From NCBI GenBank assembly GCA_033812955.1, contig JAPXSS010000006.1, forward strand, positions 1,911-65,910: a stretch of 64,000 bases of DNA, in the 5' to 3' direction. The notes below the pieces were generated by a model that saw nothing but the letters and a program-made list of their open reading frames with translations, was not told where the DNA came from and made no database searches. Below, one piece after another: positions 1 through 64,000 of the stretch; within the stretch, counting starts at the first letter, position 1; every line of letters begins with the position of its first letter. The stretch is from Syntrophobacteraceae bacterium (GTDB taxonomy: Bacteria > Desulfobacterota > Syntrophobacteria > Syntrophobacterales > Syntrophobacteraceae). A program made the translations under genes and the position numbers.

Positions 1-669
1 ATGGCGTTCGAGATAAGGCCATGCTTCATGGGGGTGGCTCCTCGCATAAAGCAGACTGCACCTGATTCGCTCCTCCATCCACCGCGCGGTCTCGGCCCCC
101 AGCTCACGCTTGATGAGGATGCCGCCAAGAGGCAGCGGCAGCCCCGTCTCGCTCTCCCACCATGCTCCCAGATCGAGCACCTGCTTCAGCCCCCAGGCGG
201 GATAGGTAAATCGCCCCTCGTGAATGATCACCCCGGCGTCCGCCTCCCCGGTCGAGACCGCCCGCATGATGCGGTCAAAGGGCAGGACCATCCGATCCCC
301 CTGATGAAAGCCCGTCAGATCGAGCAGCAGGTTGGCCGTGGTGAGCATTCCCGGAACGGCGATGGTTTTATCCCGCAGATCCTCAACCGCCAGTTCTTCC
401 CGAGCTACCACCAGCGGTCCGCAGCCGCGTCCGACGGCTCCGCCCGAACGGAGCAGCCAGTAGTCATCGAGGAGGTGCAAGACGGCCGCAATGGAAACTT
501 TGGTCAGATCGAGCAGGCCCCGGCGGGCCTGCTGGTTGAGGATTTCGACGTCGGCTAAGGTGATCTGGAGGTCATAGGGTGCGATATCGATCTGGCCTTG
601 AGCAAGGGCAAAAAAGATGAAGGTATCATTGGGACAGGGAGAGTAGCCAAGGCGCAACCTTTTCTTCAT
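1..669 (-). CDS. mqnD: 1,4-dihydroxy-6-naphthoate synthase (futalosine pathway, MqnD-like); C-terminus lies outside the window
   Basis: Own translation of the minus strand from ATG 669-667: MKKRLRLGYSPCPNDTFIFFALAQGQIDIAPYDLQITLADVEILNQQARRGLLDLTK... The frame stays open to position 1, so it is missing from the ORF track. GxSPCPNDTF is the MqnD-family N-terminal signature. ATGA start/stop overlap with the upstream gene. Confidence 0.8.
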   Translation of the reverse strand, partial: MKKRLRLGYSPCPNDTFIFFALAQGQIDIAPYDLQITLADVEILNQQARRGLLDLTKVSIAAVLHLLDDYWLLRSGGAVGRGCGPLVVAREELAVEDLRDKTIAVPGMLTTANLLLDLTGFHQGDRMVLPFDRIMRAVSTGEADAGVIIHEGRFTYPAWGLKQVLDLGAWWESETGLPLPLGGILIKRELGAETARWMEERIRCSLLYARSHPHEAWPYLERH

Positions 670-1595
670 GCTTTGTACCCTCGGGACGGCCGTTGCATGG
701 CGTCTGCGGCACTCAGCCAGGTCATAATGATACCGTGGCAATGAGCAACACTCGTTTCCAGTTCCCAGGCTTCCTTGGCGCGGGTCCCGGCAAAGTTACT
801 GACACCCCGACATTCGATCATGGGAATGGTGAAACGGCAGCAGGTCTGGGCTACCGCGCTCCCTTCCATATTCTCGGCATAGGCGCCGTAGCGCCGAAAG
901 CGCTCACCCGCCACTTCGGGATCGCCGCTGGTCATGCCCACGGTGAGGCTGGGACCGTAGTGCAGGCGGAAGCCTTCGTCGTTCTCCGGAACAACGGAAG
1001 CACGCGGGAAGGAGGCTTGAGCCGGGACGGCCGAGGTCCGGCGGCCATCGACGCCCTCGGACCTCTCCAGGCCATCGGGCACGTAGAGACGAGCAGGGGA
1101 AGGAAGACGTCCCCGCCGTTGCCGATAGCACCCTGGCGGTGTTATCTTGATGAGCTTCCGCATCGCTTTGTTCCAACATAAAGGAACACGCTCGAAGAAC
1201 TCCTCGCCTCGATGGACGAGGATGGGAATCCCGATTCGGGAGACGGCCATAAGCCCGTCCCAAGTCAGCACTCCTTCGTCACCGCAAAGGACCCGGTCGG
1301 TTATCAACACGTCACCGATTCCGAGCGGTCCCCCGGAGTAGGCCCCGGTGCAGCCGAGATGCCAGACTTGGCTCACCGTCAGCCGTTCCAACAGGGATGC
1401 CGTGGTGATGGCGGCGTTGACTTTGCCCAAACCAGTGGCAGCTACAACCACGACGAGATGAGCGTAGTTGCCCCACCAGAGGGGCTGGCCTCTGAAAGCA
1501 AGCGTCCGGCGGTTCTGGAGGATCTCGGTCAGGGCGCGGATTTCCTGAGGGACTGCCCCGAGCAAGAGAACGTCAATATCGGGCATCCGGTGCAT
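666..1595 (-). CDS. mqnB: futalosine hydrolase-like nucleosidase (PNP/UDP_1 family)
   Basis: 309-aa ORF with nucleosidase motifs (ATGLGKVNAA, AENMEGSAVA). Translationally coupled to mqnD. About 70 aa longer than I expect for this family because of a low-complexity internal segment. Confidence 0.65.
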   Translation of the reverse strand: MHRMPDIDVLLLGAVPQEIRALTEILQNRRTLAFRGQPLWWGNYAHLVVVVAATGLGKVNAAITTASLLERLTVSQVWHLGCTGAYSGGPLGIGDVLITDRVLCGDEGVLTWDGLMAVSRIGIPILVHRGEEFFERVPLCWNKAMRKLIKITPPGCYRQRRGRLPSPARLYVPDGLERSEGVDGRRTSAVPAQASFPRASVVPENDEGFRLHYGPSLTVGMTSGDPEVAGERFRRYGAYAENMEGSAVAQTCCRFTIPMIECRGVSNFAGTRAKEAWELETSVAHCHGIIMTWLSAADAMQRPSRGYKA

Positions 1596-1754
1596 GCAGC
1601 GCTTCCTGGATCAATCGTTCACAAGGTGTTTCAGGTCAGGTGTTTCGGTCGAGTTCGGGACTTTGTCAACAGCTATTTTGTGGCCGGGGAATGATGCTGC
1701 CCGCCACAGGTGGCTGAGGACAACGCTGTCTGCTTACGGAAAAGCGCACGAAGA

Positions 1755-2075
1755 AGTCCCCCTTAGAAGGGGATTCAGGGGGATGTCCTGGTACTTGATT
1801 CCCCTGCCCCCCTCAAAGGGGGAATCCGCTGAGCTAAATCAGACAGCATTGCGGCTGAGGAAATGTCCAAACACAAAGGTCCCGGTTGACAGGATCGTAG
1901 GGTGGGCTGTGCCCACATGCTGCCTCATCGGTGGGCGCAGCCCACCTACGAGACGGCACTCTTGTCTCTGAACGATCATTAAGTGCCGCGCCCCAAGAAT
2001 AAGTGTCCAGGTGCTCATGACGTGGCACAGGCTTCTAGCCTGTGAGATACACGGGCGAGACGCCCATGGCACTAG
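1755..2075. repeat. cluster of GC-rich palindromic REP-like elements in an intergenic region
   Basis: Several short hairpins read directly from the sequence: CCCCTT-AG-AAGGGG, CCCCC-TCAAA-GGGGG, a 21-nt unit CGTAGGGTGGGCTGTGCCCAC (1896-1916) with an inverted imperfect copy at 1930-1950, and CACAGGCT-TCTA-AGCCTGTG near 2026-2045. No convincing ORF. Confidence 0.5.
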
Positions 2076-2251
2076 TAATGGTCACTTTATTCTGTAGCGC
2101 GGTACAGAGGAAGCGCGCTCTCGCGGTTGTCAAGGCTGCCCGAACCTGCTAGATTCCCAGTCCGTCCGGGTGATCGGCGGAAGCAGACCATGACAAGCCC
2201 GGAGCAAGGGATGACAGAGAGTATTGCCTGAAGGATGCGGATCAGCAGTCG

Positions 2252-3991
2252 ATGAAAGTCTATGTGGCCGAAACGGCGGGTTTCTGTAAAGGGGTAAAGG
2301 ATGCGCTGGAGGTGACCCTCGAGGCGGTCCAGAAGTGCCAGGAGGGTGAAAAGATCTGTACTTTCGGGCCCCTCATCCACAATCGGCAGGTGCTGGCCAT
2401 GCTCGAAGAAAAAGGAGTCAGCGAGCAGAACCATCTGGAGGAATGTGCGGGCAAAAAGGTGATCATTCGGGCCCATGGTATCCCCCCCCATGAGCGCCAG
2501 CGGCTGCATCGCATTGATGCCACCCTGCTTGATGCCACCTGCAAGCGGGTGGCGAAGGTTCATGCGGTGATCAAGAAGCATGCCCGACGAGGTTTTCATA
2601 CGGTTATCGTGGGCGATGCCGACCATGCTGAAGTGATTGGTTTGCTGGGGTATGCGGAAGAGCGCGGCCATGTCATCAATCGTCCGGAACAGGTGGACGA
2701 GCTCCCCGAGAGTTGGGAAAAGGTGCTGCTGGTTGCCCAGACCACTCAGAATGAAGAAGTCTTTGAAGAGATTCGCACTCGCTTTCTGCAGCGCTATCCC
2801 CACGCCTTGGTCAAGAATACCATCTGCGATTCGACCCAGCACCGGCAGGCTGAGGTGAGGCAGATGTGCCGCCAGGTTGCGGCGATGGTGGTGGTGGGAG
2901 GATACCACAGCGGCAATACCCTGCGGCTGGCGGATGTCGCCCGGGAATGCGGCGTCCCCACCTATCACATCGAAACGGAAGCGGAACTCAACCGGCAGGA
3001 AATGGCCCGGTACACCAGCGTTGGAGTTTCGGCGGGAGCCTCAACCCCCAATTGGATTATCCGGAATGTGGTGCAGTACCTGGAATCCATCCAGCCGGAA
3101 TCTTCCAACCTTCGTTATCGGCTCAAGCGGACCCTCGAACGACTTGCCTACGCCAATGCCTACGTGGCAGGGGGCGCAGCGCTCCTCTCCGCCTCGGCGC
3201 AGGCCCTGATGGATCTTCCCGCCTCTTTCGCCAACGCGGTCATGGCGGCCTGTTATGCCTTTGCCATGCACTCGCTCAACATTTACCTTGATCGCAATGC
3301 CATCGAATTGAACGATCCGGGGCGCGCCGCGTTTTACCATCGGTGGCGACCGGTCTTCACGGGAATCAGCGTCGTGGCCCTCTTCCTCGCCTTCGGGCTG
3401 GCCATGAAGAGCGGGGTCCTGGCCTTTCTAGCGATGGGCTTCCTGATTCTGTTCGGCCTGATCTATGCCGTCCCGGTGATTCTCCCCGCCCGCTGGCAGA
3501 ACCTTTCAGCGCTGAAAATCAAGGATATTCCCACCTCGAAAACGTTTTCCGTGCCCATCGCCTGGGCTACAGTAACGGTCATTGTGCCGCACCTGTCGTC
3601 CCTCACCGAAGCCTTTGCGTCCATGCTCTATACCTTCTGGGTGATCTTCCTGATCGTGCTGGTGCGGACGGCTTTGCTGGATCTCCTGGCGGTACGCGGC
3701 GACCGTCTGGTCGGGAAAGAGACGCTGGTGGTCCTGGTCGGTGAGAGAAGAACGGCCTGGTTCCTTACTGGAATCCTCACACTCTTGGCTCTTTCCACCG
3801 TCATCGGACCACTCGCAGGCTTCGCTACGGGCTTCGCCTATGTTCTCCTGCCGGTGGCGGCCGCCTATGGCTACCAGCTGCACAGGTGCTTCGCGAGCCG
3901 GCTGCGGGAGGACCCTCTTTGCGAAACCCTCATTGAATCGGTTCTGATCGGCTTTGGCGGGCTTGCCCTGCTCTGGCTCGCAATACGCTAG
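2252..3991 (+). CDS. ispH: 4-hydroxy-3-methylbut-2-enyl diphosphate reductase (IspH/LytB) fused to a C-terminal polytopic UbiA-like prenyltransferase domain
   Basis: N-terminal ~285 aa are typical IspH (MKVYVAETAGFCKGVKDA, IHNRQV, VVVGGYHSGNT). C-terminal ~290 aa are hydrophobic multi-helix with UbiA-like Asp-rich motifs (NIYLDRNAIELND; DLLAVRGDRLVGKETLVV). Confidence 0.85.
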   Translation: MKVYVAETAGFCKGVKDALEVTLEAVQKCQEGEKICTFGPLIHNRQVLAMLEEKGVSEQNHLEECAGKKVIIRAHGIPPHERQRLHRIDATLLDATCKRVAKVHAVIKKHARRGFHTVIVGDADHAEVIGLLGYAEERGHVINRPEQVDELPESWEKVLLVAQTTQNEEVFEEIRTRFLQRYPHALVKNTICDSTQHRQAEVRQMCRQVAAMVVVGGYHSGNTLRLADVARECGVPTYHIETEAELNRQEMARYTSVGVSAGASTPNWIIRNVVQYLESIQPESSNLRYRLKRTLERLAYANAYVAGGAALLSASAQALMDLPASFANAVMAACYAFAMHSLNIYLDRNAIELNDPGRAAFYHRWRPVFTGISVVALFLAFGLAMKSGVLAFLAMGFLILFGLIYAVPVILPARWQNLSALKIKDIPTSKTFSVPIAWATVTVIVPHLSSLTEAFASMLYTFWVIFLIVLVRTALLDLLAVRGDRLVGKETLVVLVGERRTAWFLTGILTLLALSTVIGPLAGFATGFAYVLLPVAAAYGYQLHRCFASRLREDPLCETLIESVLIGFGGLALLWLAIR

Positions 3992-4077
3992 AAGTTGTTT
4001 TCCCAGGCCTTTTTTCAAGACCTGAGACTGACTTCGGATCCATGATGTGACTCTGAGGGTGAAAAAGCATCAACAAC

Positions 4078-4929
4078 TTGGTAAGTGTCATCATCCCGAC
4101 GTTCAATCGATCCCGGCTTGTCGCCGAGGCCGTGGCTTCGGCCCTGGCGCAGGAAGCGGTCACGTTCGAAGTGATCGTAGTCGATGATGGGTCGGAGGAC
4201 GATACCCCGGCCGTGCTGACTTCCTTGGGGGTCGCCGTCAGGCCGGTGTTCCAGGCTCACGCCGGCGTCAGTGCCGCCCGCAATACCGGTATCCGCATGG
4301 CCCGCGGGGAATGGCTGGCGTTCCTGGATTCCGATGACCTCTGGCTGCCGCAAAAACTCCAGAAACAGCTCGACTTCTTCAGGACTCACCCCCACTACAA
4401 GATCTGCCAGACGGAAGAGACCTGGATCAGACACGGTTGCAGGCTAAATCCCAAAGGTTATCATCGGAAACCGCAGGGATATTGTTTCCCACGACTGCTG
4501 GAGCGCTGCTTGGTCAGTCCTTCAGCGGTGGTCATTCATCGGTCACTGTTTGAGGAAGTCGGGTTTTTCGATGAGTCCCTGCCAGCCTGCGAAGATTACG
4601 ATCTCTGGCTGCGCATAGGCTGCCGCCACCCCATCGGGCTGGTCGAGGAGCCCTTGACCGTGAAGCGAGGGGGGCACCCAGACCAGCTTTCCAGCACCGT
4701 CCCGGCGTTGGATCGCTACCGCATTCTGGCGCTCACCAAGCTGCTGCGCGTCCAACCCCTCACTGTCCACCAGCAGGACCAGGCACTACGGGTACTTGGG
4801 CGCATATGCCGGATCTACAGTGCCGGCTGCCGGAAACGGGGCCGCCAAGATGAGGCGAAAGCCTTTGCGGAACTCCCTGCGAAACTGGTCCGGGAACTGA
4901 GCCGGAAAGAGCCTCCTGGTGAAATCTAA
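4078..4929 (+). CDS. family 2 glycosyltransferase
   Basis: VSVIIPTFNRSRLV...VIVVDDGSEDDT...FLDSDDLW are GT2 signatures. TTG is the first available start, so the start is uncertain. Its stop codon overlaps the stop of convergent der. Confidence 0.8.
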   Translation: MVSVIIPTFNRSRLVAEAVASALAQEAVTFEVIVVDDGSEDDTPAVLTSLGVAVRPVFQAHAGVSAARNTGIRMARGEWLAFLDSDDLWLPQKLQKQLDFFRTHPHYKICQTEETWIRHGCRLNPKGYHRKPQGYCFPRLLERCLVSPSAVVIHRSLFEEVGFFDESLPACEDYDLWLRIGCRHPIGLVEEPLTVKRGGHPDQLSSTVPALDRYRILALTKLLRVQPLTVHQQDQALRVLGRICRIYSAGCRKRGRQDEAKAFAELPAKLVRELSRKEPPGEI

Positions 4930-6260
4930 GCTCCCTTTGCTCGTCGTTCCCGCCCTCGGAAAACGAGGCGAAGAGGCGATTTGTCAAGCCCGAAGGCTTC
5001 CCGGAACTGGTTGGTGAGATAGCGTTCATAGGAAAAGTGAATCGAATCGGGATAGTTGCAGAACAGGACGAAGGTTGGGGGGCGGGTTGAGGCCTGGGTG
5101 GCGTAAAAGAATTTGAGGCGTCGTCCCTTGACCACCGGCGGTTCATGCCGGCTCAGGGCTTCCGCTAGCCCGCGATTGAGAACGCCGGTGGTGACCCGCT
5201 GATTGTATTGCTGGAAGACCTCACGAACCGTCGGAATGATTCTGGCAACCCGCTTGCCGCTGAGCGCCGAGAAGGTGATGACGGGGGCGAAGGGGGAAAA
5301 GCGGAAGCGGTCGCGCACCTCTTCGAGCAGGCGCTTGGTCGATTTCGGGTCGTTTTCGACGGCATCCCATTTATTGATGCCGACGATGCAACCGCGATAG
5401 CGTTCCTGAATATAGCCCGCAATGTGCAGGTCCTGATCGGTGATGCCCTCGACAGCATCGATCAGAATCATGCTCACATGACTTCGGTCGATGCTCTGCA
5501 GGGCCCTAAAGATACTGACCTTTTCGAGCTTCTCCCGGATGCGGCCCTTGCGGCGGATGCCGGCTGTATCGATGAGGAGATAGCGTTGGCCGCCATGTTC
5601 GAGGACCGAATCCACCGCATCGCGGGTGGTCCCGGGCGTGGCGTTCACGATGACCCGCTGAGTTCCCAGCAGATGATTGACCAAAGTTGACTTGCCGACG
5701 TTGGGGCGGCCGATGATGGCCACCTTGATCGGCTCGATGGTTTGCTCGCCTTCATCCTCCTCGCGCGGTTCAGGCAGAAAGGCAGTGAGCTCGCTCATGA
5801 GCTCTTCTATCCCATGGCCGTGGGTGGCACTGGTGGGATAGAGCCGGTCGAGTCCCAGTTCGTAGAATTCGGCCAGATGGCGCTCCTGCCCTGGGCCGTC
5901 GATCTTGTTGACCGCAAAAAAAACCGGTTTCGCGGTCCGGCGGAGCTGCTGAACGAGATCCGTATCCTCCGGGTGCAAACCCGACTTGGCATCCGCCACG
6001 AACAGGATGATATCGGCTTCATCGAGAGCCAGCAGGATTTGCTCGCGCATCAGGACTTCCAGCCCGGAACTCTCCGAGGGCACGTAGCCACCCGTATCCA
6101 CAAGGGTAAAGGTCCTCCCCTCCCAGCTTATCCGGGCGTAGTTGCGATCCCGGGTGACCCCGGGCAGGTCTCCCACCAGAGCCAGGTTGGATCGACTCAT
6201 GCGGTTGAAAAGCGTGGATTTGCCCACATTGGGCCGACCAACTATGGCTACGACTGCCAT
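4926..6260 (-). CDS. der: ribosome-associated GTPase Der/EngA (two GTPase domains plus KH-like domain)
   Basis: Two G domains (GRPNVGKSTLFNR and GRPNVGKSTLVNH, DTGG/DTAG, NKID/NKWD). I prefer the start at MAVVAIVGRPNVGKS (6260); the track ORF extends to 6329. Confidence 0.9.
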   Translation of the reverse strand: MAVVAIVGRPNVGKSTLFNRMSRSNLALVGDLPGVTRDRNYARISWEGRTFTLVDTGGYVPSESSGLEVLMREQILLALDEADIILFVADAKSGLHPEDTDLVQQLRRTAKPVFFAVNKIDGPGQERHLAEFYELGLDRLYPTSATHGHGIEELMSELTAFLPEPREEDEGEQTIEPIKVAIIGRPNVGKSTLVNHLLGTQRVIVNATPGTTRDAVDSVLEHGGQRYLLIDTAGIRRKGRIREKLEKVSIFRALQSIDRSHVSMILIDAVEGITDQDLHIAGYIQERYRGCIVGINKWDAVENDPKSTKRLLEEVRDRFRFSPFAPVITFSALSGKRVARIIPTVREVFQQYNQRVTTGVLNRGLAEALSRHEPPVVKGRRLKFFYATQASTRPPTFVLFCNYPDSIHFSYERYLTNQFREAFGLDKSPLRLVFRGRERRAKGA

Positions 6261-7072
6261 GGATCGCTCGATTCCTGGTCGATTGTCATCCTCCCCTGCA
6301 TCCCCTGCCGCCACGAATCCGAGGCACAAGCAGGCAAAGCGTTCTCATCATGACCCTGAATTCACCCCCTGGCACGGTGTGCTGCTCTCGTCCCACTCGT
6401 TCCTTCGGGCAAAAGCCCCCCAAGGTCCCCAAATGACCTAGTAGGGTAGGCGGTTGGTCGCGTTTGGTCAAGGGCATAACAGCCGCGCTGGGGCAGGGGC
6501 GTTCAAAGCTGGTGGTGCCAACCTTCCGGAAGGCTGGCGGCAATCGTGGAGGTTGGCCGAGTATGCAGCGGAGCCTGGGCTTCGATCTGCGGAGCACCTC
6601 AATTGAAATCCGGGCTTTAGTAAAAAAAATCACTTGTCATCCATAAAGGCTTTGTGGTATGGGTTCAATCGAGCCTAAAAGGTTGTTGTGAAGATGCTCT
6701 AGCGCCTGAGCATTCGGGTTTTTGTGAGCGTACGGGGGAAGTGAAGTGGGGATCATTGGTAAAACCAACCCCGGCGGCATTGGCATAAAACCCTTATCTT
6801 TTATCTCTCTTTGCTGAGGAACTTCGAGCTGTCGCGGATGGCGGCTGCTCATATACGGTATTGATGCGCTTTGCTGAGAGCCGCTTTTAGGATCGGAATG
6901 TGAGAGCATGTCCGCAAAATCCGGTTGGTATGATCGAGTGTCCGGCTTCCTGCGGGGGGAAGGACACTTTTTTTGTTTAACCGCCTGGGCTTTCATCACA
7001 AGCAGGCCCAGGTGAGTCATCGGGAAGACCCTCAACACGATACCCTAACCCTTCAGGAGATGTTTAATTCAC

Positions 7073-7642
7073 ATGCAGCAGACTGGTTTAAGTCCTGACT
7101 TTAATTTCCTGGAAGAGGTGGAAGCCGCTGGACCGTTTAACGTTTCCGAGTGCTTCCAATGCCGCAAGTGCACCAATGGATGCCCAGCCACATTCGCCAT
7201 GGATCTTTTCCCTGATCAGGTCATTCGCTTGGCGATCCTGGGCTTGAAGGAGGAGGTCCTGCGTTCGAAGACAATTTGGGTGTGCGCCTCCTGCGAAACC
7301 TGTACCACGCGCTGTCCCAACGGCGTGAGGATCGCGGAGGTGATGGATTTCTTTAAGGAAATGGCAGTGATGCAGGGGGCAGCCATCCCACAGCGCCAGA
7401 TCATTACGCTCCACCGGACGTTCCTGGACAACTTCCGAAACACCGGGCGCGTCTTTGAGGGGGGCCTGATGGGAGCCTATATGCTCCGGAGCGGTCAGAT
7501 CGGCAGCATGCTCAAGACGGGAGCGTGGAAGGACCAGCTTCAGTTGGGATGGAAGATGTTCCAAAAGGGTCGTATGCCTCTTTTTCCTACATCCATTGAA
7601 GGAAAGGCTGAGGTCGCTGCCATTCTTCGTAGATCAAAATAG
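7073..7642 (+). CDS. hdrC: heterodisulfide reductase subunit C
   Basis: Two 4Fe-4S motifs (CFQCRKCTNGCP, CASCETCTTRCP). Size and position immediately upstream of hdrB fit HdrC. Confidence 0.85.
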   Translation: MQQTGLSPDFNFLEEVEAAGPFNVSECFQCRKCTNGCPATFAMDLFPDQVIRLAILGLKEEVLRSKTIWVCASCETCTTRCPNGVRIAEVMDFFKEMAVMQGAAIPQRQIITLHRTFLDNFRNTGRVFEGGLMGAYMLRSGQIGSMLKTGAWKDQLQLGWKMFQKGRMPLFPTSIEGKAEVAAILRRSK

Positions 7643-7657
7643 ACAGGGAACTCCATT

Positions 7658-8518
7658 ATGAAGGTCACTTACTACCCGGGTTGTTCTTTGGAAGGTACGG
7701 CTCGCGATTATGCCGACTCTATCCACGGTGTTTGCACTCATTTTGGCATCCAACTGGAGGAAATACCGGATTGGAACTGTTGTGGGTCCACCGCGGCTCA
7801 CTGCATCAATCACAAGGCCAGTATCGAGCTTGGAGCACGCAACCTGAAACTGGCGGCGCGCCGTTCCAATGCTGACATGCTGGTACCCTGCCCGCTCTGC
7901 TACAATCGCTTGAAAACGGCAGCTTGGGCACTCGAGGAAGAGAAGACCCACCAGTACGATATTCAGTTGGATGCTCCCACACCCAAGATCTGGGACCTGG
8001 CAAACTTCTTTGCCACCGACGTGATGCTGGCAAGACTGAGGGAGAACGTCAAGAAGCCCCTCGAGGGCCTCAAGGTGGTTTGCTACTACGGTTGCATGGC
8101 CAGTCGGCCGCCACATATCACCAAAGCCACGGACTACGAGAATCCCCAGAGTATGGACCGGATTGTCAAGGCTCTCGGCGGGAAAGCCCTTCCTTGGCCC
8201 TACAAGACCGACTGCTGCGGGGCGAGCCTCATGCTCTCCCGCCCCGATATGGGGCACAAGCTGGTGGGCAAACTTTATGACATGGCACAGCGGGTGGGTG
8301 CCCAGGCAATCGTGGTCTCATGCCAGATGTGCCAGTCAAACCTCGACATGTATCAGAAGCAGATTGAAGCGGAATGGGGCCGCAGTTTTGCTCCCCCCAT
8401 TCTGTATTTCACGGAATTGATTGGTCTCGCCTGTGGTCTGCCGGCTGTCGAATCGTGGCTCTCACGGCATATCACAGACCCTCGGCCGGTCCTTCGCGAG
8501 GCCAGGCTGGTTGCCTAA
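7658..8518 (+). CDS. hdrB: heterodisulfide reductase subunit B (two CCG domains)
   Basis: YYPGCSL...NCCGS and YYGC...DCCGAS, the duplicated CCG-domain pattern of HdrB. Confidence 0.9.
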   Translation: MKVTYYPGCSLEGTARDYADSIHGVCTHFGIQLEEIPDWNCCGSTAAHCINHKASIELGARNLKLAARRSNADMLVPCPLCYNRLKTAAWALEEEKTHQYDIQLDAPTPKIWDLANFFATDVMLARLRENVKKPLEGLKVVCYYGCMASRPPHITKATDYENPQSMDRIVKALGGKALPWPYKTDCCGASLMLSRPDMGHKLVGKLYDMAQRVGAQAIVVSCQMCQSNLDMYQKQIEAEWGRSFAPPILYFTELIGLACGLPAVESWLSRHITDPRPVLREARLVA

Positions 8519-8556
8519 CGGAATGCATGTCTTTCATAATTTAAGGAAGTAGAAGC

Positions 8557-11500
8557 ATGGCTGGAGCACAGAAGGTTGGTGCAGTAACCGTTATTGGCGG
8601 AGGCATCGGCGGTATCCAGTGCGCCCTGGACATCGCGAACTCCGGTTTCAAGGTTTACCTTGTAGAAGAACAACCCAATATCGGCGGGGTGATGTCACAG
8701 CTTGACAAGACTTTTCCCACCAATGATTGTTCTTCGTGCATGATGGGCCCCAAGCTGGTTGAAATTGCCACGCATCGGAACATCGACATTTTGACACGGA
8801 CCACCGTCGAGAGCATATCCGGCGAACCGGGAGATTTTACCCTCAAGCTCAACCATCATCCTCGCTATATTATGCTGGATAAGTGCACGGGCTGCGGGGA
8901 ATGCGCCAAGGTGTGTCCCATTAACATGCCCGCCGACTTTAATCTGGGCCTAAACGAACGCCAGGCCATCTACCGAAATTATCCCCAGGCGGTCCCGGCG
9001 GGATTCAGCATCGATAAGAAAGACAAATCGCCCTGTACCAATGCCTGCCCGAACAGTGTCAACGCCCATGGGTATGTGGCCCTGATCGCCCAGGGAAAAT
9101 ACGTCGAGGCGATGAAAGTCATCATGCGCAACCTGCCGTTACCGGGTGTCATTGGCAGGATTTGCCCTCATCCCTGTGAGGAAGCCTGCCGCCGCGGTGA
9201 GGTGGACAGTCCGCTTTCCATCTGCGCGCTGAAACGCTTTGTGGCAGACCAGGTGGACATCGAAGAGCTGCCGATTCCCGAGATTGAGAAACGGGACGAG
9301 AAGGTGGCCATCATCGGTTCCGGTCCCGCAGGACTCACGGCCGCCTATTTCCTGGCCCTCGATGGCTATCAGGTCACGATCTTCGAAGCGCTTCCCGTAG
9401 CGGGCGGGATGCTGCGTGTGGGCATCCCCGACTACCGGCTGCCGCCTGAGGTTCTCGAGAAGGAAATCCGTGCCATCACCAGGCTGGGTGTAGACATTAA
9501 ATTCAATACCCGCCTGGGTAAGGATTTCACTATCGATGAGCTGCAGGCTCAGGGATATAAAGCGGTTTATATAGGCATTGGCGCCCATCAGAGCCAGAAG
9601 CTCAATGTTCCCGGCGAAGACGCGGAAGGCGTGATGCACGGGGTGGAGTTCCTGCGTCGTGCCAACCTCCATGAATCCAATCTGGTAAAGGGGAGGGTGA
9701 TCATCGTTGGTGGCGGTGACGTGGCCATTGACGCAGCTCGCGTAGCGACGAGGCTGGGAGCATCGAAGGTGAGCATCTTCTACCGCCGGACTCGCACCGA
9801 AATGCCGGCCCGCGAAAACGAAATCGAAGACGCCCTGGCCGAGGGTGTGGATATCCAGTATCTTACCGCCCCCGCCGAAGTGGTGGTCAAGGACGGCAGG
9901 GTGAGCGGGATGAAATGCATTCGGATGGAGCTTGGAGAGCCCGATACCTCGGGCCGAAGACGTCCGGTACCCATTAGCGGCAGTGAATTCGAGGTCCAGG
10001 CAGAGCTGATCATTCCCGCCATCGGCCAGGCGCCGGATTCGCTGTTCCTGGCGGAGAAGGAAGGTTTGACTTTGACCCGCAAGGGTACTATTGAAGCCGA
10101 TGCCATCACCCTGGCTACCAACAAGGACGGGGTTTTCGCCGGTGGTGATGCACAGACCGGCCCGTGGATCGCTATTGGCGCCGTTGCCCATGGGCGGGAA
10201 GCGGCCATCTCCATCAGTCGCTATCTCAAGGGTGAGGACATCGCGGCCGGGCGGGAGCCGCTGGATTTCCCGCAGGAGGATTTCCGGCCGATTCCGGAAG
10301 AGATCGAGAAGGTCCCTCGGGCTGAGCAGGCTACCATCCCCATGGCCAAACGGAAATCAACCTTTGACGAAGTCGAGCTCGGGTTGACCGAAGAGCAGGC
10401 TAAGGCGGAAGCGCAGAAATGTCTCGACTGTATGGTCTGCTGCGAATGTCTGCAGTGCGTGGATGCGTGTCTTGCCAAGGCGATCAACCACGACATGCAT
10501 CTGGAAGTTGAGGAAATCAAGACGGGCGCTGTCATTTTCGCCCCCGGTTTTAAGCCGTTCGATGCACGGACCAAGCCTGAACTAGGTTATGGTTTGTGGC
10601 CCAATGTGATCACCAGCCTGGAGTACGAGCGCATTCTTTCTGCGGCCGGTCCCTTTGGCGGTCACATCCAGCGCCTCTCGGATGGCAAGAAGCCCCACCG
10701 GATCGCCTGGATTCAGTGCGTGGGCTCACGTGACAGCAGCATCGGCAATGACTACTGCTCCTATGTTTGCTGCATGTACGCCACCAAGCAGGCCATGATC
10801 ACCAAAGAACATGAGGCTGATATCGATACCACCATCTTTTACATCGATATGCGGGCCCAGGGGAAAGGGTTTGACCGCTTCTACGAGAGGGCGCGTGACG
10901 AGACCGGCGTGCGTTTCGTGCGCTCCATGGTCTCTCGAGTGTTGCCGGTACCAGAAACCGACCAGTTGATGGTGACCTATTCGGATGACAAGAGCGTCCT
11001 GCGTGAGGAAGTGTTTGACATGGTGGTGCTCTCCATCGGTCTTTGTGCTCATCCGTCAACAGGGGAACTGGCGAAAACCCTGGGGGTGGGGCTCAATTCG
11101 TTCGGTTTCTGCTCGAGCGATACCATGGATCAGGTGGCGACGTCGAAGCCCGGCATTTACGTCTGCGGTGTCTCTCAAGGACCCAAAGACATTCCCGATA
11201 CCGTCCAGCAAAGCAGCAGTGCCGCTGCCTGTGCCACCGCCCTCCTTGCCGAGGCCCGAGGAACGATGATCACCCCGCCGCCGGTTTATGAGGAGCGGGA
11301 CATCACGGGGGAAAAGCCACGGATCGGCGTTTTCGTCTGCCATTGCGGCATCAACATTGCCGGAGTGGTGGATGTGGAAGCTGTGGTCCAGTATGCCATG
11401 ACCCTGCCGGGAGTGGAGTATGCCACCCGCGCCATGTTCACTTGCTCCACTGACAATCAGAAGGAAATCAAGCGGCTGATCGATGAACATCGGCTCAACC

Positions 11501-12984
11501 GGGTCATTGTAGCGTCGTGTACACCTCGTACCCATGAACCGCTCTTCCGCAGTACCCTGCGGGAAGCGGGGTTGAATGCCTATTTGTTCGACTTGGCCAA
11601 CATCCGGGAACAGGATTCCTGGGTCCATATGTCGGAACCGGAGGCGGCAACGAACAAGGCCAAGGACCTCGTCCGCATGTCGGTGGCTCGCGCCGCTTTG
11701 TTGGAGCCGTTGAGCGACTATACCTACGAAGTCGTACAGCGGGGACTGGTGATTGGCGGTGGCTTGACTGGGCTCACTGCAGCCCTCTCCATTGCGGAAC
11801 AGGGGTTCCCTGCCGTTCTGGTGGAACGTAGTGCGGAACTTGGAGGGAATTCCAAGACCCTTTACTATACCGACGAGGGATCGACGCCTTCCAAGTATGT
11901 ACAGGACCTGATCAAGCAGGTGGAAGCTAATGCGCTCATTACAATCCATAAAGAAGCCGAGGTGAGCGCCATTACCGGAAGCTGCGGCAATTTCACGAGT
12001 ACGATTACCCACAATGGCAACACCGAGGAGCTGAATCACGGGGTGGTGATCGTGGCGACCGGTGGCCAGGAATACAAGCCGACGGAGTACCTCTACGGGC
12101 AACACCCGCAGGTGATGACGCAGCATGAGTTTGAAGCGCTACTGCAAAACGAGCCTGCACGAGCCGCGAAGTACCAACGGGTCGTCATGATTCAGTGCGT
12201 GGGGTCCCGGGAACCGGATAATTCCTACTGTAGTCGCGTCTGTTGTACGGCTGCCATGAAGAACAGCCTGAAGCTCAAGGCTCTGAACCCCAAGGCGCAG
12301 ATATCGGTGCTCTATCGCGACATCCGCACCTTCGGCTTCAAGGAACTCACTTATCAGGAGGCCCGGCAGAAAGGGGTCCGGTTCTTCCGCTTCGAATATG
12401 AAAACAAGCCTAAAGTCGAAGCCATTGGTGAGCGTTTGCAGGTGACGGTGGCCGATGCTCAGCTTAACCGCCCGTTTCGTCTGGATGCCGATCTGCTCGT
12501 TTTGAGCGCTGCCATTCGGCCGCGGGAGGAGGGGAAGAAGCTGGGCGAGACGCTGCGCGTACCGTTCGATCAGGATGGGTTCTTCCTGGAGGCGCATTTG
12601 AAACTGCGCCCTCTGGATTTTCCGACCGCAGGCTATTTTGTCTGCGGTCTGGCAAAGGGCCCCTCCTTTGCCAACGAAGCTATTGCGCAGGCGAAGGGCG
12701 CGGTTTCCCGGGCACTTGCCATTCTGTCCAAGAAGGAAATCGTCAAAGAAGGCATGATGACCCAGATCAATCCCGAGCTCTGTCGTGCTTGTGGGGAATG
12801 TGAGCAGACTTGTCTTTTCAACGCAGTGAAAGTAACGGATATGCCCGACGGCCGCCGCCAGGCCATGGTCGACCTGGCGCTCTGTACCGGCTGTGGCGCC
12901 TGCAATGTAGCTTGCCCCACCGGCGCAGCATCGCTGGCTCATTTCCGCGACACGCAGGTGAATGCAGAGATTCGGGCCCTATAG
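8557..12984 (+). CDS. hdrL: large HdrA-type fusion protein (HdrL-like): HdrA-like FAD domain interrupted by a GltD/NfnB-like NAD(P)H oxidoreductase module, followed by a second HdrA-like unit
   Basis: N-terminus VIGGGIGGIQCALD...[18 protein letters not shown] (Cys at 8737-8739). GltD-like insert around 9028-10230 (ICPHPCEEACRRG, VAIIGSGPAGLTAAYFLA, IIVGGGDVAIDAAR, VFAGGDA). Then [21 protein letters not shown], a second GGGLTGL FAD site and a second IQCVGSRE, with C-terminal 2x CxxCxxCxxxCP. Confidence 0.85.
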   Translation: MAGAQKVGAVTVIGGGIGGIQCALDIANSGFKVYLVEEQPNIGGVMSQLDKTFPTNDCSSCMMGPKLVEIATHRNIDILTRTTVESISGEPGDFTLKLNHHPRYIMLDKCTGCGECAKVCPINMPADFNLGLNERQAIYRNYPQAVPAGFSIDKKDKSPCTNACPNSVNAHGYVALIAQGKYVEAMKVIMRNLPLPGVIGRICPHPCEEACRRGEVDSPLSICALKRFVADQVDIEELPIPEIEKRDEKVAIIGSGPAGLTAAYFLALDGYQVTIFEALPVAGGMLRVGIPDYRLPPEVLEKEIRAITRLGVDIKFNTRLGKDFTIDELQAQGYKAVYIGIGAHQSQKLNVPGEDAEGVMHGVEFLRRANLHESNLVKGRVIIVGGGDVAIDAARVATRLGASKVSIFYRRTRTEMPARENEIEDALAEGVDIQYLTAPAEVVVKDGRVSGMKCIRMELGEPDTSGRRRPVPISGSEFEVQAELIIPAIGQAPDSLFLAEKEGLTLTRKGTIEADAITLATNKDGVFAGGDAQTGPWIAIGAVAHGREAAISISRYLKGEDIAAGREPLDFPQEDFRPIPEEIEKVPRAEQATIPMAKRKSTFDEVELGLTEEQAKAEAQKCLDCMVCCECLQCVDACLAKAINHDMHLEVEEIKTGAVIFAPGFKPFDARTKPELGYGLWPNVITSLEYERILSAAGPFGGHIQRLSDGKKPHRIAWIQCVGSRDSSIGNDYCSYVCCMYATKQAMITKEHEADIDTTIFYIDMRAQGKGFDRFYERARDETGVRFVRSMVSRVLPVPETDQLMVTYSDDKSVLREEVFDMVVLSIGLCAHPSTGELAKTLGVGLNSFGFCSSDTMDQVATSKPGIYVCGVSQGPKDIPDTVQQSSSAAACATALLAEARGTMITPPPVYEERDITGEKPRIGVFVCHCGINIAGVVDVEAVVQYAMTLPGVEYATRAMFTCSTDNQKEIKRLIDEHRLNRVIVASCTPRTHEPLFRSTLREAGLNAYLFDLANIREQDSWVHMSEPEAATNKAKDLVRMSVARAALLEPLSDYTYEVVQRGLVIGGGLTGLTAALSIAEQGFPAVLVERSAELGGNSKTLYYTDEGSTPSKYVQDLIKQVEANALITIHKEAEVSAITGSCGNFTSTITHNGNTEELNHGVVIVATGGQEYKPTEYLYGQHPQVMTQHEFEALLQNEPARAAKYQRVVMIQCVGSREPDNSYCSRVCCTAAMKNSLKLKALNPKAQISVLYRDIRTFGFKELTYQEARQKGVRFFRFEYENKPKVEAIGERLQVTVADAQLNRPFRLDADLLVLSAAIRPREEGKKLGETLRVPFDQDGFFLEAHLKLRPLDFPTAGYFVCGLAKGPSFANEAIAQAKGAVSRALAILSKKEIVKEGMMTQINPELCRACGECEQTCLFNAVKVTDMPDGRRQAMVDLALCTGCGACNVACPTGAASLAHFRDTQVNAEIRAL

Positions 12985-13041
12985 CAGGTGATGTTTGGAT
13001 TGAGGCTGTTTGCCCTGAGCTGATAACCGAGAGGAATGTCA

Positions 13042-13482
13042 ATGGCTGAAACATTCGAACCCAAAATTGTAGCCTTCGTGTGTAACTGGTGCGCCTATGC
13101 CGGCGCCGATCTGGCTGGGGTGGGTCGCATGCAGTACCCCACCAACGTGCGTCTCATCCGTTTGATGTGCACGGGCAGAATCAATCATGCCTTCCTGCTG
13201 AACGCTTACCAGGCAGGAGTGGACGGAGTCATGGTATCCGGGTGACACATCGGGGACTGCAATTACCTGGGAGGTAATGAAAAGTGTCTGAAGGTGGTTG
13301 AGGATACCCATAAAGTCCTCCGGCTGTTGGGTGTGGACGAACGGTATCTTTTTCTGAAATGGGTTTCAGCTTCGGAAGGGCCGATTTTTGCCGAGACGAT
13401 TCGAAATTACACCGAACTGTTGAAGCAACTGGGTAGAAATCCGCTGGCCGAGGCGCATAGCAGTGTCGCGAGTGCGGCCTGA
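13042..13482 (+). CDS. mvhD: MvhD-like [2Fe-2S] electron-transfer protein, selenoprotein (1 in-frame UGA at 13243-13245)
   Basis: Track ORFs 13036..13245 and 13294..13482 share one frame, separated only by TGA. Joined: [26 protein letters not shown]...[21 protein letters not shown]... The UGA sits where MvhD has the Cys of GCHxGxCHY. RBS AGAGGA lies before ATG 13042. Confidence 0.85.
13244..13288 (+). promoter_or_regulatory. putative bacterial SECIS hairpin for mvhD copy 1
   Basis: Core stem ATTACC(13262-13267)/GGTAAT(13273-13278), loop TGGGA. Outer pairing GACAC(13244-13248)/GTGTC(13284-13288). Confidence 0.5.
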
Positions 13483-13536
13483 CCGGGCTGTACGCAGACG
13501 GCTGCCGACGATTCCTCATAAACCGAATATGCCCTG

Positions 13537-14676
13537 ATGGAAGAGGCTATGATGATCAGTCTGGAACAAATCAGTTATTGCATGGAGTGTGGGGTCTGCA
13601 CGGGAAGTTGCCCCATCAGCAGATCGTTGACCTCTTTTTCGCCACGCCAGATGATAAAACGCTCGTTGATGGACCATGACGAGACGGTGGTGCAGGGGCG
13701 GGAGCTCTGGGCCTGCCTGACCTGCGCGCGCTGCAGCACCCGCTGTCCGGCGCAGATCGACTTCCCGGAGTTTGCCAGGGCCCACCGCGAACTGGCGCGC
13801 AAGGGAGGGAACCTGCCCCAGTTGAGCCATCACGGAACACTTCAGGCGATCGCAGCACTGCAAACCGCTAACATCAAGCAGCAGCGGACCGATTGGGCGA
13901 CCGAGGCGGGGACCTTCAAGGACAAGGGGGATGTTTTCTGTTTTGTTGGCTGCGCCCCGTACTTCGAAGCCGTCCTGAAGCCGGGTGAGGGTTCCCTGGA
14001 AGTGCCCAAAGCGGTTCTAGGGATACTCAACCGCATGGGCATCGAACCGGCCATCAGCAACGATGAGCGCTGCTGCGGGCATGATGCTCTGTGGAGCGGA
14101 GACGAGGCCACGTTCAAGCAGCTGGCGGCCATGAACCTCGAAGTCATCCGCGGCTCCGGGGCGAAGACGGTGCTGTTCAGTTGTCCCGAAGGCTATACCA
14201 CCTTCAAAAACCAGATCCCCAAGTACTTTGGCGATCTGCCCTTTGAGGTCCTTCACGTGACCGAATTCTTCGCCCGTGAGTTGCCTGCCTCCGGCGTGAA
14301 ATTCTCCCCCTGTACCAACAACGGGAAAGGCGGGGTGACGTATCAAGACCCGTGCCGGCTGGGTCGCGTGGCCGGGATCTACGAGGCGCCGCGGGAGCTG
14401 ATTCGGCTTGTTCCCGACGCCAGGTTCGAAGAAATGCCGCGCAACCGCGAAAATGCTCTTTGCTGCGGTACCAGTGCCTGGATGGAATGCTCCAACTGTT
14501 CTAAATCCATCCAGATCGAGAGGCTGCAGGAAGCGCGTGACGCCGGAGCCCACACGCTCATTACGAGCTGTCCCAAATGCCGCATCCATCTGAGTTGCGG
14601 TCAGCAGAACACTGATTTGACCGACCTGGAAGTGGTCGATCTCTTCGCTTTTCTTCTACAGCACATTGAATCGTGA
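13537..14676 (+). CDS. HdrC/HdrB fusion-type Fe-S oxidoreductase (2x[4Fe-4S] plus two CCG domains; HdrD/GlpC-like)
   Basis: CMECGVCTGSCP and CLTCARCSTRCP, then FVGCAPYF...CCGHD and YQDPCRLGR...CCGTS. The start could instead be ATG 13549 or 13552. Confidence 0.75.
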   Translation: MEEAMMISLEQISYCMECGVCTGSCPISRSLTSFSPRQMIKRSLMDHDETVVQGRELWACLTCARCSTRCPAQIDFPEFARAHRELARKGGNLPQLSHHGTLQAIAALQTANIKQQRTDWATEAGTFKDKGDVFCFVGCAPYFEAVLKPGEGSLEVPKAVLGILNRMGIEPAISNDERCCGHDALWSGDEATFKQLAAMNLEVIRGSGAKTVLFSCPEGYTTFKNQIPKYFGDLPFEVLHVTEFFARELPASGVKFSPCTNNGKGGVTYQDPCRLGRVAGIYEAPRELIRLVPDARFEEMPRNRENALCCGTSAWMECSNCSKSIQIERLQEARDAGAHTLITSCPKCRIHLSCGQQNTDLTDLEVVDLFAFLLQHIES

Positions 14677-14687
14677 CCAATGGAGGT

Positions 14688-14753
14688 TTCTCAAGATTAC
14701 TTGATCATGAAGTGCACGAATATGTTATAGATAACATTTTGCAATCTTGAGAA
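14688..14753. promoter_or_regulatory. nested inverted repeats in the hdrA copy-1 upstream region (candidate operator or terminator)
   Basis: Perfect 11-bp arms TTCTCAAGATT (14688-14698) and AATCTTGAGAA (14743-14753) enclose an AT-rich perfect palindrome ATGTTAT-AG-ATAACAT (14722-14737). Confidence 0.3.
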
Positions 14754-14871
14754 TACGTTTACAGTGGGGTTACTGGGCGTTTTCGGTGGAAACGCCCCAC
14801 CGTCACCACTGTATGGTTACAAGAGCGAACTTCGATAAGGATGATTTGAAACCCAAAAGGAGACCCTATTC

Positions 14872-16404
14872 GTGAAGCGGGATGTGTTGGTGATTGGGGG
14901 TGGTATTGCAGGCATTCAGGCATCTTTGGACCTGGGTGAAATGGGGTTTCAGGTGCATCTCGTGGAACGGTTGCCAAGTATTGGCGGTAAGATGGCGCAG
15001 CTTGACAAGACGTTTCCCACCAATGATTGCGCCTTGTGAATTCTCGCGCCAAAGCTGATGGATGTCGGTCGACATCCCAACATCCGGTTGCTGGCCTACT
15101 CGGAAGTGGAAAAAGTGGAGGGGGAAATCGGGGATTTTCACGTCACGGTGCGCAAGAAGGCCCGTTATGTTGATGAAAATAAATGCACGGGGTGTGGGAC
15201 ATGCGCCGAGAAGTGTCCGACGGTAACTTCCGACGTCTACAACCTCGGGCTTGGCAAAGCCAAGGCCATCTATAAGTACTTTGCCCAAGGGATTCCATCC
15301 GCTTATACCATCGACGCCAATGCGTGCCGACAGCTCCAGGGGAAGAAGTGCGGTGTTTGCGCCAAGGTCTGTCAGGCCGGCGCCATCGATTACAAGATGC
15401 AGGAAAAGATCGTCGAACTCGACGTTGGCGCCATCATTGTGGCGACCGGCTACGATCTCTTCGATGCTCGCAGGATTCCTGAGTATGGCTATGGGAGGCT
15501 GCCCAACGTGGTCACGGCCCTGGAATTCGAGCGGTTCCTTTCGGCCAGCGGACCGACCCACGGGCACGTCTATCGCCGTTCGGACCTGGCCCTGATGGAT
15601 GCTCTGCCCGAGGCGGAAAAGAGCCAGCAGAAAGCGGCCAGGGGCCTTGAACAGTTGGAAAAGAAAGGCGGGATGAGTTCCGCCGATTTTTATACCAAGT
15701 ATGAGGCCGGTGAACTGCAAGGCGAAGAGTACGACAAGTGGGCCGAGCAGGTTAAGGTTTCCCGCGCCGCCACAGAAAAGCTCGATGCCATGAAGGCGAA
15801 AGTCGAGCAGATCGAGGGTGCGCATCGGCTGGCCTTCATCCAGTGCGTGGGCTCCCGCGACCTTCGCTTCAACCAGTACTGTTCCGGCTTCTGCTGCATG
15901 CACGCCATCAAGGAGGCGATCATTGGCCTGGAACATGATCGGGAAGCGGAAGTCTATATTTTCGGGATGGATATCCGTGCGGTCGGGAAGAATTTTGAAG
16001 AGTATCGAAATCGGGGAGCGAACGAAGCCGGCATCAAATTCGTTCGAAGCCGGGTGGCCGAGATCTACGAGGACAAGGATCACACTCCAATCCTCGTTTA
16101 CGAAGACACCAAGGAGCGCCGGGTGAAGCAGCTGCCGGTAGATCTGGTGATCCTGGCCACCGCCTGCCAGCCCAGCGAAGGGTTAGTGAAGCTAGCGGAG
16201 ATTTTGGGCATTAAGACCAACAACTTTGGCTTCATCGACACCGCCTCATATCTGCCTCTCGATACCTCACGGCCGGGCATCTTCGTTTGCGGTTGTGCCC
16301 AAAGCCCAATGGATATTCCCGAATCGGTTGCTCAGGCGAGCAGTGCCGCTGCCATGGCAGCCCAGGTGTTGTCAGGCCCTGAGACCGAATGTCTCGCCTC
16401 CTGA
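14872..16404 (+). CDS. hdrA: HdrA-like FAD/Fe-S flavoprotein, selenoprotein (UGA at 15037-15039), copy 1
   Basis: Own translation from GTG 14872 (RBS AAGGAGA 14857-14863): [68 protein letters not shown]..., in frame with track ORF 15058..16404. The UGA replaces the second Cys of the HdrA TNDCxxC motif (HdrL has Cys there). Confidence 0.85.
15060..15077 (+). promoter_or_regulatory. putative SECIS hairpin for hdrA copy 1
   Basis: GGATGTCG-GT-CGACATCC, perfect 8-bp arms starting 21 nt after the UGA. The apical pairs probably open to give a larger loop. Confidence 0.4.
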
Positions 16405-16418
16405 AGGAGAACATGTCA

Positions 16419-18140
16419 ATGACTGGTGATACCGAGAAGACCGCAGAGCTCAACGGCAAGGAAGTCAAGACGGGCGTTTTCGTCTGTCACTGTGGTTCCA
16501 ATATTGCGGGCCTCCTGGATTGCGAGGCGCTCGTCGACTATGCATCCAAGCTGCCCAACGTGGCTTATGCCAAGAACAATCTCTACACCTGTTCCGAAGC
16601 GGGCATTGCCGAGATCATGAATGCCATTAAGGACCATGGGCTCACCCGCGTCGTGGTGGCATCCTGTTCGCCCCGCACCCATATGCCGCTCTTCAAGAGT
16701 GCCTGCGCCGAGGCCGGTTTGAACCCCTACCTCTTTGAAATGGCCAACATTCGGGACCAGTGTTCGTGGGTGCACATGCACGAAAAGAGTGAGGCCAACC
16801 TCAAGGCTCGTGATCTGATCCGGATGGCGGTGGCCAAAGCCGAATATCTTCAGCCGCAGCAGGACATTGAAGCCTCGCTGGTGCGCAAAGCGCTCGTTAT
16901 CGGTGGGGGAATTGCCGGTCTGTCGGCTACCGTAGCACTGGCCAATATGGGAACGGAAGTGATCCTGGTGGAGAAGGCGGCCGAGCTTGGCGGGCTGTTG
17001 CGGCGTATCAACCGCGTCGGTCCCCGTGGCGACAAGGCTTCCGAGTTGCTCAGGAAACTGGTTGAGCAGGTCCAGGCAAAGCCGCAGGTGACCACGTTGT
17101 TGGAGAGCGAGCTGGCTGCGGTCGGCGGCGTGGTGGGCAATTATGAGGTCACGTTGCGCGGGAGAGATGGCGCGGAGCGGAAGGAGACCGTCGGGTGCAT
17201 CGTGGTGGCCACGGGGGCGGTGCCGTTCATCCCGGAAGGAATGTATGGGTATAACGGGAAGAACGTGATCACCCAGATTGACCTGGAAGAGAAGCTCCGG
17301 GATGGGACCCTCGAGGCCAAGCGGATCGTCATGATTCAGTGTGTGGGCGCCAGGTCGCCCGAGCGCACCTATTGTGGAAGGATTTGTTGCCAGACTGCCA
17401 TTAAAAACGCTCTCTACATCAAGGAGCTCAATCCCGAGGCGTATGTTCACATCCTCTATCGCGACATTCAGATGTATGGCACTGACAACGAACGGATGCT
17501 TTGGGATTCGCGCGGCAAGGGCGTTCGCTACGACATCTATACCGAGGAACGGCCGCCGATGGTGAAGGACGGGGTGGTGGAGGTTTATCAACCCCTGTTG
17601 GGTGAGGTGGAAGAGATTCCGTTTGATCTCCTGGTACTTTCGACCCCGCTGCTGGCACCGTCAGATTCGGCGGCGGTCGCCAACTTGATGCGCATCCCTG
17701 TCGATCAGAACGGCTTCTATCTCGAAGCCCATGCGAAGCTTCGTCCTCTGGACTTTGCCAGCGACGGAATCTTCCTCTGCGGCACGGCGCGCTATCCGGC
17801 AACGGTCAGGGAAGCCCAGGCCCAGGGGTTGGGTGCCGCCTCGCGCACCAGTACGGTACTCTCGAAGGAGAAACTTGTTTTCAGCGCGCTCGTCTCTTAT
17901 GTTACCGAAAAGTGTGACGGCTGTGCTTTGTGTATCGATTTGTGTCCGTATTACGCAATCTCCACTGAAGAGTATGAGGATGAAGGGGGCCGGAAGCACA
18001 AGCGAGTTAAGTCGGACAACATCCTTTGCAAGGGATGCGGGGTGTGTGCGGCCACCTGTCCCAAAGGAGGCATCATTGTGCACGGATTCACCGGGGAGCA
18101 GATTCGGGCCCAGGTGGATGCCGCTCTCGAAGCGGTCTAG
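16419..18140 (+). CDS. second HdrA-like subunit (N-terminal Cys-cluster domain, FAD domain, C-terminal 2x[4Fe-4S] ferredoxin domain), lacks the TFPTNDC motif, copy 1
   Basis: [74 protein letters not shown] 16404-16410 favours ATG 16419 over 16389 or 16413. Collinear with the C-terminal half of HdrL. Confidence 0.8.
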   Translation: MTGDTEKTAELNGKEVKTGVFVCHCGSNIAGLLDCEALVDYASKLPNVAYAKNNLYTCSEAGIAEIMNAIKDHGLTRVVVASCSPRTHMPLFKSACAEAGLNPYLFEMANIRDQCSWVHMHEKSEANLKARDLIRMAVAKAEYLQPQQDIEASLVRKALVIGGGIAGLSATVALANMGTEVILVEKAAELGGLLRRINRVGPRGDKASELLRKLVEQVQAKPQVTTLLESELAAVGGVVGNYEVTLRGRDGAERKETVGCIVVATGAVPFIPEGMYGYNGKNVITQIDLEEKLRDGTLEAKRIVMIQCVGARSPERTYCGRICCQTAIKNALYIKELNPEAYVHILYRDIQMYGTDNERMLWDSRGKGVRYDIYTEERPPMVKDGVVEVYQPLLGEVEEIPFDLLVLSTPLLAPSDSAAVANLMRIPVDQNGFYLEAHAKLRPLDFASDGIFLCGTARYPATVREAQAQGLGAASRTSTVLSKEKLVFSALVSYVTEKCDGCALCIDLCPYYAISTEEYEDEGGRKHKRVKSDNILCKGCGVCAATCPKGGIIVHGFTGEQIRAQVDAALEAV

Positions 18141-18199
18141 AGTCGTTGGCGGAGTCTGTTCAGTAGCTCGTTGATTTTCTGAGAAAGGAGTTTCCCTCG

Positions 18200-18631
18200 A
18201 TGTCTGATGATTTCAAACCGGTCATCTTAGGGTTCTTGTGTACGTGGTGAGCATACGCTGCTGCTGACCTGGCTGGGGTCAGTCGTATGCAGTATCCGTC
18301 GAACCTGCGGATAGTGCGGGTCATGTGTTCGGGGATGGTCAGTCCTGACATTGTGGTGCGTGCCTTGGACAAAGGCGCAGATGGCGTTCTGGTGGTTGGG
18401 TGACACCTCGGCGAATGTCATTACCTGGAAGGTAATCAAAAGGCAAACGCTCGGCAAGAAGCGACCAAGATTGTCCTCGAAAACCTTGGAATCGATACCG
18501 ACCGGTTTCTAACCGCTTGGGTATCGTCGGCGGAAGCTCCCAAGTTTGCGGAGGTGGTTACAGCTTATGTGAACCATATCAAAGAGTTGGGGCCAAATCC
18601 TCGGAAGCAGCAAAAAGCGGAAGCCGCCTGA
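18200..18631 (+). CDS. mvhD: MvhD-like protein, selenoprotein with two in-frame UGA codons (18248-18250 and 18401-18403)
   Basis: Own translation from ATG 18200 (RBS AAAGGAG): MSDDFKPVILGFLCTW-U-AYAAADLAGVSRMQYPSNLRIVRVMCSGMVSPDIVVRALDKGADGVLVVG-U-HLGECHYLEGNQK...PNPRKQQKAEAA*. No plus-strand ORF is listed in the track for this gene, because the two UGAs cut it into sub-60-aa pieces. Confidence 0.85.
18251..18290 (+). promoter_or_regulatory. putative SECIS hairpin (first UGA of mvhD copy 2)
   Basis: GCATACG(18251-18257)/CGTATGC(18284-18290) outer stem. CTGACC(18264-18269)/GGTCAG(18277-18282) inner stem, loop TGGCTGG. Confidence 0.5.
18420..18436 (+). promoter_or_regulatory. putative SECIS hairpin (second UGA of mvhD copy 2)
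   Basis: ATTACC/GGTAAT stem, loop TGGAA. Same element as downstream of the equivalent UGA in mvhD copy 1. Confidence 0.5.
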
Positions 18632-18676
18632 TCATGAGGATATCTCGCGGAGGCACCGAAACTTAAGAGGTGTTAC

Positions 18677-19603
18677 ATGGCAGCTAGGGTAGCGGAAGAG
18701 TGGTTGAACGCCTGTGCGGGTTGTGAGATCTCGGTGGTAGATCTGGGTGAGCGTTTGCTGAAGGTATTGGAGCTCGTCGAGTTCGTTCACATCCCGGTGC
18801 TGATGGATCACAAATATTACGGTCAGTTGGGGGAGGGAAAGCATATTCACATCCCCGAAGCGGATGTGGGAATCATCAGTGGCAGCATCCGCAATACTGA
18901 GCATCTCGAAGTGGCCGAGGAGATGCGCAAGCAGTGCAAGATCATTGTGGCCTTGGGCACCTGTGCGACTCACGGGGGGATCCCGGCCTTGGCCAATTCC
19001 TACCAAAACCAGGAGATGTATGATCGGTATTACTCAACCGAGACTACCGATATACCTAACTCTTTTCCAACCGATGGGCTCCCGCCGTTGCTGGACGCCT
19101 GCTACGCGTTGGATGAAAAGATCAAGGTGGACGTCTACCTGCCCGGTTGTGCTCCCCATCCGGACCAAGTTTTTGTCGGGCTGGCGGCTCTTCTCGGGCT
19201 CATGCCGCTGGCACTGCCTGACAAGAGTGTCTGCGATACCTGTCCCACAGTCAGAGAGGGGAAGGGACAGGTTAAGCAACTACAGCGATTCCTGCATTCG
19301 CCCCATTATGGAGCGCCCGACGAACCGTTGGATAAGATGCGCTGCCTATTGGAGCAGGGGTTTCTCTGCATGGGACCAGTGACCAAAGCCGGCTGCGGTG
19401 GTGACGGGGTTGTTCCGCGCTGCATCATTGCCCGGGTGCCGTGCCGGGGCTGCTATGGGCCAGTGGAGCACGACGGCAACCAGCTCCTGGACATGCTCAA
19501 TGCGCTGGCGTCCAATGGCATCGATATCAAGTCTCTGCCCGAGTATGCTTCTCTGTTGCGTTTTTCCGGGGCCCACCATCTGCTGACGCCGCGGAAGAAA
19601 TAG
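18677..19603 (+). CDS. mvhG: [NiFe(Se)] hydrogenase small subunit, group 3c (MvhG-like)
   Basis: NACAGCEISVVD, ALGTCATHGGIPA, multiple C-terminal Cys clusters (CDTCP, CMGPVTKAGCGG, CRGC). No Tat signal, consistent with a cytoplasmic enzyme. Confidence 0.85.
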   Translation: MAARVAEEWLNACAGCEISVVDLGERLLKVLELVEFVHIPVLMDHKYYGQLGEGKHIHIPEADVGIISGSIRNTEHLEVAEEMRKQCKIIVALGTCATHGGIPALANSYQNQEMYDRYYSTETTDIPNSFPTDGLPPLLDACYALDEKIKVDVYLPGCAPHPDQVFVGLAALLGLMPLALPDKSVCDTCPTVREGKGQVKQLQRFLHSPHYGAPDEPLDKMRCLLEQGFLCMGPVTKAGCGGDGVVPRCIIARVPCRGCYGPVEHDGNQLLDMLNALASNGIDIKSLPEYASLLRFSGAHHLLTPRKK

Positions 19604-19618
19604 AGGGAGGATGAGAAT

Positions 19619-21064
19619 ATGGCGCGAGTAATCAACATTGCTCCCATAACCCGCATCGAGGGGCACGGCTCGGTCGAGATCCAGCTTGATGACGGGGGGA
19701 GTGTAAGCAGTACCAAAGTGCACTACATGTCGCTACGGGGCTTTGAGAAGTTCATCGAGGGCAAGCCTGCAGAAGAAGTGCCCCGGATTGTGACCCGCAT
19801 TTGCGGTATTTGCCCGTGGCATCACCACATGGCTTCGAACAAGGCTGTGGATCGCTGTTTTGGCGTGACCCTGCCACCGACTGGGTGGAAGCTGCGGGAA
19901 TTTGCCCAGACCATGGCCCATGCTGAAGACAAGCTGCTGCACTTCTACTTTCTAGCGGCGGCGGACTTTGTGATGGGACCGGACGCCCCCTATGAGGTGC
20001 GAAATGTTATCGGGGTTGCCAAAGCCAATCCCGAGCTGGCCACCAAAGCGGTCCAGATGCGCTACATGGCGAAAATGATTCTTGAAAAACTGGGCGGCAA
20101 GGCCATTCATCCCCATGCCGCGGTAGCAGGCGGTTTCTGCCGGCCCCTGCTCAATTCTGAACGGCTGGAATTCCTGGAGAAACTCAAGGTGCTGCTGGAA
20201 TTCTCGCACGATACCCTCAAGTTTGCCAAAGCGAACGTGTTTCCCAAATACCTCGATGTGGTCAAGACCCTTGGGGTCATCAACACCGGTTTCCTTGGCA
20301 CTGTGGATGAGAAGGGCAACCTTGCCCTCTTCGACGGCAAGCTGCGCCTGATGAAAGCCGACGGCTCCTTCGTGGATTTCAGTCCCCAAGACTACATCGA
20401 TTATCTGGGCGAAGCAGTGGTACCCTTCTCGTATGGCAAGTTTCCGTATGCCCGCTCTTGGAATGAGGGCTTTTCTCTCGATATCGACAATCCCAAGGGC
20501 ATCTACCGGTGCAATTGTCTTGCCCGGATCAATGCCTGCGACGCAATCTCGACGCCGCGGGCCCAGGCGGAGCTGGAAGAGTTTCGCAAGGCTTTCGGGC
20601 GCCCGGCGCAGTTAACCCTGCTCTATCACTGGGCGCGGCTGATCGAGGATGTGTATGCCTACGAGCATGCCATCGAGCTGCTGGAAGACCCGGCAATTTG
20701 CGACACGGACATTCGGGCAAAGGTGGAACCCAAGGCAGGAAGAGGGGTGGGCTGTGTGGAAGCTCCCCGCGGGACCCTGATTCACGACTACACCACGGAT
20801 GACAACGGTTTGATCAAGCACGCCAACCTCATCGTGGGGACGACGCACAATCTGGGCCCCATTAATATGAGCGTCAATCAGGCCTCCAAGATGTTGATCA
20901 AGAACGGTGAGGTGAACGAGGGCATCCTCAACATGATTGAGATGTCGATACGCGCCTACGACCCCTGAATTAGCTGCGCCACTCATTGCCTGGATGGCAA
21001 TAATGGGTTCTCGATCAAAGTCATCGACGCCAAGGGTGAAATCATCACCAGGCGGCCTGCGTAG
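19619..21064 (+). CDS. mvhA: [NiFeSe] hydrogenase large subunit, group 3c (MvhA/Vhu-like), selenoprotein (UGA at 20966-20968)
   Basis: RIEGHG and RICGICPWHH N-terminal Ni-site motif. Track ORF stops at TGA 20966, but reading on gives AYDP-U-ISCATHCLDGNNGFSIKVIDAKGEIITRRPA* (TAG 21062-21064). That is the DPCxxCxxH C-terminal Ni-site motif with Sec in the first position. Confidence 0.85.
20985..21001 (+). promoter_or_regulatory. putative SECIS hairpin for mvhA
   Basis: ATTGCC/GGCAAT stem with loop TGGAT, 17 nt after the UGA. Confidence 0.45.
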
Positions 21065-21129
21065 CATTGAAGGGGCAATGCCCCTGAGGCAGGGGGGGTT
21101 AGGAGTTAACCGGACCTGAGTAAAGAAGC

Positions 21130-21164
21130 GGGGGTAGTTCTCAGCGAGCTACCCCCCTGGTTTT
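21130..21164 (+). terminator. rho-independent terminator-like hairpin after mvhA
   Basis: GGGGGTAG(21130-21137)/CTACCCCC(21149-21156), 11-nt loop, followed by CTGGTTTT. Confidence 0.5.
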
Positions 21165-21188
21165 CCGGGAAAGAGCTTTAGCGGGGGT

Positions 21189-21821
21189 TCAGCTTATCAC
21201 CCACACCGCGATGTCCTGCGCCACCTGCGTGAGCTTGGCGGCAATTCGCCCGATCTGGAATTCTTCAACCTCGGATACGCCGCGCCGACCCACGACAATG
21301 GTCCCGTAGCGGCCGTTGCGGGCTTCATTGAGAAGGGCCGTTGACCGGCTGACCACTCCCGAGATCACCTTGGTGTTGATTTTGGCTGGATCGGCTCCCA
21401 TGGCGGTCAAGGATTTGGAGAGTTTTTCGAACATCGGCTAGATCGCGTCCTGAGCATCATCCTGGAGCTTCTGGAGGATGTAAGTCTCGTCTTCCTGTGG
21501 AAATCTAACCACATGAGCCGGCGTTACCTGCGGTTCACCCTTGCCCAACATCCTGCCGACGAAATTCGCGGCCCGCATGGATCCCCAGGAATTGTCCACA
21601 CTCGCAAGGATTTTGCCTCCCTTCGATTTTCCGCCTACCAGATAAACCGTCGGGCCAACCACATTCAACCGTACCTTGCTAGCAATGCTGTCATGAATGG
21701 TATCATCCGCGGCCCCGATGCCCCTACGTCCCATGGCCACAAGGTCGCAGCCGAACCGGCACTCTTCGAGGATGTCTCTGGCAAAGCCGTTCTTGCGCTT
21801 TTGAATGAGGATTATCAGTTT
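21189..21821 (-). pseudogene. remnant of a tandem universal stress protein (UspA family) gene: 5' truncated, with an in-frame TAG
   Basis: Track ORFs 21438..21740 and 21189..21434 share one frame, split by TAG (21440-21438). Together they give one Usp domain (...GRYGTIVVGRRGVSEVEEFQIGRIAAKL...). The frame upstream reads ...ARDILEECRFGCDLVAMGRRGIG (C-terminus of another Usp domain) but hits a stop at 21824-21822 with no start codon. Confidence 0.5.
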
Positions 21822-21890
21822 CTAATATATGCTTCAACAGACATACAGCGTGATTAGCCGTGATTGTCCTCAAAATCAGGCAAAGAATTG

Positions 21891-21919
21891 TTGATATCCA
21901 CAAAAAAATGAAGTATATT
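21891..21919 (+). promoter_or_regulatory. candidate sigma70-type promoter facing hdrA copy 2
   Basis: TTGATA(21891-21896)-N17-TATATT(21914-21919) in the less GC-rich spacer. It would give a ~430-nt leader. Confidence 0.3.
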
Positions 21920-22359
21920 GCTATCGATTGTGAATGTTCACCCTCAAATTCTCCGCAGAAGCTCGGTGGAAAAAGCTGACAATTATGGGCGCCTCCTCGG
22001 AAAAGCTGCTTTTCGTATGTCTTCGCACAGGGCGGAGAAATATGATGGGCTGGGAGAGGGTGGAAGTTTCTCAACCACCGCGAGTCAAAATTGGCACCCT
22101 CCGATCCCACGCATCCAGCCTGGGGACGACTCCGATAACGCGCCAAAATGGTCTGTATAATGAGGCATGGATTGGAATGAGGTCGTCGTCAACCTCATTC
22201 GCCAGGCTACGCTTTGTCTCCACCCGGCGTTGTCGAGGTTGGGCTCGAGGAGGACGGATGCTTGTGGCTCCAGAAGGCAGGGAGACCTTGTCTCCGATGT
22301 TCTTTTGAAATAGGTCGAACAACGACGGATGGTTTGAAACCCAGAAGGAGACCCTACTC

Positions 22360-23889
22360 GTGAATCGCGACGTGTTAGTGATTGGGGGAGGAATTGCGGG
22401 CATGCAAGCCTCTCTGGACCTGGGTGAAATGGGATTCCAGGTGCATCTGGTGGAGCGATTGCCAAGCATTGGCGGCAAGATGTCGCAGCTTGACAAAACG
22501 TTTCCCACCAATGATTGCGCCCTTTGAATCCTGGCGCCGAAGCTGATGGATGTCGGTCGACATCCCAAGATCCGGTTGCTGGCCTACTCAGAGATTGAAA
22601 AAATTGACGGTGAAATAGGGAATTTTCACATCACGGTTCGCAAAAAAGCCCGTTATGTCGATGAAAAGAAATGCACGGGTTGCGGGACGTGTGCGGAAAA
22701 GTGTCCGACGGTAACTTCCGACGTCTACAACCTCGGGCTTGGCAAAGCCAAGGCCATCTATAAGTACTTTGCCCAAGGGATTCCGTCCGCCTATACCATC
22801 GACGCCAATGCGTGCCGACAACTCCAGGGGAAGAAGTGCGGTGTTTGCGCCAAGGTCTGTCAGGCCGGCGCCATCGACTACAAGCAGCAGGAGCAGATCA
22901 TCGAGTTCGAGGTGGGGGCCATCATTGTGGCCACCGGTTATGATCTCTTCGATGCTACGAAAATCCCGGAATATGGTTACGGGCGACTGCCCAACGTGGT
23001 CACCGCCCTGGAATTCGAACGGTTCCTCTCCGCCAGCGGCCCCACGCATGGTCACGTCTATCGCCGTTCGGACCTGGCCCTGATGGATGCTCTGCCCGAG
23101 GCGGAAAAGAGCCAGCAGAAAGCGGCCAGGGGCCTTGAACAGTTGGAGAAGAAAGGCGGGATGAGTTCCGCCGATTTCTATGCCAAGTATGAGGCTGGTG
23201 AACTGCAAGGCGAAGAGTACGATAAGTGGGCCGAGCAGGTTAAGGTTTCCCGCGCCGCCATGGAAAAGCTCGAGACCATGAAGGCGAAAGTCAACCAGAT
23301 CGAGGGCGCGCATCGGCTGGCCTTCATCCAGTGCGTGGGGTCCCGCGACATTCGCTTCAATAAGTACTGTTCAGGCTTTTGCTGCATGCATGCCGTCAAA
23401 GAGGCCATCATTGGCCTGGAACACGACAGGGACGCCGAAGTCTACATATTCGGCATGGATATCCGCGCGGTCGGAAAGAACTTCGAGGAGTACCGCAATC
23501 GTGGTGCCGGTTCCGGGATCCAGTTCATCAGGAGCCGGGTGGCCGAAATTTACGAGGACAAAGATCACACTCCCATCCTCGTTTATGAGGACACCAAAGA
23601 GCGGCTGGTGAAGCAAATGCCGGTGGACCTGGTGATTCTGGCCACCGCTTGCCAGCCCAGTGAAGGGATAGTCAAAATGGCGGCCACGGTGGGTATCGAA
23701 ACCAACGATTTCGGCTTCATCAAGACCGCCTCTTACCCGCCGCTCAGCACCTCGCGGCCGGGAGTCTTCGTCTGCGGCTGTGCGGTAAGTCCCATGGATA
23801 TTCCTGAATCGGTTGCTCAGGCCAGCAGTGCCGCGGCCAGAGCAGCTCAGGTTCTGTCAGGTTCTGAGACCGAACGTCTCGCCTCCTGA
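22360..23889 (+). CDS. hdrA: HdrA-like FAD/Fe-S flavoprotein, selenoprotein (UGA at 22525-22527), copy 2
   Basis: Own translation from GTG 22360 (RBS AAGGAGA): [68 protein letters not shown]..., in frame with track ORF 22546..23889. Same geometry as copy 1 (Sec at codon 56). Confidence 0.85.
22548..22565 (+). promoter_or_regulatory. putative SECIS hairpin for hdrA copy 2
   Basis: Identical GGATGTCGGTCGACATCC element at the same offset as in copy 1. Confidence 0.4.
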
Positions 23890-23903
23890 AGGAGAACAAG
23901 TCA

Positions 23904-25622
23904 ATGAGTGGTGATACGGAGAAGACAGCAGAGTTCAACACCAAGGATGCACGGATCGGCGTTTTTGTCTGTCATTGCGGTTCCAATATTGCGGGCCTCC
24001 TGGACTGCCCGGCCTTGACCGAATATGCATCCGGGCTGCCCAACGTGGTTTTTACCAAGAATAATCTCTACACCTGTTCCGAAGCGGGCATTGCCGAGAT
24101 CATGAACGCCATTAAGGACCATGGGCTCACCCGCGTCGTGGTGGCCTCCTGCTCGCCGCGCACCCATATGCCGCTCTTCAAGAGCGCGTGCGCCGAGGCG
24201 GGGCTCAATCAGTACCTGTTCGAAATGGCCAACATTCGGGATCAGTGCTCCTGGGTTCACGCGCAGGATCAAGAATTGGCCCAGATCAAAGCCATGGACT
24301 TGATCCGGATGGCGGTGGCCAAAGCCAGGTTCCTGGAACCGGCTGAGGACATCGAGTCCTCCCTGGTGCGCCGTGCCATGGTCATTGGTGGCGGGGTGGC
24401 CGGGCTGTCGGCGGCCGGCGCTCTGGCGGACATGGGGATGGAAGTGATCCTGGTGGAAAAGCAGGCAGAACTCGGCGGCCTGCTGCGTCGGATCAATCGC
24501 ATTGGCCCGGGCGGCGAAAAGGCTTCCGAGCTGCTGGGTATGCTGGTGGCGGACTTTAAGTCCAAGCCAAGGGCCAAGGCGCTGCTGGAGAGTGAAGTGT
24601 CGGCAGTGAGTGGGGTGGTTGGCAATTACGAGGTGACCATTCGCGACAAAAGTGGTGAGATGCAGACGGAAACGGTGGGCTGCATTGTCGTTGCCACCGG
24701 AGCGCTGCCGTTCACTCCCGAAGGACTGTACGGGTACAACGGAAAGAATGTGATCACCCAGATTGAACTGGAAGAGAAGCTTCGGGACGGCACCCTCGAC
24801 GCCAAACGGGTGGTCATGATCCAGTGCGTTGGTGCCAGATCGCCTGAGCGGACCTATTGTTCGCGGATCTGCTGCCAGACGGCTATCAAGAACGCTCTCT
24901 ACATCAAAGAGCTCAATCCCGAGGCTCATGTCCATATCCTCTATCGTGACATCCAGATGTACGGCACCGACAACGAACGGATGCTGTGGGACTCACGCGG
25001 CAAGGGCGTTCATTACGATGTTTACGATGTTGAGCGGCCGCCGGTGGTGAAGGACGGGGTGGTTGAGGTTTATCAGCCGCTGCTGGGTGAGGTGGGGCAG
25101 ATTCTTTTCGATCTGCTGGTGCTCTCGACTCCCCTGGTGGCCCCTGCAGATGCGCAGGACGTTGCCAACCTGATGCGCATTCCCGTGGACCAAAATCGTT
25201 TCTACCTGGAGGCCCATGCCAAACTGCGGCCGTTAGATTTTGCCACCGACGGGGTCTTCCTGTGCGGGACAGCACGCTATCCGGCAACCGTAGGGGAAGC
25301 CCAGGCCCAGGGGCTGGGGGCGGCGTCGCGGGCTGCGACCGTGCTGTTCAAAGACAAGCTGGTAGCCAGCGCCTTGATCTCTCAGGTGACGGAGCGTTGC
25401 GACGGCTGTGGTGCCTGTGTCGAGCTCTGCCCTTACCATGCGCTCAGTCTCGAGGAGTACGAACAAGACGGACGGAAACTCAAGCGCAACAAGGTCGACA
25501 AAATGTTATGCAAGGGGTGCGGAGTGTGCGCCGCCACCTGTCCCAAAGGGGGCGTGGTGGTCTGTGGATTCACTCGCACGCAGCTCCAGGCCCAAGTGGA
25601 TGCAGCGCTCGAAGCGGCTTAG
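23904..25622 (+). CDS. second HdrA-like subunit, copy 2
   Basis: Collinear paralogue of 16419..18140 (VFVCHCGSNIAG, VIGGGVAGLSA, MIQCVGARS, CDGCGACVELCP, CKGCGVCAATCP). RBS AAGGAGA lies 8 nt upstream. Confidence 0.8.
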   Translation: MSGDTEKTAEFNTKDARIGVFVCHCGSNIAGLLDCPALTEYASGLPNVVFTKNNLYTCSEAGIAEIMNAIKDHGLTRVVVASCSPRTHMPLFKSACAEAGLNQYLFEMANIRDQCSWVHAQDQELAQIKAMDLIRMAVAKARFLEPAEDIESSLVRRAMVIGGGVAGLSAAGALADMGMEVILVEKQAELGGLLRRINRIGPGGEKASELLGMLVADFKSKPRAKALLESEVSAVSGVVGNYEVTIRDKSGEMQTETVGCIVVATGALPFTPEGLYGYNGKNVITQIELEEKLRDGTLDAKRVVMIQCVGARSPERTYCSRICCQTAIKNALYIKELNPEAHVHILYRDIQMYGTDNERMLWDSRGKGVHYDVYDVERPPVVKDGVVEVYQPLLGEVGQILFDLLVLSTPLVAPADAQDVANLMRIPVDQNRFYLEAHAKLRPLDFATDGVFLCGTARYPATVGEAQAQGLGAASRAATVLFKDKLVASALISQVTERCDGCGACVELCPYHALSLEEYEQDGRKLKRNKVDKMLCKGCGVCAATCPKGGVVVCGFTRTQLQAQVDAALEAA

Positions 25623-25802
25623 AGTTTGGCAGGGTGTTGAAAAATCTTCCCCAACGTCTCCCCGGCGAAACCCGGAGTACAGAAAACCATGCGGAACCTG
25701 GATGTCGGTTTTCACCGGCATGACGGACAGAGCCTTCGATGCACTTTTTCAACAGCCTGCTAGAGGAGTACTCACAAACAGGTAAGAAAGGAGTTTTCCC
25801 CC

Positions 25803-26222
25803 ATGTCCGATGAGTATGTTCCCACCATTGTTGGATTCCTCTGCACGTGGTGAGCGTACGCCGCTGCTGACCTGGCTGGGGTCAGTCGTTCGCAGTACCC
25901 TCCCAATCTGCGTATCGTCCGGATGATGTGCTCCGGGATGGTCAGTCCCGACCTGGTGGTACGCGCCCTGTCCAAAGGTGCCGACGGCGTGCTGGTGCTG
26001 GGATGCCACCTGGGTGAGTGTCACTACATGGAAGGCAATTTCAACGCGGCCAAGCGGATGGCGGTAATCAAGAATCTGCTCGCCTTTACCGGGATCGACC
26101 CGGCGCGGCTCAGGGTGGAATGGGTATCGTCCGCCGAAGCGCCCAAACTGGTCGAGATTGTTATCGACTTCACCAACCAGATCAAAGATCTCGGACCCTC
26201 CCCGTTGAAGGCTGTGGCCTGA
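25803..26222 (+). CDS. mvhD: MvhD-like protein, selenoprotein (one UGA at 25851-25853; Cys at the second site)
   Basis: Own translation from ATG 25803: MSDEYVPTIVGFLCTW-U-AYAAADLAGVSRSQYPPNLRIVRMMCSG...GVLVLGCHLGECHYMEGN..., in frame with track ORF 25923..26222. Confidence 0.85.
25854..25893 (+). promoter_or_regulatory. putative SECIS hairpin for mvhD copy 3
   Basis: CTGACC(25867-25872)/GGTCAG(25880-25885), loop TGGCTGG. Outer GCGTACG/CGTTCGC with one mismatch. Homologous to the 18251-18290 element. Confidence 0.45.
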
Positions 26223-26256
26223 TGGAGACTGACATTGATCGGGCTGTCAAGGATCA

Positions 26257-27081
26257 ATGAGAAAGGCTCTTTTTATGGTTGAAAAGATCAAAGCAAGAGT
26301 TCAGGAACTGTTGGCGTCCGGCAAGATCAAAGGTTTCCTCGGTCTCCGCGAAAGGTACGGCCACGTCGGCCCTTACCTTTTTACCGATCCCAATGACCTC
26401 GACGGAATGTCCGTCGGCGATGGGGCAAAACCCGGCGATACCCGCTATTCGCTCAACAAACAACTCATCAGGCTGGTCCATTCTTATCAGGACGACGCTT
26501 TCGGCGTGTTGGTGCGCGGCTGCGATGAGCGCGGGCTGAAAACCCTGATTGCCTCCAACCAGCTCGACCCGGCACGGGTGGTTTCCGTCGGTTTGGCCTG
26601 CCCCCAGGAACTGGCCGATGCCTGCGAGTGTATGAAGCCCTTTCCCGATGAGTACGTTGCGGGTGAGCCATCCGAAGGGCGGCCTTTTGCCGGAGTGGCT
26701 CAGATCGAGGCCATGGCCATGGAGGAGCGTTTCAAGGTCTGGCTGGCCGAGTTCGCCAAATGCGTCAAGTGCTATGGCTGTCGCGATGTCTGTCCGATGT
26801 GCTACTGCAAGGAATGCACCCTGGGAGGCAAGGATTTTGTGAACGTCGGCACCCTGCCGCCGCAAAATCCCATCTTCCACATCACCCGCGCGCTCCACAT
26901 GGCAGGAAGATGCATCGACTGTGGGCTGTGTAATGAAACCTGCCCTGCGGATATCCCACTACGAACGCTCTACAAGAAGATCGCAGACCTTGTTGACCAG
27001 GAGTACCAGTATCGGCCGGGCTATGGCGAACCCAAGGCCAGCCTGACCATTCACGGCCTCGGTGATTCCCCACAACACTGA
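26257..27081 (+). CDS. 2x[4Fe-4S] Fe-S protein, putative electron-transfer partner of the formate dehydrogenase
   Basis: CVKCYGCRDVCPMC and CIDCGLCNETCP ferredoxin-type motifs in the C-terminal half. The N-terminal half was not recognised. The role is inferred only from its position between mvhD and fdhA. Confidence 0.5.
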   Translation: MRKALFMVEKIKARVQELLASGKIKGFLGLRERYGHVGPYLFTDPNDLDGMSVGDGAKPGDTRYSLNKQLIRLVHSYQDDAFGVLVRGCDERGLKTLIASNQLDPARVVSVGLACPQELADACECMKPFPDEYVAGEPSEGRPFAGVAQIEAMAMEERFKVWLAEFAKCVKCYGCRDVCPMCYCKECTLGGKDFVNVGTLPPQNPIFHITRALHMAGRCIDCGLCNETCPADIPLRTLYKKIADLVDQEYQYRPGYGEPKASLTIHGLGDSPQH

Positions 27082-27094
27082 GAGGAGCATTGGT

Positions 27095-29131
27095 ATGAAT
27101 TACCGGAATGTACTGACCACGTGCACCTACTGCGGCTGCGGGTGCACTCTCTATCTCGAGGTTTTGGGCGGCCACCTGGTGAACACGATTCCCTGCAAGA
27201 CCAGCAATCTCAACGAAGGCAAGCTTTGTGTCAAAGGCTGGAACGTCCACGAATTCGTTGAGAGCTCGAATCGCCTGACTCAGCCGTTGCTGCGTAAAGA
27301 TGGCAAGCTGGCCCCGGTTTCCTGGGATGAGGCGCTGGATTTTATTGCCAAACGGCTGAAGGAAATCAAAGAGGCCAACGGCCCTGATAGCATTGCCTTT
27401 CTGGCCTCGGCCAAGGTGACCAACGAGGAAAACTACCTCATCCAGAAGTTCGCGCGAGCGGCAGTGGGAACCAACAATGTCGACCACTGCGCCCGTCTCT
27501 GACACTCCTCGACGGTGGCAGGACTTGCTGCCTCGTTTGGGAGTGGGGCGATGACCAACTCTATCGCCGAAATCGAAAACGCCGATTGCATCATCGTGAT
27601 TGGTTCCAATACCCCATCGAATCACCCGCTGGTCGCAACCCGTATTTACCGCGCCCAGGCAAAGGGGGCGAAACTGGTGGTGGTAGACCCCCGCAAGGTT
27701 CCCTTGGCAAAGAACGCCACCCTGTATGTGCAGCACAAGCTTGGTACTGATGTGGCGCTGATCAACGGGATCATGAACGTCATCCTCACTAACGGCTGGC
27801 ACAACGAGGCCTTCATCAAGGAGCGGACCGAGGGCTTCGAGGAACTCCGCAAGGTGGTCGAACAGTATCCACCGGAGCGTGCGGCGGAGATCACCGGGGT
27901 TTCGGCCGATGACATTCGCACCATCGCCGAATGGTACGCTAAGGCCAAGGCCAGCTCCATTGTCTATTGCATGGGCATCACCCAGCACACGACCGGGGTG
28001 GACAACGTCAAATCCCTGGCCAACCTGGCCATGCTGACCGGCAACATCGGCCGGGAATCGACGGGCGTCAACCCGCTGCGCGGCCAGAACAACGTGCAGG
28101 GGGCCTGCGATATGGGTGGGCTGCCCAACGTCTATCCCGCCTACCAGCCGGTGAACAACCCGGATATTCAGAAGAAGTTCGAAGCCGCCTGGCATGCCAA
28201 ACTCTCCGATAAGATCGGGCTCACTATTCCAGGGGTCCTCGAAGGCTTGTCCGCGGGTATGGTGAAGGCGGTCTACATCGTCGGCGAGAATCCCATGGTG
28301 AGCGACCCTGACGTAAACCACGTGGAAAAGGCCCTGCGCGAAGCGGAGCTGCTGGTGGTCCAGGACATCTTCCTCACCCCGACGGCCGAACTGGCGCATG
28401 TGGTGCTACCCGGCGCCTCCTTTGCCGAAAAGGACGGCACCTTCAGCAACACCGAACGGCGCGTTCAGCGGGTGCGCAAAGCGATTGAACCCATCGGAGA
28501 GTCGCGGGCGGACTGGGAGATCCTCCAGGATCTCTCCACCCGCTTCGGCTACCCCATGAAATACGAGTCCCCGGCCGAAATCATGGCAGAGGTAGCTACG
28601 GTCGCCCCATCCTACGGGGGCATCAGCTACGACCGGCTCGAGGGTGAAGGTCTCTTCTGGCCCTGCGTCAACAAGGACCATCCGGGTACGAGAGTCCTCC
28701 ACCAGGGCAAATTCTCGCGTGGCTTGGGGCTCTTTCATGCAATCGATTTCAAGCCGCCGGCGGAACAGATCGATACCGAATATCCCTTCTGGCTCACCAC
28801 CGGGCGGGTTCACGTGCATTACCATACCGGCACCATGACCCGCAACTCCCCTTCCCTTCATGCGGAAATGCCCGAGGGTTTCCTCGAAATCAACCCGCAG
28901 GATGCCAAAGCACTTGGGGTGAGAGCGGGGGATAGGGTGAAGGTGAGTTCCCGGCGTGGGGAAATGGTGACGCGGGTGGACTGCACCAAGCGGGTAACTC
29001 CCGGAATGGTCTTCATGCCGTTCCATTTTGTAGAAACGTGCGCCAACATCCTGACCAACCCGGCCAATGATCCCATTGCCAAGATTCCCGAGTACAAGGT
29101 GTGCGCGGTGAAGCTGGAAAAGGCGGCATGA
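27095..29131 (+). CDS. fdhA: formate dehydrogenase catalytic subunit (molybdo/tungstopterin), selenoprotein (UGA at 27500-27502)
   Basis: MNYRNVLTTCTYCGCGC (N-terminal 4Fe-4S). Track ORFs 27062..27502 and 27515..29131 share one frame; joined they read NVDHCARL-U-HSSTVAGL, the canonical FdhA/FdhF Sec active-site motif. RBS GAGAGGAG lies before ATG 27095. Confidence 0.9.
27504..27544 (+). promoter_or_regulatory. putative SECIS hairpin for fdhA
   Basis: ACTCC(27504-27508)/GGAGT(27540-27544) outer stem. GGCAG(27517-27521)/CTGCC(27528-27532) apical stem, 6-nt loop GACTTG. Begins directly after the UGA, as in fdhF-type SECIS. Confidence 0.55.
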
Positions 29132-29180
29132 TTCGCCGGATCGTCAGGAACAGACAGAAAAGACCAACCCGGTACCGGGT

Positions 29181-29216
29181 GAGCTCGTTCCCGAGCGGCA
29201 GCTTGGGAACGAGCTC
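29181..29216 (+). terminator. strong hairpin downstream of fdhA (terminator-like, no clear U-tract)
   Basis: Perfect 12-bp stem GAGCTCGTTCCC(29181-29192)/GGGAACGAGCTC(29205-29216), 12-nt loop. Confidence 0.4.
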
Positions 29217-29459
29217 AACAAATGGTTTGAAAAGGATCTCGATTCCCGTTTAGGGGAGTCACCTTCATTGCAGTCTCTGGCATCTTGAGATACCTCTTGA
29301 TTTCTTCTTTCTATTCACATGTGGTGAATCTTGCCGGTTCAAACGGTCTCCTCGAATTGGAAGTACTGCCATCGATCACGATGCGTGGAACAGGTGCCGG
29401 GGCTTTGTCAGACTGTGCAGGTGGAGCCTGGCGAGAGTGATTTTCCGTAAGCTGACGCG

Positions 29460-29970
29460 CTATCCCTGAACGGTGAGTTTTTCAATGATCCAGAGATGCT
29501 CCGGATAGGCTGCCAGCAGGCTCTCGCGGTCACCCAATTCAAAATCCTCGTATTTGAAGCCGGGCGCTACCGTGCATCCCACTAGCGAGTAGGATGCGGG
29601 GTCATCGACGATTGCACCGAACCAGCAGCCGCCGAGAATAGAGATCTGGAAGCGTTCGCCGTGTTCAGGGTCAGCTCCCAGTCTCCAGCGTAGAAGTGTT
29701 CCCGAGTCATCGATCACATAGAGGGTCATGGCACTGCCAGCATAAAAATGCCAGATCTCATCGGCTTTCAGACGATGAAACCGCGAGACTTCGTGGCCCG
29801 GCAAGAGGTAGTGGATAGCCGTGGCAAACAGGCGAGGGCCGCGAAATCGCTCCGGGAGATGCTCTCTCGCGATTTGGTTCCCTCGCCTCATAGGTTCTCC
29901 TGAAATAGCCCCCTTCAGGGTGCCTGGAAAGCTGTAAGGCTTCGATCCAGTAGTCAGCATTCCGACTCAT
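29460..29970 (-). pseudogene. DUF985-type cupin with an apparent frameshift near 29880-29895
   Basis: N-terminus MSRNADYWIEALQLSRHPEGGYFRRTYEA (start ATG 29970, RBS GGGAGG) is in the frame of ORF 29758..30081. The rest (RLFATAIHYLLPGHEVSRFHRLKADEIWHFYAG...) is in the frame of ORF 29460..29960. The switch falls around GAGGCGAGGGAACC. Confidence 0.55.
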
Positions 29971-30014
29971 CACGGAACCTCCCGGTTTCCCCTCAAGCCT
30001 GATGGCGATAGTTA

Positions 30015-32639
30015 TTACTCGGAGGGTACTCCACGCCCCCAGCCCCTCGGTTGACCTTGACCGCCGCCATCTCGCTGCCATTGGCCGCCCCCACCGCCCC
30101 GAGCCCTGGAGTCAAGTTGCGATGCCTGGGGCTGCTGCGGGGTAACCTGCTGGGACGGCGCCACCCATCGCTGGGTTGCGGCCGGTGCCTGCCGCCCAAC
30201 CGCCCTTCCGCTCGCTTCCAGCGGCGGACTTACGGTTCGTGCTGCCGGTCGGCGTACCTCACCACGTGTGCCCGAAGGGGCGGTCCGCTGGCTCCCGCTG
30301 CTCGGGGCTTGGATGGCTGGACCTCCCGGTTGTTGGCTCTGGAGCTCGCGTCCGCTCTGAGGCGGTTGGACCCGCTGGGTCTCGTTTCTTGGGACCTGGA
30401 TGGCCCGACCTCCCGGCTGCGAACCCTGCGGCTCTCCTCCTCCCTGCAACGTTGGTCTGTGCGGGCGACTGCCCGGGGTGGTCGCGGTCGTCGGTTCGCC
30501 TTGATCCGGGGACAGGGTACGCTCGGGTCGTGAATCCGGGTAGCGCCGATCCTGGCCGGTTGCCCGGCCTCTCGAACCGACCTCACCCCCCCCCGGTGAT
30601 GGCTGGTCCGGCTGCGGTCCGGGCCGGCGCATGGTGCGGCTGCGGTCCAGCGGTGACGGGACTTTGCCCGGTTCGGTCGATGTTCCTTCGCCTCCCGCCC
30701 GGGGGGTTCCGACGCCGGGTTCATCCAGCACTCTTGGCTGCCCCGCTTCGGTAGCCCCCCGTTTCTGCCCCGGAGGTGTCGGTCTGAAACGTGGGGTTTC
30801 GCGGGTTGATTTTCCCGTAGGCCCTTCTTTGTCCGTGCGCTCTTCACCGCCGGGTTTCGGCGGCCTCACCCGCTCCCCTTCGGTTGGGGACCGCTGCTCC
30901 CGGGATACAGTGGGGACTTCACCCCCCTTTGGCGACCGTCGGGGTTGCTGTTCATCCATTGCCGGTCTTCCCCAGTCTGGAGCCGAGGGCTGCCGTTCAG
31001 ACCCGAGCCGGTCGGCTCGGACTTCGGACTCACGACCCGGTGCGGCAACGATGGGAGAAGGCGGTTTAGACCTGGCTCGCAGCTCCCGCTGAGGCAGCTG
31101 CAGATCGCTCGTGGCTCTGCCAGCGTCAGACGGGCGGACAAGGCGGTCGGTGACCCGGGGGGCCTCGATGCGGGCCTCGTTGAGCGGCCTGCCGGGCTGG
31201 AAGGCGGCCACCTCCTGCTGAATGGCGCGGGCATTTCCTCCTGCCGTTCTGCGTGCCATCTGCTGGTTGTGGGATATCCGGTTCAGGACACCGTCGTGCG
31301 GCTTGTATTGGACCCTGGCGTTGGTGAAGCGGTGACGATCCCGCATGGTGTCGTAATTATGAATGACCCTGTTGTTCACTACGGGAGCGGCATGGTAGTT
31401 CTTGATGATGTTATTCCGGTTGATGTTGGTGATTCTCACGTTCTGATAATTGTCCACCCCGTAGAAATGGTTCCGCTTAACGATGACCGCCTTGTTGGCA
31501 TAGCGGTAGCGGTTGATGTTGATATTGGTGATATTGACATTATTGACCACAACCGTTCTCGGTCCCCAGCGGCGGTGACAATAGTAGGGTTCAAAGGGAG
31601 CCAGCGGAATCCAGCCGATATTGACTCCCGAATGGATCCACCCCACGCGGCCTGGATACCAGCCAAAGCCAAGGCCCAGCATGGGCCCTATTTCCACCTG
31701 GACGCTCACGACCGGCGGCGCCCAGTACCAGAAGTTGCCAGCGTACACCCAGTTGCCATAATGGTGGGTCACGTAGCCGAAAGGCTCATAAGGAATCCAG
31801 CACTGGTCGCCGTAGTAGGCCGACCATCGACCGGCAGTGAACGGGGCCCACCCGGCCGCAACGGTTGGGCGCCAGAACGGCCGATAGCGCCCTTCATAGT
31901 AGACCTGTTCCCACCTTCCGTTCTCATCGAGGGCATAGGACTCATCATGCAGGCTGGGCGGGAGGTAGCGCACCGATTCGCCGCGCACTTCCGTTCGTTT
32001 GGTCCAGAGCTGGTCGCGTTGGCTGTTCCAGTCATCCCAGTCAACGTCGACATAGCCCTGGCCCGAGCTGACCTGCTGGCCGTCGGTGACCATTGAGGCC
32101 CCCCCGGCGGTGACTTCATACCGGGACTGATCGCCGTCCAGGATCAAATCGACCTTGCCTTTCAGGGCGATGACTTCGAGAGACCGATCACCGACGTAAA
32201 GATCAAACACGCTATTGGCCGGTGCCACCACATAACCGAAAGGCGAGGTTGCGCGGATGATACCCTGGGAGTCCCGGTTGTAGAACCGTGCCATGCCTGC
32301 GGCAACGTCGATTTCGGTAAGGTCCGTGCGCAGAGTGATGAGCTGGATCTGAGTGCTGCTGCCAACCCTGATCCAGGTGTTGTTGGGCATGATGAATTCC
32401 GCTTTACCCGCGGCGTCGGAATAGAGGGAATCCTCCAGGCCAAAGGGGGCATCCCTGACCGTTGCCACCCAGTCCTTCTCCTCGGGTACGTACCGGAGCA
32501 GCTGACCCTCGACGTGGGCAATGCGGCCCACCAGGGTTCCTTCTCCGGCTTCCCCGCTGGCTGCGGGAGCCTGGGACGCCCCGGCTGCCGCAAGCATGAG
32601 TACGAATATAACAAGGAAGCATTTCCTCAACGCTTTCAT
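30015..32639 (-). CDS. secreted FecR-domain-like protein with Trp/Tyr-rich central region and a ~400-aa Pro/Gly/Arg/Gln-rich disordered C-terminal tail
   Basis: Start chosen at MKALRKCFLVIFVLMLAAAGASQA (signal peptide; RBS GGAAGGAGAA upstream). The FecR-like segment GKAEFIMPNNTWIRVGSSTQIQL and aromatic repeats (YGNWVYAGNFWYWAPP, GWYPGRVGWIHSG) follow. The family call is tentative. Confidence 0.55.
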   Translation of the reverse strand: MKALRKCFLVIFVLMLAAAGASQAPAASGEAGEGTLVGRIAHVEGQLLRYVPEEKDWVATVRDAPFGLEDSLYSDAAGKAEFIMPNNTWIRVGSSTQIQLITLRTDLTEIDVAAGMARFYNRDSQGIIRATSPFGYVVAPANSVFDLYVGDRSLEVIALKGKVDLILDGDQSRYEVTAGGASMVTDGQQVSSGQGYVDVDWDDWNSQRDQLWTKRTEVRGESVRYLPPSLHDESYALDENGRWEQVYYEGRYRPFWRPTVAAGWAPFTAGRWSAYYGDQCWIPYEPFGYVTHHYGNWVYAGNFWYWAPPVVSVQVEIGPMLGLGFGWYPGRVGWIHSGVNIGWIPLAPFEPYYCHRRWGPRTVVVNNVNITNININRYRYANKAVIVKRNHFYGVDNYQNVRITNINRNNIIKNYHAAPVVNNRVIHNYDTMRDRHRFTNARVQYKPHDGVLNRISHNQQMARRTAGGNARAIQQEVAAFQPGRPLNEARIEAPRVTDRLVRPSDAGRATSDLQLPQRELRARSKPPSPIVAAPGRESEVRADRLGSERQPSAPDWGRPAMDEQQPRRSPKGGEVPTVSREQRSPTEGERVRPPKPGGEERTDKEGPTGKSTRETPRFRPTPPGQKRGATEAGQPRVLDEPGVGTPRAGGEGTSTEPGKVPSPLDRSRTMRRPGPQPDQPSPGGGEVGSRGRATGQDRRYPDSRPERTLSPDQGEPTTATTPGSRPHRPTLQGGGEPQGSQPGGRAIQVPRNETQRVQPPQSGRELQSQQPGGPAIQAPSSGSQRTAPSGTRGEVRRPAARTVSPPLEASGRAVGRQAPAATQRWVAPSQQVTPQQPQASQLDSRARGGGGGQWQRDGGGQGQPRGWGRGVPSE

Positions 32640-33504
32640 CAGAGTTCTCCTTCCCCCGAAAAGTGGTTCCGCTCGTACCGACGCACACGCCGCCAAACAG
32701 CTTTCAAGGTCACGCTGCAAGGCTAAGCGGATGCGGGCCACACCGAATATTATGGCTCCGCTCCTGATCCAAAGCAACAATCGTTCCATTCGGCTAATCA
32801 GCTGGAATGAAACAGTTCACGGGGATGAGCAGGAGACCGGAAGCAGGATTGGCGTGCCAAAGTTACGAATCGTGCCTGCCCGGTTACGTTTTTTACCCAG
32901 TGAGGCAACCGCCCCTGCTGCGTTTCCATATACCCTGGTCCTCGTCGTTCGGCATTTGAGGTTATCTCTGCGTGTCTTTGAGTGAAAACGCAGGCTCTGC
33001 AATTGACACAGAGGGCATCGCCGAGGCGAAGAGCCTGGGTGTAACGGTCAAGCTGTCTCGATACCTCCCGAGTATTTCGTGCGACTCGCGGAATGTCTCT
33101 ACTGCGGCCTCTTTCGGGACTCTATGAAGAGCCCCCTGGCGAGTGCGCCACCCGCTTCCATCCCTGTTGTGACCAGAGGCGTGGAAGTCTTTGCTGCTCT
33201 GCGGCAGTGGTGGTCGTTGACTCCTCGGTGGGGGCATGCTAGCTTACCGCATTAGGCGCACTTTTTTGCCTTGGCCTGCGGGATTTGGGATGCACCCGGA
33301 GATATCAGAAATAACCTGGTGCTGAATGGATAATTGGATTAGCGACAAAATCAACCATCCCTTTCGAAAAATTCTGTTTGTAACCCATTGCCTTCTTCCA
33401 CCGACTAACAGTCAGGTGTCTGGAAAGATCGCTGAACTCCCGGGCACCGAGCTGAGGTTGGGATATCGGTTGATCGTTAATCATTTAATCAAGAAGGAGA
33501 AAGA

Positions 33505-33852
33505 ATGAAACATGTTAAGCTGGTGGTGATGGTTGGATTGGTGATGATGTTTTTCGTTGCGGGAATGGCGCTTGCCCAGGGCGGCGGTCAGGGGAAGGGT
33601 GCCCAGGGAACTCTTAAGCTGGGCTGTCAAGAGCGTTTTGATGCCCTCGACACCAACAAGGATGGACAGGTCACCAAGGAAGAGTTCATGGCCACTCCCC
33701 ATTACCGGAGTGATCCGGACCAGACCTTCGAATCGATGGATGCCAACGGCGATGGCAGCCTGACCAAGGACGAATTCTGCGCGGACAAAGGCAGGGGCCA
33801 GGGAAAGGGCCAAGGTGCGGGTTACGGCAGAGGCCAGGGAGCCAAACCGTAA
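33505..33852 (+). CDS. small secreted EF-hand calcium-binding protein
   Basis: Signal peptide MKHVKLVVMVGLVMMFFVAGMALA. Two canonical EF loops, DTNKDGQVTKEE and DANGDGSLTKDE. Strong RBS AAGGAGA. Confidence 0.7.
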   Translation: MKHVKLVVMVGLVMMFFVAGMALAQGGGQGKGAQGTLKLGCQERFDALDTNKDGQVTKEEFMATPHYRSDPDQTFESMDANGDGSLTKDEFCADKGRGQGKGQGAGYGRGQGAKP

Positions 33853-34414
33853 TACCTGCAAGGCTCGATAAAGATACCGTCGGCTGGGTTCCGCCCGCTG
33901 GTACCGTTTGCCACGAGGAATCGAGGGACGCGAGCCGCCATCTCTCTTCATTACATTGTTATCACCTGTCGATGACACCCTGTACCTGCACGACGCGGAC
34001 CATGTGGCCCTGTGGAAGCGAGTGCAGCGCCACATCATGGGCCAGCAGCGGCTGGCCAATCAGCCTCGCAACGCTCAGGGGGAAGTAGTCGACTCCTGGT
34101 AGTATTGTTCGATCACAGCTTCATCGAGGGCGTCCACCGAAGGGCGCCCTCTTTTTTTCAGAAGCGGTGGCGCTTGTTCGGATGTTTTGACTCGCTTTTC
34201 CATCACGACAGGACGGTCACTTGAAGAATCAGAGAGTCAATTCACTTTTTCGGGGTACAGGTATGAGATTCAAGGGCTGCCGAGGCGACGGAAATTCTCT
34301 TCAATAGGTCTTCCCGCTGTTACGCTGTAGAATACCCCTGGCAGGGACATCTCTCCTCTATTGCCAAATAGGCACGGTTGGGCGAAGGTACGTCTGCAGG
34401 AAGGTAATGGCAGG

Positions 34415-35175
34415 ATGGATCAAGGAGAGCGGGAACCGCCACTGGAAGAGATTGAATAGACTCTCGACCAGATCGTGAAGGGTCAAGTCCCGGAAGATAA
34501 CATCTTAGAGCAGTGGAGGGTTTTCGGGAAAGGCTTGCCTTTCGCAGAACTTCTCAAACCATGCAGGATCGGAGATGGCATTGCGACGATCAGCTCCGCA
34601 GATTTTGACCGACCCATGCGGCTTCATGGCCAGGTGTCCTCTGCCGGTAGAACCATGTAGTTCGAGCCGGCTTCAGACGCTGCGACCCGTATGTTTAAGG
34701 ATCTCAATGCCACATTGAGCGAAGAAAAACCCGTCACCTTTGAAGAGCTGAAGGAAACTGCCGAGAGCGACAGGACCGCCTAAAATTCGTCACGTTCATA
34801 CTCAATTTGGAGCGATTTGCGTTCCTGGATAGCTTGACAGCGATCATGAGGCAAAACGCCGGTGACCAGAAAACGATTCTTTCCTCCTCTACCCATTTCA
34901 ACCCGGTTGACTTACTCTGCGACGTGCGGAATTACCGAGGAGAGAACTTCAATCTGCCTGAGTTCTCAGACAAAAACATGGGATTCATCACCATCAAATC
35001 CAAGGACGACACGGAGCTCAAGGCCATGGAACTGACCAGGTTGTGGAATGGCGTGATGGCTTTCTGGAACACGATATTCGCGGAGGTTCCCACGAGCACC
35101 TTCAATCCGGTGAAAACGGTCAACGATCTTCTACGTTGGGAACATCAGCCTTCGGGGCTGAATCGCTGGTTGTGA
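34415..35175 (+). pseudogene. decayed DUF4301-family gene (in-frame stops, frameshift, about half the gene deleted)
   Basis: MDQGEREPPLEEIE*TLDQIVKGQVPEDNILEQWRVFGKGLPFAELLKPCRIGDGI...RTM*FEPASDAATRMFKDL... (stops at 34457, 34657, 34781). A C-terminal fragment in another frame reads FNPVDLLCDVRNYRGENF...LWNGVMAFWNTIFAEVPTSTFNPVKTVNDLLR. The family was recognised from memory of DUF4301 conserved blocks. Confidence 0.55.
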
Positions 35176-35277
35176 GTGGGTATTGCCTATTCAATACAGC
35201 ACTGAGAGAACGACGCTGGCCCTGGTTTTGCTGTCGTGATTCACCCGCAATGAGTTCATTTCAAGGAAGGAACTTAC

Positions 35278-36747
35278 ATGATCGTACCGCTGATTCTTTG
35301 CGGAGGATTTGGGACTCACTTGTGGCCTCTGTCGAGGGAGCTTTATCCCAAGCAAGTGATTTCGATGATGGGAGGAGGCCTTTCCCTGCTACAGGAAACG
35401 GTGACCCGTCTCGGGGCATTTCAGGGCCTGGAAAAGCCAATCGTGCTTTGCAACGAGGAGCATCGGTTCATGGCAGCCGCACAGATCCAGGCCCTGGGTG
35501 TCCAGGCCGGGTCGATCATTCTAGAACCCCAGGCACGGAACACGGCACCGGCGCTGGCCGCGGCGGCACTGGAAGTCATGAATGACGGTGAAGATCCGCT
35601 CTTGCTGGTCTTTCCGGCGGATCATTTCTTCGACAGAATCGAACCCCTGACGCAGGCTGTCCATAACGTCCGCAGCCTCGCCGAAAGGGGAGAAATCGTG
35701 GCTTTCGGCATCCGCCCCACTGAACCCTCTCCCGGCTATGGGTACATCGAGCAAGGTGAGGAGATTCCCCTGGATATGATCGACGTGCCACCATCCTGCC
35801 GGGCGTATCGGGTTCAGTCATTCTACGCCAGTCCGCCCCCCACCGCCGCATCCGGTTTCGTGGCATCTCAGCGTCATTATTGGAACAGTGGCATTCTCAT
35901 GGTCAAGGCCTCGGTCCTTTTACGAGAACTGAGGGAATTTGCGCCGGAGGTCCTGGAATGGTGTACACGGGCTCACACCAGGGCCTATCGAGACATGGAT
36001 TTTGTCCGCCTGGAATCGGAAGCGTTTGCCGCCTGCCCCAGTGCCTCTATCGACAGGGTTTTGATGGAAAAGACGAGGAGCGCCGTGATGGTGCCTCTGG
36101 ACAGTCGCTGGCGCGACCTGGGAGCCTGGAGCGACCTCTATAAGGTTCACGACAAGGATGTGGCAGGCAATGTCCTGATCGGTGACGTCATCACCCACAA
36201 GGTCCGCAACAGCTACCTGCATGCCACCAGTCGCATGGTTGCCGCTGTCGGGGTGGAGGATCAGGTCGTGATTGAGACCAAAGATGCGGTCTTCATTGCC
36301 CCTTTCGACCGTGTTGACGAGGTGGATGTGATCGTGAGTCGACTTCAGGCGAGTAACAGAGAGGAGGCCAGAGTACACCCCAAGGTTTACCGGCCTTGGG
36401 GAGCCTACGAAAGCATCGATCTCGGTGAGCGTTTTCAGGTGAAACGCATCACCGTGAATCCGGGCGGCAAACTCTCCCTTCAGAAGCACTATCACCGGGC
36501 CGAACACTGGGTGGTCGTAAAAGGCACCGCGAAGATTACCAGAGATACCGAGGAAATGGTTCTCATGGAAAACCAGTCGACCTATGTTCCGCTCGGGACC
36601 ATTCATCGCCTGGAGAACCCTGGGGATATTCCCCTTGAGCTCATTGAAATTCAAACGGGCAGCTATCTGAAGGAGGACGATATTGTCCGGCTGGACGACG
36701 TCTATGGGAGGACAGAACCGGAGTCGAAAAACCGAAAGGAAGCATGA
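35278..36747 (+). CDS. manC: bifunctional mannose-1-phosphate guanylyltransferase / mannose-6-phosphate isomerase (type II PMI-GMP)
   Basis: LCGGFGTHLWPLSRELYPKQ nucleotidyltransferase N-terminus. C-terminal cupin with RPWGAYESID, KRITVNPGGKLSLQKHYHRAEHWVVVKGTA. Confidence 0.85.
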   Translation: MIVPLILCGGFGTHLWPLSRELYPKQVISMMGGGLSLLQETVTRLGAFQGLEKPIVLCNEEHRFMAAAQIQALGVQAGSIILEPQARNTAPALAAAALEVMNDGEDPLLLVFPADHFFDRIEPLTQAVHNVRSLAERGEIVAFGIRPTEPSPGYGYIEQGEEIPLDMIDVPPSCRAYRVQSFYASPPPTAASGFVASQRHYWNSGILMVKASVLLRELREFAPEVLEWCTRAHTRAYRDMDFVRLESEAFAACPSASIDRVLMEKTRSAVMVPLDSRWRDLGAWSDLYKVHDKDVAGNVLIGDVITHKVRNSYLHATSRMVAAVGVEDQVVIETKDAVFIAPFDRVDEVDVIVSRLQASNREEARVHPKVYRPWGAYESIDLGERFQVKRITVNPGGKLSLQKHYHRAEHWVVVKGTAKITRDTEEMVLMENQSTYVPLGTIHRLENPGDIPLELIEIQTGSYLKEDDIVRLDDVYGRTEPESKNRKEA

Positions 36748-36778
36748 ACAGGGCAACTCTTCGCTGGTTCTTATCGGG

Positions 36779-37141
36779 ATGAGTCTATATCCGGTAATCT
36801 TGACAGTGGCTGCGTATTTCTTTAGGAAGAAGGTCTGTGTTGAGCTTGACCCGAAAACGCTGGCGGTTGTCGTCATTGCCAACAATTGTGACGATGCAAC
36901 GGCAGCGGAAGCACGGGGAGCAGGCGCTGAGGTTCTCGAGCGGGCTGATCCGGTGTACCACGGCAAAGAGCAGGCCCCGGATTGGTTCCTGAAAGAACAC
37001 GCGGAGATGGGACTGTCCCGAACGAGACGGATTATTGGCGAGCACCATGGCAGTATGACGATTGATAGCATGCCAGGCCTGGGAATCAAAGTGGGGATCC
37101 GGATACCTCGACTGGCTGCTTTTCCTGCGATCAACAAGGGA
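36779..37141 (+). pseudogene. mosaic of gene fragments (GT2 glycosyltransferase piece plus histidine-kinase C-terminal piece), in frame with the downstream STAS gene
   Basis: LAVVVIANNCDDATAAEARGAGAEVLERADPVYHGKEQA resembles an internal GT2 block. GLSRTRRIIGEHHGSMTIDSMPGLGIKVGIRIP resembles the G2-box end of an HATPase_c kinase domain. Neither is full length. Confidence 0.4.
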
Positions 37142-37492
37142 ATGAGTTCCATGGAAATCAGTGAAGAGCGTATTGGTAAAGTAACGGTCTTGAAGCTGAC
37201 TGGCCGTCTGGACTCCGTTTCAGCCCCGGGACTGAAGGATAGGGTGAAAGCCTGCGCCAGAGACGGCCAACTCCATCTGGTCATAGACATGGCCGGGATC
37301 GATTTTGTGGACAGTTCGGGTCTGGGCAGTCTCGTGGCTTCGCTGCGATCGTTGAATAAGGGGGCAGGGGATATGCGGCTTGCCGCGCTGCAGGACCGGG
37401 TGCGCGCGGTATTTGAGCTCATTCGCCTGCATCAGATTTTCGAGATTTTTGACAGTGCCGACACTGCTGTTGACAGCTTTCGAAACGCCTAG
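37142..37492 (+). CDS. STAS-domain anti-sigma-factor antagonist (SpoIIAA/RsbV-like)
   Basis: VTVLKLTGRLDSVSAPGLKD...LVIDMAGIDFVDSSGLGSLV (conserved DSSGLG phospho-Ser loop). The start could be ATG 37142 or 37151. The open frame extends upstream to 36683. Confidence 0.8.
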   Translation: MSSMEISEERIGKVTVLKLTGRLDSVSAPGLKDRVKACARDGQLHLVIDMAGIDFVDSSGLGSLVASLRSLNKGAGDMRLAALQDRVRAVFELIRLHQIFEIFDSADTAVDSFRNA

Positions 37493-37506
37493 GGGAAGTT
37501 CTCAAC

Positions 37507-37950
37507 ATGATCAAGCCCACTGTTGAGGTTGTCCTGCAATGTGCGCAACGCCTGGATCTTTTACATCTGGCAACGGAAATGTCGCGGCTCATCTGCACAA
37601 CTCTCTCAGCCTCAGACCTGGAACAGGACCTCGTGGACAACGTCGAACTGGCGGTGAGCGAAGCATGCACCAATGCGATGCGTCATAGCCGGACAGGAGA
37701 CGCCAACGCCACGATGATCGTCCACTTTGAGCTCTACGAAGACCGACTGGTCGTCGAGGTCAAAGATCAGGGGGCCGGGTTTGATCTCGACAAGGTCCCT
37801 CCCCCGAATTTTACGGAGCACCCTGACGGCGGCTACGGCCTGTACCTGATGCAAACGATCATGGATGAACTTTTTTATACCAGAGGCAGTGAATACAACA
37901 CCCTCACCATGAAGAAGTACTTTCGAAAAGTGGGAACATTCCCGTCATGA
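37507..37950 (+). CDS. anti-sigma factor / serine protein kinase (RsbW/SpoIIAB-like, HATPase_c_2)
   Basis: N-box VSEACTNAMRHS, G-boxes VKDQGAGFD and GGYGLYLM. Directly downstream of the STAS gene. Confidence 0.8.
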   Translation: MIKPTVEVVLQCAQRLDLLHLATEMSRLICTTLSASDLEQDLVDNVELAVSEACTNAMRHSRTGDANATMIVHFELYEDRLVVEVKDQGAGFDLDKVPPPNFTEHPDGGYGLYLMQTIMDELFYTRGSEYNTLTMKKYFRKVGTFPS

Positions 37951-37959
37951 AAGATGCGC

Positions 37960-38478
37960 GGTTTCCGAAGTTGACCAGCACCAAGGCGGCTCTTCAGGCT
38001 TCCATCCTTTACCATTTCAGGTATTCCCCGGGCCATGAATGGGGCAGTCGCAGAACCAGCGAGATTTGGCACTGGCGGTACGCGACCGGTTGATAGACCG
38101 GCTGCTTTCTCGATTCTATGCCATCGCTTGGGATGCCAGGATTCGGCTATGGCATCCACTACGAATACGACCTCTTCAAACAGGAAATTGACAACGGCTA
38201 TCAACGCGAGAAACCGGATAACTGGCTCGCTGACCGGACACCGTGGGAGATAGAGCGGAACGACGAGGCCTGTATCATTGCGGTTTATGGCCGGATCGAA
38301 CATGCTTGTGATCGTTCGGGCAACTACAACCCCATGTGGCTCGACTGGAAGGTTCTCATGCGGCGGCAGGACCGTCGCCGGCAAAGAGGCCTCAGGCACC
38401 GGCAACATGAAATTCGCGTTCAACGGCGCCCTCACCATCGGGACGCTGCATGGTGCCGACATCGAAATCGAGGAGTAA
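37960..38478 (+). pseudogene. glgP: heavily deleted and frameshifted glycogen/alpha-glucan phosphorylase remnant
   Basis: Fragments in three frames: RDLALAVRDRLIDRLL; FLDSMPSLGMPGFGYGIHYEYDLFKQEIDNGYQREKPDNWL..PWEIER; and the PLP-site block [32 protein letters not shown]. More than 600 aa of a normal GlgP are missing. Confidence 0.6.
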
Positions 38479-38480
38479 CG

Positions 38481-39302
38481 ATGGACGATTTTTGCAAACA
38501 GCTTGAGGAGGCGGCCGGGTTCATTCGCTCCAGGATGGGAAACCCGCCCGAGATCGGCTTGATTCTCGGGACAGGCCTCGGTGCGGTCGCCGAAGCGATG
38601 GAACTTGATGCGCTCATTCCCTATAAAGAGATCCCCCACTTTCCGGTATCGACCGCACCTAGCCATGAAAGTCGCCTGCTCTGCGGGCGGTGGCAAGGGA
38701 AGCCGGTGATCTCCATGCAGGGGCGGTTCCATCTTTTTGAAGGCTATACGGCGCAGCAGATCTCCTTTCCGATCCGGGTGATGAAGGCGCTCGGGGTGGG
38801 GACGTTGATCATCTCCGCCGCGGCTGGCGGGCTCAACCCCCAGTTCCGCGCCGGAGAGTTGATGCTGATCACCGACCACATCAACCTCACCGGCCACAAC
38901 CCCCTGCGCGGCCCCAACCTGGATGCGTGGGGGCCACGCTTTCCGGACATGGCCGAACCCTATCGCCGGCAACTGCAGGACCTGGCGGTGAGGATCGCGC
39001 TCGCCGAGAAGCTCATGCTCCATCGGGGAGTCTATGTCGGGCTGCTCGGCCCAAGCCTGGAAACTGCCGCCGAGACCCGTTTCCTTCGGGCTATCGGGGC
39101 GGATGCAGTGGGCATGTCGGTGGTTATGGAAGTGATCACCGCCGTCCACTGTGGCTTGGAGGTCCTGGGGTTCGCGGTGATCACCAATGTCAATCTGCCG
39201 GACTGCTACCAGCCGGCAGCCCTGGAAGACATTGTGGCCACGGCGGAACAGGCTGGGCCAAAGCTCATGAGCCTGGTCACCAGGCTCGTGGAACATCTGT
39301 AA
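38481..39302 (+). CDS. punA: purine nucleoside phosphorylase (trimeric PNP family)
   Basis: MQGRFHLFEGY, GPSLETAAETRFLRAIGADAVGMSVVMEV, VITN. RBS GAGGAG before ATG 38481. The track ORF 38118.. includes the upstream pseudogene frame. Confidence 0.85.
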   Translation: MDDFCKQLEEAAGFIRSRMGNPPEIGLILGTGLGAVAEAMELDALIPYKEIPHFPVSTAPSHESRLLCGRWQGKPVISMQGRFHLFEGYTAQQISFPIRVMKALGVGTLIISAAAGGLNPQFRAGELMLITDHINLTGHNPLRGPNLDAWGPRFPDMAEPYRRQLQDLAVRIALAEKLMLHRGVYVGLLGPSLETAAETRFLRAIGADAVGMSVVMEVITAVHCGLEVLGFAVITNVNLPDCYQPAALEDIVATAEQAGPKLMSLVTRLVEHL

Positions 39303-39317
39303 GGATCGAGGGAAGAC

Positions 39318-40652
39318 ATGGTGCGTTCGAATGAATCGGAACCGACAACCGCGGATCTCCTGCTCCTCAACGGGCTGGTGCTGACGCTGGACGACCGGGA
39401 TCAGCGCTTTGACCCGGGTGGGGTAGCGGTGCGCAGCGGAGAAATCGTCGCGGTCGGCCCCAAAGAATCCGTGCAGACGGCTTTCCGTGCCGTCAAAACC
39501 CTGGATGTGACCGGCTGTGTGGTGATGCCCGGCTTGGTCAATGCCCACACCCACGCTGCCATGACCATCTTTCGCGGCCTCGCCGACGACCTCCCCTTGA
39601 TGGAATGGCTGCATCAGCATATCTTTCCCGCCGAACGGCGACTCACCGAAGAGTGGATTTACTGGGGCACCATGCTCGCCTGTGCCGAAATGATTCTCTC
39701 CGGCACAACCACCTTTTGTGACATGTATCTGTTCGAACACAAAGTGGCGGAAGCCGCCCGCGACGCCGGTATGCGCGCCCTGGTCGGCGAGGTGCTCTAC
39801 GATTTTCCCTCACCTCACTATGGCCCCATCGAAAACGGTCTCGAATTTACGGAATCCCTGATCCACCGGTGGCGCGACGATCCCCTCGTGCGCATCGCCG
39901 TGGAACCTCACGCCCTCTACACCTGTTCGCCGCCCGTGCTGCAGCGCTGCTTCGAACTGGCGGAGCGCTACGAGGTGCCGCTCATCACGCACGTGTCTGA
40001 AAACCAAGCCGAGGTGGAGGAAATCATCCAGCGCTACGGACACCGCCCGGTGGCGCACCTGGAACGCCTCGGGATGCTCAGCCCGCGCCTGATCGCCGAC
40101 CACTGCGTGGCCCTCGACGACCAGGATCTGGAGCTGCTGGCCCAACGGGGCGTCCAGGTGGTGCACAATCCGGAGAGCAACATGAAGCTGGCTTCCGGCA
40201 TTGCACCGGTTACCCGACTGCTGGCAATGGGGGTGAACGTGGCGCTCGGAACCGATGGTTGTGCCAGCAACAACGATCTCGACCTTTTCGGGGAGATGGA
40301 TACCTGCGCCAAGCTCCACAAGGCGGTAACCCTCGACCCGACGGTGCTCCCCGCCTCAACCGTGCTCCGCATGGCCACCCGCAACGGCGCCAAAGCCCTC
40401 GGCTGGGAGGGCGAAATTGGTGAACTTTCACTCGGCAGGCTGGCCGACCTCATCGTGGTGGACTTCAGACAGCCTCATCTGACCCCGGTTTATGAACCCA
40501 GAAGCCACCTGGTTTACGCCGCCCGCGGTTCCGATGTGCGCCACAGCATCATCCACGGCCGCCTGGTGATGGAAGACCGAAGGTTGCTCACCATGGATCG
40601 TGACGAGGTGATGCAGCGTGTCCGCACCTTCGCCCGCACCATCAAATCCTGA
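39318..40652 (+). CDS. mtaD: MtaD-type amidohydrolase (5-methylthioadenosine/S-adenosylhomocysteine deaminase family)
   Basis: VMPGLVNAHTHAAMTIFRGLADDLPLMEWL, HVSE, ALGTDGCASNNDLD. Metal-ligand pattern of the MtaD subgroup of amidohydrolases. Confidence 0.8.
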   Translation: MVRSNESEPTTADLLLLNGLVLTLDDRDQRFDPGGVAVRSGEIVAVGPKESVQTAFRAVKTLDVTGCVVMPGLVNAHTHAAMTIFRGLADDLPLMEWLHQHIFPAERRLTEEWIYWGTMLACAEMILSGTTTFCDMYLFEHKVAEAARDAGMRALVGEVLYDFPSPHYGPIENGLEFTESLIHRWRDDPLVRIAVEPHALYTCSPPVLQRCFELAERYEVPLITHVSENQAEVEEIIQRYGHRPVAHLERLGMLSPRLIADHCVALDDQDLELLAQRGVQVVHNPESNMKLASGIAPVTRLLAMGVNVALGTDGCASNNDLDLFGEMDTCAKLHKAVTLDPTVLPASTVLRMATRNGAKALGWEGEIGELSLGRLADLIVVDFRQPHLTPVYEPRSHLVYAARGSDVRHSIIHGRLVMEDRRLLTMDRDEVMQRVRTFARTIKS

Positions 40653-42009
40653 AGGGGAGAGATCATCCCTGAGTGCAGAAGGAAAGCCGGGCTGCCGTGA
40701 GGTCGATCTGCTGCTGACCAATATCGAGTGGCTGGTCACCGGGGATGAGGCCATGAGCTGCCTGCCGTCGGGAGCCATCGCCATCGACAGGTCGGAGGTG
40801 GTTGGGGTCGGCTCGACCCATCTGCTTCGAACCGATTTCTGCGGCCGCCGCGAAACGGACCTCTCCGGCTTTCTGGTACTTCCCGGGTTGATCAATGCCC
40901 ACACCCACGCCGCCATGACCTGCTTTCGGGGGCTGGGCGACGATTTGCCGCTGGCCCGGTGGCTCCACGAAGTCATCTTTCCGGCGGAAGCAGCCCATGT
41001 GAATCCGGCAATGGTCTACCGGGGAACTCTGCTGGCCTGCGTGGAGATGCTGAAAAACGGGATCACCACCTTCTGCGACGGCTACTTCTTTGAAGAAACC
41101 ACAGCCCGGGCGGTGTTGGAGAGCGGCATGCGGGCAGTCCTGGGCCAGGGTGTGCTCGATTTTCCCACTCCCGATCAGCCCGACCCGGCCCGCTCCCGCG
41201 AGCGGGTGGAAGCCTTTCTCGACTCCTTTCCCCGGGATGCCGACCGTCTCCGCCCTTCGATTTTCTGCCACACGCCCACCACCTGCCGCGCCGAGACGCT
41301 GCAATGGGCTAAGAAACTCTGCCGGGAGCACGGCATTCTGTTTCAGACCCATCTTTCGGAAACCGCGGTCGAGGTTGAGGCCATCCTTCAGCAGCATGGG
41401 GAACGGCCGGTATTCTATCTGGATCGCTTGGGGGTTCTCGACGGCGATACTCTCTGTGCTCATGGAGTGTGGTTGGAGGCAGAAGAAATGGAGCTGCTGG
41501 CAGGCCGTGGCGTCAAGCTTTCACACAATGCCGAAAGCAACATGAAACTGGCCTCTGGCGTGGCCTCCATTCCTGCACTGCTCGCGGCCGGGATCGTAAT
41601 CGGCCTGGGAACCGATGGCTGCGCCAGCAACAACAATCTCGATCTTTTCACCGAGATGGACAAGGCGGCCAAGCTTCAGAAAGTGGTCCAGCGTGACCCG
41701 ACCGCCTGCCCGGCCCCGCAGGTGCTGCGGATGGCTACGCGGGACGGCGCCGCCGCGCTCGGCTGGCAGGACCAAATCGGGAGCCTGGAGGTGGGCAGAA
41801 AGGCTGACCTCGTTGCCATCGATCTTGATCAACCTCATCTCACCCCCCTATACAACCCTATTTCCCATCTCGTCTACGCGGTGAAGGGAAGTGACGTCCG
41901 CCACGTGTGGGTGAACGGCCGGCAGGTGGTCCAGGATCGGCGGGTGCTCACCGTCGACGAAGACGAAGCGGTCGCCGCGGTGAGAGCATTCCTGACGGGA
42001 ATCACTTGA
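40618..42009 (+). CDS. second MtaD-type amidohydrolase paralogue
   Basis: VLPGLINAHTHAAMTCFRGLGDDLPLARWL, HLSE, GLGTDGCASNNNLD. GTG 40618 is the only in-frame start and overlaps the upstream gene by 35 nt, so the start is uncertain. Confidence 0.75.
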   Translation: MSAPSPAPSNPEGERSSLSAEGKPGCREVDLLLTNIEWLVTGDEAMSCLPSGAIAIDRSEVVGVGSTHLLRTDFCGRRETDLSGFLVLPGLINAHTHAAMTCFRGLGDDLPLARWLHEVIFPAEAAHVNPAMVYRGTLLACVEMLKNGITTFCDGYFFEETTARAVLESGMRAVLGQGVLDFPTPDQPDPARSRERVEAFLDSFPRDADRLRPSIFCHTPTTCRAETLQWAKKLCREHGILFQTHLSETAVEVEAILQQHGERPVFYLDRLGVLDGDTLCAHGVWLEAEEMELLAGRGVKLSHNAESNMKLASGVASIPALLAAGIVIGLGTDGCASNNNLDLFTEMDKAAKLQKVVQRDPTACPAPQVLRMATRDGAAALGWQDQIGSLEVGRKADLVAIDLDQPHLTPLYNPISHLVYAVKGSDVRHVWVNGRQVVQDRRVLTVDEDEAVAAVRAFLTGIT

Positions 42010-42202
42010 GGCCGGAGCGAATCCGCGCCTGTTATCCTCGTTTAGCTTAAGAAGTTTTGCTTTTTTGTATTAACCGCAGCGAGCACTGACAGAAGCAGTC
42101 TACGCGTCCTCTGCATCTCTGCGGTAAAAGCAAGTTTTCAACCTTCACAGATGGAGCATGCCGTTGTGGCAGGCTTGCCAGGTCTTGGCCGGAAGAGTCT
42201 CC

Positions 42203-42922
42203 TCATTTCTTCAAGTAGGCTTCCAGAGCCTTCTGATTGAACCCCCCTATCTTCACGCCGCTGTCCAGGATGAACATGGGAGTCGAGTTGACTCCCATGG
42301 CGTCGGCAGTGGCCTTATGTTTCTGCAGCAGTTGCTCACCCGCCTCACATTTCTCTCCGGGGGGGCCCTGATCACCATGACCGGCGTCCAACGCCGCTAC
42401 GCGGTCCTGATTGCACAGAATCTTGACACTCTTTTCCCCGGCCTGGGGATGCATGGGAAGAGGATAGAAAAAAACATAGAGAGTATAATCGCTCTGGGTC
42501 TTCAGCCATTCGTAGCTCTTACGACAGTAGGGACAGTCAAGGTCCGTAAACAAGTAGAGTTTCTTGGCGCCGTTTCCCCGGGTGATCGTGATCGCATCCT
42601 GGAGAGGCAGTTTCGATACATCGACCTTGTTGACCTGATCGAAGCGTTCCTTGGTAAGATTCATCTTGTCCTTGTTGATGAGATTGCCGCCCGAGATGAG
42701 ATAGCGACCATCCTTGGTCACGTACAGGATTTGCTTATCCCGTCCGGGCATGGTGGCCACTACCTCGTAGATGCTTCCCAGGTCATTGGCTTCCACCACC
42801 TGGATTTCTGTCTCGAACAGGCTCTTGATGATCGGCAGTTCTCGCACCTTCTTGGAGACATCGGCCGCTTGCAGCGGCGGGGTAAGGACCAGCAGCAGTA
42901 CAGTCAGGAATGCTCGTTTCAT
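42203..42922 (-). CDS. periplasmic thiol:disulfide interchange protein (DsbC/DsbG-like)
   Basis: Signal peptide MKRAFLTVLLLVLTPPLQA (start at 42922, RBS GGAGG). Thioredoxin-fold CPYC active site in FTDLDCPYCRK. Confidence 0.7.
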   Translation of the reverse strand: MKRAFLTVLLLVLTPPLQAADVSKKVRELPIIKSLFETEIQVVEANDLGSIYEVVATMPGRDKQILYVTKDGRYLISGGNLINKDKMNLTKERFDQVNKVDVSKLPLQDAITITRGNGAKKLYLFTDLDCPYCRKSYEWLKTQSDYTLYVFFYPLPMHPQAGEKSVKILCNQDRVAALDAGHGDQGPPGEKCEAGEQLLQKHKATADAMGVNSTPMFILDSGVKIGGFNQKALEAYLKK

Positions 42923-43374
42923 GCTACCTCCGAAAGAAGTTCTGTTCAGCACGCAGGCTGAAGTCAGTTATCCTCATAGCACAACGGCCATGAGGAAACT
43001 ACTTGAATCTTCATGGGCGAAACCCCGAGTGGCCCATCAGGAACCGTCATCGCGGCACCGCGCAGCTCAACTGGCAGCAGGAAGGCCTTTTCCTTCTTCT
43101 GCGCTTTTTGCCCGTCAATCTTTTCCTTGTCACAACATCGCTTCTGGGGTTATTCAAGGTACGGGGGACAGAAGGGGGTACTCACTGCCGATCGGGTTGG
43201 CAGGAATTCAGTTCCCGGGCGACACGGTCGACTTGGCGCCCTGCGCCCTTCTGGCACATCAGTTGCCGTGCGCCTCATGAGAACCGCACCACACAAATGG
43301 GTGTCCGATTTTCATCCGCCATACCCGCGACTCATGGTCACTCTAATCTGTGGCGCAGTTATGAGGAGGAAATC

Positions 43375-44337
43375 ATGATCAGAAAGAGACCACCATCCCT
43401 CCGCTGGTTCAGCGAGTCGATCGGGTCGAGCCTCGAAATTCGTTACCTCTGTGACCGGGTTGTCTTCAACGGTCACTCTCTCTATCAAAAGATTGTTCTG
43501 GTTGACAGTCTCGTGCATGGGCGCATGCTGTTCCTCGACGGCATCTGCCAGTCCTCTGCCAACGATGAATTCATCTACCATGAGATGCTGGTCCACCCGG
43601 CGCTTTTCAGCCATCCGGCACCCCGGACGGTTCTGGTGGTAGGAGGTGCTACCGGCGCAAGCCTGCGGGAAATCTTTCGCCATCCGGGGATCGACCGGGT
43701 GGTGATGGTGGATATCGATGGTGAACTGATTGAAATCTGTAAACGCTATGCCACTCAGTGGCACGAAGGCAGCTTCGACGACCCCCGGCTCGAGCTGATC
43801 ATCGAAGACGGTCGTCACTACCTGGAACAGAGCTCTGAACGGTTCGACTGTATCATCCTCGATCTCAGCGACCCATTTGACAGTAGCCCCGCTTCTCTAC
43901 TTTTCACCAGGGAATTTTACCAGGCTGTCAACCGGCGCCTGGGTCCACAGGGAACGGTTACCGTCCAGGCTCAGGGAATCAGCCCCGAGGACACCGTCAT
44001 CCATGCCCGGATCACCAACACCCTCAAGAGTGTGTTTCCCGTGGTCTGCGCCTACCCTTATACTCTGCACTGCTTTCACCGGCCGGATGCGCATGTGCTG
44101 GCCTCGCGGGACCCCAACTGGGCCCTGGCTGCCCTGGTTCAGCGGGCCGAAGCGACTCCCCTCCCGCTGCGCTATTTCTCCCCGGAAATCGCCCGCGGGA
44201 TGTTCAATCTGCCCCCTTACCTGTATCAGGCTTATGAGACCTTCACTGAAATACTGACCGACGAGCTGATGCAGGTTGCGGGGGCCGGCGCACCAGGCGG
44301 CAGCCGCCCGGTCCAGGCATCCGGGACCGTGGCGTAG
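43375..44337 (+). CDS. speE: spermidine synthase-like aminopropyltransferase
   Basis: LFLDGICQSSANDEFIYHEMLVHP, VLVVGGATGASLREI, MVDIDGELI, IILDLSDP. RBS GAGGAGG before ATG 43375. The upstream part of track ORF 43003.. has no recognisable similarity. Confidence 0.8.
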   Translation: MIRKRPPSLRWFSESIGSSLEIRYLCDRVVFNGHSLYQKIVLVDSLVHGRMLFLDGICQSSANDEFIYHEMLVHPALFSHPAPRTVLVVGGATGASLREIFRHPGIDRVVMVDIDGELIEICKRYATQWHEGSFDDPRLELIIEDGRHYLEQSSERFDCIILDLSDPFDSSPASLLFTREFYQAVNRRLGPQGTVTVQAQGISPEDTVIHARITNTLKSVFPVVCAYPYTLHCFHRPDAHVLASRDPNWALAALVQRAEATPLPLRYFSPEIARGMFNLPPYLYQAYETFTEILTDELMQVAGAGAPGGSRPVQASGTVA

Positions 44338-44438
44338 GTCCGCTGTCTGCAAGGGTTTCGGGGGCTCCTCGGGGGGGCGGCCACGGTGCGCCAGGCAACC
44401 GGCCCAAGCTGGAGCACCTCACCACGGTGGCAGAGCGA

Positions 44439-44466
44439 TTGACATTCTCTCCATTAATTTTATATG
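44439..44466 (+). promoter_or_regulatory. candidate sigma70-type promoter
   Basis: TTGACA(44439-44444)-N16-TATATG(44461-44466), ~45 nt upstream of the carboxynorspermidine dehydrogenase start. Confidence 0.3.
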
Positions 44467-44508
44467 AAACCCTTCGTCCAGGAGCTACTTGCTAATAAGG
44501 AGGATGGC

Positions 44509-45687
44509 ATGAGCAGAGTGCTGATCGTCGGCGCCGGAGGCGTGGGTGGGGTAGTGACCCACAAATGCGCCCAATTCCCGGAGGTTTTCAGTGAGATTGT
44601 CCTGGCGAGCCGCACCCTCGCAAAGTGTGAGGCGATCAGGAAGCAGCTCGCCCGGCCCATCCAGACCGCTCAAGTTGACGCCGACAACGTCGGGGAAATG
44701 GTCGCCCTGATCAACAAGGTTCGCCCGGATGTGCTCATCAATGTGGCCCTGCCCTACCAGGACCTGAGCATTATGGATGCCTGCCTGGAGACCGGCGTTC
44801 CCTATATCGATACCGCATGCTACGAACCTCCGGACGAGGCCCGCTATTCCTACACCTGGCAGTGGGAGTATCAGGAACGCTTTGCCGAGAAGGGCCTCAT
44901 GGCGCTGCTGGGCTGCGGGTTTGACCCGGGGGTTACCAACATCTACATCGCCCACGCCCTCAAGCACCATTTCGACGAGATCGATTTCGTGGACATTGTG
45001 GACTGTAACGCCGGGCAGCACGGCTTTGCCTTCGCTACCAACTTCAACCCGGAAATCAACCTGCGGGAAGTGACCGCACGCGGCCGTTACTACGAAAACG
45101 GGCAGTGGATCGAAACCGAACCCCTGTCGGTCCACAAACCCGTCGACTATCCGGAGATCGGCCCCCGGGAATCCTATCTGATGTATCACGAAGAGCTGGA
45201 ATCGTTGGTGAAGCACATCCCGGGCATCAAGCGGATCCGGTTCTGGATGACCTTTTCCCGGGAATACCTGACCCACCTGAGAGTCCTCGAAAACGTGGGC
45301 ATGACGCGGATCGATCCGGTCACCTACCAAGGCGTCGAGATCGTTCCGCTCAAGTTCCTGAAGGCGCTCCTGCCGGAACCCTCCGCCCTGGGAGAGACCT
45401 ATACCGGCAAAACCTGCATCGGCTGCCTCATCGAAGGCCGCAAAGCAGGCAAAGTTCGGAAATACTTCGTTTACAACATTTGCGATCACGCCGCCTGCTA
45501 CCGGGAAGTGCGCGCCAATGCGGTATCGTACACGGCTGGTGTGCCGCCCGTCCTCGGGGCCGCCCTGGTGCTGAACGGCACCTGGGCGGGCGCCGGGGTC
45601 TTCAATGTAGAACAGCTCGATCCGACCCCCTTCATGGCCAAGATCGGGCACTACGGCCTGCCGTGGAAGGAGGTCTTTCTTGAGTAG
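44509..45687 (+). CDS. carboxynorspermidine/carboxyspermidine dehydrogenase (saccharopine dehydrogenase family)
   Basis: MSRVLIVGAGGVGGVVTHKCAQ, IDTACYEPPD, GCGFDPGVTN. RBS AAGGAGG before ATG 44509. Confidence 0.85.
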   Translation: MSRVLIVGAGGVGGVVTHKCAQFPEVFSEIVLASRTLAKCEAIRKQLARPIQTAQVDADNVGEMVALINKVRPDVLINVALPYQDLSIMDACLETGVPYIDTACYEPPDEARYSYTWQWEYQERFAEKGLMALLGCGFDPGVTNIYIAHALKHHFDEIDFVDIVDCNAGQHGFAFATNFNPEINLREVTARGRYYENGQWIETEPLSVHKPVDYPEIGPRESYLMYHEELESLVKHIPGIKRIRFWMTFSREYLTHLRVLENVGMTRIDPVTYQGVEIVPLKFLKALLPEPSALGETYTGKTCIGCLIEGRKAGKVRKYFVYNICDHAACYREVRANAVSYTAGVPPVLGAALVLNGTWAGAGVFNVEQLDPTPFMAKIGHYGLPWKEVFLE

Positions 45688-45802
45688 GGACGCTCTGAGA
45701 ACAAGTTGCACGGATTTGGACCATCTTTTCATCCACCAAATCACACGAAGATTCCCGAAGTCACGCAAAGCAAGCGTTTCCTGTTGCTGAGGCGGTAATT
45801 CC

Positions 45803-46936
45803 ATGTTTGATTTAGAAAATGTGCCAACTCCCTGCTATGTGCTTGACGAAGCACGGCTGCTGCAAAATCTCACGGTACTGGACGACGTCCAGCACCGCAC
45901 GGGCTGTAGAATCATCCTGGCACTCAAGAGTTTTGCCATGTTCGGGGTGTTCCCTCTGATCCGGGAATATCTCCGGGGAGTCGCCGCCAGTTCCCTTCAC
46001 GAAGCCCGCCTGGGGTATGAGGAATTCGGCGGAGAGGTACACGTCTTTGCCCCCGCTTACCGGGAAACCGAATTTAGCGAACTGCTCAGCTACAGCCACC
46101 ATCTCGTCTTCAATTCTTTCTCCCAGTGGCAGTGGTTCAAACCTCGCCTGGCCACTGCCGGAAAATCGGTCGCCTGCGGGATTCGAGTGAACCCTGAACA
46201 CTCCGAAGTCGCGGTTCCCCTGTACGATCCCTGTGCCCCGTTTTCGCGGCTCGGCGTAACCCGCCAGAATTTCCTCGAAAAGGACCTTGACGGGATCACC
46301 GGCCTGCATTTTCATACCCTTTGCGAACTGAATGCCGATTCCCTGGCACGGACCCTCAAGGCCTTTGAAGACAAATTCGGTGAGTTCATCCCGAGGATGC
46401 AATGGGTCAATTTCGGTGGAGGACACCACATCACGCGGCCGGACTATCGCGTCGACCTCCTCTGTGAACTCATCAACGATTTTAAGCAACGCTACCCGGT
46501 AGATGTCTATCTCGAACCGGGCGAAGCCGTGGTGCTCAATGCCGGGGTGCTCGTGGCCTCGGTCCTGGACGTCCTTCACAATCAAAAAGACCTCGCGATC
46601 CTGGACGCTTCGGCCGCAGCTCATACCCCTGATGTCATCGAAATGCCGTACCGCCCCGAAATCGAAGGAGCGGGCAGCTGGGGGCAACTGGCCCACTCCT
46701 ATCGCCTGGGCGGCCCCACCTGCCTGGCAGGAGACGTTTTCGGCGACTATTCCTTTGCTCAACCCCTGGCGGTGGGCTCACGGCTGGTTTTTACCGACAT
46801 GGCCCACTACACCATGGTAAAGAACAATACCTTTAACGGCGTCGGCCTGCCAGCCATCGCCATCCGGGACATGCAGAAGCGGATTCGCATAGTGCGCCAG
46901 TTTGGGTACGAAGACTACCGCAACCGACTCTCGTGA
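45803..46936 (+). CDS. nspC: carboxynorspermidine/carboxyspermidine decarboxylase
   Basis: VPTPCYVLDEARLLQNL, ALKSFAMF, HFHTLCE, GGGHHIT. PLP-dependent decarboxylase next to the dehydrogenase. Confidence 0.85.
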   Translation: MFDLENVPTPCYVLDEARLLQNLTVLDDVQHRTGCRIILALKSFAMFGVFPLIREYLRGVAASSLHEARLGYEEFGGEVHVFAPAYRETEFSELLSYSHHLVFNSFSQWQWFKPRLATAGKSVACGIRVNPEHSEVAVPLYDPCAPFSRLGVTRQNFLEKDLDGITGLHFHTLCELNADSLARTLKAFEDKFGEFIPRMQWVNFGGGHHITRPDYRVDLLCELINDFKQRYPVDVYLEPGEAVVLNAGVLVASVLDVLHNQKDLAILDASAAAHTPDVIEMPYRPEIEGAGSWGQLAHSYRLGGPTCLAGDVFGDYSFAQPLAVGSRLVFTDMAHYTMVKNNTFNGVGLPAIAIRDMQKRIRIVRQFGYEDYRNRLS

Positions 46937-47067
46937 CGATTGGCATGGTTCCTCCCTTCCCTACCCGGCGGCTCCCGACGACGTCTTGCCCGGCAGGCGG
47001 GAAGGTGATGCCGCTGCAATCTTCAACCCGGCCCCCTGATCACCGTACAATAACGGAGGCACTGACA

Positions 47068-47439
47068 ATGCCCATCTATGAATACCGCTGCCGTAAGTGC
47101 GGCAAGAAGAACGAAGTCATCACCTTTCGCATCTCGCAGGAGGTCACGGCTACCTGTCAGCGTTGCGGTAGCGAGCTGCTGGATCGAATTCCGTCGAGGG
47201 TGCGGGTGCGCCTGTCGGAAGAAACGCGCATGGAGCGTTTGGCCGATCCGTCTCGCCTGGGTGGCCTGGATGAGAACGACCCCAAAAGCATGATCCGCTG
47301 GATGAAACAGATGGGTCAGGAGATGGGCGATGAACTCGGCGGAGAAGATATGGATGCCATGATCGAGGAAGCGATGGAGGAAGAAGCCCGAGGAGGTCCT
47401 GCCGCGGGCGGGAGCCTTCCTCCCGGGGATGACCTCTAA
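47068..47439 (+). CDS. FmdB-family zinc-ribbon protein with acidic C-terminal tail
   Basis: MPIYEYRCRKCGKK...CQRCGS (CxxC...CxxC). RBS ACGGAGG upstream. Confidence 0.75.
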   Translation: MPIYEYRCRKCGKKNEVITFRISQEVTATCQRCGSELLDRIPSRVRVRLSEETRMERLADPSRLGGLDENDPKSMIRWMKQMGQEMGDELGGEDMDAMIEEAMEEEARGGPAAGGSLPPGDDL

Positions 47440-47628
47440 ATTGCAGGCTTTCGACTCCCATCAAAAATCATCCACGAAGGCACCCCAAGAAACACGAAAA
47501 AAGCTTGAGAGACCCTTCGTGTGCCCTCGCGACCAGTTGTGGGGGACGAAGGCTTTTCGTCGATAGCTCAGAACCAGCCTCCTTCAGCAGGAATCGCTGC
47601 GGTTGGACAGGGTGATTACCAGTTGAAA

Positions 47629-49965
47629 TCACCTTCCTTTCAATCGGGTTGCGGTTTCTTCCAGTGCTTCGGCGGGCAAAAAGGTGCTTCGGAGTGCCTC
47701 CAGTTCGTCGAGCATGGCCTGAGTGATCCGGCGGGCCTGGGTCAGACTCTCCTGCGCTGACTGCCGTTCGGTTTCCACTGTTTGCCCCCGCTTGAGCAGA
47801 TCACTCAGATCGACTTGGGCCATTTGCGCTCTGAGCTCGAATTCCCGAAGCAGCCGACCGGTTTCCTCATCGGCGATTCGGAAGAGATAGTCGGACTTGA
47901 AACGCTGCCGGTACTCCTCGAAGGCCTGAAGGAGCTCTGTGGTGGCTTCCTTCTTGAGGAGCCTGGTGGCCTCCTCGATCATGCTTTCCTGCCGCTTGCT
48001 GCCGAACAACAAGTCCCGAGTCTTTCCCAGGTGAGTGCGGAAATCGCCCAGCAAGCGGGTGAGGCTTGCCAACCCCAGTTTCATCAGGAGCAGCCCGCGG
48101 CCGCTCGTCCCCTGATCCAGAAAGGCACTGAAAGTGGGCGGCACCGCCAGATTTCCCACCTCCCAGGCGTCTTTCGGCGGTTCGAGGGTGGCGTCGCAGT
48201 CGCTGTCAAAGAACCCCGTTTCACGATAATAATCGTCGAGAGCCGCGGCAAAGAGGGCCCAGAACGACTCGCCCCCACCCCTCAGCCGTTCGCACAGGAG
48301 GGCTTCCTCCTTCTTGGCAAATTCGATGACCTGCAGGTTCACTTTTTCCACCAGAAAGCGTGCCAGGGACTGCCGGAATTCCCGATAGAGACGATGGAAC
48401 TGCTGAAAGAGCCAACGGTAGTCCAGCTGGCCATGAGCCCCGTTGAACTCAACCGGGTATTGCGTGACCGTCTCGAGGGTTTCCTTGACGATGCGGCTCT
48501 GCCCGGGGTCAAAGAAGGCATCCACCGCCTGGTCAATTTCGTGGTGCAAGGAGATCCTCAAGCCCAGGATCGCATTCTTGAGGGTCTCGAAGGCTCCCCA
48601 CAGCCTGGCCTGTTGGGCGTCAAGTTCTTCCGCCGTGTGCCGGACCGTCTCCCGGCTCTGCTCCAGCAGCTGGCTCTGCGCGGCGACGGTGTGCATGACA
48701 CTGTTGGCAATCATCCCGAGGCGGCTGAGCCCGCTGCCACAGAGCACCCGGAAGCGCTGGTCGCAGACCTCCCGGCTCAATGATTCACGAAAGGCGCTGA
48801 ACCCTGCTTCACTGGCTTTCACCAGGGGGGTATCCCCTTTCCATAACCGCAGGTGGCGCCGTTCACGCTCTGAAGCCGATCCCTTGAGTTGCCCGAGCAG
48901 GAGGTGGAGGGCCGAAAAGACAAAAAAGCGCGGCTCGGGAACCATCCACGAGAGTTCGCTGCGGACCCGGACCGCCAGTCGTTCCAGATCCTCCAGGGCC
49001 GGATGGTCGTCGAGATTGGCATTCAGGACAAAAAACGTTTGAGGAAACATCCTGAGGGTGCGGATGAAGTCCAGGAGTCGAAAGTCGGCTTCCCGTAACC
49101 CGGCCCGGCTGCTGATGATGTACAGGATAAAGTGGCTTTTCAGCAAATACTGCTGGAGGAGGGCAAAGTGGAGGGGATTGGGGGAGTCGATCCCCTGGCA
49201 GTCGGCGAGTTCTATCGATTCTCCCAGCCAGGCTACGGGGTAGTGCAGTTCCATGTCCCTCAGATAAACCGCCTGCCCTTCAGAGCCCACATATTGCTGG
49301 TGTTCGCCCAGGGTATCCTGGTCGAAGACGATCCGACTGGCCTCCTCACCAAGGAACTGGTGGACGCGGTCATAGCCTTCCAGGTATCCACTCAGGATCA
49401 GGTGGCTCGGGTCCAGGTGGCCCTCTCGTCGTCGTCCTTCCTCCTGCATCTCGGCCAGCAGCACCTTGAGTCGCTCGCGATCGTCAGCCTCCCTGAGGTC
49501 GTAGGTGCGATCCTCTGCCATCGGATCCGGGGTCGAGATCACGAGCTGCACCGCAGCGTTCAGCTCTTCCAGAACCTGGGACCAGGGTTTGAATTCGACC
49601 CAGCCTTTGGCATCCTGACCGGTCACCAGGCGGGTGATGAAAGCCGTGATGATCCCCGCCCCCCGCTTGAGCAGGTCGCGGCCGACCAGGGCGTTGACCA
49701 GAGTGCTCTTGCCGGACTTGACCGTTCCCACCACGGCAAGCCGCAGGAGAGGATCTTCGAGGGAAGAACGGACTTGGATCAGCTGTTCCTGCCAGCGGAT
49801 CGCCGCCGCTGGCTCAACCACCTCACAGGCTGCCATTTCCTGGATGGTCTCAGCGAGAATCACCGCCCGCTGTTCGATTTTCCTCTTGAGCTCCCGGTAG
49901 TCGTTGAGCTCCCGTCGCCGTCCAGGCTTGGCGGCAGCTGAAGGCTTCTTCTTCCTTGGCGGCAC
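47629..49965 (-). CDS. bacterial dynamin-like GTPase
   Basis: G1 VVGTVKSGKSTLVNAL, G3-like LADCQGIDSP, then a long helical stalk. 778 aa. Confidence 0.7.
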   Translation of the reverse strand: MPPRKKKPSAAAKPGRRRELNDYRELKRKIEQRAVILAETIQEMAACEVVEPAAAIRWQEQLIQVRSSLEDPLLRLAVVGTVKSGKSTLVNALVGRDLLKRGAGIITAFITRLVTGQDAKGWVEFKPWSQVLEELNAAVQLVISTPDPMAEDRTYDLREADDRERLKVLLAEMQEEGRRREGHLDPSHLILSGYLEGYDRVHQFLGEEASRIVFDQDTLGEHQQYVGSEGQAVYLRDMELHYPVAWLGESIELADCQGIDSPNPLHFALLQQYLLKSHFILYIISSRAGLREADFRLLDFIRTLRMFPQTFFVLNANLDDHPALEDLERLAVRVRSELSWMVPEPRFFVFSALHLLLGQLKGSASERERRHLRLWKGDTPLVKASEAGFSAFRESLSREVCDQRFRVLCGSGLSRLGMIANSVMHTVAAQSQLLEQSRETVRHTAEELDAQQARLWGAFETLKNAILGLRISLHHEIDQAVDAFFDPGQSRIVKETLETVTQYPVEFNGAHGQLDYRWLFQQFHRLYREFRQSLARFLVEKVNLQVIEFAKKEEALLCERLRGGGESFWALFAAALDDYYRETGFFDSDCDATLEPPKDAWEVGNLAVPPTFSAFLDQGTSGRGLLLMKLGLASLTRLLGDFRTHLGKTRDLLFGSKRQESMIEEATRLLKKEATTELLQAFEEYRQRFKSDYLFRIADEETGRLLREFELRAQMAQVDLSDLLKRGQTVETERQSAQESLTQARRITQAMLDELEALRSTFLPAEALEETATRLKGR

Positions 49966-50021
49966 TCTGCAACTCCTCGTCGGTGGTCAGCAAGCTGACC
50001 GGCTATCATGAAAGCAAAGCG

Positions 50022-50049
50022 AACATCGAACACTCAACATTGAACATTG
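50022..50049. repeat. four tandem heptamers AACAYYG between miaA and the dynamin-like gene
   Basis: AACATCG AACACTC AACATTG AACATTG read directly, with a degenerate fifth unit AATAAGA. 57-84 nt upstream of the dynamin-like start codon. Confidence 0.6.
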
Positions 50050-50065
50050 AATAAGAAACTGGATA

Positions 50066-50998
50066 TCACGAAGTTGCCGTCCTGTTAAGCCATTCCAGGA
50101 TTCCCTGCCGGTCGTCCGCCTGCATCCAGCGGAATTCCGGATCTCCTCGGAACCAGGTCAGCTGACGCTTGGCGTAGTGGCGTGTCGCCCGTTCCATGTC
50201 AGTGACGGCCGAAGCCAGGGGACAGGCCCCCAGAAGATGCGCCGCCAGCTGCTTGTAGCCCACCGCCTGCATGGACTTCAGCTCAGGACCATAGCCCATG
50301 GCCAGCAGGCGGCGTACTTCCGCCAGCAACCCCTGCTCCAACATCTGCCGGACTCGCCGGTTGATTCGCTCATACAAGACATTTCGGTCGCGGTATAGGA
50401 AAATCTTGACGGTTCGGTAGATTGTTTGCTGGAAACGGTGTTGCGACTGCCAGCAGGAAAGAGGGATGCCCGTCAGGTACTGAACCTCGAGCGCTCGCAG
50501 AACACGCTGCCGATCATGGGGATGGAGCCGCCGGCCCGCCTCGGGATCAACCCGTCCTAATTTCTGGTAAAGCCTTTCGAGGCCATGTTCTTCCAATTCC
50601 CGCCGCAGCTGTTCCCGAATCGCCGGATCACGGGGAGCGGCCGGGCAGATCCCCCGCGTCAGAACTTTCATGTAGAGCCCCGTACCCCCGACGACGAGCG
50701 GCACCTTACCCCGGTTCCGGAGGGATTCGATCACGGGCCGGGCGAGCTCCGCATAGCGCGCAGCATCGAAAGGTTCATCCGGGTCGGCTACGTCCAAGAG
50801 ATGATGAGCAACCAGCGCCCGTTCTTCCGGGGTGGGTTTGGCGGTGCCGATCTCCATATAACGATAGACCTGCATGGAATCACAATTGATGATCTCGGCA
50901 CCAAGGCGGTGGGCAATTTCGAGGGCCAGTTGGGTCTTTCCCACCGCAGTGGGCCCGGCCAGCAGGACGACAGGCGGGAGCGAGGACGAAGGAAGCAT
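50066..50998 (-). CDS. miaA: tRNA dimethylallyltransferase
   Basis: VVLLAGPTAVGKTQLALEIA...EIINCDSMQVYRYMEIGTAKPT, the typical MiaA N-terminus. Confidence 0.9.
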   Translation of the reverse strand: MLPSSSLPPVVLLAGPTAVGKTQLALEIAHRLGAEIINCDSMQVYRYMEIGTAKPTPEERALVAHHLLDVADPDEPFDAARYAELARPVIESLRNRGKVPLVVGGTGLYMKVLTRGICPAAPRDPAIREQLRRELEEHGLERLYQKLGRVDPEAGRRLHPHDRQRVLRALEVQYLTGIPLSCWQSQHRFQQTIYRTVKIFLYRDRNVLYERINRRVRQMLEQGLLAEVRRLLAMGYGPELKSMQAVGYKQLAAHLLGACPLASAVTDMERATRHYAKRQLTWFRGDPEFRWMQADDRQGILEWLNRTATS

Positions 50999-51114
50999 TC
51001 AACAACTTTCAAAGACACGGCTTGAGCGTCGCGCGCGGCGCGTTGCGGGTTATGCCTCACAGGCTGCGGCTTGCCGAGGTTCCGCTGCCGGTATCCAGCT
51101 TCACGAGATCAGCT

Positions 51115-52944
51115 TCAGGTCCGGTGGAACATGCGGGCAATCTCCGTATGGGTGAGCTTTAACCAGAGTGGCCGCCCGTGAGGACAGGAAGCAACGATTT
51201 GGGTCCGGTCGAGGGTTTCCAGGAGATGGCGCACCTCTTCGGCGAGGAGCCGCTGATTGGCCTTGATCGCCCGGTGGCAGGCGGCCGTTTTGGCCAGCTC
51301 GGCGAGGAGGTTCACCTGAGGGTTCCGATCGTCCTCGGAGGCGCTCTCCAGCAGCTCCCGAAGCAACCCCTCCGGCGAACAGTCGCCCAGGACCGCAGGA
51401 ACCGAGTGGACCACGAAGGCGTCTCCCCCGAAGGGTTCGATCGCAAACCCAAGTTGCGCGAGACGCTCGAGCCAGGCTCTCAGCTTGGCGGCCTCCCGGG
51501 GCAGAAGTTCCACCACCACCGACTGAATCAGCCTCTGGGAAGGCTCACGGGATGAGGTCCCAGCAAGCCGGTCGAACAGGATCCGTTCATGAGCCGCATG
51601 CTGATCGATGATGATGAGCCCATCCTCGGCTTCGAACAGGAGATAGCTTCCCGCCAGCTGTCCCAGGAACGGTAGCTGAGAGAAACAAGGCTGGGCGGCG
51701 AAGGTCAGATGCATTCCTGGCTGATCGGCAAATCCTTCCTGTTCGCCGGTCTCAACGATTCGCCAGGGTTCTGCCGGCGCCGGGCCCCTGGAGGCAGCGC
51801 CAACAACGGTCGGAATTTCTGGGGGGGTGCCGGGAGATGGCTCCAATCCGCCGCTCATGGGTACCTGGCTTTCCCAGGTGCAGGCAGTATGGAAAAAGGA
51901 CCGGGCTGCCTGCAAAGGCACCAGGCCGGCGGAGGGAACCCGAGCCTCCGGTGCGAGGGAGCCTTCGAGAGCCTGCCGCAGAGCCTGGCGAACTGTCTCC
52001 ATGATTTCGCCGGGATTCCGGAATCGAATTTCGCGCTTGGTCGGGTGAACGTTCACATCGACCTGGGGGGCCGGGACTTCCACAAAGAGGACGACAGCGG
52101 GGTATTTGCCTTTGGCGATAACCGTTTCATAGGCACTGAGGACCGCCCGGTTGAGCAGCCGATCCCATACCGCTCTGCCGTTGACGTAGATAAAGAGATG
52201 GCCGGCGCCCGGGCGCTGCACCTCAGGAGCACTCATCAGACCATGAACCTTGAGCGACGGGGTTTCTAGGAGAAAGGGCCGAAGCTGAGACAGGAGCCTG
52301 GTCCCCAGCACCTGGCCGGCACGTTCCCCCATGTCCTGAACCTGCGGGAAGTCGTAGAGTTGCCGATCCTGGTGCATCACCCGGAAATGGACCTCCGGGT
52401 TCGCCATGGCCAACCGCAACACCTGATCGCTTATGTGGGAGAGCTCATTGTCAACGGAGCGCAGGAATTTGCGCCGGGCCGGTAGGTTATAGAAAAGATC
52501 GCGTACGGTGATGGCAGTTCCTGCCGGACAGCCGGTTTCCCGGACGTCCTTGAGCGTTCCGCCATCCATGCGAATGGCTATCCCCGAGAGGGATGCGGCT
52601 TCCCGTGTCACCATTTCGAAACGGCTGACCGCCGCAATGCTCGGCAACGCCTCCCCGCGGAAACCAAGGGAACGAATGGCCTGGAGATCCTCGATGGCCT
52701 TGATCTTGCTGGTGGCATGCCGTTCCAGCGCCAGGAGGGCATCGTCGGAAGACATTCCGGACCCGTCATCCACCACCCGGATCTCCTTGCGCCCGCCTTG
52801 GAGGATAGCCAGGGAGATCTTCCGGCCACCCGCATCGAGGCTGTTTTCGAGGAGTTCCTTAACGACCGCTGCGGGCCTTTCGACCACCTCACCGGCAGCA
52901 ATCTGATTGCAAAGGATATCAGGCAAGATACTGATCCGGGACAA
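51115..52944 (-). CDS. mutL: DNA mismatch repair protein MutL
   Basis: ILPDILCNQIAAGEVVERPAAVVKELLENSLDAG, GFRGEALPSIA, C-terminal dimerisation region. Confidence 0.9.
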   Translation of the reverse strand: MSRISILPDILCNQIAAGEVVERPAAVVKELLENSLDAGGRKISLAILQGGRKEIRVVDDGSGMSSDDALLALERHATSKIKAIEDLQAIRSLGFRGEALPSIAAVSRFEMVTREAASLSGIAIRMDGGTLKDVRETGCPAGTAITVRDLFYNLPARRKFLRSVDNELSHISDQVLRLAMANPEVHFRVMHQDRQLYDFPQVQDMGERAGQVLGTRLLSQLRPFLLETPSLKVHGLMSAPEVQRPGAGHLFIYVNGRAVWDRLLNRAVLSAYETVIAKGKYPAVVLFVEVPAPQVDVNVHPTKREIRFRNPGEIMETVRQALRQALEGSLAPEARVPSAGLVPLQAARSFFHTACTWESQVPMSGGLEPSPGTPPEIPTVVGAASRGPAPAEPWRIVETGEQEGFADQPGMHLTFAAQPCFSQLPFLGQLAGSYLLFEAEDGLIIIDQHAAHERILFDRLAGTSSREPSQRLIQSVVVELLPREAAKLRAWLERLAQLGFAIEPFGGDAFVVHSVPAVLGDCSPEGLLRELLESASEDDRNPQVNLLAELAKTAACHRAIKANQRLLAEEVRHLLETLDRTQIVASCPHGRPLWLKLTHTEIARMFHRT

Positions 52945-53100
52945 TTATCGTCTCCTTTGAGCATAGCTTATGATCTGCCTCTATTATAGATTTCCCGGCA
53001 GCCCGCCTCAAGGCCTTCTTGTGCCCTAGCGTTATCAGGCAGGACAGGACCACCAGCCCCAGCAGGGTTTCCCGGAAAACTTCCTAACTCTTTAAATCTG

Positions 53101-53129
53101 TTGACAGATATCGGTCATTCCAGTATGCA
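53101..53129 (+). promoter_or_regulatory. candidate sigma70-type promoter
   Basis: TTGACA(53101-53106)-N17-TATGCA(53124-53129) in the mutL / 53314-gene divergent intergenic region. Confidence 0.35.
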
Positions 53130-53313
53130 GTAAAATCAGGATGAACTCTGATGCTACCCCGCACTGCTTTTGAAGTGCTGTTCAGAAATGGACGGTCGCG
53201 ACGGATGACCCGGTGGGGGATGCCGGCGGGAGCAGGACGGAAGGCCTGCACCCTTTCAGCTGCCGAGCAGACCCGACGGTCTTTGGGTTGGAAGAAAAGA
53301 GGCGAGGCCCCGC

Positions 53314-54762
53314 ATGAACGCAGCCCCCTATCAAGCCCTGGTGAATCTTCTCAGCAACGTGCTGGAGGCCTACACCACCGCTTTTTACCTTTTCGACCCC
53401 CGCTCCGGCCAGCTCAACCTGATAGCCTCGCAGTCGCTCAGTCGCTTTGTCCGCGAGACCTCCTCCCTGCCGATCGAACAGAGCGGCATCCTCTCCCAGG
53501 TTCAGAAAGTGGGCCAGACCGTCCACCTCGACAAGCTGCAGGATACTTCCCTGACCCTGCCAACCACCGTCCCCTTCTACCGCGAAGGAGAATCCCACCT
53601 CAAGGCCATCTACGCCATGCCGGTGGGGGACGGCGACGGGGTGCTCTACGTGGACACCAAATACGGCTGGGGCTTTTCCGACAAACAGCAGAAGTGGATT
53701 CGGGAAATCGCCACGGTCCTGCAACAGCTCGTCGAACGCCACAACTGGGTGGCACAGCAACAATGCTCTGCCGGAATATTGCAGTTCTGGTACCGGGTGG
53801 ATGAAATTGCCCGCAAGGAACTTGCCTTTCTGGACTCCTGCCGACGCTTTGTGAGCGAGTGCTGCCAACTGCTCGAGATGGACTACGGTTTCATTGCCCT
53901 CAGAGAAGTCGGGCAACCTCAGTACCATGTCCTGGCGGGCACTTCGAACGCTCCGCAGAGCCTCTTCGAGCAGCATTTCCTCATCAAACAGGGGCTCGCC
54001 GGGTGGATCTTCGAGCAGGCGAAAATGCTGCAGATGCCAAAGCTCAATCCCCACACTCCCGAACATTTTCTCTTCACACCGGCCGAAGGCCTGCCTCATC
54101 ACGGCACCCTCTGGGGCCTGCCCGTGGCCATGGCCCTGGGACATACCCTGGCTCTCCTGTTCCTGGCGCGGACTTCCAGGGAAATGAACCCCGATTGCCA
54201 GCGTGCCGTAACCTGTGCCGCTCATGCGTTTGCCCTTTACCTTGACTGCCTCAACCTGAAGGAGGAATGCGACCAGTTACGGAGCTATGACCTGGCGACA
54301 GGCCTTCTCAATGCCGCCACGTTCGACTCCCAACTTGAGCACCTGCTGGCATCTTCCATGCAAACCAGCAGCCATTTCACTCTTGCCCTGATGCAGTTCG
54401 AGCCTTGGCACATGTTGCACACGACCGCATCTCCCAGACACATCGAAAAGTGTCAGCAGGAACTGGTCTGGAGCCTGCGGGCGCTGGTGCCGTCGGACAA
54501 CCTGGTAGCACTTATAGCGGAGAACCGGTTCGGCTTTCTCTTTCCGCGAATGACATTTCGCGATGCCCAAGCCATCCTCACCCATGTCACGGACCGGGGG
54601 AAGCAGGTCCTGGCCGGGATCTACAAAGGGATGCGGGTGCGCTCGTATGTTGGAGTCGTCGGCTACCCTCAGGATGGAACCAGAATCGAAGAACTCTGGC
54701 CACTGGTCTATCGGCGCCTCTACCGGGGCATCCATGCCCCCGCCAACAATGCTGAATTATAA
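53314..54762 (+). CDS. signalling protein with a degenerate GGDEF-like C-terminal domain and GAF-like N-terminal region(s)
   Basis: YDLATGLLNAATFDSQLEHLL resembles the GGDEF-domain start (D.LTGL.NR). ENRFGFLFP occupies the GG(D/E)EF position. The N-terminal domain assignment is tentative. Confidence 0.5.
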   Translation: MNAAPYQALVNLLSNVLEAYTTAFYLFDPRSGQLNLIASQSLSRFVRETSSLPIEQSGILSQVQKVGQTVHLDKLQDTSLTLPTTVPFYREGESHLKAIYAMPVGDGDGVLYVDTKYGWGFSDKQQKWIREIATVLQQLVERHNWVAQQQCSAGILQFWYRVDEIARKELAFLDSCRRFVSECCQLLEMDYGFIALREVGQPQYHVLAGTSNAPQSLFEQHFLIKQGLAGWIFEQAKMLQMPKLNPHTPEHFLFTPAEGLPHHGTLWGLPVAMALGHTLALLFLARTSREMNPDCQRAVTCAAHAFALYLDCLNLKEECDQLRSYDLATGLLNAATFDSQLEHLLASSMQTSSHFTLALMQFEPWHMLHTTASPRHIEKCQQELVWSLRALVPSDNLVALIAENRFGFLFPRMTFRDAQAILTHVTDRGKQVLAGIYKGMRVRSYVGVVGYPQDGTRIEELWPLVYRRLYRGIHAPANNAEL

Positions 54763-54931
54763 GGGGAATTGCAGGTTGCGAGGCACGCGCTACGGGTTGG
54801 AATCAGATCGGCCGAGTTTCCGGTCTCCGGCTGCCAGTTTCCAATTGACCGAACCCCGCATCCTTTATAGACTCTAGGCCCGCCTGGTAAAGGTGGAATG
54901 CAGATGACCCGGCCGCAAAGAAGAGCTCGAC

Positions 54932-55954
54932 ATGCTTGAACGCCTCCTGAGTTTCTTTTGCAGAGATCTGGCCATGGACCTCGGTACGGCCAACACCCTC
55001 ATCTACCTCCGAGGGAAGGGTGTTGTCCTGAACGAACCTTCGGTGGTGGCAATCAACCAGGATAGCCACCAGGTGATCGCCGTCGGCCAGGAAGCGAGCA
55101 ACATTGTCGGGCGCCATGGGCAGCGGATTGTAACCATTCGTCCGCTCAAAGACGGGGTCATCGCCGATTTTGAAGTCACCAGCGTGATGATCAAGTATTT
55201 CCTGGCAAAGGTTGTGAAAACCCGCCAGCTGATCCGCCCCCGGCTCGTGGTGGCGGTGCCGACGGGGATCACTTCCGTGGAAAAGCGGGCGGTCATTGAA
55301 GCGGCCCAGCAGGCAGGGGCGAGGCAGATTCACCTGATCGAAGAACCCATGGCAGCCGCCATTGGCGCCGGTCTGCCGGTGGATCAGCCCTTTGGCAATA
55401 TGATCGTCGACATTGGTGGCGGCACCACGGAAGTCGCGGTTATCTCCATGTTTGCCGTCGCCTACAGCGAATCGGTACGGGTGGCCGGGGACGAGGCCAA
55501 TGAGGCCATATTGCGTTATGTGCAGCGGGAACGCCAGATGATCATCAGTGAGGTCATGGCGGAACGGGTCAAGATGAGGATCGGTTCGGCCGTGCCACTG
55601 ACCACTCCTGAGACCATGGAAATCACCGGCAAGGAGATCTTGAGCGGTATTCCCAAGTCCTTCACGGTAACCGATGAAGAGATCCGGCGGGCAATCAAGG
55701 ATCCCGTGATCGTGATCGTGGAGGCGGCGAAGCGAGCGCTTGAAAAGACGCCCCCCGATCTGGCCGGCGATATTCACGAGAAGGGATTCTGGCTGGCGGG
55801 CGGAGGCGCCTTGATCCGGGGCCTCGACCAACTGCTGCACGAAGTCACCAACCTCAAGGTCAACGTAGCCGACGACCCCCTCACCGCTGCCGCCCGCGGT
55901 GCTGGCATGGTCATCGAACATGCTGATTTCTTTCGTCCGGTTTTTATCGCCTGA
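54932..55954 (+). CDS. mreB: rod shape-determining protein MreB
   Basis: DLAMDLGTANTLIY, NEPSVVA, DIGGGTTEVAVIS, GGGALIRGLD. Confidence 0.9.
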   Translation: MLERLLSFFCRDLAMDLGTANTLIYLRGKGVVLNEPSVVAINQDSHQVIAVGQEASNIVGRHGQRIVTIRPLKDGVIADFEVTSVMIKYFLAKVVKTRQLIRPRLVVAVPTGITSVEKRAVIEAAQQAGARQIHLIEEPMAAAIGAGLPVDQPFGNMIVDIGGGTTEVAVISMFAVAYSESVRVAGDEANEAILRYVQRERQMIISEVMAERVKMRIGSAVPLTTPETMEITGKEILSGIPKSFTVTDEEIRRAIKDPVIVIVEAAKRALEKTPPDLAGDIHEKGFWLAGGGALIRGLDQLLHEVTNLKVNVADDPLTAAARGAGMVIEHADFFRPVFIA

Positions 55955-56061
55955 CGGTCTTGGTGCTTGACTGTTGGCTGTTCGCCGGTGATGCTTGGGT
56001 TATGATTACCGGTCACTGACCGTTGTCAGATGATTGCTTTTTTTAAGGCAAGGAGTGCGCC

Positions 56062-56739
56062 ATGTATGTCGGCTGGAACATGAAGACGAATCTTGTCACC
56101 GTTTCCCCTGAGACATCCATCTTCAAGGCGCGGGAACTGATGGATACCCGCAAGGTCTCACAATTGCCGGTCACCGACGGTCGGGCTCACCTGCTGGGCA
56201 TCGTGACGGACCGGGACTTGCGGCAGGCCTGGGCTTCTCCCGCGACCACGCTGAGCATCCATGAACTCACCTATGTCCTCCAGAAGCTGACGGTGGGCAA
56301 TATCATGACCAAGAAGGTCATTACAGCCACCCCGGCCATGACCATCGAGAGTGCGGCGCGGCTCATCCATGACCACAAGTTCAGTGCCCTGCCGGTGCTC
56401 AAGGATGACCGCCTGGTAGGCATCATCACTATAACCGACCTCCTGGAAGTGCTCCTCACAGCCTTGGGAATGAGTGAAGACAGCAGTCGCCTCTCGCTTC
56501 TCGTCCGCGACCGGATCGGAGTGCTGGCAGAGGCTGCCGGTTGTATGCAGCGCTCGGAGATCAATATCCGCAGCGTGATAATTGTCCCTCTCCCGAGCTA
56601 CGAAGGGATTTGGCAGCTGATCCTGCGGGTGGCAATGACAGATGCCGCCAAGGCCGCCGAAGCGCTCCAGGAAGCGGGATTCAAGGTCGTCACCCACTAC
56701 GTGGAGGATCTCACTCCCTACCTGCCTGATCCCGCCTAG
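56062..56739 (+). CDS. CBS-pair plus ACT-like domain protein (AcuB-like)
   Basis: Two CBS motifs (MDTRKVSQLPVTD..LLGIVTDRD; HDHKFSALPVLKDDRLVGIITITD) followed by an ACT-like C-terminal segment. Confidence 0.7.
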   Translation: MYVGWNMKTNLVTVSPETSIFKARELMDTRKVSQLPVTDGRAHLLGIVTDRDLRQAWASPATTLSIHELTYVLQKLTVGNIMTKKVITATPAMTIESAARLIHDHKFSALPVLKDDRLVGIITITDLLEVLLTALGMSEDSSRLSLLVRDRIGVLAEAAGCMQRSEINIRSVIIVPLPSYEGIWQLILRVAMTDAAKAAEALQEAGFKVVTHYVEDLTPYLPDPA

Positions 56740-56835
56740 TCAGCAGTGAAAGATGAGCCACTCGGCGGCCGCGTAACCCTCTTGGACGAAACCAGCGGTT
56801 TTGCCGACTCCCGTCCATGACGCCGGAATCAGACC

Positions 56836-57456
56836 ATGGCTGACGTGATCGACCTCCCCCAACGGTTCCCTCCCCACCAGGACAACCTCATTGTCCTCGA
56901 ACCCCTGGAATGGCGCCGCGCCGACTGGTTGACCGGCTACATCCTGCTCTGCACAAGGCCGGAATCCGAGCGGTTTGAAGCGCATCGGATCGAGGCCTGC
57001 CGGGTCAAGGGCCACCAGCATATCGGCTCCGTTCCCAATCACTTCCGGCTCGACGAAGGCTATCATTTCACCGCTATGGGCCTCTTTCGCCACCGTCATG
57101 ACGAAGTCGCCCTGCGGCGGGTCTATTACCTTGCCGGGCTCATGGAAGCGGTCACCAATGCACCTTCGTCGATCCTCCGGACCGACCTCCTGCGCCGAGT
57201 CTACCAGGCCATTTTAGAGGAACGGGAGCGCCTGGGGGTCCTCTGGCGCGGGCAGGTGCGCCATTTCCTGCTGCCGCTGCACCCCGAGTACTACAATCCG
57301 ACGCTGTTCTTCCATCGGATCGGCAGCGCCGAATCCCTGAAGGACCTCTTCCAGGTCATTCAGGCCGAAACCAACGCGCAGCTGGACATCCTCGCCCGCT
57401 TCTATGTGTTCTATCTGCCGGAACGAATGCTCGCCCAGGCATTCCCATCGCCTTAA
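56836..57456 (+). CDS. hypothetical protein
   Basis: 206-aa ORF, the only long frame here that is not antisense to a recognised gene. No motif recognised. Confidence 0.4.
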   Translation: MADVIDLPQRFPPHQDNLIVLEPLEWRRADWLTGYILLCTRPESERFEAHRIEACRVKGHQHIGSVPNHFRLDEGYHFTAMGLFRHRHDEVALRRVYYLAGLMEAVTNAPSSILRTDLLRRVYQAILEERERLGVLWRGQVRHFLLPLHPEYYNPTLFFHRIGSAESLKDLFQVIQAETNAQLDILARFYVFYLPERMLAQAFPSP

Positions 57457-57501
57457 CGGCCTCCGCGCCCGCCTCAGTTCGCGGCCATCCGGTGAAGCAC
57501 C

Positions 57502-58443
57502 TCAACCTTGTTCTGATGACATTAGCCCGGCCATGACCTGGTAGACCTGCACGGGACGGCGAATGTTCTTGAAATGATGTCGGCCTGCCGGTTCGAGGCG
57601 GAATGCCTGTCGGACTCGCCGGTAGGTTTCGGGGCCAACCAGGATCGCCCCATCGGTGGCGAGGGCACTGATTCTGGCAGCAAGATTGGTCACACGTCCT
57701 GAAGCGGTAAAGGTCCACCGTACTCCGGTGAGACCCTCGAACCGGGTTGACCCCACCGAGGCCAGCCCTGAGTTGATGCCCATGTTGATCGCAACCGGCG
57801 CCAACAAGCTGCGGTGCTGCGCGTTGATCAACCCGGTGCGGTCATGCATGCCGATAGCCGCGCGAACCGCATTGGCGGCATGGGTCTTCGGGTCTTGATG
57901 GCGAAAAATGATCATGAGACCATCTCCCGCCGTCTCGTTGATGTCCCCGTCGTTTTCAAGGATCACATCGAGGAAGCCGGAAAAGTAGGTTTCTATCAGG
58001 TAATTTACCTTGTCCTGAGCAAGCTGCTCGCTCATCCGGGTATAGCCGGCGGCATCCAGAAAGAGCACGCTGACGTCTTCGTCGCGCTTTGCCAGAGCGG
58101 GATTTGTGGGGTTGTTTTCGATCAGCGCGGTGACTTGGCGAGGGACGAATTTGGTGAGCTGGTCTTTGATGGTTTCGAGCAGGCGGACTTTCGACAGGGT
58201 CGCTTCGAGTTCTCGATTCCTTGCGGCCAGCTCCTCGATGATCTGCTCGAGGTGGAATTCCCGGGCTTCAACCTGAACCAGCATCATCCCGAACGATTCA
58301 GCCAGTTCCCCGATGGCGGGTGGATACTTCCCCGGCCTGGTCAGCTCGAGCAGATCGTCAACTTGCCGGTAATCTCCTCCTGCCACCTTCCGTGCAAGGT
58401 CCACCAGCAGCGGGATGACCCCCGCCAGTTGGTTGCATGCCAT
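57502..58443 (-). CDS. class III adenylate/guanylate cyclase with N-terminal HAMP-like/coiled-coil segment, no TM helix
   Basis: VSVLFLDAAGYTRMSE (metal-binding Asp), NETAGDGLMIIF, INMGINSGLASVG, WTFTASGRVTNLAAR. Confidence 0.8.
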   Translation of the reverse strand: MACNQLAGVIPLLVDLARKVAGGDYRQVDDLLELTRPGKYPPAIGELAESFGMMLVQVEAREFHLEQIIEELAARNRELEATLSKVRLLETIKDQLTKFVPRQVTALIENNPTNPALAKRDEDVSVLFLDAAGYTRMSEQLAQDKVNYLIETYFSGFLDVILENDGDINETAGDGLMIIFRHQDPKTHAANAVRAAIGMHDRTGLINAQHRSLLAPVAINMGINSGLASVGSTRFEGLTGVRWTFTASGRVTNLAARISALATDGAILVGPETYRRVRQAFRLEPAGRHHFKNIRRPVQVYQVMAGLMSSEQG

Positions 58444-58452
58444 GGTGAAGCC

Positions 58453-58785
58453 TCAATGATAAGGAGGTGGAACCTTCTCGAAGGTCATCATCCTGGTGCC
58501 AGGAAGGCTGATGCGGATAGCACCCTTGTCCAGGGTGCCGACGATGACGCCTCCGCCTTTGGTATTCACTCTGAGCTCATCATCCTTTACATACCAGGCA
58601 AAGGAAACTTCTTCGTCGTTCACCCTCCAGATGCCAACTCCATTGGGTTTGAGTTCCATCATGATGTGGGCGGGTTTCTGCGAATCACCCGAGTCCGCCT
58701 GATAGGTACCCATAACCTGGTCTTTCGACCCACATGAGACGATGATGAACAACAGCAGGCAAAGGGTACAGAGCTCTAACCGCAT
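58453..58785 (-). CDS. small lipoprotein of unknown function
   Basis: MRLELCTLCLLLFIIVSCGS, a lipobox (IVSC) after a hydrophobic signal peptide. 10 nt from the cyclase start. Confidence 0.5.
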   Translation of the reverse strand: MRLELCTLCLLLFIIVSCGSKDQVMGTYQADSGDSQKPAHIMMELKPNGVGIWRVNDEEVSFAWYVKDDELRVNTKGGGVIVGTLDKGAIRISLPGTRMMTFEKVPPPYH

Positions 58786-58822
58786 GATTGGTCCTGATCT
58801 TGTAAACATTTAACAACGGTCC

Positions 58823-59320
58823 TCAAACCGAGGGAGAGGCAACTCTGATTCTACCGGACTCGGCAAGCCCTCCCTTGCGGAAGGTCAGGAAGCGGTCACA
58901 ATAGTAGACCTGGATAGCACCGATGAGCATGACCGCATTTTCGATGATTTTCCTCCAACCGATGGGTTCCCCCACCGTATCGTAACAGCCGCAGCTGATG
59001 GGGGCACCCCAGTACATGTTGATCAGGACCATGACATCGAACAGAATGAGCATGAACCCAATCAGGATGATGCTGGCCCGTGTCAGGAACCCGAGGATCA
59101 GAAAGAGCCCGCAGACCAATTCAAGCCAGGGCAGGACCACAGCTCCCAGGTTGAGCACGGAGTAGGGGACAAGACGGTAGTTGGCGACAGCTTCAGCAAA
59201 CTGGGCCGGGTATGGAATCTTGCTCATACTTGCATAGATGAAAAAGCCGCCAATCCCGAACCTGATCAACAACGCCAGATAAGGATTCGCCAGGAGTCGT
59301 CGGAGATACACCCGGATCAT
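58823..59320 (-). CDS. MauE/DoxX-family integral membrane protein
   Basis: Four hydrophobic helices, WLELVCGLFLILG, C-terminal ISCGCYD (CGC motif typical of MauE-like proteins). 4-nt overlap with the upstream gene. Confidence 0.65.
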   Translation of the reverse strand: MIRVYLRRLLANPYLALLIRFGIGGFFIYASMSKIPYPAQFAEAVANYRLVPYSVLNLGAVVLPWLELVCGLFLILGFLTRASIILIGFMLILFDVMVLINMYWGAPISCGCYDTVGEPIGWRKIIENAVMLIGAIQVYYCDRFLTFRKGGLAESGRIRVASPSV

Positions 59321-60240
59321 TTCTTTGCCTTCCCCTCCACTGGATACCCCTGCTGTTCCCAGGCAGGCAGACTTCCTTCCAGGATTCGCACGTTCCGATG
59401 ACCACGGAGCAGCAGCTTTTCCGCCAGTTCCAGGTCATAATGCCGGCTGATGGTGTTGCCGTAGACAACGATGTCCCGGTCTTTGTCTTCGTCTGCAAGA
59501 GTCATCATGTACACGATGTCAAACAGTGGGAGGGGCATATTGCGTGCCCCTCTGATGTGGCGCAGTTGAAAGAAATTCTCGGGCATGGCATCCAGCATGA
59601 GGGCCTTGCCGGCCTGAAGTTCTGTCATGGCGGCAGCCGCGCTTATGGTGGGAATGCTGGTCCGATCTGCGGCAGCCGGGAAGAGTGGGATAGCGTGGGG
59701 ATTGGAGAAGTTAAAGATGATTGCCAGAACAACACTGATCCCGATGACCACCAGGAAGTCGAGCCACGAAACCCGCGACGCCCGGTAAGCCTCACGAGCC
59801 TCTAATTCGAGGAGCTTTTCATCCCTGATGAGCCAGCGCCGCAATTCCTTGAAAAACACTTTGGAGGTTTCCGGGAATTCCCGCAGGATGCGATCGAACT
59901 CATCTTTTGACAAGACCAGCAGGTGTGTCACCTCGAGCGCCTCGGCGTTGGCTGACCGCGGCTCACCAGTGAGCAGCGCCATTTCGCCGAAAGACTCGGA
60001 GGGGCCGGGATAGGACAGGGTGGTCTCTACACCGTCTTTGCTTTTACGAAAGATTCTTACCCGCCCTGACCGGATGATGTAGAGACCGTCACCGGGATCA
60101 CCTTCCCTTAGGATGGTGCTATGTGGCGGGACAACCAGAGGCCTGACGGTTCGGGCGATCGCTTCGAGCGCGTCCCTGGGCAGGTCTCGAAAAATTGGGT
60201 TGCCCGCGAGGAACTCCGCCGCGTTCTGAATCTCTTTCAT
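59317..60240 (-). CDS. cyclic-nucleotide-binding domain - TM helix - rhodanese-like domain protein (rhodanese catalytic Cys absent)
   Basis: cNMP site FGEMALLTGEPRSANAEA. TM segment WLDFLVVIGISVVLAIIF. Rhodanese-like C-terminus with IVVYGNTISRHYD where active rhodaneses have a CxxGxR loop. Confidence 0.7.
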   Translation of the reverse strand: MKEIQNAAEFLAGNPIFRDLPRDALEAIARTVRPLVVPPHSTILREGDPGDGLYIIRSGRVRIFRKSKDGVETTLSYPGPSESFGEMALLTGEPRSANAEALEVTHLLVLSKDEFDRILREFPETSKVFFKELRRWLIRDEKLLELEAREAYRASRVSWLDFLVVIGISVVLAIIFNFSNPHAIPLFPAAADRTSIPTISAAAAMTELQAGKALMLDAMPENFFQLRHIRGARNMPLPLFDIVYMMTLADEDKDRDIVVYGNTISRHYDLELAEKLLLRGHRNVRILEGSLPAWEQQGYPVEGKAKK

Positions 60241-60242
60241 GG

Positions 60243-60818
60243 TCAGCGCTGCGTTTTGTGGATTTCTCTGAGCTCCTTCAACAATCCATCAAAATCCTTG
60301 ATCTCTCCCAGATGAGACAGGAGAATCTTGCCGTCTCCGGAGAGCAGAACCATGGCGGGTGTCCCCGGCACTTCAACGACCTCGGCCACCGTCAGCCGGT
60401 CGTCCGGAAAAACGGGAAACGGTGTGTTGGTGCTCTTCTTGAAAGCCTCGACTTGGGTCTTGTTGTTGCCGATGGCGACTGCGATCATTTTCACATCCCG
60501 AGACAGCGCGGCGTCAGTCCGGATCACCTTGTGGAGCCTGTTGAGAACGGGGGCGTTGGCGAGGCAATGAGTGCAGAATACATCCATGAACTCAACGAAA
60601 ACCATTTTCGAAGACACATCGGAAAGCCTGAAGGGTCCCATGCCTTTCAGCCCGAGATACTTCTGCACTTCCGGAGATTCGGGAGGAGGCAGGGTGAACG
60701 CGGGGAGCGAGCTTCCCGGCGCCAGCCCCTCTGCCAGCACCATCGAACCAGGGCCACCCAGCAGGATGAAGAACAAACCGATCAGGAAAAGCGACTGCAA
60801 CAATCGTTTCTGCTTCAT
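60243..60818 (-). CDS. secreted or membrane-anchored TlpA/redoxin-like thioredoxin-fold protein
   Basis: Signal/anchor MKQKRLLQSLFLIGLFFILLGG (start 60818, RBS AAGGAGAA). CxxC active site in FMDVFCTHCLANAP. Confidence 0.7.
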   Translation of the reverse strand: MKQKRLLQSLFLIGLFFILLGGPGSMVLAEGLAPGSSLPAFTLPPPESPEVQKYLGLKGMGPFRLSDVSSKMVFVEFMDVFCTHCLANAPVLNRLHKVIRTDAALSRDVKMIAVAIGNNKTQVEAFKKSTNTPFPVFPDDRLTVAEVVEVPGTPAMVLLSGDGKILLSHLGEIKDFDGLLKELREIHKTQR

Positions 60819-61054
60819 GCAACTATTCTCCTTGGGACCATCTTGTTTCACCCACCGGACCTGTTGCGCGGAAGCGCGACGGGGCCGGTTACAGAATGCG
60901 ATTCCACAGCAGCGCATGCCCTCCCCCAGCTCGTTCCTTCACGGTCCGATATCGGGGGAAGGCTGTCTGAATGTATACAGTATCGGCAGATATGTTCAAA
61001 AGGAAAAGTCAGAAATGCAGGTGAGTTTTTCCCCACCCCGCAGGCCTGCAGTTC

Positions 61055-63328
61055 TCAGTAGATGCGACTGGCGGCAGTGGCTTCCACCACCCCGACGGTG
61101 GTCAGATTCACCACCTCTTCCACCGAAAAACCGTACGGCCGAGGATGCACCGGGAGGCGGGTGCCTGTCAGCAGCGGGCCGATCAGAACCGCTTCCTCGA
61201 CCATACATTGGAGTAGATCTAGAGCAATATTACCGGATTGCAGATCGGGAAAAATGAGCACGTTGGCGTCGTTTTTGAGTTCCGAGAAGGGGAAATACTT
61301 CTGGCGGCGAATGCTGTTCAGGGCGGTGCTAAGCTGCACTTCACCGTCTATCACCAAATCCGGTGCCAGTTCCTTGGCAATGGCCGTAGCTTGACGAACC
61401 TTGCGCGTGAAGGGGTGGTCGACCCCACCATAGCTGGAAAAGGAAAGCATCGCCACGCGCGGTTCAATGCCCAGGGAACGGGCTCGGTTGGCGGCGAACA
61501 AGGCGGTTTCCGCCAGATCTTCGGCATCCGGATTGATATTCACCCCGCAGTCAGCCAGAAAATAGACGTTCTTGTGCAGAAGGACCATATGATGGCTGGA
61601 GATTTTTCGCACTCCCGGGGCTGTCCCGATCACTTCTAGAATGGTTCGCAAAGAATCCGCATAGTGGATGGCAACGCCGCCGATCATCATGTCAGCGGCC
61701 CCGGTGTGAAGCATGAGGGCCGCGAAATAATCGCGCTGACGCATGCGTTCCCGCGCCGCATCCAGGATGATGCCCCGTCGTCGCCGCATCCGGTAGTATT
61801 CTTCCACATATGTTTCGAACAGCGGACTGCGGTCGGGATCGATGATCTGAACCCCACCGAGATCGAGATCGAGCCGATGGATGAGCTCACGAATGCTCTC
61901 TTCCGCCCCCAGCAGGATCGGACTGGCGACCCCCTCGTTCACCAGGATCGAGCAGGCTCGTACAATCTGCTCGCTGTCCCCGCTGGAGAAGACCACCTTG
62001 AGATTCTTCTGCCGGGCCTTCATGACCAAGCCGCGCAGCGTCTCGCGCTCCGTCCCCAGGCGCACGATCAGGCTCTCACGATACGGCTCGGTTTCCACCG
62101 AGATGCGGGCCACTCCTTCCTCGATGGCCTGTTGCGCCACCGCGATCGACTCGCGCAGCAGGATGCGGGGATCTATGGGCTTGGGCAGCAGGTATTCAGG
62201 GCCAAAACTGAAGTGCTCATAGCCGTAGGCCCGTTCCACCTCTTCGACAATCTCCTCCCGCGCCAGTTCGGCCAGGGCCCGGGCTGCCGCGATGAGCATC
62301 CCTTCGGTGATCTGGGTAGCCTGAACATCCAAGGCTCCCCGAAAGATGTACGGAAAGCTCAGGGTGTCCAGGATCGCGTTGGGATACTGCCCCAGACCGG
62401 TTGCCACGATGACGTCCCGGCGGCTGGCACGGGCAGCTTCGTAGCTGATCTCGGGTTCGGGGATGGCCAGGGGGAAGAGTATGGGATAGGGGTTCATGGA
62501 GCGCACCATTTCCTGGGTCACTAACCCGCCGGCAGAGGCCCCCAAGAAAATATCCGCGCCCTTGATACCTTCGGCCAGAGAGCGGGCGGGATGATTCTGG
62601 GCAAAGACCCGCTGGTGCTCACGCAGGTCATTCCGATCCGGATGCAGCAGGCCGGTGCGGTCATAGCAGAGCAGGTTTTCCGGCTGCACTCCCAGCTGCC
62701 GGAAGAGTCTGGCACAGCCCGTGCCCATGTTGCCGATGCCGTTGATCACCACCCGGGCTTCCTCGATGTTCTTATCCACGAGATCGAGGGCGTTGATCAG
62801 GGCAGCAGCCGCCACCACCGCGGAGCTGTAGATATTCTGGTGGAAGACGGGAATGTTCATGGCCTCGCTGAGCCGGTCGTAGATGTAGAGGCCCTCGGGA
62901 AAATGAATGTCCTTGAGGATGATCCCGCCAAAGGTGGGTTCCAGGGCCAGGACCGTCTCGATGAAGCGTTCGGGATCCGTGATGTTCAACTCGAGATCGA
63001 ACACATCGATATCCGCCAGCCGCTTGAACAGGACGACCATCCCCTCCTGAATCGGTTTGGCGGCCTCCGGACCGACGTTGCCCAGATCCGGTACGGCCGT
63101 GCCATTGGTAATGACTCCCACCAGGTTGGCACGCGTGGTGTACCGAAAGATCTTCGATGGGTCTTCGGCAATGGCCGCCGAGGCGAAGACCGCCCCGGGC
63201 AGATAGGCAAAGCGCAACTCACGCGGGGTCAGACATGGTTTGGTGGCCCTCAGTTCAATTTTACCGGGGCGGTCACCTTCGTGGTAATTGAGGGCGTCCT
63301 TGGCTCGAATCATAAACTGGTCTCCCAA
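61055..63328 (-). CDS. maeB: NADP-dependent malic enzyme (malic enzyme domain plus PTA-like C-terminal domain)
   Basis: [58 protein letters not shown]. The C-terminal half is phosphotransacetylase-like. The start may be 63313. Confidence 0.9.
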
Positions 63329-63330
63329 AG

Positions 63331-64000
63331 TTACTTGTTGCAGGTTGAAAAGGGATACTGCTGGGTAGTTTCCCGCAGCAGCGCCGGAAAGGTTCCGACC
63401 GGCCTGGCCTGGAGAATCCAGAGTTTGGCGCCTTCGATCCCGAATTCGATATCGAGGGGATGCCCGTAGGCAGTTTCAAGACGATCGGCGATGGCCACCA
63501 GTTCCGCCAGCTCAACGTATTCCATGGCAGGGCGAAGGCGCTGGTGGTAGAGGGTGGGCGAACGGTACGTGCCGAACCCGGCACGGCTGTCGAACATCAC
63601 CTGTTCCCGCTTGTCGGCTGTGATGTAACGAAACCGCAGCGGCGCACTCTGCAGGTTGTCGGTTTTGGCCACCACGATCTGGTCGGCGGCTACAATCCCC
63701 GACACAATGCCCTCTCCAAGCCCCAGCCCGACACTGATCACCATCTCCCGCAATTTGTCTTCGGCGATGTTCACCGTTTGGAGGACCCCCGAGACGCGCG
63801 ACCAGGCATTGCGCTGGATAATGATGCCGCCGACGACCCGGTCCAGTCTGGTACCCAGGACCAGACGGTTGTGAATCGCCCGCTCCGTCCAAAGACCGCT
63901 CCAGGCCCGTTTGAGATATTCCAGGAGCTGTTCGTGACCGCGTATGTACAGAAAAGTCTCGAACTCCCCGGCACGCGTGAAATTCTCGGTATCCTCCTCA
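63331..64000 (-). CDS. PEP/pyruvate-binding (PPDK_N-type) domain protein, N-terminus outside the window
   Basis: Own extension of track ORF 63331..63774. The frame is open to 64000: EEDTENFTRAGEFETFLYIRGHEQLLEYLKRAWSGLWTERAIHNRL...RVSGVLQTVNIA...LDIEFGIEGAKLWILQARP, the ATP-grasp N-domain pattern of PEP synthase/PPDK. Confidence 0.75.
   Translation of the reverse strand, partial: EEDTENFTRAGEFETFLYIRGHEQLLEYLKRAWSGLWTERAIHNRLVLGTRLDRVVGGIIIQRNAWSRVSGVLQTVNIAEDKLREMVISVGLGLGEGIVSGIVAADQIVVAKTDNLQSAPLRFRYITADKREQVMFDSRAGFGTYRSPTLYHQRLRPAMEYVELAELVAIADRLETAYGHPLDIEFGIEGAKLWILQARPVGTFPALLRETTQQYPFSTCNK

Follow-up and report, generated by a model that had tools for sequence, protein, structure and literature searches.

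A conserved Hdr-like redox gene cluster with NAD(P)H-, hydrogen- and formate-handling modules in a Syntrophobacter-like bacterium

Three related units predicted to carry flavin and iron-sulfur centers lie beside modules that by sequence handle NAD(P)H, hydrogen and formate in a 22-kb region (positions 7073-29131) of a Syntrophobacter-like bacterium. This raises the question whether these are alternative inputs to one redox machinery, parts of one larger complex or merely neighbors. The region was analyzed within a 64-kb stretch of DNA, referred to here as the window. It is best explained, in a reading that as a whole we consider probable, as a conserved cluster of Hdr-like redox genes whose source clade is related to the Syntrophobacteraceae.

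Gene content and domain architecture

All 15 genes of a preliminary description were confirmed at the positions given below, all on the plus strand, and Pfam and NCBIfam searches matched each of them to the family named there. The concern that homology searches might place the proteins outside the HdrA, MvhD, MvhAG and FdhA families was thereby removed, and the proposed gene order was upheld.

7073..7642, +, hdrC-like 4Fe-4S dicluster subunit, 189 aa (Pfam Fer4_8/Fer4_17)
7658..8518, +, hdrB-like subunit, 286 aa (Pfam CCG, two stretches)
8557..12984, +, hdrL, 1475 aa (Pfam Pyr_redox_2, Fer4_20, FAD_oxidored)
13036..13482, +, mvhD1, 148 aa, Sec at aa 70 (TGA 13243-13245; Pfam FlpD, 151 bits)
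13537..14676, +, hdrCB fusion (HdrD-like), 379 aa (Pfam Fer4_8 and CCG, the latter in two stretches)
14872..16404, +, hdrA1a, 510 aa, GTG start, Sec at aa 56 (TGA 15037-15039; NCBIfam HdrA)
16389..18140, +, hdrA2a, 583 aa (PDB HdrA matches, NCBIfam, motifs)
18200..18631, +, mvhD2, 143 aa, two Sec, at aa 17 and 68 (TGA 18248 and 18401; Pfam FlpD, 173 bits)
18677..19603, +, mvhG, [NiFe]-hydrogenase small subunit, 308 aa (Pfam Oxidored_q6; NCBIfam VhuG, 207 bits)
19619..21064, +, mvhA, [NiFeSe]-hydrogenase large subunit, 481 aa, Sec at aa 450 (TGA 20966; Pfam NiFeSe_Hases)
22360..23889, +, hdrA1b, 509 aa, GTG start, Sec at aa 56 (TGA 22525; HdrA matches)
23904..25622, +, hdrA2b, 572 aa (HdrA matches)
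25803..26222, +, mvhD3, 139 aa, Sec at aa 17 (TGA 25851; Pfam FlpD, 179 bits)
26257..27081, +, shortened fdhB-like iron-sulfur subunit, 274 aa (phmmer and profile match to FdhB)
27095..29131, +, fdhA, 678 aa, Sec at aa 136 (TGA 27500; NCBIfam TIGR01591, 886 bits, above the 666-bit cut-off)

The first part consists of hdrC, hdrB, hdrL with a GltD/NfnB-type insert, mvhD and the hdrCB fusion, followed by an H2 block (hdrA1-hdrA2-mvhD-mvhG-mvhA) and a formate block (hdrA1-hdrA2-mvhD-fdhB-like-fdhA). As claimed before, every one of the three HdrA-type units has an MvhD of its own after it, and the same holds true in about 80 related loci. MvhD1 has no obvious donor partner.

According to their domains, the three units appear to be pseudo-dimeric HdrA cores, each composed of an HdrA1-type and an HdrA2-type half; HdrL joins the halves in one protein, whereas the other two units encode them separately. 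The HdrA1-type half contains an FAD domain, a Cys-x3-Cys/Sec pair at the equivalent of residue 197 of methanogen HdrA, and an inserted ferredoxin domain, and the HdrA2-type half contains an N-terminal cluster domain, an FAD domain and a C-terminal ferredoxin domain. HdrA1a comprises an FAD domain into which a ferredoxin domain is inserted. It can be aligned with 5ODC_A 146-374 and 379-571, which places Sec56 at residue 197; both terminal domains of methanogen HdrA are missing, and aa 239-317 form a 79-aa insert. In HdrA2a, an N-terminal CxCGxNI domain is followed by an FAD domain that has no ferredoxin domain inserted, and a 2x[4Fe-4S] domain forms the C-terminus; aa 24-257 match 8rvu_a 10-243 in the PDB and aa 268-580 match positions 315-636 of the NCBIfam HdrA model. 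Since a motif scan found neither the Cys/Sec pair nor the inserted ferredoxin domain in HdrA2, perhaps only one of the two flavins is catalytic. The Cys/Sec position at residue 197 adjoins the FAD and has been discussed for HdrA (PMC13518236).

HdrL matches the NCBIfam models HdrA2 (943 bits) and PRK12771, an NAD(P)-binding model (565 bits, above the 516-bit cut-off). By blastp onto HdrA1a and HdrA2a, its HdrA1-like half comprises aa 21-164 and 630-885 and the fused HdrA2-like half aa 915-1474. At about aa 165-629, a GltD/NfnB-type module for FAD and NAD(P)H that includes a Fer4_20 domain interrupts the HdrA1-like half, lying within the inserted-ferredoxin domain of that half. HdrL has no Sec; its sequence reads TNDCSSC.

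For the HdrC-like protein, the best NCBIfam matches were the N-terminal part of QmoC (74 bits) and then HdrC (TIGR03290, 67 bits), both under the equivalog cut-offs. In the HdrB-like protein, a motif scan showed both CCG motifs to be complete, with CCG at aa 41 and 186 and CxxC at aa 78 and 222. The protein matched SdhE/HdrB models under cut-off, with SdhE rather than methanogen HdrB as the best. In the HdrCB fusion, an N-terminal dicluster domain precedes two CCG domains, the first of which ends with CPEG instead of CxxC; its PDB matches are HdrC chains (5odc_C and others).

Homologs of MvhG are annotated in their source records as F420-non-reducing or methyl-viologen-reducing hydrogenase. 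MvhA matched VhuA (447 bits) and VhuU (46 bits) of NCBIfam, with Sec within DPUxSCxxH and RxCGxC at aa 60-65. FdhA is a cytoplasmic Mo/W-bis-PGD formate dehydrogenase alpha subunit (Pfam Molybdopterin, Molydop_binding, Molybdop_Fe4S4). A Tat signal was found in neither the MvhG nor the FdhA sequence, which suggests that both modules are cytoplasmic. The protein previously labeled only as "FeS" is, judged by its matches, a shortened FdhB. As a single sequence it matched 9t1s_M in phmmer (1e-28), and a profile of 20 orthologs matched methanogen FdhB of Fdh-Hdr structures (9t1s_M with 3e-39, 8rvu_E, 7bkb_E). Profile positions 76-129 correspond to FdhB 85-140 and positions 128-260 to FdhB 242-376, so that about 100 central residues of methanogen FdhB are absent.

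A proposed electron path

Judging from the solved MvhAGD-HdrABC and FdhAB-MvhD-HdrABC complexes, to which the proteins are homologous, we infer that they probably form modular cytoplasmic bifurcating or confurcating complexes sharing HdrBC/HdrCB ends. The electrons would come either from H2, oxidized by MvhA at its [NiFeSe] site, or from formate, oxidized by FdhA at its Sec-Mo/W site. MvhG or, for formate, the shortened FdhB would hand them to the [2Fe-2S] cluster in the matching MvhD, from which they would reach the FAD of the HdrA1/HdrA2 pair as the bifurcation point. One electron would pass to ferredoxin by way of the ferredoxin domain inserted in HdrA1, and the other would reach a CCG-type disulfide reductase (HdrCB and/or HdrBC), which would necessarily be common to the H2 and formate units. 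HdrL would contribute an NfnB-like NAD(P)(H) site on the ferredoxin branch. To our knowledge, bifurcation has never been demonstrated for split HdrA1/HdrA2 heterodimers.

The CCG-type reductase would reduce a disulfide; work on sulfate reducers makes DsrC the leading candidate for it. In Syntrophobacter fumaroxidans, HdrABC/HdrL were abundant under sulfate reduction and DsrC was proposed as partner (PMC5947623). Neither dsrC nor another candidate substrate gene was found within the 64-kb window. In a syntroph, the machinery would probably be reversible too, forming H2 or formate by confurcation. Several observations speak against this mechanism: HdrB and HdrC score under cut-off and best with SdhE and QmoC, no substrate gene was found in the window, the formate block lacks an HdrBC-type gene in its own transcription unit, only one of the two flavins may be catalytic, and MvhD1 is left unexplained by a simple picture of three inputs.

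The three modules had been described as alternative electron inputs. In methanogen HdrA, the inserted-ferredoxin branch leads to ferredoxin, and it is this branch that carries the NfnB-like module in HdrL. In topology, the NAD(P)H module thus differs from the H2 and formate modules, which would be wired in through MvhD.

Conservation, transcription units and selenocysteine codons

The arrangement, singled out before as notable, recurs in other genomes. Its layout is identical in two related genomes, L084 and L086, and a Syntrophobacter MAG (L009) contains all three donors in a different order. A two-unit core (HdrL or double HdrA, MvhD, HdrCB, then HdrA1-HdrA2-MvhD with a donor) is widespread in Desulfobacterota, and the version combining an HdrL-type unit with the formate module is common across the phylum. 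Among the 48 loci with at least 7 kb of upstream sequence, 41 have an HdrL-type or double-HdrA gene with MvhD upstream of the split unit, a co-occurrence biased by the selection of loci via HdrA2a similarity, and hdrCB usually lies between or beside them (35-40 nt upstream of hdrA1 in L001, L005 and L009). The HdrL-type and split units may thus be partners rather than alternatives. Together they might form a single coupled super-complex, in which an HdrL-MvhD1 unit and an HdrA1/HdrA2-MvhD-donor unit are linked, with HdrCB and/or MvhD1 as the bridge. A series of two flavin cores would then couple the oxidation of H2 or formate to the reduction of NAD(P)+ and ferredoxin, or the reverse, and the CCG proteins would serve as internal electron relays or redox switches, with no free disulfide being reduced. 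This would account for an MvhD1 without its own donor and would allow NAD(P)(H) to be an acceptor instead of an input. It is also in line with 23 loci in which a further HdrL/NfnB-like gene downstream of the split unit replaces Fdh or Mvh. However, synteny alone does not establish physical association, the NfnB insert is absent from the HdrL orthologs of many loci with an unchanged layout, L005 and L016 among them, so that NAD(P)(H) cannot be the universal partner, and in more distant Desulfobacterota a hycI-doubleHdrA-mvhD-FrhB-like-mvhGA cluster stands alone, with no second unit. We regard such a super-complex as unlikely.

The co-linearity of the three donors is broken by a 1.3-kb gap (21065-22359) with the following features.

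21130..21166, +, intrinsic-terminator-like hairpin with T-rich tail (CTGGTTTTCC) directly 3' of mvhA (terminator-like site scan)
21189..21830, -, universal-stress-protein (Usp) pseudogene (Pfam Usp, 4.8e-11; translation)
21891..21919, +, sigma-70-like promoter, TTGATA-17-TATATT (consensus match only, 10/12)

The hairpin has an 11-bp stem with seven G-C pairs, the most of any terminator-like site in 6300-26000, where it was also top-listed. The Usp pseudogene is 5'-truncated and has an in-frame TAG at 21438-21440; L084 and L086 have an intact 310-aa Usp in the corresponding place. The promoter-like site, the best of the region, lies about 440 nt upstream of hdrA1b and is kept in L084 but not in L086. 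From these signals, at least two transcription units are predicted, hdrC to mvhA and hdrA1b to fdhA, the formate block thus being separate and without an HdrBC-type gene of its own.

Such isolation would also be expected if the three were separate enzymes, adjacent only through duplication and rearrangement, with the Fdh unit acting without an HdrBC-type partner, e.g., as a ferredoxin-linked CO2 reductase/formate dehydrogenase in syntrophic formate production or C1 metabolism. The first two parts occur without the formate block in L001 and L004/L087, the first part and the formate block without the H2 block in L005, L016 and many others, and the stand-alone Mvh-doubleHdrA clusters manage without HdrBC. 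Nevertheless, the three-part layout, including the intervening Usp gene, is kept in three genomes with 7-16% nucleotide divergence. In L009, moreover, the Mvh module (hdrA2-mvhD-mvhGA) lacks its own hdrA1 and the Fdh and Mvh modules use one hdrA1 jointly, which indicates that components are shared between modules. A 3.3-kb paralogous segment common to the formate and H2 blocks (copies 81.5% identical) has been homogenized in patches by gene conversion, which holds HdrA1a and HdrA1b at 90.6% protein identity and suggests a common constraint. Identity falls to 78% for HdrA2 and to 66% between MvhD2 and MvhD3, each of which is nearer to its donor-matched orthologs (73-77%) than to the other. This gradient fits a common core with donor-specific adaptors. 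Mere neighborhood appears slightly less probable still than the super-complex, and shared modular complexes remain the reading we prefer.

Eight in-frame UGA (Sec) codons were found in the cluster, where only four Sec genes had been marked: one each in MvhD1, MvhD3, HdrA1a, HdrA1b, MvhA and FdhA, and two in MvhD2, so that four belong to MvhD genes. At all eight positions, homologs in 80 related loci show only an in-frame stop codon, assumed to be TGA as the subject codons themselves were unread, or Cys, and a hairpin begins within about 20 nt 3' of each TGA. The positions coincide with known Sec sites (HdrA residue 197, hydrogenase DPUxSCxxH, FdhA U-H), and on this evidence the TGAs are real Sec codons and not errors. 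Although eight in-frame stops and a 3.3-kb repeat could conceivably reflect pseudogenes, assembly errors or a chimeric duplication, this reading is refuted for practical purposes, since every stop is a TGA with these properties, the two copies are clearly divergent, the layout recurs in related genomes and separately assembled contigs carry the junction-containing stretch 16631-22728 with 100% identity.

Comparison with known systems

HdrL/HdrA-MvhD-FdhBA loci and their Sec proteins have been described in D. autotrophicum (PMC2702500). Related genomes in public databases share the present layout, whose modules have been on record since 2009; it is therefore unsurprising, but it is a good candidate for studying electron bifurcation. 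Its H2 and formate modules occupy the positions of MvhAG and FdhAB in methanogen gene clusters, and methanogens have exchangeable Vhu/Fdh input modules (PMC13518236). The analogy to their wiring through MvhD is strengthened by the homology of the former "FeS" protein to FdhB of the solved Fdh-Hdr complexes, in which FdhB contacts MvhD (7bkb, 8rvu, 9t1s).

Gene content and family assignment

Between positions 7073 and 29131 of the window, the ORF listing and three-frame translation revealed 15 genes on the + strand. The gene order given in the preliminary description was borne out for all of them, and Pfam and NCBIfam searches agreed gene by gene with the families named there.

Genes of the cluster (window 7073-29131, + strand)
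Part 1, hdrC: HdrC-like dicluster protein (Pfam, NCBIfam)
Part 1, hdrB: HdrB-like protein with two CCG domains (Pfam, NCBIfam)
Part 1, hdrL: HdrL, 1475 aa; GltD/NfnB-type NAD(P)-binding models align to aa 154-646 (PRK12771, 565 bits; cut-off 516 bits)
Parts 1, 2 and 3, mvhD1, mvhD2 and mvhD3: three MvhD/FlpD proteins (PF02662, 151-179 bits), encoded beside hdrA
Part 1, hdrCB: HdrC+HdrB fusion (Pfam, NCBIfam)
Parts 2 and 3, hdrA1a-hdrA2a and hdrA1b-hdrA2b: two HdrA1/HdrA2 pairs (Pfam, NCBIfam)
Part 2, mvhG: MvhG; best NCBIfam match VhuG (207 bits, under the equivalog cut-off)
Part 2, mvhA: [NiFeSe] MvhA; NCBIfam VhuA (447 bits) and VhuU (46 bits), under the equivalog cut-offs
Part 3, 26257-27081: FdhB-like iron-sulfur protein, 274 aa
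Part 3, fdhA: FdhA; TIGR01591, 886 bits (cut-off 666 bits); Molybdop_Fe4S4 domain; motif ARLUHSS with Sec136

The motifs of the HdrA superfamily (GxGxxG of the FAD domain and CxG[SA]R...CxxxCC) were present in HdrA1a/b, HdrA2a/b and both halves of HdrL, and the HdrA proteins of the cluster matched HdrA chains in the PDB with E-values of 2e-125 to 8e-94. None of them represents a canonical methanogen-type single-chain HdrA, as the complete domain set requires HdrA1 and HdrA2 together, and all NCBIfam HdrA scores were under the equivalog cut-offs. HdrL combines an HdrA-type protein with a GltD-family module, as in the definition of this protein (Strittmatter 2009), and mvhD1 is located 51 nt downstream of its gene. 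MvhA contains the motifs RICGIC (aa 60-65; RxCGxC) and DPUISCATH (aa 448-456; DP(C/U)xxCxxH). Based on these motifs, the best NCBIfam matches and the order mvhD-mvhG-mvhA, the hydrogenase is predicted to be of group 3c (Mvh/Vhu type). FdhA was identified by TIGR01591 as a formate dehydrogenase alpha subunit. The scores of HdrB and HdrC were under the equivalog cut-offs, with SdhE and QmoC as best NCBIfam matches; in a motif scan the CCG motifs of HdrB were complete and one CxxC of HdrCB was incomplete. To our knowledge, CoM-S-S-CoB is absent from bacteria. Neither a hycI-type maturation protease gene near mvhA nor an FrhB-like gene in the Mvh module was found in the window. Taken together, the gene identities and the architecture of the cluster can be regarded as secure.

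Split and fused HdrA proteins and selenocysteine positions

HdrA1 aligned to residues 146-374 and 379-571 of methanogen HdrA (5ODC_A). Because of this coverage (146-571), it corresponds to the FAD domain and the inserted ferredoxin domain, without the N- and C-terminal domains. HdrA2 aligned to residues 10-243 of 8rvu_a and to positions 315-636 of the NCBIfam HdrA model, and on account of these ranges it consists of the N-terminal domain, the FAD domain without inserted ferredoxin, and the C-terminal ferredoxin domain; the TNDCxxC/U motif was missing from HdrA2 in a motif scan. HdrA1 and HdrA2 are complementary and jointly contain one copy of each module that is present twice in the methanogen homodimer. 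HdrL is a fused pair of this kind, with HdrA1-like (aa 21-164 and 630-885) and HdrA2-like (aa 915-1474) segments. Its NfnB-like module sits inside the inserted-ferredoxin domain, which therefore places the NAD(P)(H) site on the branch leading to ferredoxin in canonical HdrA. This site differs from the MvhD-fed position used by the hydrogenase and the formate dehydrogenase. Of the three-donor picture drawn beforehand, the presence of NAD(P)H-, H2-, and formate-type modules thus stands, but the NAD(P)H module lies outside the MvhD-fed position.

HdrL orthologues without the GltD/NfnB insert (aa ~156-629 of the window's HdrL) are encoded in the related loci L005 (4236-7262), L016 (2785-5796), L022, L040, and L057. 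Such plain fused double-HdrA proteins occur in many related loci, and the NAD(P)H module was therefore gained or lost inside an otherwise conserved cluster. Another insert, 79 aa long and rich in Glu, Lys and Ala, is located at aa 239-317 of HdrA1a (window 15586-15822) and at the same place in HdrA1b. It is present in HdrA1 of Desulfobacterota, whereas methanogen HdrA (between residues 374 and 379 of 5ODC_A), HdrL, and the homologues in the archaeal loci L065 and L079 lack it. This insert could be a docking arm.

For the FdhB-like protein, a profile of 20 orthologues matched the FdhB chains of solved Fdh-Hdr complexes (3e-39 to 2e-31). It covered FdhB residues 85-140 and 242-376 and skipped about 100 central residues, which belong to the FrhB-type flavin/F420 region, so that the homologous parts are the cluster domain at the C-terminus and a short segment in the N-terminal part. 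The Pfam models FrhB_FdhB_N and FrhB_FdhB_C did not match the protein. Judged from these alignments, it is probably a shortened FdhB derivative that has lost the F420 site.

The cluster contains eight in-frame TGA codons, located at aa 56 of HdrA1a and HdrA1b, aa 70 of MvhD1, aa 17 and 68 of MvhD2, aa 17 of MvhD3, aa 450 of MvhA, and aa 136 of FdhA; the four selenoprotein genes listed previously are included in this set, and the total is larger than that list. When the positions were aligned across related loci, only a stop codon or Cys was found, save for a few poorly aligned matches, and the two MvhD sites showed 103 stop codons versus 40 Cys and 59 stop codons versus 84 Cys, respectively. 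A hairpin beginning within about 20 nt followed every UGA, and the combination of a UGA at a Cys position with a downstream hairpin is that of bacterial selenoprotein genes. All three MvhD paralogues are selenoproteins with two alternative Cys/Sec positions (window 13243, 18248, 18401, and 25851). MvhD2 has Sec at both, and across the related loci each position switches between stop codon and Cys independently. Sec56 of HdrA1 aligned with residue 197 of methanogen HdrA, a Cys or Sec located between FAD and cluster A3 in a recent Hdr-Vhu-Fwd structure (PMC13518236). HdrL carries Cys and not Sec. In the window, there was no match to the Rfam SECIS model, no selABCD gene, and no tRNA gene, including tRNA-Sec.

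Duplication, distribution and transcription units

The segments 14839-18150 and 22327-25630, which carry the split units of parts 2 and 3, were 81.5% identical, the identity being patchy (63-97% per 150-nt window). At the protein level, identity was 90.6% for HdrA1a/b, 78% for HdrA2a/b, and 66% for MvhD2/3. MvhD2 and MvhD3 each resembled their donor-matched orthologues in loci L001 and L009 (73-77%) more than they resembled one another, and HdrA1a was nearer to its paralogue (90.6%) than to the orthologue in locus L084 (88%). This pattern of paralogue-like HdrA1 and donor-matched MvhD sequences indicates an old duplication, after which the core has continued to undergo gene conversion and the adaptor end has diverged according to the donor.

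A scan with HdrA2a, using one genome per species, detected more than 578 relatives, and all 15 proteins of the window were mapped onto the best 80 loci, which were mostly from Desulfobacterota and some from Bathyarchaeia and Promethearchaeia. Within these best 80 of more than 578, hdrA1-hdrA2-mvhD was followed on the 3' side by genes for the FdhB-like protein and FdhA in 25 loci, for the FdhB-like protein only in 16, for another HdrL/NfnB-like protein in 23, and for MvhG(A) in four. In the 48 loci with 7 kb or more of sequence on the 5' side, an HdrL or double-HdrA gene with mvhD was present upstream in 41 and hdrCB in 39. Parts 1 and 2 only were found in L001 and L004/L087, part 3 being absent within 7 kb downstream of mvhA in L001, and parts 1 and 3, with HdrL lacking the NfnB insert, in L005 and L016. 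The Syntrophobacter MAG locus L009 has the order HdrL-MvhD-HdrCB-HdrA1-HdrA2-MvhD-FdhB'-FdhA (FdhB' being the shortened FdhB-like protein) followed by HdrA2-MvhD-MvhG-MvhA, without a second hdrA1, so that one HdrA1 would serve two HdrA2-MvhD-donor sets. The Mvh module of L009 starts only 446 nt after fdhA (9554-10001).

An exact-sequence search with the HdrCB protein gave no match. Contigs with close MvhG relatives were fetched using MvhG as bait. Exactly the layout of the window was present in L084 (GCA_032942435.1; 88-93% nucleotide identity) and L086 (84-87.5%). MvhG was 100% identical to P0001, found in the Logan contigs L081-L083, and in these contigs the stretch 16631-22728 of the window recurs at 100% identity. 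The contigs L088, L089 and L090 (~3200-12400 each) carry stand-alone clusters of the type hycI-doubleHdrA-mvhD-FrhB/FdhB-like-mvhG-mvhA. They stem from Desulfobacterota that are more distantly related, among them Desulfoferrobacter suflitae and a Desulfamplus MAG, and encode double HdrA proteins of 943-1024 aa and a full-length FrhB/FdhB-like protein of 372 aa. The three-donor arrangement, which had been put forward as the notable feature of this cluster, is hence shared by L084 and L086 and occurs in reordered form in L009. Its distinctiveness is also reduced in that the two-unit core is widespread and the modules have been known since 2009.

From hdrC to mvhA the genes are spaced by 15-59 nt, with the exceptions of a 16-nt overlap of hdrA1a and hdrA2a and a 195-nt spacer preceding hdrA1a; in L001, L005, and L009, hdrCB and hdrA1 are separated by just 35-40 nt. 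After mvhA, the top-listed terminator-like hairpin of the region is located at 21130-21156, and the best sigma-70-like site by consensus match at 21891-21919, about 440 nt before hdrA1b. Together with a gene for a universal stress protein (Usp) on the minus strand, these elements suggest that part 3 is a separate unit. The co-linear arrangement described before therefore holds for the gene order, but not for transcription, as part 3 is predicted to form its own transcription unit. The promoter-like site and the leader before hdrA1b are kept in L084 and not in L086. The sole upstream stretch kept in the window, L084 and L086 comprises about 45 nt before the hdrA1b start and is also shared with hdrA1a. 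Directly 5' of both hdrA1 GTG starts, about 34 nt including the ribosome-binding site are conserved (window 14839-14872 and 22327-22360; GGATGRTTTGAAACCCARAAGGAGACCCTAYTCGTG).

The Usp gene (window 21189-21830, minus strand) is decaying, with a deleted 5' end and an in-frame TAG at 21438-21440. In L084 and L086, its orthologue, a tandem-Usp gene encoding 310 aa, has remained intact at the equivalent position in the mvhA/hdrA1b interval, on the opposite strand; relative to L084, the window lacks about 770 nt at this site. At the gathering threshold, Rfam gave no match in the whole window, and a permissive search of the gap 21065-22400 gave only a chance snoRNA match (E = 0.33), so that none of the known riboswitches, leader RNAs or SECIS models is represented. 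The + strand ORFs 21513-21857 and 21934-22308 in this gap were ruled out as genes, as they do not show the high third-position G+C of the cluster and the gap gave no tblastx match in related loci; 21934-22305 also had no Pfam match. The minus-strand ORF 6637-7038 showed no family match.

When dsrC and other thiol/disulfide candidates were sought in the flanks within the window, nearly all genes proved to be housekeeping or unrelated, namely those for the der GTPase, ispH-ubiA, a glycosyltransferase, a cupin, DUF6600, mannose-1-phosphate guanylyltransferase, amidohydrolases, polyamine genes, miaA, mutL, and a malic enzyme-PTA fusion. The sole thiol-related genes there encode a cNMP-binding/rhodanese fusion beside a redoxin/AhpC-like protein (window 59317-60917, minus strand); the pair lies about 30 kb or more from the cluster. 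IspH/LytB and a UbiA-type prenyltransferase appear to be fused in a single ORF of 579 aa (window 2252-3991).

Proposed function and comparison with known Hdr systems

Judging from homology and synteny, the cluster most likely encodes modular cytoplasmic bifurcating or confurcating complexes. Donor-specific cartridges, either MvhAG with MvhD2 or FdhA/FdhB' with MvhD3, would feed an asymmetric HdrA1/HdrA2 flavin core, in which the inserted domain of HdrA1 would handle ferredoxin. The high-potential electron would pass to HdrCB and/or HdrBC, necessarily common to the units, and from there to a disulfide, with DsrC as the leading candidate for the partner. HdrL would contribute an NAD(P)(H) port.

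As the main alternative, the HdrL unit and the split unit could be joined in one super-complex. The strong co-occurrence of the two units and the lack of a donor for MvhD1 speak for it, but HdrL orthologues without the NfnB insert and the stand-alone Mvh clusters speak against it, and we consider it unlikely. A fused and a split unit with one HdrCB in between form a pairing that is conserved across Desulfobacterota and that also occurs in some archaeal MAGs (Bathyarchaeia, Promethearchaeia). A more elaborate and rather improbable reading is that fused HdrL/double-HdrA and split HdrA1/HdrA2, each with its own MvhD, build a single, previously undescribed super-complex, in which MvhD1 bridges two asymmetric flavin cores placed in series and which couples H2 or formate with NAD(P)(H), ferredoxin, and a protein disulfide, and that the clade of the window evolved exchangeable donor cartridges by duplication of the split unit. 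Independent functioning of the three parts seems unlikely to us. An artefact reading of the cluster was excluded.

In sulfate reducers and syntrophs, Hdr-like proteins belong to the most abundant redox proteins of the cytoplasm and also to the least understood. The cluster unites NAD(P)(H)-, H2-, and formate-linked HdrA units with both types of CCG disulfide reductase, which makes it a compact target for studying bifurcation by split HdrA1/HdrA2, donor exchangeability, and the nature of the bacterial "heterodisulfide". The comparison of the paralogues, with a homogenised HdrA1 core and MvhD adaptors that diverged with their donors, also yields a prediction for interface mapping. Current views are not overturned: genome descriptions from 2009-2018 already covered every module and most of the pairings, and public MAGs contain the same layout; a paper on this exact three-unit layout was not found in open-access text. 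The cluster is a real case of a known, biochemically uncharacterised kind.

Methanogen MvhAGD-HdrABC (5ODC) and Methanococcus Vhu-Hdr (8RVU) contain homologous MvhA, MvhG, MvhD, HdrA, HdrC, and HdrB. The window shares with these systems the order mvhD-mvhG-mvhA, its MvhA being a NiFeSe protein that represents a VhuA+VhuU fusion, and also Sec at HdrA position 197, the two MvhD-type Sec positions, and the hydrogenase Sec; methanogen VhuD contains two Sec. Unlike methanogen Mvh-Hdr, the window has a split HdrA1/HdrA2 instead of a homodimer, the 79-aa insert in HdrA1, only distant homologues of HdrB and HdrC, an extra CB fusion, and no maturation protease gene beside mvhA. With the methanogen FdhAB-MvhD-HdrABC(-Fmd/Fwd) complexes (7BKB, 8RVU/8RVV, 9T1S), it shares the combination of FdhA (Sec), an FdhB-type subunit, MvhD, and HdrA. 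The C-terminal cluster domain of the FdhB-like protein is clearly homologous to that of methanogen FdhB (3e-39), but the subunit has 274 aa compared to 380-414 aa, with about 100 fewer central residues.

In BamDEF of class II benzoyl-CoA reductase (BamBCDEFGHI), a CCG protein of the HdrD type is followed, in the order D-E-F, by two selenoproteins, the first double HdrA-like and the second MvhD-like. This order resembles hdrCB-hdrA1/hdrA2-mvhD, but the donors in the window are a hydrogenase and a formate dehydrogenase. The enzyme itself was ruled out for the cluster, with no BamB, BamC or BamGHI in the cluster or its flanks.

In methanogens, a single MvhD/HdrABC core is contested by MvhAG (Vhu) and FdhAB (PMC6085437, PMC13518236), and a structure from 2026 revealed exchangeable input modules (PMC13518236), whereas in the window a separate MvhD and HdrA pair accompanies each donor. 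A putatively bifurcating role has already been listed for bacterial FdhA of the D. autotrophicum type (PMC6085437). For Desulfovibrio vulgaris FlxABCD-HdrABC, bifurcation to ferredoxin and DsrC was proposed (Ramos et al. 2015; Ferreira et al. 2023; via PMC5947623, PMC10553843). As far as these accounts describe it, an HdrABC-type module is coupled to an NAD(P)H-oxidising flavoprotein as in the window, but the NAD(P)H module consists of separate Flx subunits rather than an NfnB-like HdrA insert, and they include no Mvh or Fdh module.

Further counterparts are known from Desulfobacterium autotrophicum HRM2, in which HdrL is an HdrA/glutamate-synthase fusion followed by MvhD, HdrA is formed from two genes, MvhD-FdhB-FdhA follow HdrA, and an HdrCB-type HdrD and a tandem hdrL/hdrA locus occur; Sec is present in HdrA, HdrL, MvhD, and FdhA (PMC2702500). 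According to the published description, the HRM2 loci are distributed over nine sites (PMC2702500), whereas the HdrL, Mvh, and Fdh units of the window adjoin, and HdrL of the window has Cys and not Sec. In Syntrophobacter fumaroxidans, which appears to be related to the source organism of the window, Sfum_0819-0824 combine HdrABC, an FdhB-like iron-sulfur protein, MvhD, and HdrL in one cluster; HdrABC and HdrL reached high abundance during sulfate reduction, and they have been proposed to confurcate and to be linked to DsrC (PMC5947623). That cluster has a different gene order and contains no catalytic FdhA or MvhA; compared to it, the window adds two split-HdrA units with catalytic donors.

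Follow-up and report, generated by a model that had tools for sequence, protein, structure and literature searches.

Selenoprotein operons in syntrophs and methanogens

Selenoprotein operons of the type glpC-hdrA-frhD-frhG-frhA were described in the deltaproteobacterial syntroph Syntrophobacter fumaroxidans by Zhang, Romero, Salinas and Gladyshev (2006, Genome Biol 7:R94; PMC1794560), and the operon type with the selenoprotein families discussed here has been known from that organism since then. A further S. fumaroxidans cluster, HdrABC/HdrL-MvhD (Sfum_0819-0824; PMC5947623), contains HdrL and MvhD and lacks a hydrogenase catalytic subunit. The archaeal comparators are the Vhu/Fdh-VhuD-HdrABC complexes of Methanococcus type (M. 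maripaludis 9sfi and 9t1s, PMC13518236; M. thermolithotrophicus 5odc; M. hungatei 7bkb), and in the M. maripaludis HdrA, Sec197 pairs with a Cys close to the FAD (PMC13518236). Moreover, DsrC has been proposed as the substrate of bacterial HdrB/GlpC-like partners.

The locus analysed here lies in a 64,000-nt stretch of a Syntrophobacteraceae contig (the window) and comprises three adjacent gene clusters (Table 1). Cluster II shares with the S. fumaroxidans operons the order of the genes glpC, two adjacent hdrA (the ‘hdrA-hdrA’ split described in PMC1794560), frhD (= mvhD), frhG (= mvhG), and frhA (= mvhA), the UGA-encoded Sec positions in HdrA, FrhD/MvhD, and FrhA/MvhA, and the occurrence of several copies per genome in a deltaproteobacterial syntroph. 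Conversely, GlpC is a selenoprotein in S. fumaroxidans while glpC carries no UGA here, and a second hdrA/hdrA'/mvhD scaffold is joined to fdhA instead of a hydrogenase. The organism is also a different one: hdrA-1b shares 74% protein identity with its best GTDB relative, and an exact 62-nt match is absent from the GTDB representative genomes. Cluster I resembles Sfum_0819-0824 by composition, although the published cluster additionally includes a stand-alone hdrA and an Fe-S protein.

The preliminary description had pointed to a Methanococcus-like set of selenoproteins assembled in a bacterial locus. The likeness holds for the protein families and for the Sec positions, namely the HdrA CxxU (Sec197), the two sites in VhuD, the DPUxxCxxH nickel ligand of VhuU/MvhA, and the FdhA active site, but such a set is not new for a deltaproteobacterial operon (PMC1794560, PMC13188914). 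Furthermore, archaeal genes carry their SECIS elements in untranslated regions, whereas here, as in the bacterial mode, one hairpin per UGA lies inside the reading frame; two separate polypeptides make up HdrA, which also has an insertion of ~80 residues; VhuA and VhuU are fused into a single MvhA; and the window proteins fall short of the NCBIfam archaeal equivalog cut-offs.

Table 1. Genes and post-UGA hairpins of the three clusters, in window coordinates; U denotes predicted selenocysteine, and hairpin distances are counted from the UGA.
Feature	Position	Strand	Size	Predicted Sec or Cys at the Sec column	Basis or sequence
hdrC-like + hdrB-like (I)	7049..8518 (7049-7642; 7643-8518)	+			Pfam 4Fe-4S dicluster
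hdrL-type giant fusion (I)	8557..12984	+	1475 aa	Cys (TGC 8737)	Pfam
mvhD-1 (I)	13036..13482	+	148 codons	C/U: Cys19 (TGC 13090), Sec70 (UGA 13243-13245)	Pfam FlpD PF02662, 151 bits
mvhD-1 site 2 hairpin	13262..13278	+			AUUACC-UGGGA-GGUAAU, 16 nt
glpC/hdrD-like Fe-S oxidoreductase (II)	13537..14676	+			Pfam CCG + Fer4; NCBIfam
hdrA-1 (II)	14872..16404	+	510 codons	Sec56 (UGA 15037-15039)	thioredoxin-reductase-like FAD domain of HdrA
hdrA-1 hairpin	15060..15077	+			GGAUGUC-GGUC-GACAUCC, 20 nt
hdrA-1b (II)	16389..18140	+	583 aa	no Sec	HdrA-like; Pfam + NCBIfam
mvhD-2 (II)	18200..18631	+	143 codons	U/U: Sec17 (UGA 18248-18250), Sec68 (UGA 18401-18403)	Pfam FlpD, 172.7 bits
mvhD-2 site 1 hairpin	18263..18283 (18251-18290 with lower stem)	+			GCUGACCU-GGCUG-GGGUCAGU, 12 nt
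mvhD-2 site 2 hairpin	18420..18436	+			AUUACC-UGGAA-GGUAAU, 16 nt
mvhG, [NiFe] hydrogenase small subunit (II)	18677..19603	+			Pfam Oxidored_q6; NCBIfam VhuG-like
mvhA, [NiFeSe] hydrogenase large subunit (II)	19619..21064	+	481 codons	Sec450 (UGA 20966-20968)	Pfam NiFeSe_Hases
mvhA hairpin	20985..21001	+			AUUGCC-UGGAU-GGCAAU, 16 nt
hdrA-2 (III)	22360..23889	+	509 codons	Sec56 (UGA 22525-22527)	protein 90.8% identical to hdrA-1
hdrA-2 hairpin	22548..22565	+			identical to hdrA-1 hairpin
hdrA-2b (III)	23904..25622	+	572 aa	no Sec	hdrA-1b paralogue, 79.5% identity
mvhD-3 (III)	25803..26222	+	139 codons	U/C: Sec17 (UGA 25851-25853), Cys68 (TGC 26004)	translation, NCBIfam
mvhD-3 site 1 hairpin	25866..25886	+			identical to mvhD-2 site 1 hairpin
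Fe-S protein (III)	26257..27081	+	274 aa		weak 4Fe-4S dicluster Pfam matches, all below gathering
fdhA, formate dehydrogenase catalytic subunit (III)	27095..29131	+	678 codons	Sec136 (UGA 27500-27502)	TIGR01591, 886 bits (cut-off 666)
fdhA SECIS element	27497..27555	+			apical GGCAG-GACUUG-CUGCC at 27517-27532, long lower stem

Gene content of the three clusters

Cluster I opens with the hdrC-like/hdrB-like pair, neither member of which contains a UGA and which matches the NCBIfam HdrB/SdhE-like CCG protein with scores below the equivalog cut-offs. The following hdrL encodes an HdrA-like, an NAD(P)-binding GltD-like, and a second HdrA-like domain in this order; its HdrA Sec column holds Cys with no hairpin downstream, which makes the gene a Cys control within the window, and 95 of 158 aligned relatives have TGA in this column. 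In cluster II, the glpC/hdrD-like gene codes for a 4Fe-4S dicluster and two CCG domains and contains no Sec, with no TGA column among its relatives; its TGA at 14674 is a genuine stop followed by non-coding sequence. Specifically for the HdrA split, hdrA-1 carries the motif TNDCALU, and hdrA-1b is a second HdrA-like protein with the HdrA N-terminal and C-terminal ferredoxin domains. The mvhA product combines an N-terminal RICGIC with a C-terminal DPUISCATH, and its residues 431-461 match the NCBIfam VhuU selenopeptide model. On the minus strand, mid-cluster (21189-21860), there is a clearly degraded USP gene that contains an in-frame TAG. In cluster III, fdhA carries the motif CARLUHS, and the 274-aa Fe-S protein has no NCBIfam match.

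In-frame UGA codons and their Cys/Sec columns

Eight TGA codons on the + strand, all in frame, interrupt seven genes that fall into the Pfam and NCBIfam classes FlpD/MvhD, HdrA-like, NiFeSe hydrogenase large subunit, and Fdh-alpha; searching the cluster for additional in-frame UGAs revealed no ninth one. The positions given in the preliminary description are correct, and in the mechanical ORF list each of the seven genes is indeed split or cut short at its UGA codons. An open, family-typical frame extends upstream and, as had been proposed, downstream of every UGA, and all the quoted motifs (TNDCxxU, CxWU, GUHxGxCHY, DPUxxCxxH, and CARLUH) are found in the translations.

The claim that each UGA stands at a conserved Cys was borne out by alignment to structures, in which all eight fall on Cys/Sec columns of solved MvhD, HdrA, MvhA, and FdhA homologues, including M. 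maripaludis HdrA Sec197 and E. coli FdhH (fdhF) Sec140. Specifically, the columns of MvhD sites 1 and 2 hold Cys in 7bkb_F, 9sw2_D, and 5odc_D; the HdrA column holds Cys in 5odc_A and X (Sec) in 9sfi_A; the MvhA column is the Cys of DPCLSCATH (DPCxxCxxH) in 9sw2_F; and the FdhA column is Sec in 1aa6 and 9t1s_L and Cys in 7qv7_S and 7bkb_D. Since Cys makes up only ~3-4% of residues, the placement of eight UGAs on such columns excludes a chance coincidence.

The comparison with Cys-containing homologues that had been suggested gives the same picture. Across 80 related loci, retrieved with hdrA-1b as query, the UGA columns hold TGA, TGC, or TGT and nothing else, and among the relatives TGA does not recur at any other column of these genes. 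Counting the window copies, TGA/TGC/TGT amount to 61/54/31 at MvhD site 1 and 105/28/13 at MvhD site 2, while TGA occupies the FdhA column in 27 of 27 sequences and the MvhA column in 4 of 4. The four closest relatives, which are Syntrophobacteraceae MAGs, are syntenic and have the same Sec/Cys pattern.

SECIS-type hairpins

A stem-loop within ~40 nt of each UGA had been noted, and one is present at all eight sites: the stems have 5-8 bp, begin 12-20 nt downstream of the UGA, and close at most 41 nt from its first base, with G-rich apical loops (GGUC, UGGNN, GGCUG, GACUUG). This spacing and these loops fit the bSECIS model that Zhang and Gladyshev are reported to have put forward in 2005, and the GGUC loop of the hdrA hairpins resembles that of the E. 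coli fdhF SECIS. By stability, on the other hand, five of the eight hairpins do not stand out. The window DNA has 58% G+C, and only three post-UGA segments are unusually stable when set against 5710 further codons from these genes (Fisher combined p = 2e-4), namely those of fdhA (dG -28.5, z -3.5; empirical p = 0.0002), mvhD-2 site 1 (p = 0.007 within the window), and mvhD-3 site 1 (p = 0.027); the remaining five are not outliers by folding energy. The statement that a stem-loop follows each UGA is therefore true, yet weak by itself. At the fdhA UGA, the full-length Rfam SECIS_3 model (RF01989) spans the codon with 55.9 bits (E 7.6e-11), ~7 bits short of the gathering cut-off of 63; Rfam gives no match at gathering thresholds, and no family was matched at the seven other UGA sites.

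The three Cys paralogue positions in the window (8737, 13090, 26004) all lack the hairpin; at the last of these, mvhD-3 site 2, three substitutions break it. In a fixed register, the MvhD site 2 stem is kept in 102 of 102 unique TGA sequences versus 1 of 40 TGY sequences, the HdrA stem in 61/96 versus 0/35 homologues, and the MvhD site 1 stem in 36/58 versus 2/84, counts that do not represent independent events because the sequences compared are related; for MvhA, the three available homologues are all TGA. A compensatory A-U to U-A swap occurs in two sequences, and the downstream folding energy is lower with TGA than with TGY (p 2e-3 to 1e-12). Hairpin retention thus goes with TGA and hairpin loss with TGY.

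Selenocysteine and alternative readings of the UGA codons

The alignment to Cys/Sec columns, the restriction of these columns to TGA, TGC, and TGT, the TGA-only hairpins, and the SECIS_3 match together support recoding, and we hold it to be highly probable that the eight UGAs encode selenocysteine and are decoded in the bacterial way. The tRNA-Sec gene (selC), selA, selB, and selD are absent from the 64-kb window and from the 10 kb that follow it, so the decoding machinery is assumed; this is also what could be said for a readthrough without selenium, for instance through near-cognate suppression or code reassignment with insertion of Cys or Trp, that yields ordinary Cys enzymes. We consider such a readthrough very unlikely. 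TGA is the commonest genuine stop and terminates 21 of the 35 confident genes, which argues against a global reassignment, and the UGAs occur solely at Cys/Sec columns and always with a conserved hairpin, which generic readthrough does not need. Moreover, the fdhA hairpin matches an Rfam SECIS family, and a Sec-containing SelD occurs in published relatives such as S. fumaroxidans (PMC1794560).

Still less credible is that the UGAs are nonsense mutations truncating decaying, redundant Hdr/Mvh/Fdh paralogues. The cluster does contain many paralogues and a degraded gene, the USP gene, in its midst; nevertheless, the interrupting stops of the seven genes are TGA in 8 of 8 cases (TAA 0, TAG 0) and all stand at Cys/Sec columns, frameshifts are absent, coding quality stays high past the UGAs, and the same TGA columns recur with TGA-specific hairpins in dozens of independent relatives, so that the pseudogene reading is effectively refuted. 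Sequencing or assembly errors, conceivable in that the window matches metagenome contigs and not an isolate genome, have a negligible probability and are refuted by the conservation across assemblies, since eight independent errors would each have to create TGA exactly on a Cys/Sec column and also reproduce the pattern of independently assembled relatives.

Proposed decoding and electron transfer

For selenocysteine decoding, we propose that each UGA is served by its own downstream SECIS hairpin inside the coding sequence, which would bring SelB, carrying Sec-tRNA(Sec), to the ribosome and would thereby cause the UGA to be read as Sec instead of as a stop. We infer both the dependence on SelB and the actual incorporation of selenium at the UGAs, as well as which of the cluster proteins associate and in which direction electrons flow physiologically.

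The products would form three adjacent redox modules in this uncultured Syntrophobacteraceae-like bacterium: cluster I with the hdrC-like, hdrB-like, hdrL, and mvhD-1 (C/U) products, cluster II with those of glpC, hdrA-1 (U), hdrA-1b, mvhD-2 (U/U), mvhG, and mvhA (U), and cluster III with those of hdrA-2 (U), hdrA-2b, mvhD-3 (U/C), the Fe-S protein gene, and fdhA (U). Cluster II may represent a cytoplasmic [NiFeSe] hydrogenase wired via MvhD to an HdrA-type flavoprotein, and cluster III has the cluster II scaffold, to which a Sec formate dehydrogenase would supply the input or output module, in line with the Methanococcus complexes, where hydrogenase and formate dehydrogenase are alternative modules docking via VhuD/MvhD. 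By analogy with the methanogen Vhu/Fdh-VhuD-HdrABC systems, the modules could couple H2 or formate to a site of flavin-based electron bifurcation or confurcation. Within cluster III, the position of the 274-aa Fe-S protein suggests that it is probably the electron-transfer subunit between FdhA and MvhD-3.

In-frame UGA codons and the proteins they interrupt

The eight TGA triplets listed in the preliminary description are all present and in frame, each with a frame that is open upstream and runs to a normal stop downstream, and the family motifs quoted for them are found (see the table). As had also been stated, all seven genes are split or cut short at these codons in the mechanical ORF list; because standard gene callers do the same, the annotation of the contig needs a selenocysteine (Sec)-aware correction. 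The read-through products are three MvhD/FlpD proteins, two HdrA-like flavoproteins, one hydrogenase large subunit, and one formate dehydrogenase alpha subunit. The claim that the UGAs fall on conserved cysteines was examined by placing X at the UGA positions, which leaves the aligner unbiased, and searching the sequences of solved structures: 8/8 sites align to Cys or Sec columns. With TGA as the interrupting stop in eight of eight cases, each on such a column, chance is no explanation. The observation of the eight UGAs is confirmed, and their interpretation as Sec codons of the bacterial SelB/SECIS type is supported by the comparisons below.

Features of the selenoprotein locus and of neighbouring genes (window positions; U, Sec; C, Cys; sites 1 and 2 are the two Cys/Sec positions of MvhD)
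Feature	Position	Strand	Content or motif	Hairpin after UGA
Cluster I	7049-13482	+	hdrC-like, hdrB-like, 1475-aa HdrL fusion, mvhD-1	
HdrL-type fusion	8557-12984	+	1475 aa	
UGA, mvhD-1 site 2	13243	+	GUH(I/L)G(D/E)C(N/H)Y	AUUACC-UGGNN-GGUAAU
Cluster II	13537-21064	+	glpC, hdrA-1, hdrA-1b, mvhD-2, mvhG, mvhA	
glpC	13537-14676	+		
UGA, hdrA-1	15037	+	TNDCALU	GGAUGUC-GGUC-GACAUCC
UGA, mvhD-2 site 1	18248	+	CTWU	GCUGACCU-GGCUG-GGGUCAGU
UGA, mvhD-2 site 2	18401	+	GUH(I/L)G(D/E)C(N/H)Y	AUUACC-UGGNN-GGUAAU
UGA, mvhA	20966	+	DPUISCATH	AUUGCC-UGGAU-GGCAAU
USP gene remnant	21189-21860	-		
Cluster III	22360-29131	+	hdrA-2, hdrA-2b, mvhD-3, Fe-S protein, fdhA	
UGA, hdrA-2	22525	+	TNDCALU	GGAUGUC-GGUC-GACAUCC
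UGA, mvhD-3 site 1	25851	+	CTWU	GCUGACCU-GGCUG-GGGUCAGU
UGA, fdhA	27500	+	CARLUHS	GGCAG-GACUUG-CUGCC on long lower stem
933-aa ORF	30015-32816	-		
Purine nucleoside phosphorylase ORF	38097-39302			
TRZ/ATZ-family amidohydrolases	39303-42009		two tandem, slightly overlapping paralogues	

The mvhA gene (481 codons) encodes a [NiFe(Se)] hydrogenase large subunit. A search for the nickel-binding motifs of [NiFeSe] Mvh/Vhu-type large subunits finds the N-terminal RxCGxC as RICGIC and the C-terminal DPUxxCxxH as DPUISCATH. The protein scores 120 bits with PF00374 (NiFeSe_Hases; cut-off 25.8), misses the VhuA equivalog cut-off (447 vs 800), and aligns to 9sw2_F, 5odc_F, and 9sfi_g, its UGA position falling on the first Cys of DPCLSCATH in 9sw2_F. 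The fdhA product (678 codons), a formate dehydrogenase alpha subunit, reaches 886 bits with TIGR01591 (cut-off 666) and carries Sec at the Mo/W ligand position, where U136 aligns to Sec140 of 1aa6 (E. coli FdhH) and the Sec of 9t1s_L, and to the Cys of 7qv7_S and 7bkb_D.

The two HdrA-like flavoproteins, of about 510 codons each, have their UGA aligned to Cys in 5odc_A and to X (selenocysteine) in 9sfi_A, and thus carry a CxxC/U motif beside FAD (TNDCALU vs TNDCSIC in 5odc_A and TDDCAMX in 9sfi_A); in the M. maripaludis enzyme (9sfi_A), the Sec197 + Cys pair adjoins the FAD (PMC13518236, which discusses what the pair does). Methanogen HdrA is a single polypeptide with N-terminal Fe-S, TrxR-like FAD, and C-terminal ferredoxin domains, whereas hdrA-1 spans only residues 145-571 of 5odc_A, with an insertion of ~80 aa, leaves the absent domains to hdrA-1b, the second HdrA-like gene downstream, and scores 425 bits with NF041778 (cut-off 1400). 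Judged by domain content and score, hdrA-1 is HdrA-like and not an HdrA equivalog. In the HdrL-type fusion, the residue at the HdrA Sec column is Cys, although 95/158 related sequences have TGA there.

The MvhD proteins measure 148 (mvhD-1), 143 (mvhD-2), and 139 (mvhD-3) codons after read-through, and both UGA positions align to Cys in 7bkb_F, 9sw2_D, and 5odc_D. The signature of Pfam PF02662 (MvhD/VhuD/FlpD), including its five conserved Cys/Sec positions, is found, with scores of 151 (mvhD-1) and 172.7 bits (mvhD-2) over profile positions 1-123/123 (cut-off 22.3), while mvhD-3 reaches 131.5 bits with the VhuD model of NCBIfam; none of the three reaches the archaeal VhuD cut-off of 215 in NCBIfam (118-139 bits). 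A [2Fe-2S] cluster requires four ligands, so that, given five conserved Cys/Sec positions, one or more of the Sec positions would be expected to ligate the cluster if all ligands are Cys or Sec. At sites 1 and 2, MvhD-1 carries C/U, MvhD-2 U/U, and MvhD-3 U/C. There is a small chance that these combinations tune the redox potential or the electron-transfer rate of each MvhD to the protein it serves, be it HdrL, the [NiFeSe] hydrogenase, or the formate dehydrogenase; if they do, the locus would offer a natural series in which to study how selenium-ligated iron-sulfur clusters act in electron bifurcation.

Conservation of the UGA columns in related loci

The neighbouring gene hdrA-1b, used as query, retrieves 80 related loci from GTDB representative genomes, the closest of which, in MAGs labelled Syntrophobacteraceae or 'delta proteobacterium', show a protein identity of 74% or less; the window therefore derives from an uncultured Syntrophobacter relative. 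Its end (63881-63940) is identical over a 60-nt probe to the JGI metagenome contigs Ga0255347_1000421 (78.7 kb) and Ga0302250_1001123 (21.5 kb); an exact 62-nt search of the GTDB representative genomes and an exact-protein look-up of hdrA-1b give no hit. Codons mapped by tblastn, with the window's own copies counted in, are exclusively TGA, TGC, or TGT at the UGA-site columns: 61 TGA, 54 TGC, and 31 TGT, with no others, at MvhD site 1; 105, 28, and 13 at site 2; TGA in 27/27 FdhA and 4/4 MvhA sequences; and 98 TGA and 36 TGY (TGC or TGT) in HdrA, where the other matches are distant HdrA-like paralogues. All four MvhD combinations are common (C/U 69, U/U 33, U/C 25, C/C 15). The four closest loci share the syntenic pattern of the window (HdrL Cys, MvhD-1 C/U, HdrA U, MvhD-2 U/U, MvhA U), and one of the four, locus L009, additionally holds an hdrA(U)-mvhD(U/C)-fdhA(U) arrangement. 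The glpC, mvhG, and hdrB/C-like genes are Cys-only, a scan for in-frame-stop columns in the 15 cluster genes against the relatives returns the same columns only, and by this comparison no Sec site is missed within the cluster.

Homologous hdrA/mvhD clusters also occur in Bathyarchaeia and Asgard MAGs (L064, L065, L070, L073, L077, L079, L080). Every such column in the archaeal copies retrieved is TGY, that is, Cys.

Several further candidates were rejected. Putative ninth selenoproteins at 5688+, 23373-, 41523-, and 56742- either overlap real genes in antisense or sit at their margins; read-through of glpC past TGA 14674 is dismissed because the downstream sequence is non-coding; and the CPYC motif of the DsbC-like protein (42206-42967) is an ordinary one. 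Neither tRNA-Sec (selC) nor selA, selB, or selD is found in the window or in the 10 kb past its end. That flanking stretch encodes a KefB-like transporter and a PEP-synthase-like giant protein.

Hairpins downstream of the UGA codons

The stem-loop described after each UGA is present: a hairpin starts 12-20 nt downstream at 8/8 sites. Its stability is undistinctive at 5/8. Measured on the 45 nt that follow the codon, and against a background of 5710 other codons in these genes, only 18248, 25851, and 27500 stand out (combined p 2e-4). G+C-rich coding DNA folds easily, and as only 3/8 sites are significant, post-UGA folding energy is weak evidence on which no reliance is placed.

The comparison of TGA and TGY sequences is far more informative. 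With the register fixed, the MvhD site-2 stem is intact in 102/102 unique TGA sequences vs 1/40 TGY sequences, the HdrA stem in 61/96 vs 0/35, and the MvhD site-1 stem in 36/58 vs 2/84; where a TGA sequence has no window-type stem, it comes from another paralogue class, whose hairpin differs. The two groups encode similar amino acids over the stems and therefore differ largely at synonymous positions (e.g., GGU AAU vs GGC AAC), which points to selection on the hairpin stems at the RNA level. The hairpins are of SECIS type, lying in the coding sequence directly after the UGA and conserved as RNA; the MvhA hairpin is near-identical to that of MvhD site 2. This comparative stem pattern is strong evidence, whereas the presence of a hairpin alone is weak. 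The in-window Cys controls, namely HdrL 8737, MvhD-1 site 1 (13090), and MvhD-3 site 2 (26004), have no equivalent hairpin. At gathering thresholds, Rfam gives zero matches, while a permissive search returns SECIS_3 (RF01989) at fdhA 27497-27555 and no other match; the hit covers 59/59 model positions with 55.9 bits (E 7.6e-11), 7 bits short of the gathering threshold of 63.

These data bear on the other readings of the UGAs. Decoding without selenium, by read-through including a reassigned code, is highly improbable, as it leaves the TGA-specific hairpins unexplained. Reassignment of UGA in the genetic code is itself excluded, because TGA is the stop of 21/35 confident window genes. Finally, the UGAs cannot be pseudogene stops or sequencing errors, since the eight TGAs on Cys/Sec columns recur across independent assemblies.

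Paralogous modules and relation to known systems

With the UGAs read as Sec, the locus consists of three adjacent modules, all on the + strand. Clusters II and III are paralogous in their hdrA/hdrA'/mvhD portions (hdrA' being hdrA-1b and hdrA-2b), with 81.5% nucleotide identity between 14839-18150 and 22327-25630 (3317 nt), an additional 255 nt at 77%, and 90.8% protein identity between HdrA-1 and HdrA-2. The shared scaffold is followed by mvhG-mvhA in one copy and by the Fe-S protein and fdhA in the other, so that a single scaffold is paired with a hydrogenase in one place and with a formate dehydrogenase in the other; Vhu and Fdh of M. maripaludis similarly compete for VhuD/HdrABC. Judged by homology, the modules probably serve to link H2 or formate to flavin-based electron bifurcation or confurcation. 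The side-by-side scaffolds offer a tidy natural experiment, hydrogenase vs formate dehydrogenase, in which a Sec-to-Cys difference accompanies hairpin decay: the change from Sec68 (mvhD-2) to Cys68 (mvhD-3) coincides with three substitutions that break the site-2 hairpin. At the gene level, the locus confirms the predicted use of selenium by Syntrophobacter-type syntrophs in nearly every electron-input step of their Hdr-linked hydrogenase and formate dehydrogenase modules.

S. fumaroxidans has 31 selenoproteins, including 7 HdrA, 8 FrhD (= MvhD), 3 FrhA, and 6 FdhA; its 'three similar five-gene operons' run glpC-hdrA-frhD-frhG-frhA, the split hdrA genes lying next to each other, and transfer between archaea and Deltaproteobacteria was proposed (Zhang et al. 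2006, PMC1794560); a 2026 review treats frhA-frhD-hdrA as a textbook selenoprotein operon (PMC13188914). Cluster II shares the gene order of these operons and Sec in HdrA, FrhD, and FrhA. GlpC, in contrast, is a selenoprotein there, whereas the glpC gene here lacks any in-frame UGA and ends in a TGA that is a genuine stop; no TGA column is seen in the glpC relatives from the 80 loci. For cluster I, a similar HdrABC/HdrL-MvhD cluster is known from S. fumaroxidans (PMC5947623). Only the Cys-only GlpC, the Sec/Cys mix of the three MvhD copies, and the organism differ from published work. As both the operon type and its selenoproteins were already on record in 2006, current understanding is unchanged, and the locus holds little interest beyond correct annotation.

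Other genes in the window

The 1.3-kb gap between mvhA and hdrA-2 holds a USP gene remnant, with one USP domain broken by an in-frame TAG (21438-21440) and the upstream domain shortened by stops near 21834. The remnant is probably pseudogenic, a leftover at the point where the two paralogous modules join. The 933-aa ORF combines a signal peptide with a middle part rich in Trp/Tyr and a long tail rich in Arg/Gly/Pro/Gln, with a local G+C of 0.68-0.70, a low codon-usage score, and no NCBIfam family. The tandem amidohydrolases are MTA/SAH-deaminase-like; their matches to the 'selenium metabolism protein SsnA' model are sub-threshold and judged family resemblance only. In the purine nucleoside phosphorylase ORF, ~83 in-frame residues upstream resemble an internal piece of glycogen phosphorylase, which may be a gene remnant.

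Follow-up and report, generated by a model that had tools for sequence, protein, structure and literature searches.

Three paralogous mvhD genes lie on the forward strand of the window, that is, the whole 64-kb stretch of DNA analysed here, and the four in-frame TGA codons that they contain are best read as selenocysteine (Sec). Their states are written below as site 1/site 2, with U for Sec and C for Cys, site 1 being the CxW-C/U position; codons and reading frames were taken from the translations and a codon look-up. Copy 1 (13036..13482, 148 aa, state C/U) has TGC at site 1 (13090-13092, aa 19, motif CNWCAY) and TGA at site 2 (13243-13245, aa 70, motif SG-U-HIGDCNY). Copy 2 (18200..18631, 143 aa, U/U) has TGA at both sites (18248-18250, aa 17, CTW-U-AY; 18401-18403, aa 68, VG-U-HLGECHY), and copy 3 (25803..26222, 139 aa, U/C) has TGA at site 1 (25851-25853, aa 17) and TGC at site 2 (26004-26006, aa 68, LGCHLGECHY). 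All three match PF02662 (MvhD/FlpD) over the full profile (positions 1-123 of 123), with 151, 173 and 179 bits for copies 1 to 3 (cut-off 22.3; E 1.9e-44, 3.7e-51 and 4.5e-53), and the five conserved MvhD columns (C13, C16, C42, C67 and C72 in M. marburgensis numbering) are Cys or Sec in every copy. The copies align without gaps across sites 1 and 2, so the two positions are homologous among them. A motif scan of the window found no fourth, C/C copy.

Each mvhD gene immediately follows an hdrA-type gene and adjoins an electron-donor module, the arrangement expected of the family. In the first module (HdrL-MvhD1-HdrD-like), an HdrC-like gene (7073-7642) and an HdrB-like CCG-domain gene (7658-8518) lie upstream of HdrL (8557..12984, 1475 aa). 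HdrL resembles HdrA, with a GltD/Nfn-like, NAD(P)-binding part inserted, and its flavin-side motif FPTNDCSSC carries Cys, not Sec. An HdrD/GlpC-like Fe-S protein with CCG domains (13537..14676) is encoded 55 nt downstream of copy 1. The second module (HdrA-MvhD2-MvhG-MvhA) consists, besides copy 2, of a split HdrA (N part 14872-16404, C part 16389-18140) with a Sec TGA at 15037-15039 in the N part (FPTNDCAL-U), MvhG (18677-19603) and the [NiFeSe] hydrogenase large subunit MvhA (19619-21064), which has a Sec TGA at 20966-20968 (DP-U-ISC). In the third (HdrA-MvhD3-FdhB-FdhA), another split HdrA (N part 22360-23889, Sec TGA at 22525-22527; C part 23904-25622), 82% identical in DNA to that of the second module over 3.27 kb, precedes copy 3, and an FdhB-like Fe-S subunit (26257-27081) and the formate dehydrogenase FdhA (27062-29131; Sec TGA at 27500-27502, HCARL-U-H) follow it. 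The same 16 kb therefore hold four further Sec genes of classical families (HdrA twice, MvhA and FdhA). An earlier note on this DNA had described the states C/U, U/U and U/C at two shared positions, with HdrL, a hydrogenase and Fdh as the respective partners; the codons are exact to the base, the profile matches and the alignment bear out the homology, and our gene assignments agree with the named partners.

Four UGA codons and their hairpins

It is extremely improbable that the four TGAs are sequencing or assembly errors, pseudogene stops, or Trp or Gly codons of an alternative code. Gene callers do truncate or split these mvhD genes, and the site-2 TGA is rendered as W in some database entries (GWH... 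in 10 of 120 matches), but independent assemblies and dozens of orthologues show the same TGAs, which upholds the original reading of TGA rather than TGC or TGT. The copy 2 sequence recurs unchanged in two independent Logan assemblies (L001 and L002). The JGI contig L143 holds a U/U and U/C pair arranged as in the window, and its flanking HdrA, MvhG, MvhA and FdhB share 96-98% protein identity with those of the window, bar one HdrA part; the HdrA part adjoining the U/C gene is 78% identical to the copy-2-module query. Copy 1 orthologues in Syntrophobacteraceae MAGs (76-82% identity) are all C/U, and TGA occupies site 2 in about 20 copy 1 orthologues. Across 218 non-redundant homologues, both columns are Cys or UGA only; the four in-frame UGAs align with nothing but Cys, conserved coding sequence flanks them on both sides, and family-invariant residues and the reading frame persist past each of them. 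Moreover, TGA also serves as a true stop in the window, at the ends of HdrA-N and FdhA, and the organism, a member of the Syntrophobacteraceae with 57% G+C, is not from a code-4 or code-25 lineage.

Position-specific hairpins go with these TGAs as well. The bSECIS model, with a distance range reportedly given by Zhang & Gladyshev (2005), places a stem-loop directly 3' of the UGA, in the coding region, with a G in the apical loop, and such a stem-loop is found at all four UGAs. At site 1, the SECIS-like hairpin of copy 2 (GCUGACC-UGGCUGG-GGUCAGU, 18263..18283) starts 12 nt after the UGA, and that of copy 3 (25866..25886) is identical to it in all 21 nt. At site 2, those of copy 1 (AUUACCU-GGG-AGGUAAU, 13262..13278) and copy 2 (AUUACCU-GGA-AGGUAAU, 18420..18436) start 16 nt after the UGA, the loops thus being UGGCUGG at site 1 and GGR at site 2. 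The survey behind this covered 117 to 218 homologous genes and is biased, since the genome scan demanded Cys at one or the other site and the metagenome scan demanded TGA at site 1. In it, the hairpin sequences are fixed at UGA codons and nowhere else; every UGA gene of the same type carries the hairpin, which is degraded or absent in Cys genes.

The site-2 sequence ATTACC-N5-GGTAAT is present in all 32 UGA-bearing homologues (33 in A2). At least six of the seven pairs form in 32/32 UGA genes versus 7/84 Cys genes, a comparison in which Fisher tests overstate independence because the surveyed sequences are phylogenetically related. Four synonymous third positions are likewise fixed in 32/32 UGA genes, versus about 50% or 18% in Cys genes. 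Six of the seven pairs are invariant, so true covariation rests on one pair, the seventh (U-A in 17 genes, A-U in 6). At site 1, the peptide ADLAGVS is encoded by 67 different nucleotide strings in 68 Cys genes versus 20 in 71 Sec genes. The 21-nt string of copy 2 is common to 20 non-redundant Sec genes with protein cores down to 56% identical, and third-position identity is 1.0 in the hairpin codons versus 0.57 in the next seven codons. Folding energies of single sequences did not separate UGA contexts (z -0.1 to -2.6) from Cys controls (-1.7 and +0.5), and the case for SECIS elements is therefore comparative, not thermodynamic. At site 2 of copy 3, where the codon is TGC, no hairpin remains, the 4/7 pairs there being no more than background. 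The 64-kb window was found to contain neither tRNA-Sec nor sel genes, the tRNA scan detected no tRNA at all in it, and an Rfam search gave no match. The four further Sec genes of classical families lend indirect support to the presence of Sec machinery (selA, selB, selC and selD) in the genome.

Judged by these comparisons, all four UGAs are true Sec codons, at which Sec would be inserted. By analogy with the E. coli fdhF paradigm, the coding-sequence hairpin 12-16 nt past each UGA would recruit SelB with Sec-tRNA, and copy 2, with its own hairpin for each UGA, would require two independent recoding events in 143 codons.

Relatives and the structural setting of the two sites

The archaeal VhuD of Methanococcales and Methanopyrus, known also from Lokiarchaeota, has two Sec residues 50 codons apart (PMC4989117). 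Like copy 2, it is a PF02662 protein with Sec at the same two positions, encoded next to hdrA, and it is an adaptor to hydrogenase as well as to Fdh. As a protein, copy 2 is predicted to work like VhuD. As a gene it is not of the archaeal type, and this assignment was rejected: archaea serve both UGAs from one SECIS in the 3' untranslated region, whereas each UGA of the window mvhD genes has a hairpin of its own within the coding region, as is the bacterial mode, and in copy 2 the next gene follows 45 nt on. In addition, only U/U and C/C (Vhc) forms have been described from archaea, while those of the window are also mixed.

Flexibility of the Sec position in bacterial MvhD has been known since 2007, when bacterial FrhD/MvhD homologues with Sec at one or the other archaeal position were remarked on (Zhang & Gladyshev 2007, PMC1976440). 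Sec/Cys conversions in both directions have been inferred for this family, and remnant SECIS elements are known from other families, e.g. FdhA. Its selenoproteins in Syntrophobacter fumaroxidans (8 copies), Syntrophus, Desulfobacterium autotrophicum (mvhD1, 2, 3 and 5) and the Olavius delta-1 symbiont resemble those of the window in being deltaproteobacterial, with many paralogues per genome, each beside hdrA or hdrL; by comparison, copy 2 and 15 non-redundant relatives carry Sec at both sites. A locus with Sec at one, the other or both positions is thus real but expected variation of a well-known bacterial selenoprotein family. What is new, modestly, is a bacterial two-Sec MvhD with two internal SECIS hairpins and the occurrence of all three states in one locus.

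A further relative is BamF of the class II benzoyl-CoA reductase of Geobacter metallireducens, an MvhD-type [2Fe-2S] adaptor with Sec19 at site 1, next to the HdrA-like BamE. It differs in being more than 100 residues longer, with extra domains, in having a single Sec (U/C-type) and in its partner, an NADH/ferredoxin-confurcating module. The preprint on BamF describes the MvhD residue at this position, Cys16, as a disulfide-forming cysteine close to the cluster, and its authors have proposed a selenenylsulfide intermediate (bioRxiv 10.64898/2026.04.10.717634).

The structural frame is supplied by the Cys-type MvhD/ElpC proteins of Methanothermobacter, Methanothermococcus and Methanospirillum (PDB 9SW2, 5ODC, 8RVU and 7BKB), close relatives of copy 2 (phmmer E 1e-42 to 1e-45) that share all five conserved Cys positions, His68 and Asp/Glu71 but are all-Cys, without selenium. 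In sequence alignments to the solved chains 7bkb_F, 9sw2_D and 5odc_D (E 1e-42 to 1e-45), site 1 falls on C16 and site 2 on C67, after which come H68 and D71. In M. marburgensis MvhD, Cys16 has been described as an additional conserved cysteine between the cluster and FAD, and His68 and Asp71 contact a ligand on HdrA Cys202/205 (PMC13580544); in HdrA, Sec197 belongs to a Cys-Sec pair near FAD (PMC13518236). Site 1 is therefore probably not a [2Fe-2S] ligand; it would be a cysteine beside the cluster, facing the HdrA CxxC/CxxU pair on the path to the bifurcating FAD. Site 2 would be a ligand by elimination, with C13, C42, C67 and C72 as the ligand set, beside the His68 and Asp/Glu71 that contact the HdrA cysteine pair. 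Of the idea that both exchangeable residues ligate the cluster, for which this mapping had been suggested, the site-2 half thus stands, by elimination only, but the site-1 half probably does not.

Lineage history or partner matching as possible origins of the mixed states

We consider it highly probable that the locus encodes three Sec-bearing MvhD/VhuD-type adaptors, each with its own HdrA or HdrL module, whose mixed states arose mainly through lineage history. As [2Fe-2S] adaptor subunits of electron-bifurcating modules, copy 1 would serve HdrL and the HdrD-like protein, copy 2 the MvhAG [NiFeSe] hydrogenase and copy 3 FdhAB. In a neighbour-joining tree of about 125 columns, in which several inner nodes are weak (4-60% bootstrap), the U/C gene L083 groups with L168/L005 at 100% bootstrap, placing U/C inside U/U clades, and copy 3 forms a clade with genes of L143 and L003, also at 100%. 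Two U/C genes keep the site-2 hairpin behind their Cys codon (7/7 pairs in L006, 6/7 in L003). This phylogeny and the decaying hairpins suggest that Sec at site 2 has given way to Cys repeatedly, which fits the picture in the earlier note of a Sec/Cys exchange still in progress. In copy 3, no trace of the hairpin survives, so its own Sec-to-Cys history rests on these relatives. The HdrL-linked paralogue would have been C/U for a long time, while the HdrA-linked paralogues would descend from a U/U ancestor that lost the site-2 Sec repeatedly, with SECIS decay afterwards, copy 3 being one such loss.

The other idea of the earlier note, functional tuning, fares less well and seems doubtful. On this view, each Sec/Cys combination would be selected to suit its HdrL, hydrogenase or Fdh donor and would adjust the [2Fe-2S] cluster and the thiol or selenol beside it in potential or kinetics. 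The HdrL-linked paralogue, the only constant one, has the C/U state in all genomes sampled, Syntrophobacterales and Desulfobacterales-like MAGs alike, and its partner HdrL has CSSC; site-1 Sec nearly always occurs beside an HdrA CxxU Sec (17/17 and two more; 38/41 in a loose scan), and both sites lie at the MvhD-HdrA hand-off surface. However, relatives linked to hydrogenase (MvhG) are U/U (5), U/C (2) or C/U (1), and those linked to FdhB are U/U (8) or U/C (at least 11), so tuning by partner is not a rule. U/C genes nested in U/U clades with decaying hairpins resemble neutral or cost-driven loss rather than partner matching, and the Cys-only MvhD of methanogens works with hydrogenase and Fdh alike. 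Still less likely is a graded selenium economy, in which paralogues of different Sec content would keep some modules running under selenium scarcity, as with Vhu/Vhc in Methanococcus. Selenium-regulated Sec/Cys isoenzyme pairs are known there for this same subunit, and D. autotrophicum has both Sec and Cys mvhD paralogues; yet all three copies in the window contain Sec, the scan revealed no C/C copy, and the partners HdrA (twice), MvhA and FdhA need Sec as well, which leaves no selenium-independent module in the window.

Lineage history thus remains the preferred account of the mixed states. More speculatively, the two sites may form a selenium relay, from a Se-ligated [2Fe-2S] cluster through the free site-1 selenol to the HdrA Cys-Sec pair. 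The electron step from the cluster to the bifurcating FAD was termed unresolved in structure papers of 2025-2026. If it exists, such a relay would carry electrons over the 22-28 Å gap between the two, and the C/U, U/U and U/C paralogues, with site-1 Sec almost only beside HdrA CxxU, would represent distinct relay settings and a natural test set.

Three MvhD paralogues with different Sec/Cys states

The window carries three MvhD genes on the + strand, which span 148, 143 and 139 codons (copies 1, 2 and 3) when TGA is read through and match the whole Pfam PF02662 (FlpD/MvhD) profile with E values of 1.9e-44, 3.7e-51 and 4.5e-53, respectively. Two positions vary among them, site 1 in the motif CxW-C/U and site 2 in the motif GC/U-H-x-G. 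Sites 1 and 2 are encoded by TGC (13090-13092) and TGA (13243-13245) in copy 1, by TGA (18248-18250) and TGA (18401-18403) in copy 2, and by TGA (25851-25853) and TGC (26004-26006) in copy 3. The codons thus agree with the states C/U, U/U and U/C (site 1/site 2; U, Sec) assigned in an earlier note on this DNA, whose peptide contexts are exact, and all three states lie within 13 kb. The alignment of the three copies is gap-free across both sites, supporting the homology of the two positions. A motif scan in all six frames found no fourth MvhD copy in the window. The DNA derives from a Syntrophobacteraceae member, and the closest relatives of copy 1 are from Syntrophobacter and Syntrophobacteraceae MAGs, with 76-82% identity.

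Each MvhD gene belongs to its own module. Module 1 consists of HdrC-like and HdrB-like genes (7073-8518), HdrL (8557-12984), MvhD1 and an HdrD/GlpC-like gene (13537-14676). The latter is a complete ORF with no TGA and may represent another Sec/Cys difference between relatives. In module 2, a split HdrA (14872-16404 and 16389-18140) is followed by MvhD2, MvhG and MvhA (19619-21064), and module 3 has another split HdrA (22360-25622), followed by MvhD3, an FdhB-like gene (26257-27081) and FdhA (27062-29131). In-frame TGA codons are also found at the classical Sec positions of both HdrA copies (CAL-U; 15037-15039 and 22525-22527), MvhA (DP-U-ISC; 20966) and FdhA (HCARL-U-H; 27500), and the locus carries eight predicted in-frame Sec codons in 16 kb. 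The two split-hdrA pairs (14872-18143 and 22360-25625) share 82% DNA identity over 3.27 kb, a similarity that points to a duplication of the module. In megablast, this identity ends before the mvhD genes, and mvhD copies 2 and 3 fall into separate subclades, one MvhG-linked and the other Fdh-linked.

Two further regions of the window are peculiar. On the minus strand, a universal-stress-protein-like frame (21189-21740) has an in-frame TAG in the middle of an apparently single Usp domain (…DAQDAI*PMFEKL…), with an ATG 4 nt past the TAG, and the sequence is identical in the independent contig L001; the frame may comprise two genes, have decayed to a pseudogene or include a TAG that is recoded. 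The segment 30001-32000 has a G+C content of 0.645 and an AT skew of -0.219, compared with ~0.57 and ~0 elsewhere in the window, and coincides with a minus-strand ORF (30015-32789, 924 aa) whose only Pfam match is DUF6600.

Decoding of the TGA codons

The copy 2 TGAs were checked in independent DNA, and two Logan assemblies, each from a different run, contain a copy 2 identical to that of the window. The JGI contig L143 carries a U/U and U/C pair arranged as in the window, with flanking genes mostly 96-98% identical at the protein level to their window counterparts. A wider survey covered one genome per species and metagenome loci, the latter retrieved with a DNA pattern that required TGA at site 1, and yielded 117 non-redundant genes by a strict motif and 218 by a looser one. 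All but a few of the 120 metagenome matches are MvhD (L102 is a spurious match, and a few contigs break off within the gene). In both gene sets, the columns of sites 1 and 2 contain only Cys codons or TGA.

Rfam at the gathering threshold gave no match in the whole window, so that no curated SECIS model applies, and in single-sequence folding with shuffles the z-scores of the UGA contexts were inseparable from those of Cys controls. Because folding energies did not discriminate, SECIS-like hairpins were assessed by comparative evidence. At site 2, the element ATTACC-N5-GGTAAT, with a 6-7 bp stem and a G-rich loop, lies 16 nt past the UGA in 32/32 UGA genes, whereas a stem with at least 6/7 pairs occurs in only 7/84 Cys genes. 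The stem contains four synonymous third positions that do not vary among the UGA genes; the corresponding values for Cys genes are ~50% (three positions) and 18% (GGT). In the alignment of 33 sequences, six pairs are invariant; the seventh is found as U-A in 17 sequences and as A-U in 6, and does not form in the other 10. At site 1, the coding strings for ADLAGVS number 67 among 68 Cys genes versus 20 among 71 Sec genes. The string of the window, GCTGACCTGGCTGGGGTCAGT, is common to 20 genes with protein cores down to 56% identity, and third-position identity is 1.0 over the seven hairpin codons versus 0.57 over the next seven. Other Sec clades have either of two further hairpins at the site-1 place, of which CCTYGCYG-GTT-CGRYRAGG contains compensatory changes. 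Among the metagenome contigs L084-L202, a large environmental U/C clade (CHWUAYGAAD…GGCRLNECNY) has Asn for the Gly of the G-x-C motif and its own site-1 hairpin, CTGGA-GTT-TCCAG, while a second, Fdh-linked U/C clade has a covarying 8-bp hairpin.

Assembly error, decay to pseudogenes and an alternative genetic code were weighed as other explanations for the TGAs and rejected, given the independent assemblies, the hairpins and the TGA stops in the window. TGA is the terminator of HdrA-N and FdhA, indicating that it is a stop codon here unless recoded. A tRNA scan of the 64-kb window found no tRNA, and hence no tRNA-Sec there. On the combined comparative evidence, these TGAs are by far best read as Sec codons, with Sec insertion itself predicted from sequence.

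The best 120 homologues retrieved from the protein database with copy 2 were Cys-type proteins at no more than 66% identity and ten proteins with W at site 2, indicating that close relatives in this set are present only as Cys forms or as TGA-as-Trp mistranslations. In these ten (P0001 and nine more), the G-W-H at site 2 reflects translation of a C/U-type TGA as Trp. The closest full-length entries are only up to 66% identical because the true orthologues are truncated. Densely recoded loci thus defeat standard gene callers, which split or truncate such genes.

Structural position, partners and history of the sites

Copy 2 aligned with the solved MvhD chains 7bkb_F, 9sw2_D, 5odc_D and 8rvu_F with E values of 1e-42 to 1e-45, placing site 1 at Cys16 and site 2 at Cys67 in M. 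marburgensis numbering. Site 1, which the earlier note raised as a possible [2Fe-2S] ligand, aligns to the 'additional' cysteine and most likely does not bind the cluster. By elimination, site 2 would be a ligand, since the cluster takes four of the five conserved Cys and the fifth is the additional one. The consulted reviews and structure papers later than Wagner et al. 2017 contain no explicit list of the MvhD [2Fe-2S] ligands. The residue after site 2 is His68, and position 71 is Asp in copy 1 but Glu in the other two copies. His68 and Asp71 were reported beside an unknown ligand on the HdrA cysteine pair (PMC13580544), and the HdrA partner residue of M. maripaludis, Sec197, belongs to a Cys-Sec pair (PMC13518236).

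By the loose motif, the 218 genes, whose sampling is biased, comprise 102 U/C, 21 C/U, 15 U/U and 80 C/C. Two states occur side by side on eight contigs (L003, L005, L006, L125, L143, L163, L168 and L187). In Syntrophobacterales and Desulfobacterales-like MAGs alike, linkage to HdrL invariably goes with C/U. MvhG-linked genes include five U/U, two U/C and one C/U, and FdhB-linked genes eight U/U and at least 11 U/C. As genes with the same partner differ in state, the state does not follow the partner module, contrary to the match suggested earlier.

In the NJ tree, the Sec genes linked to HdrA fall into one clade (90% bootstrap), copy 3 groups with L143 and L003 (100%), and a U/C gene on L083 is nested in a U/U pair (100%). 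The site-2 hairpin is kept after a Cys codon in two U/C genes, with 7/7 pairs on L006 and 6/7 on L003; copy 3 has 4/7 pairs, which equals background. The simplest history would start from U/U at the base of the HdrA-linked clade, with Sec then replaced by Cys repeatedly at site 2 and once at site 1 (L078), a scenario that stays tentative because inner nodes are weakly supported.

In the window, the MvhD next to HdrL (CxxC; CSSC within 8557-12984) has Cys at site 1, and the two next to an HdrA (CxxU) have Sec there. By nearest-upstream motif, an MvhD site-1 Sec had a neighboring HdrA CxxU Sec in 19/19 cases. A looser neighborhood rule gave 38/41, and the pairing is a tendency only and not a strict rule. 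Both counts treat relatives as independent. The converse fails, as HdrA CxxU also occurs beside C/C and C/U MvhD.

Relation to known MvhD proteins and significance

As an adaptor, MvhD supplies HdrA-type flavin-based electron bifurcation with electrons one at a time. Archaeal VhuD has been known since 1997 to carry two Sec residues ~50 codons apart, as cited in PMC4989117 and tabulated in a review, and copy 2 would be a bacterial U/U counterpart. In S. fumaroxidans, 31 selenoproteins were reported, including eight FrhD (=MvhD) and seven HdrA, and both Sec-to-Cys and Cys-to-Sec conversions were listed for the FrhD family, with remnant SECIS elements shown in other families (PMC1794560). Sec and Cys mvhD paralogues adjoin each hdrA or hdrL in D. 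autotrophicum. The flexibility of the Sec position in bacterial homologues has also been flagged, and the alternation of C/U and U/C was already published (PMC1976440), so the mixed Sec/Cys use described in the earlier note is not new. The literature already covers the family, its two Sec positions, the choice of one or the other by bacteria and the turnover between Sec and Cys, and the biology is not surprising. A 2026 review still ascribes multi-Sec FrhD/VhuD to archaea. This analysis adds a predicted U/U gene in bacteria that has two hairpins inside its coding sequence, in 15 non-redundant examples, the occurrence of all three states in 13 kb, and the mapping of both sites onto recent structures.

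[quoted passage not shown] These residues vary among the MvhD copies and the HdrA-type partners of the window. With C/U, U/U and U/C in one organism beside Cys- or Sec-type HdrA, the locus offers a natural comparison set for biochemistry, and its main value is practical, both as an example of gene-caller failure and for the [2Fe-2S]-to-FAD step.
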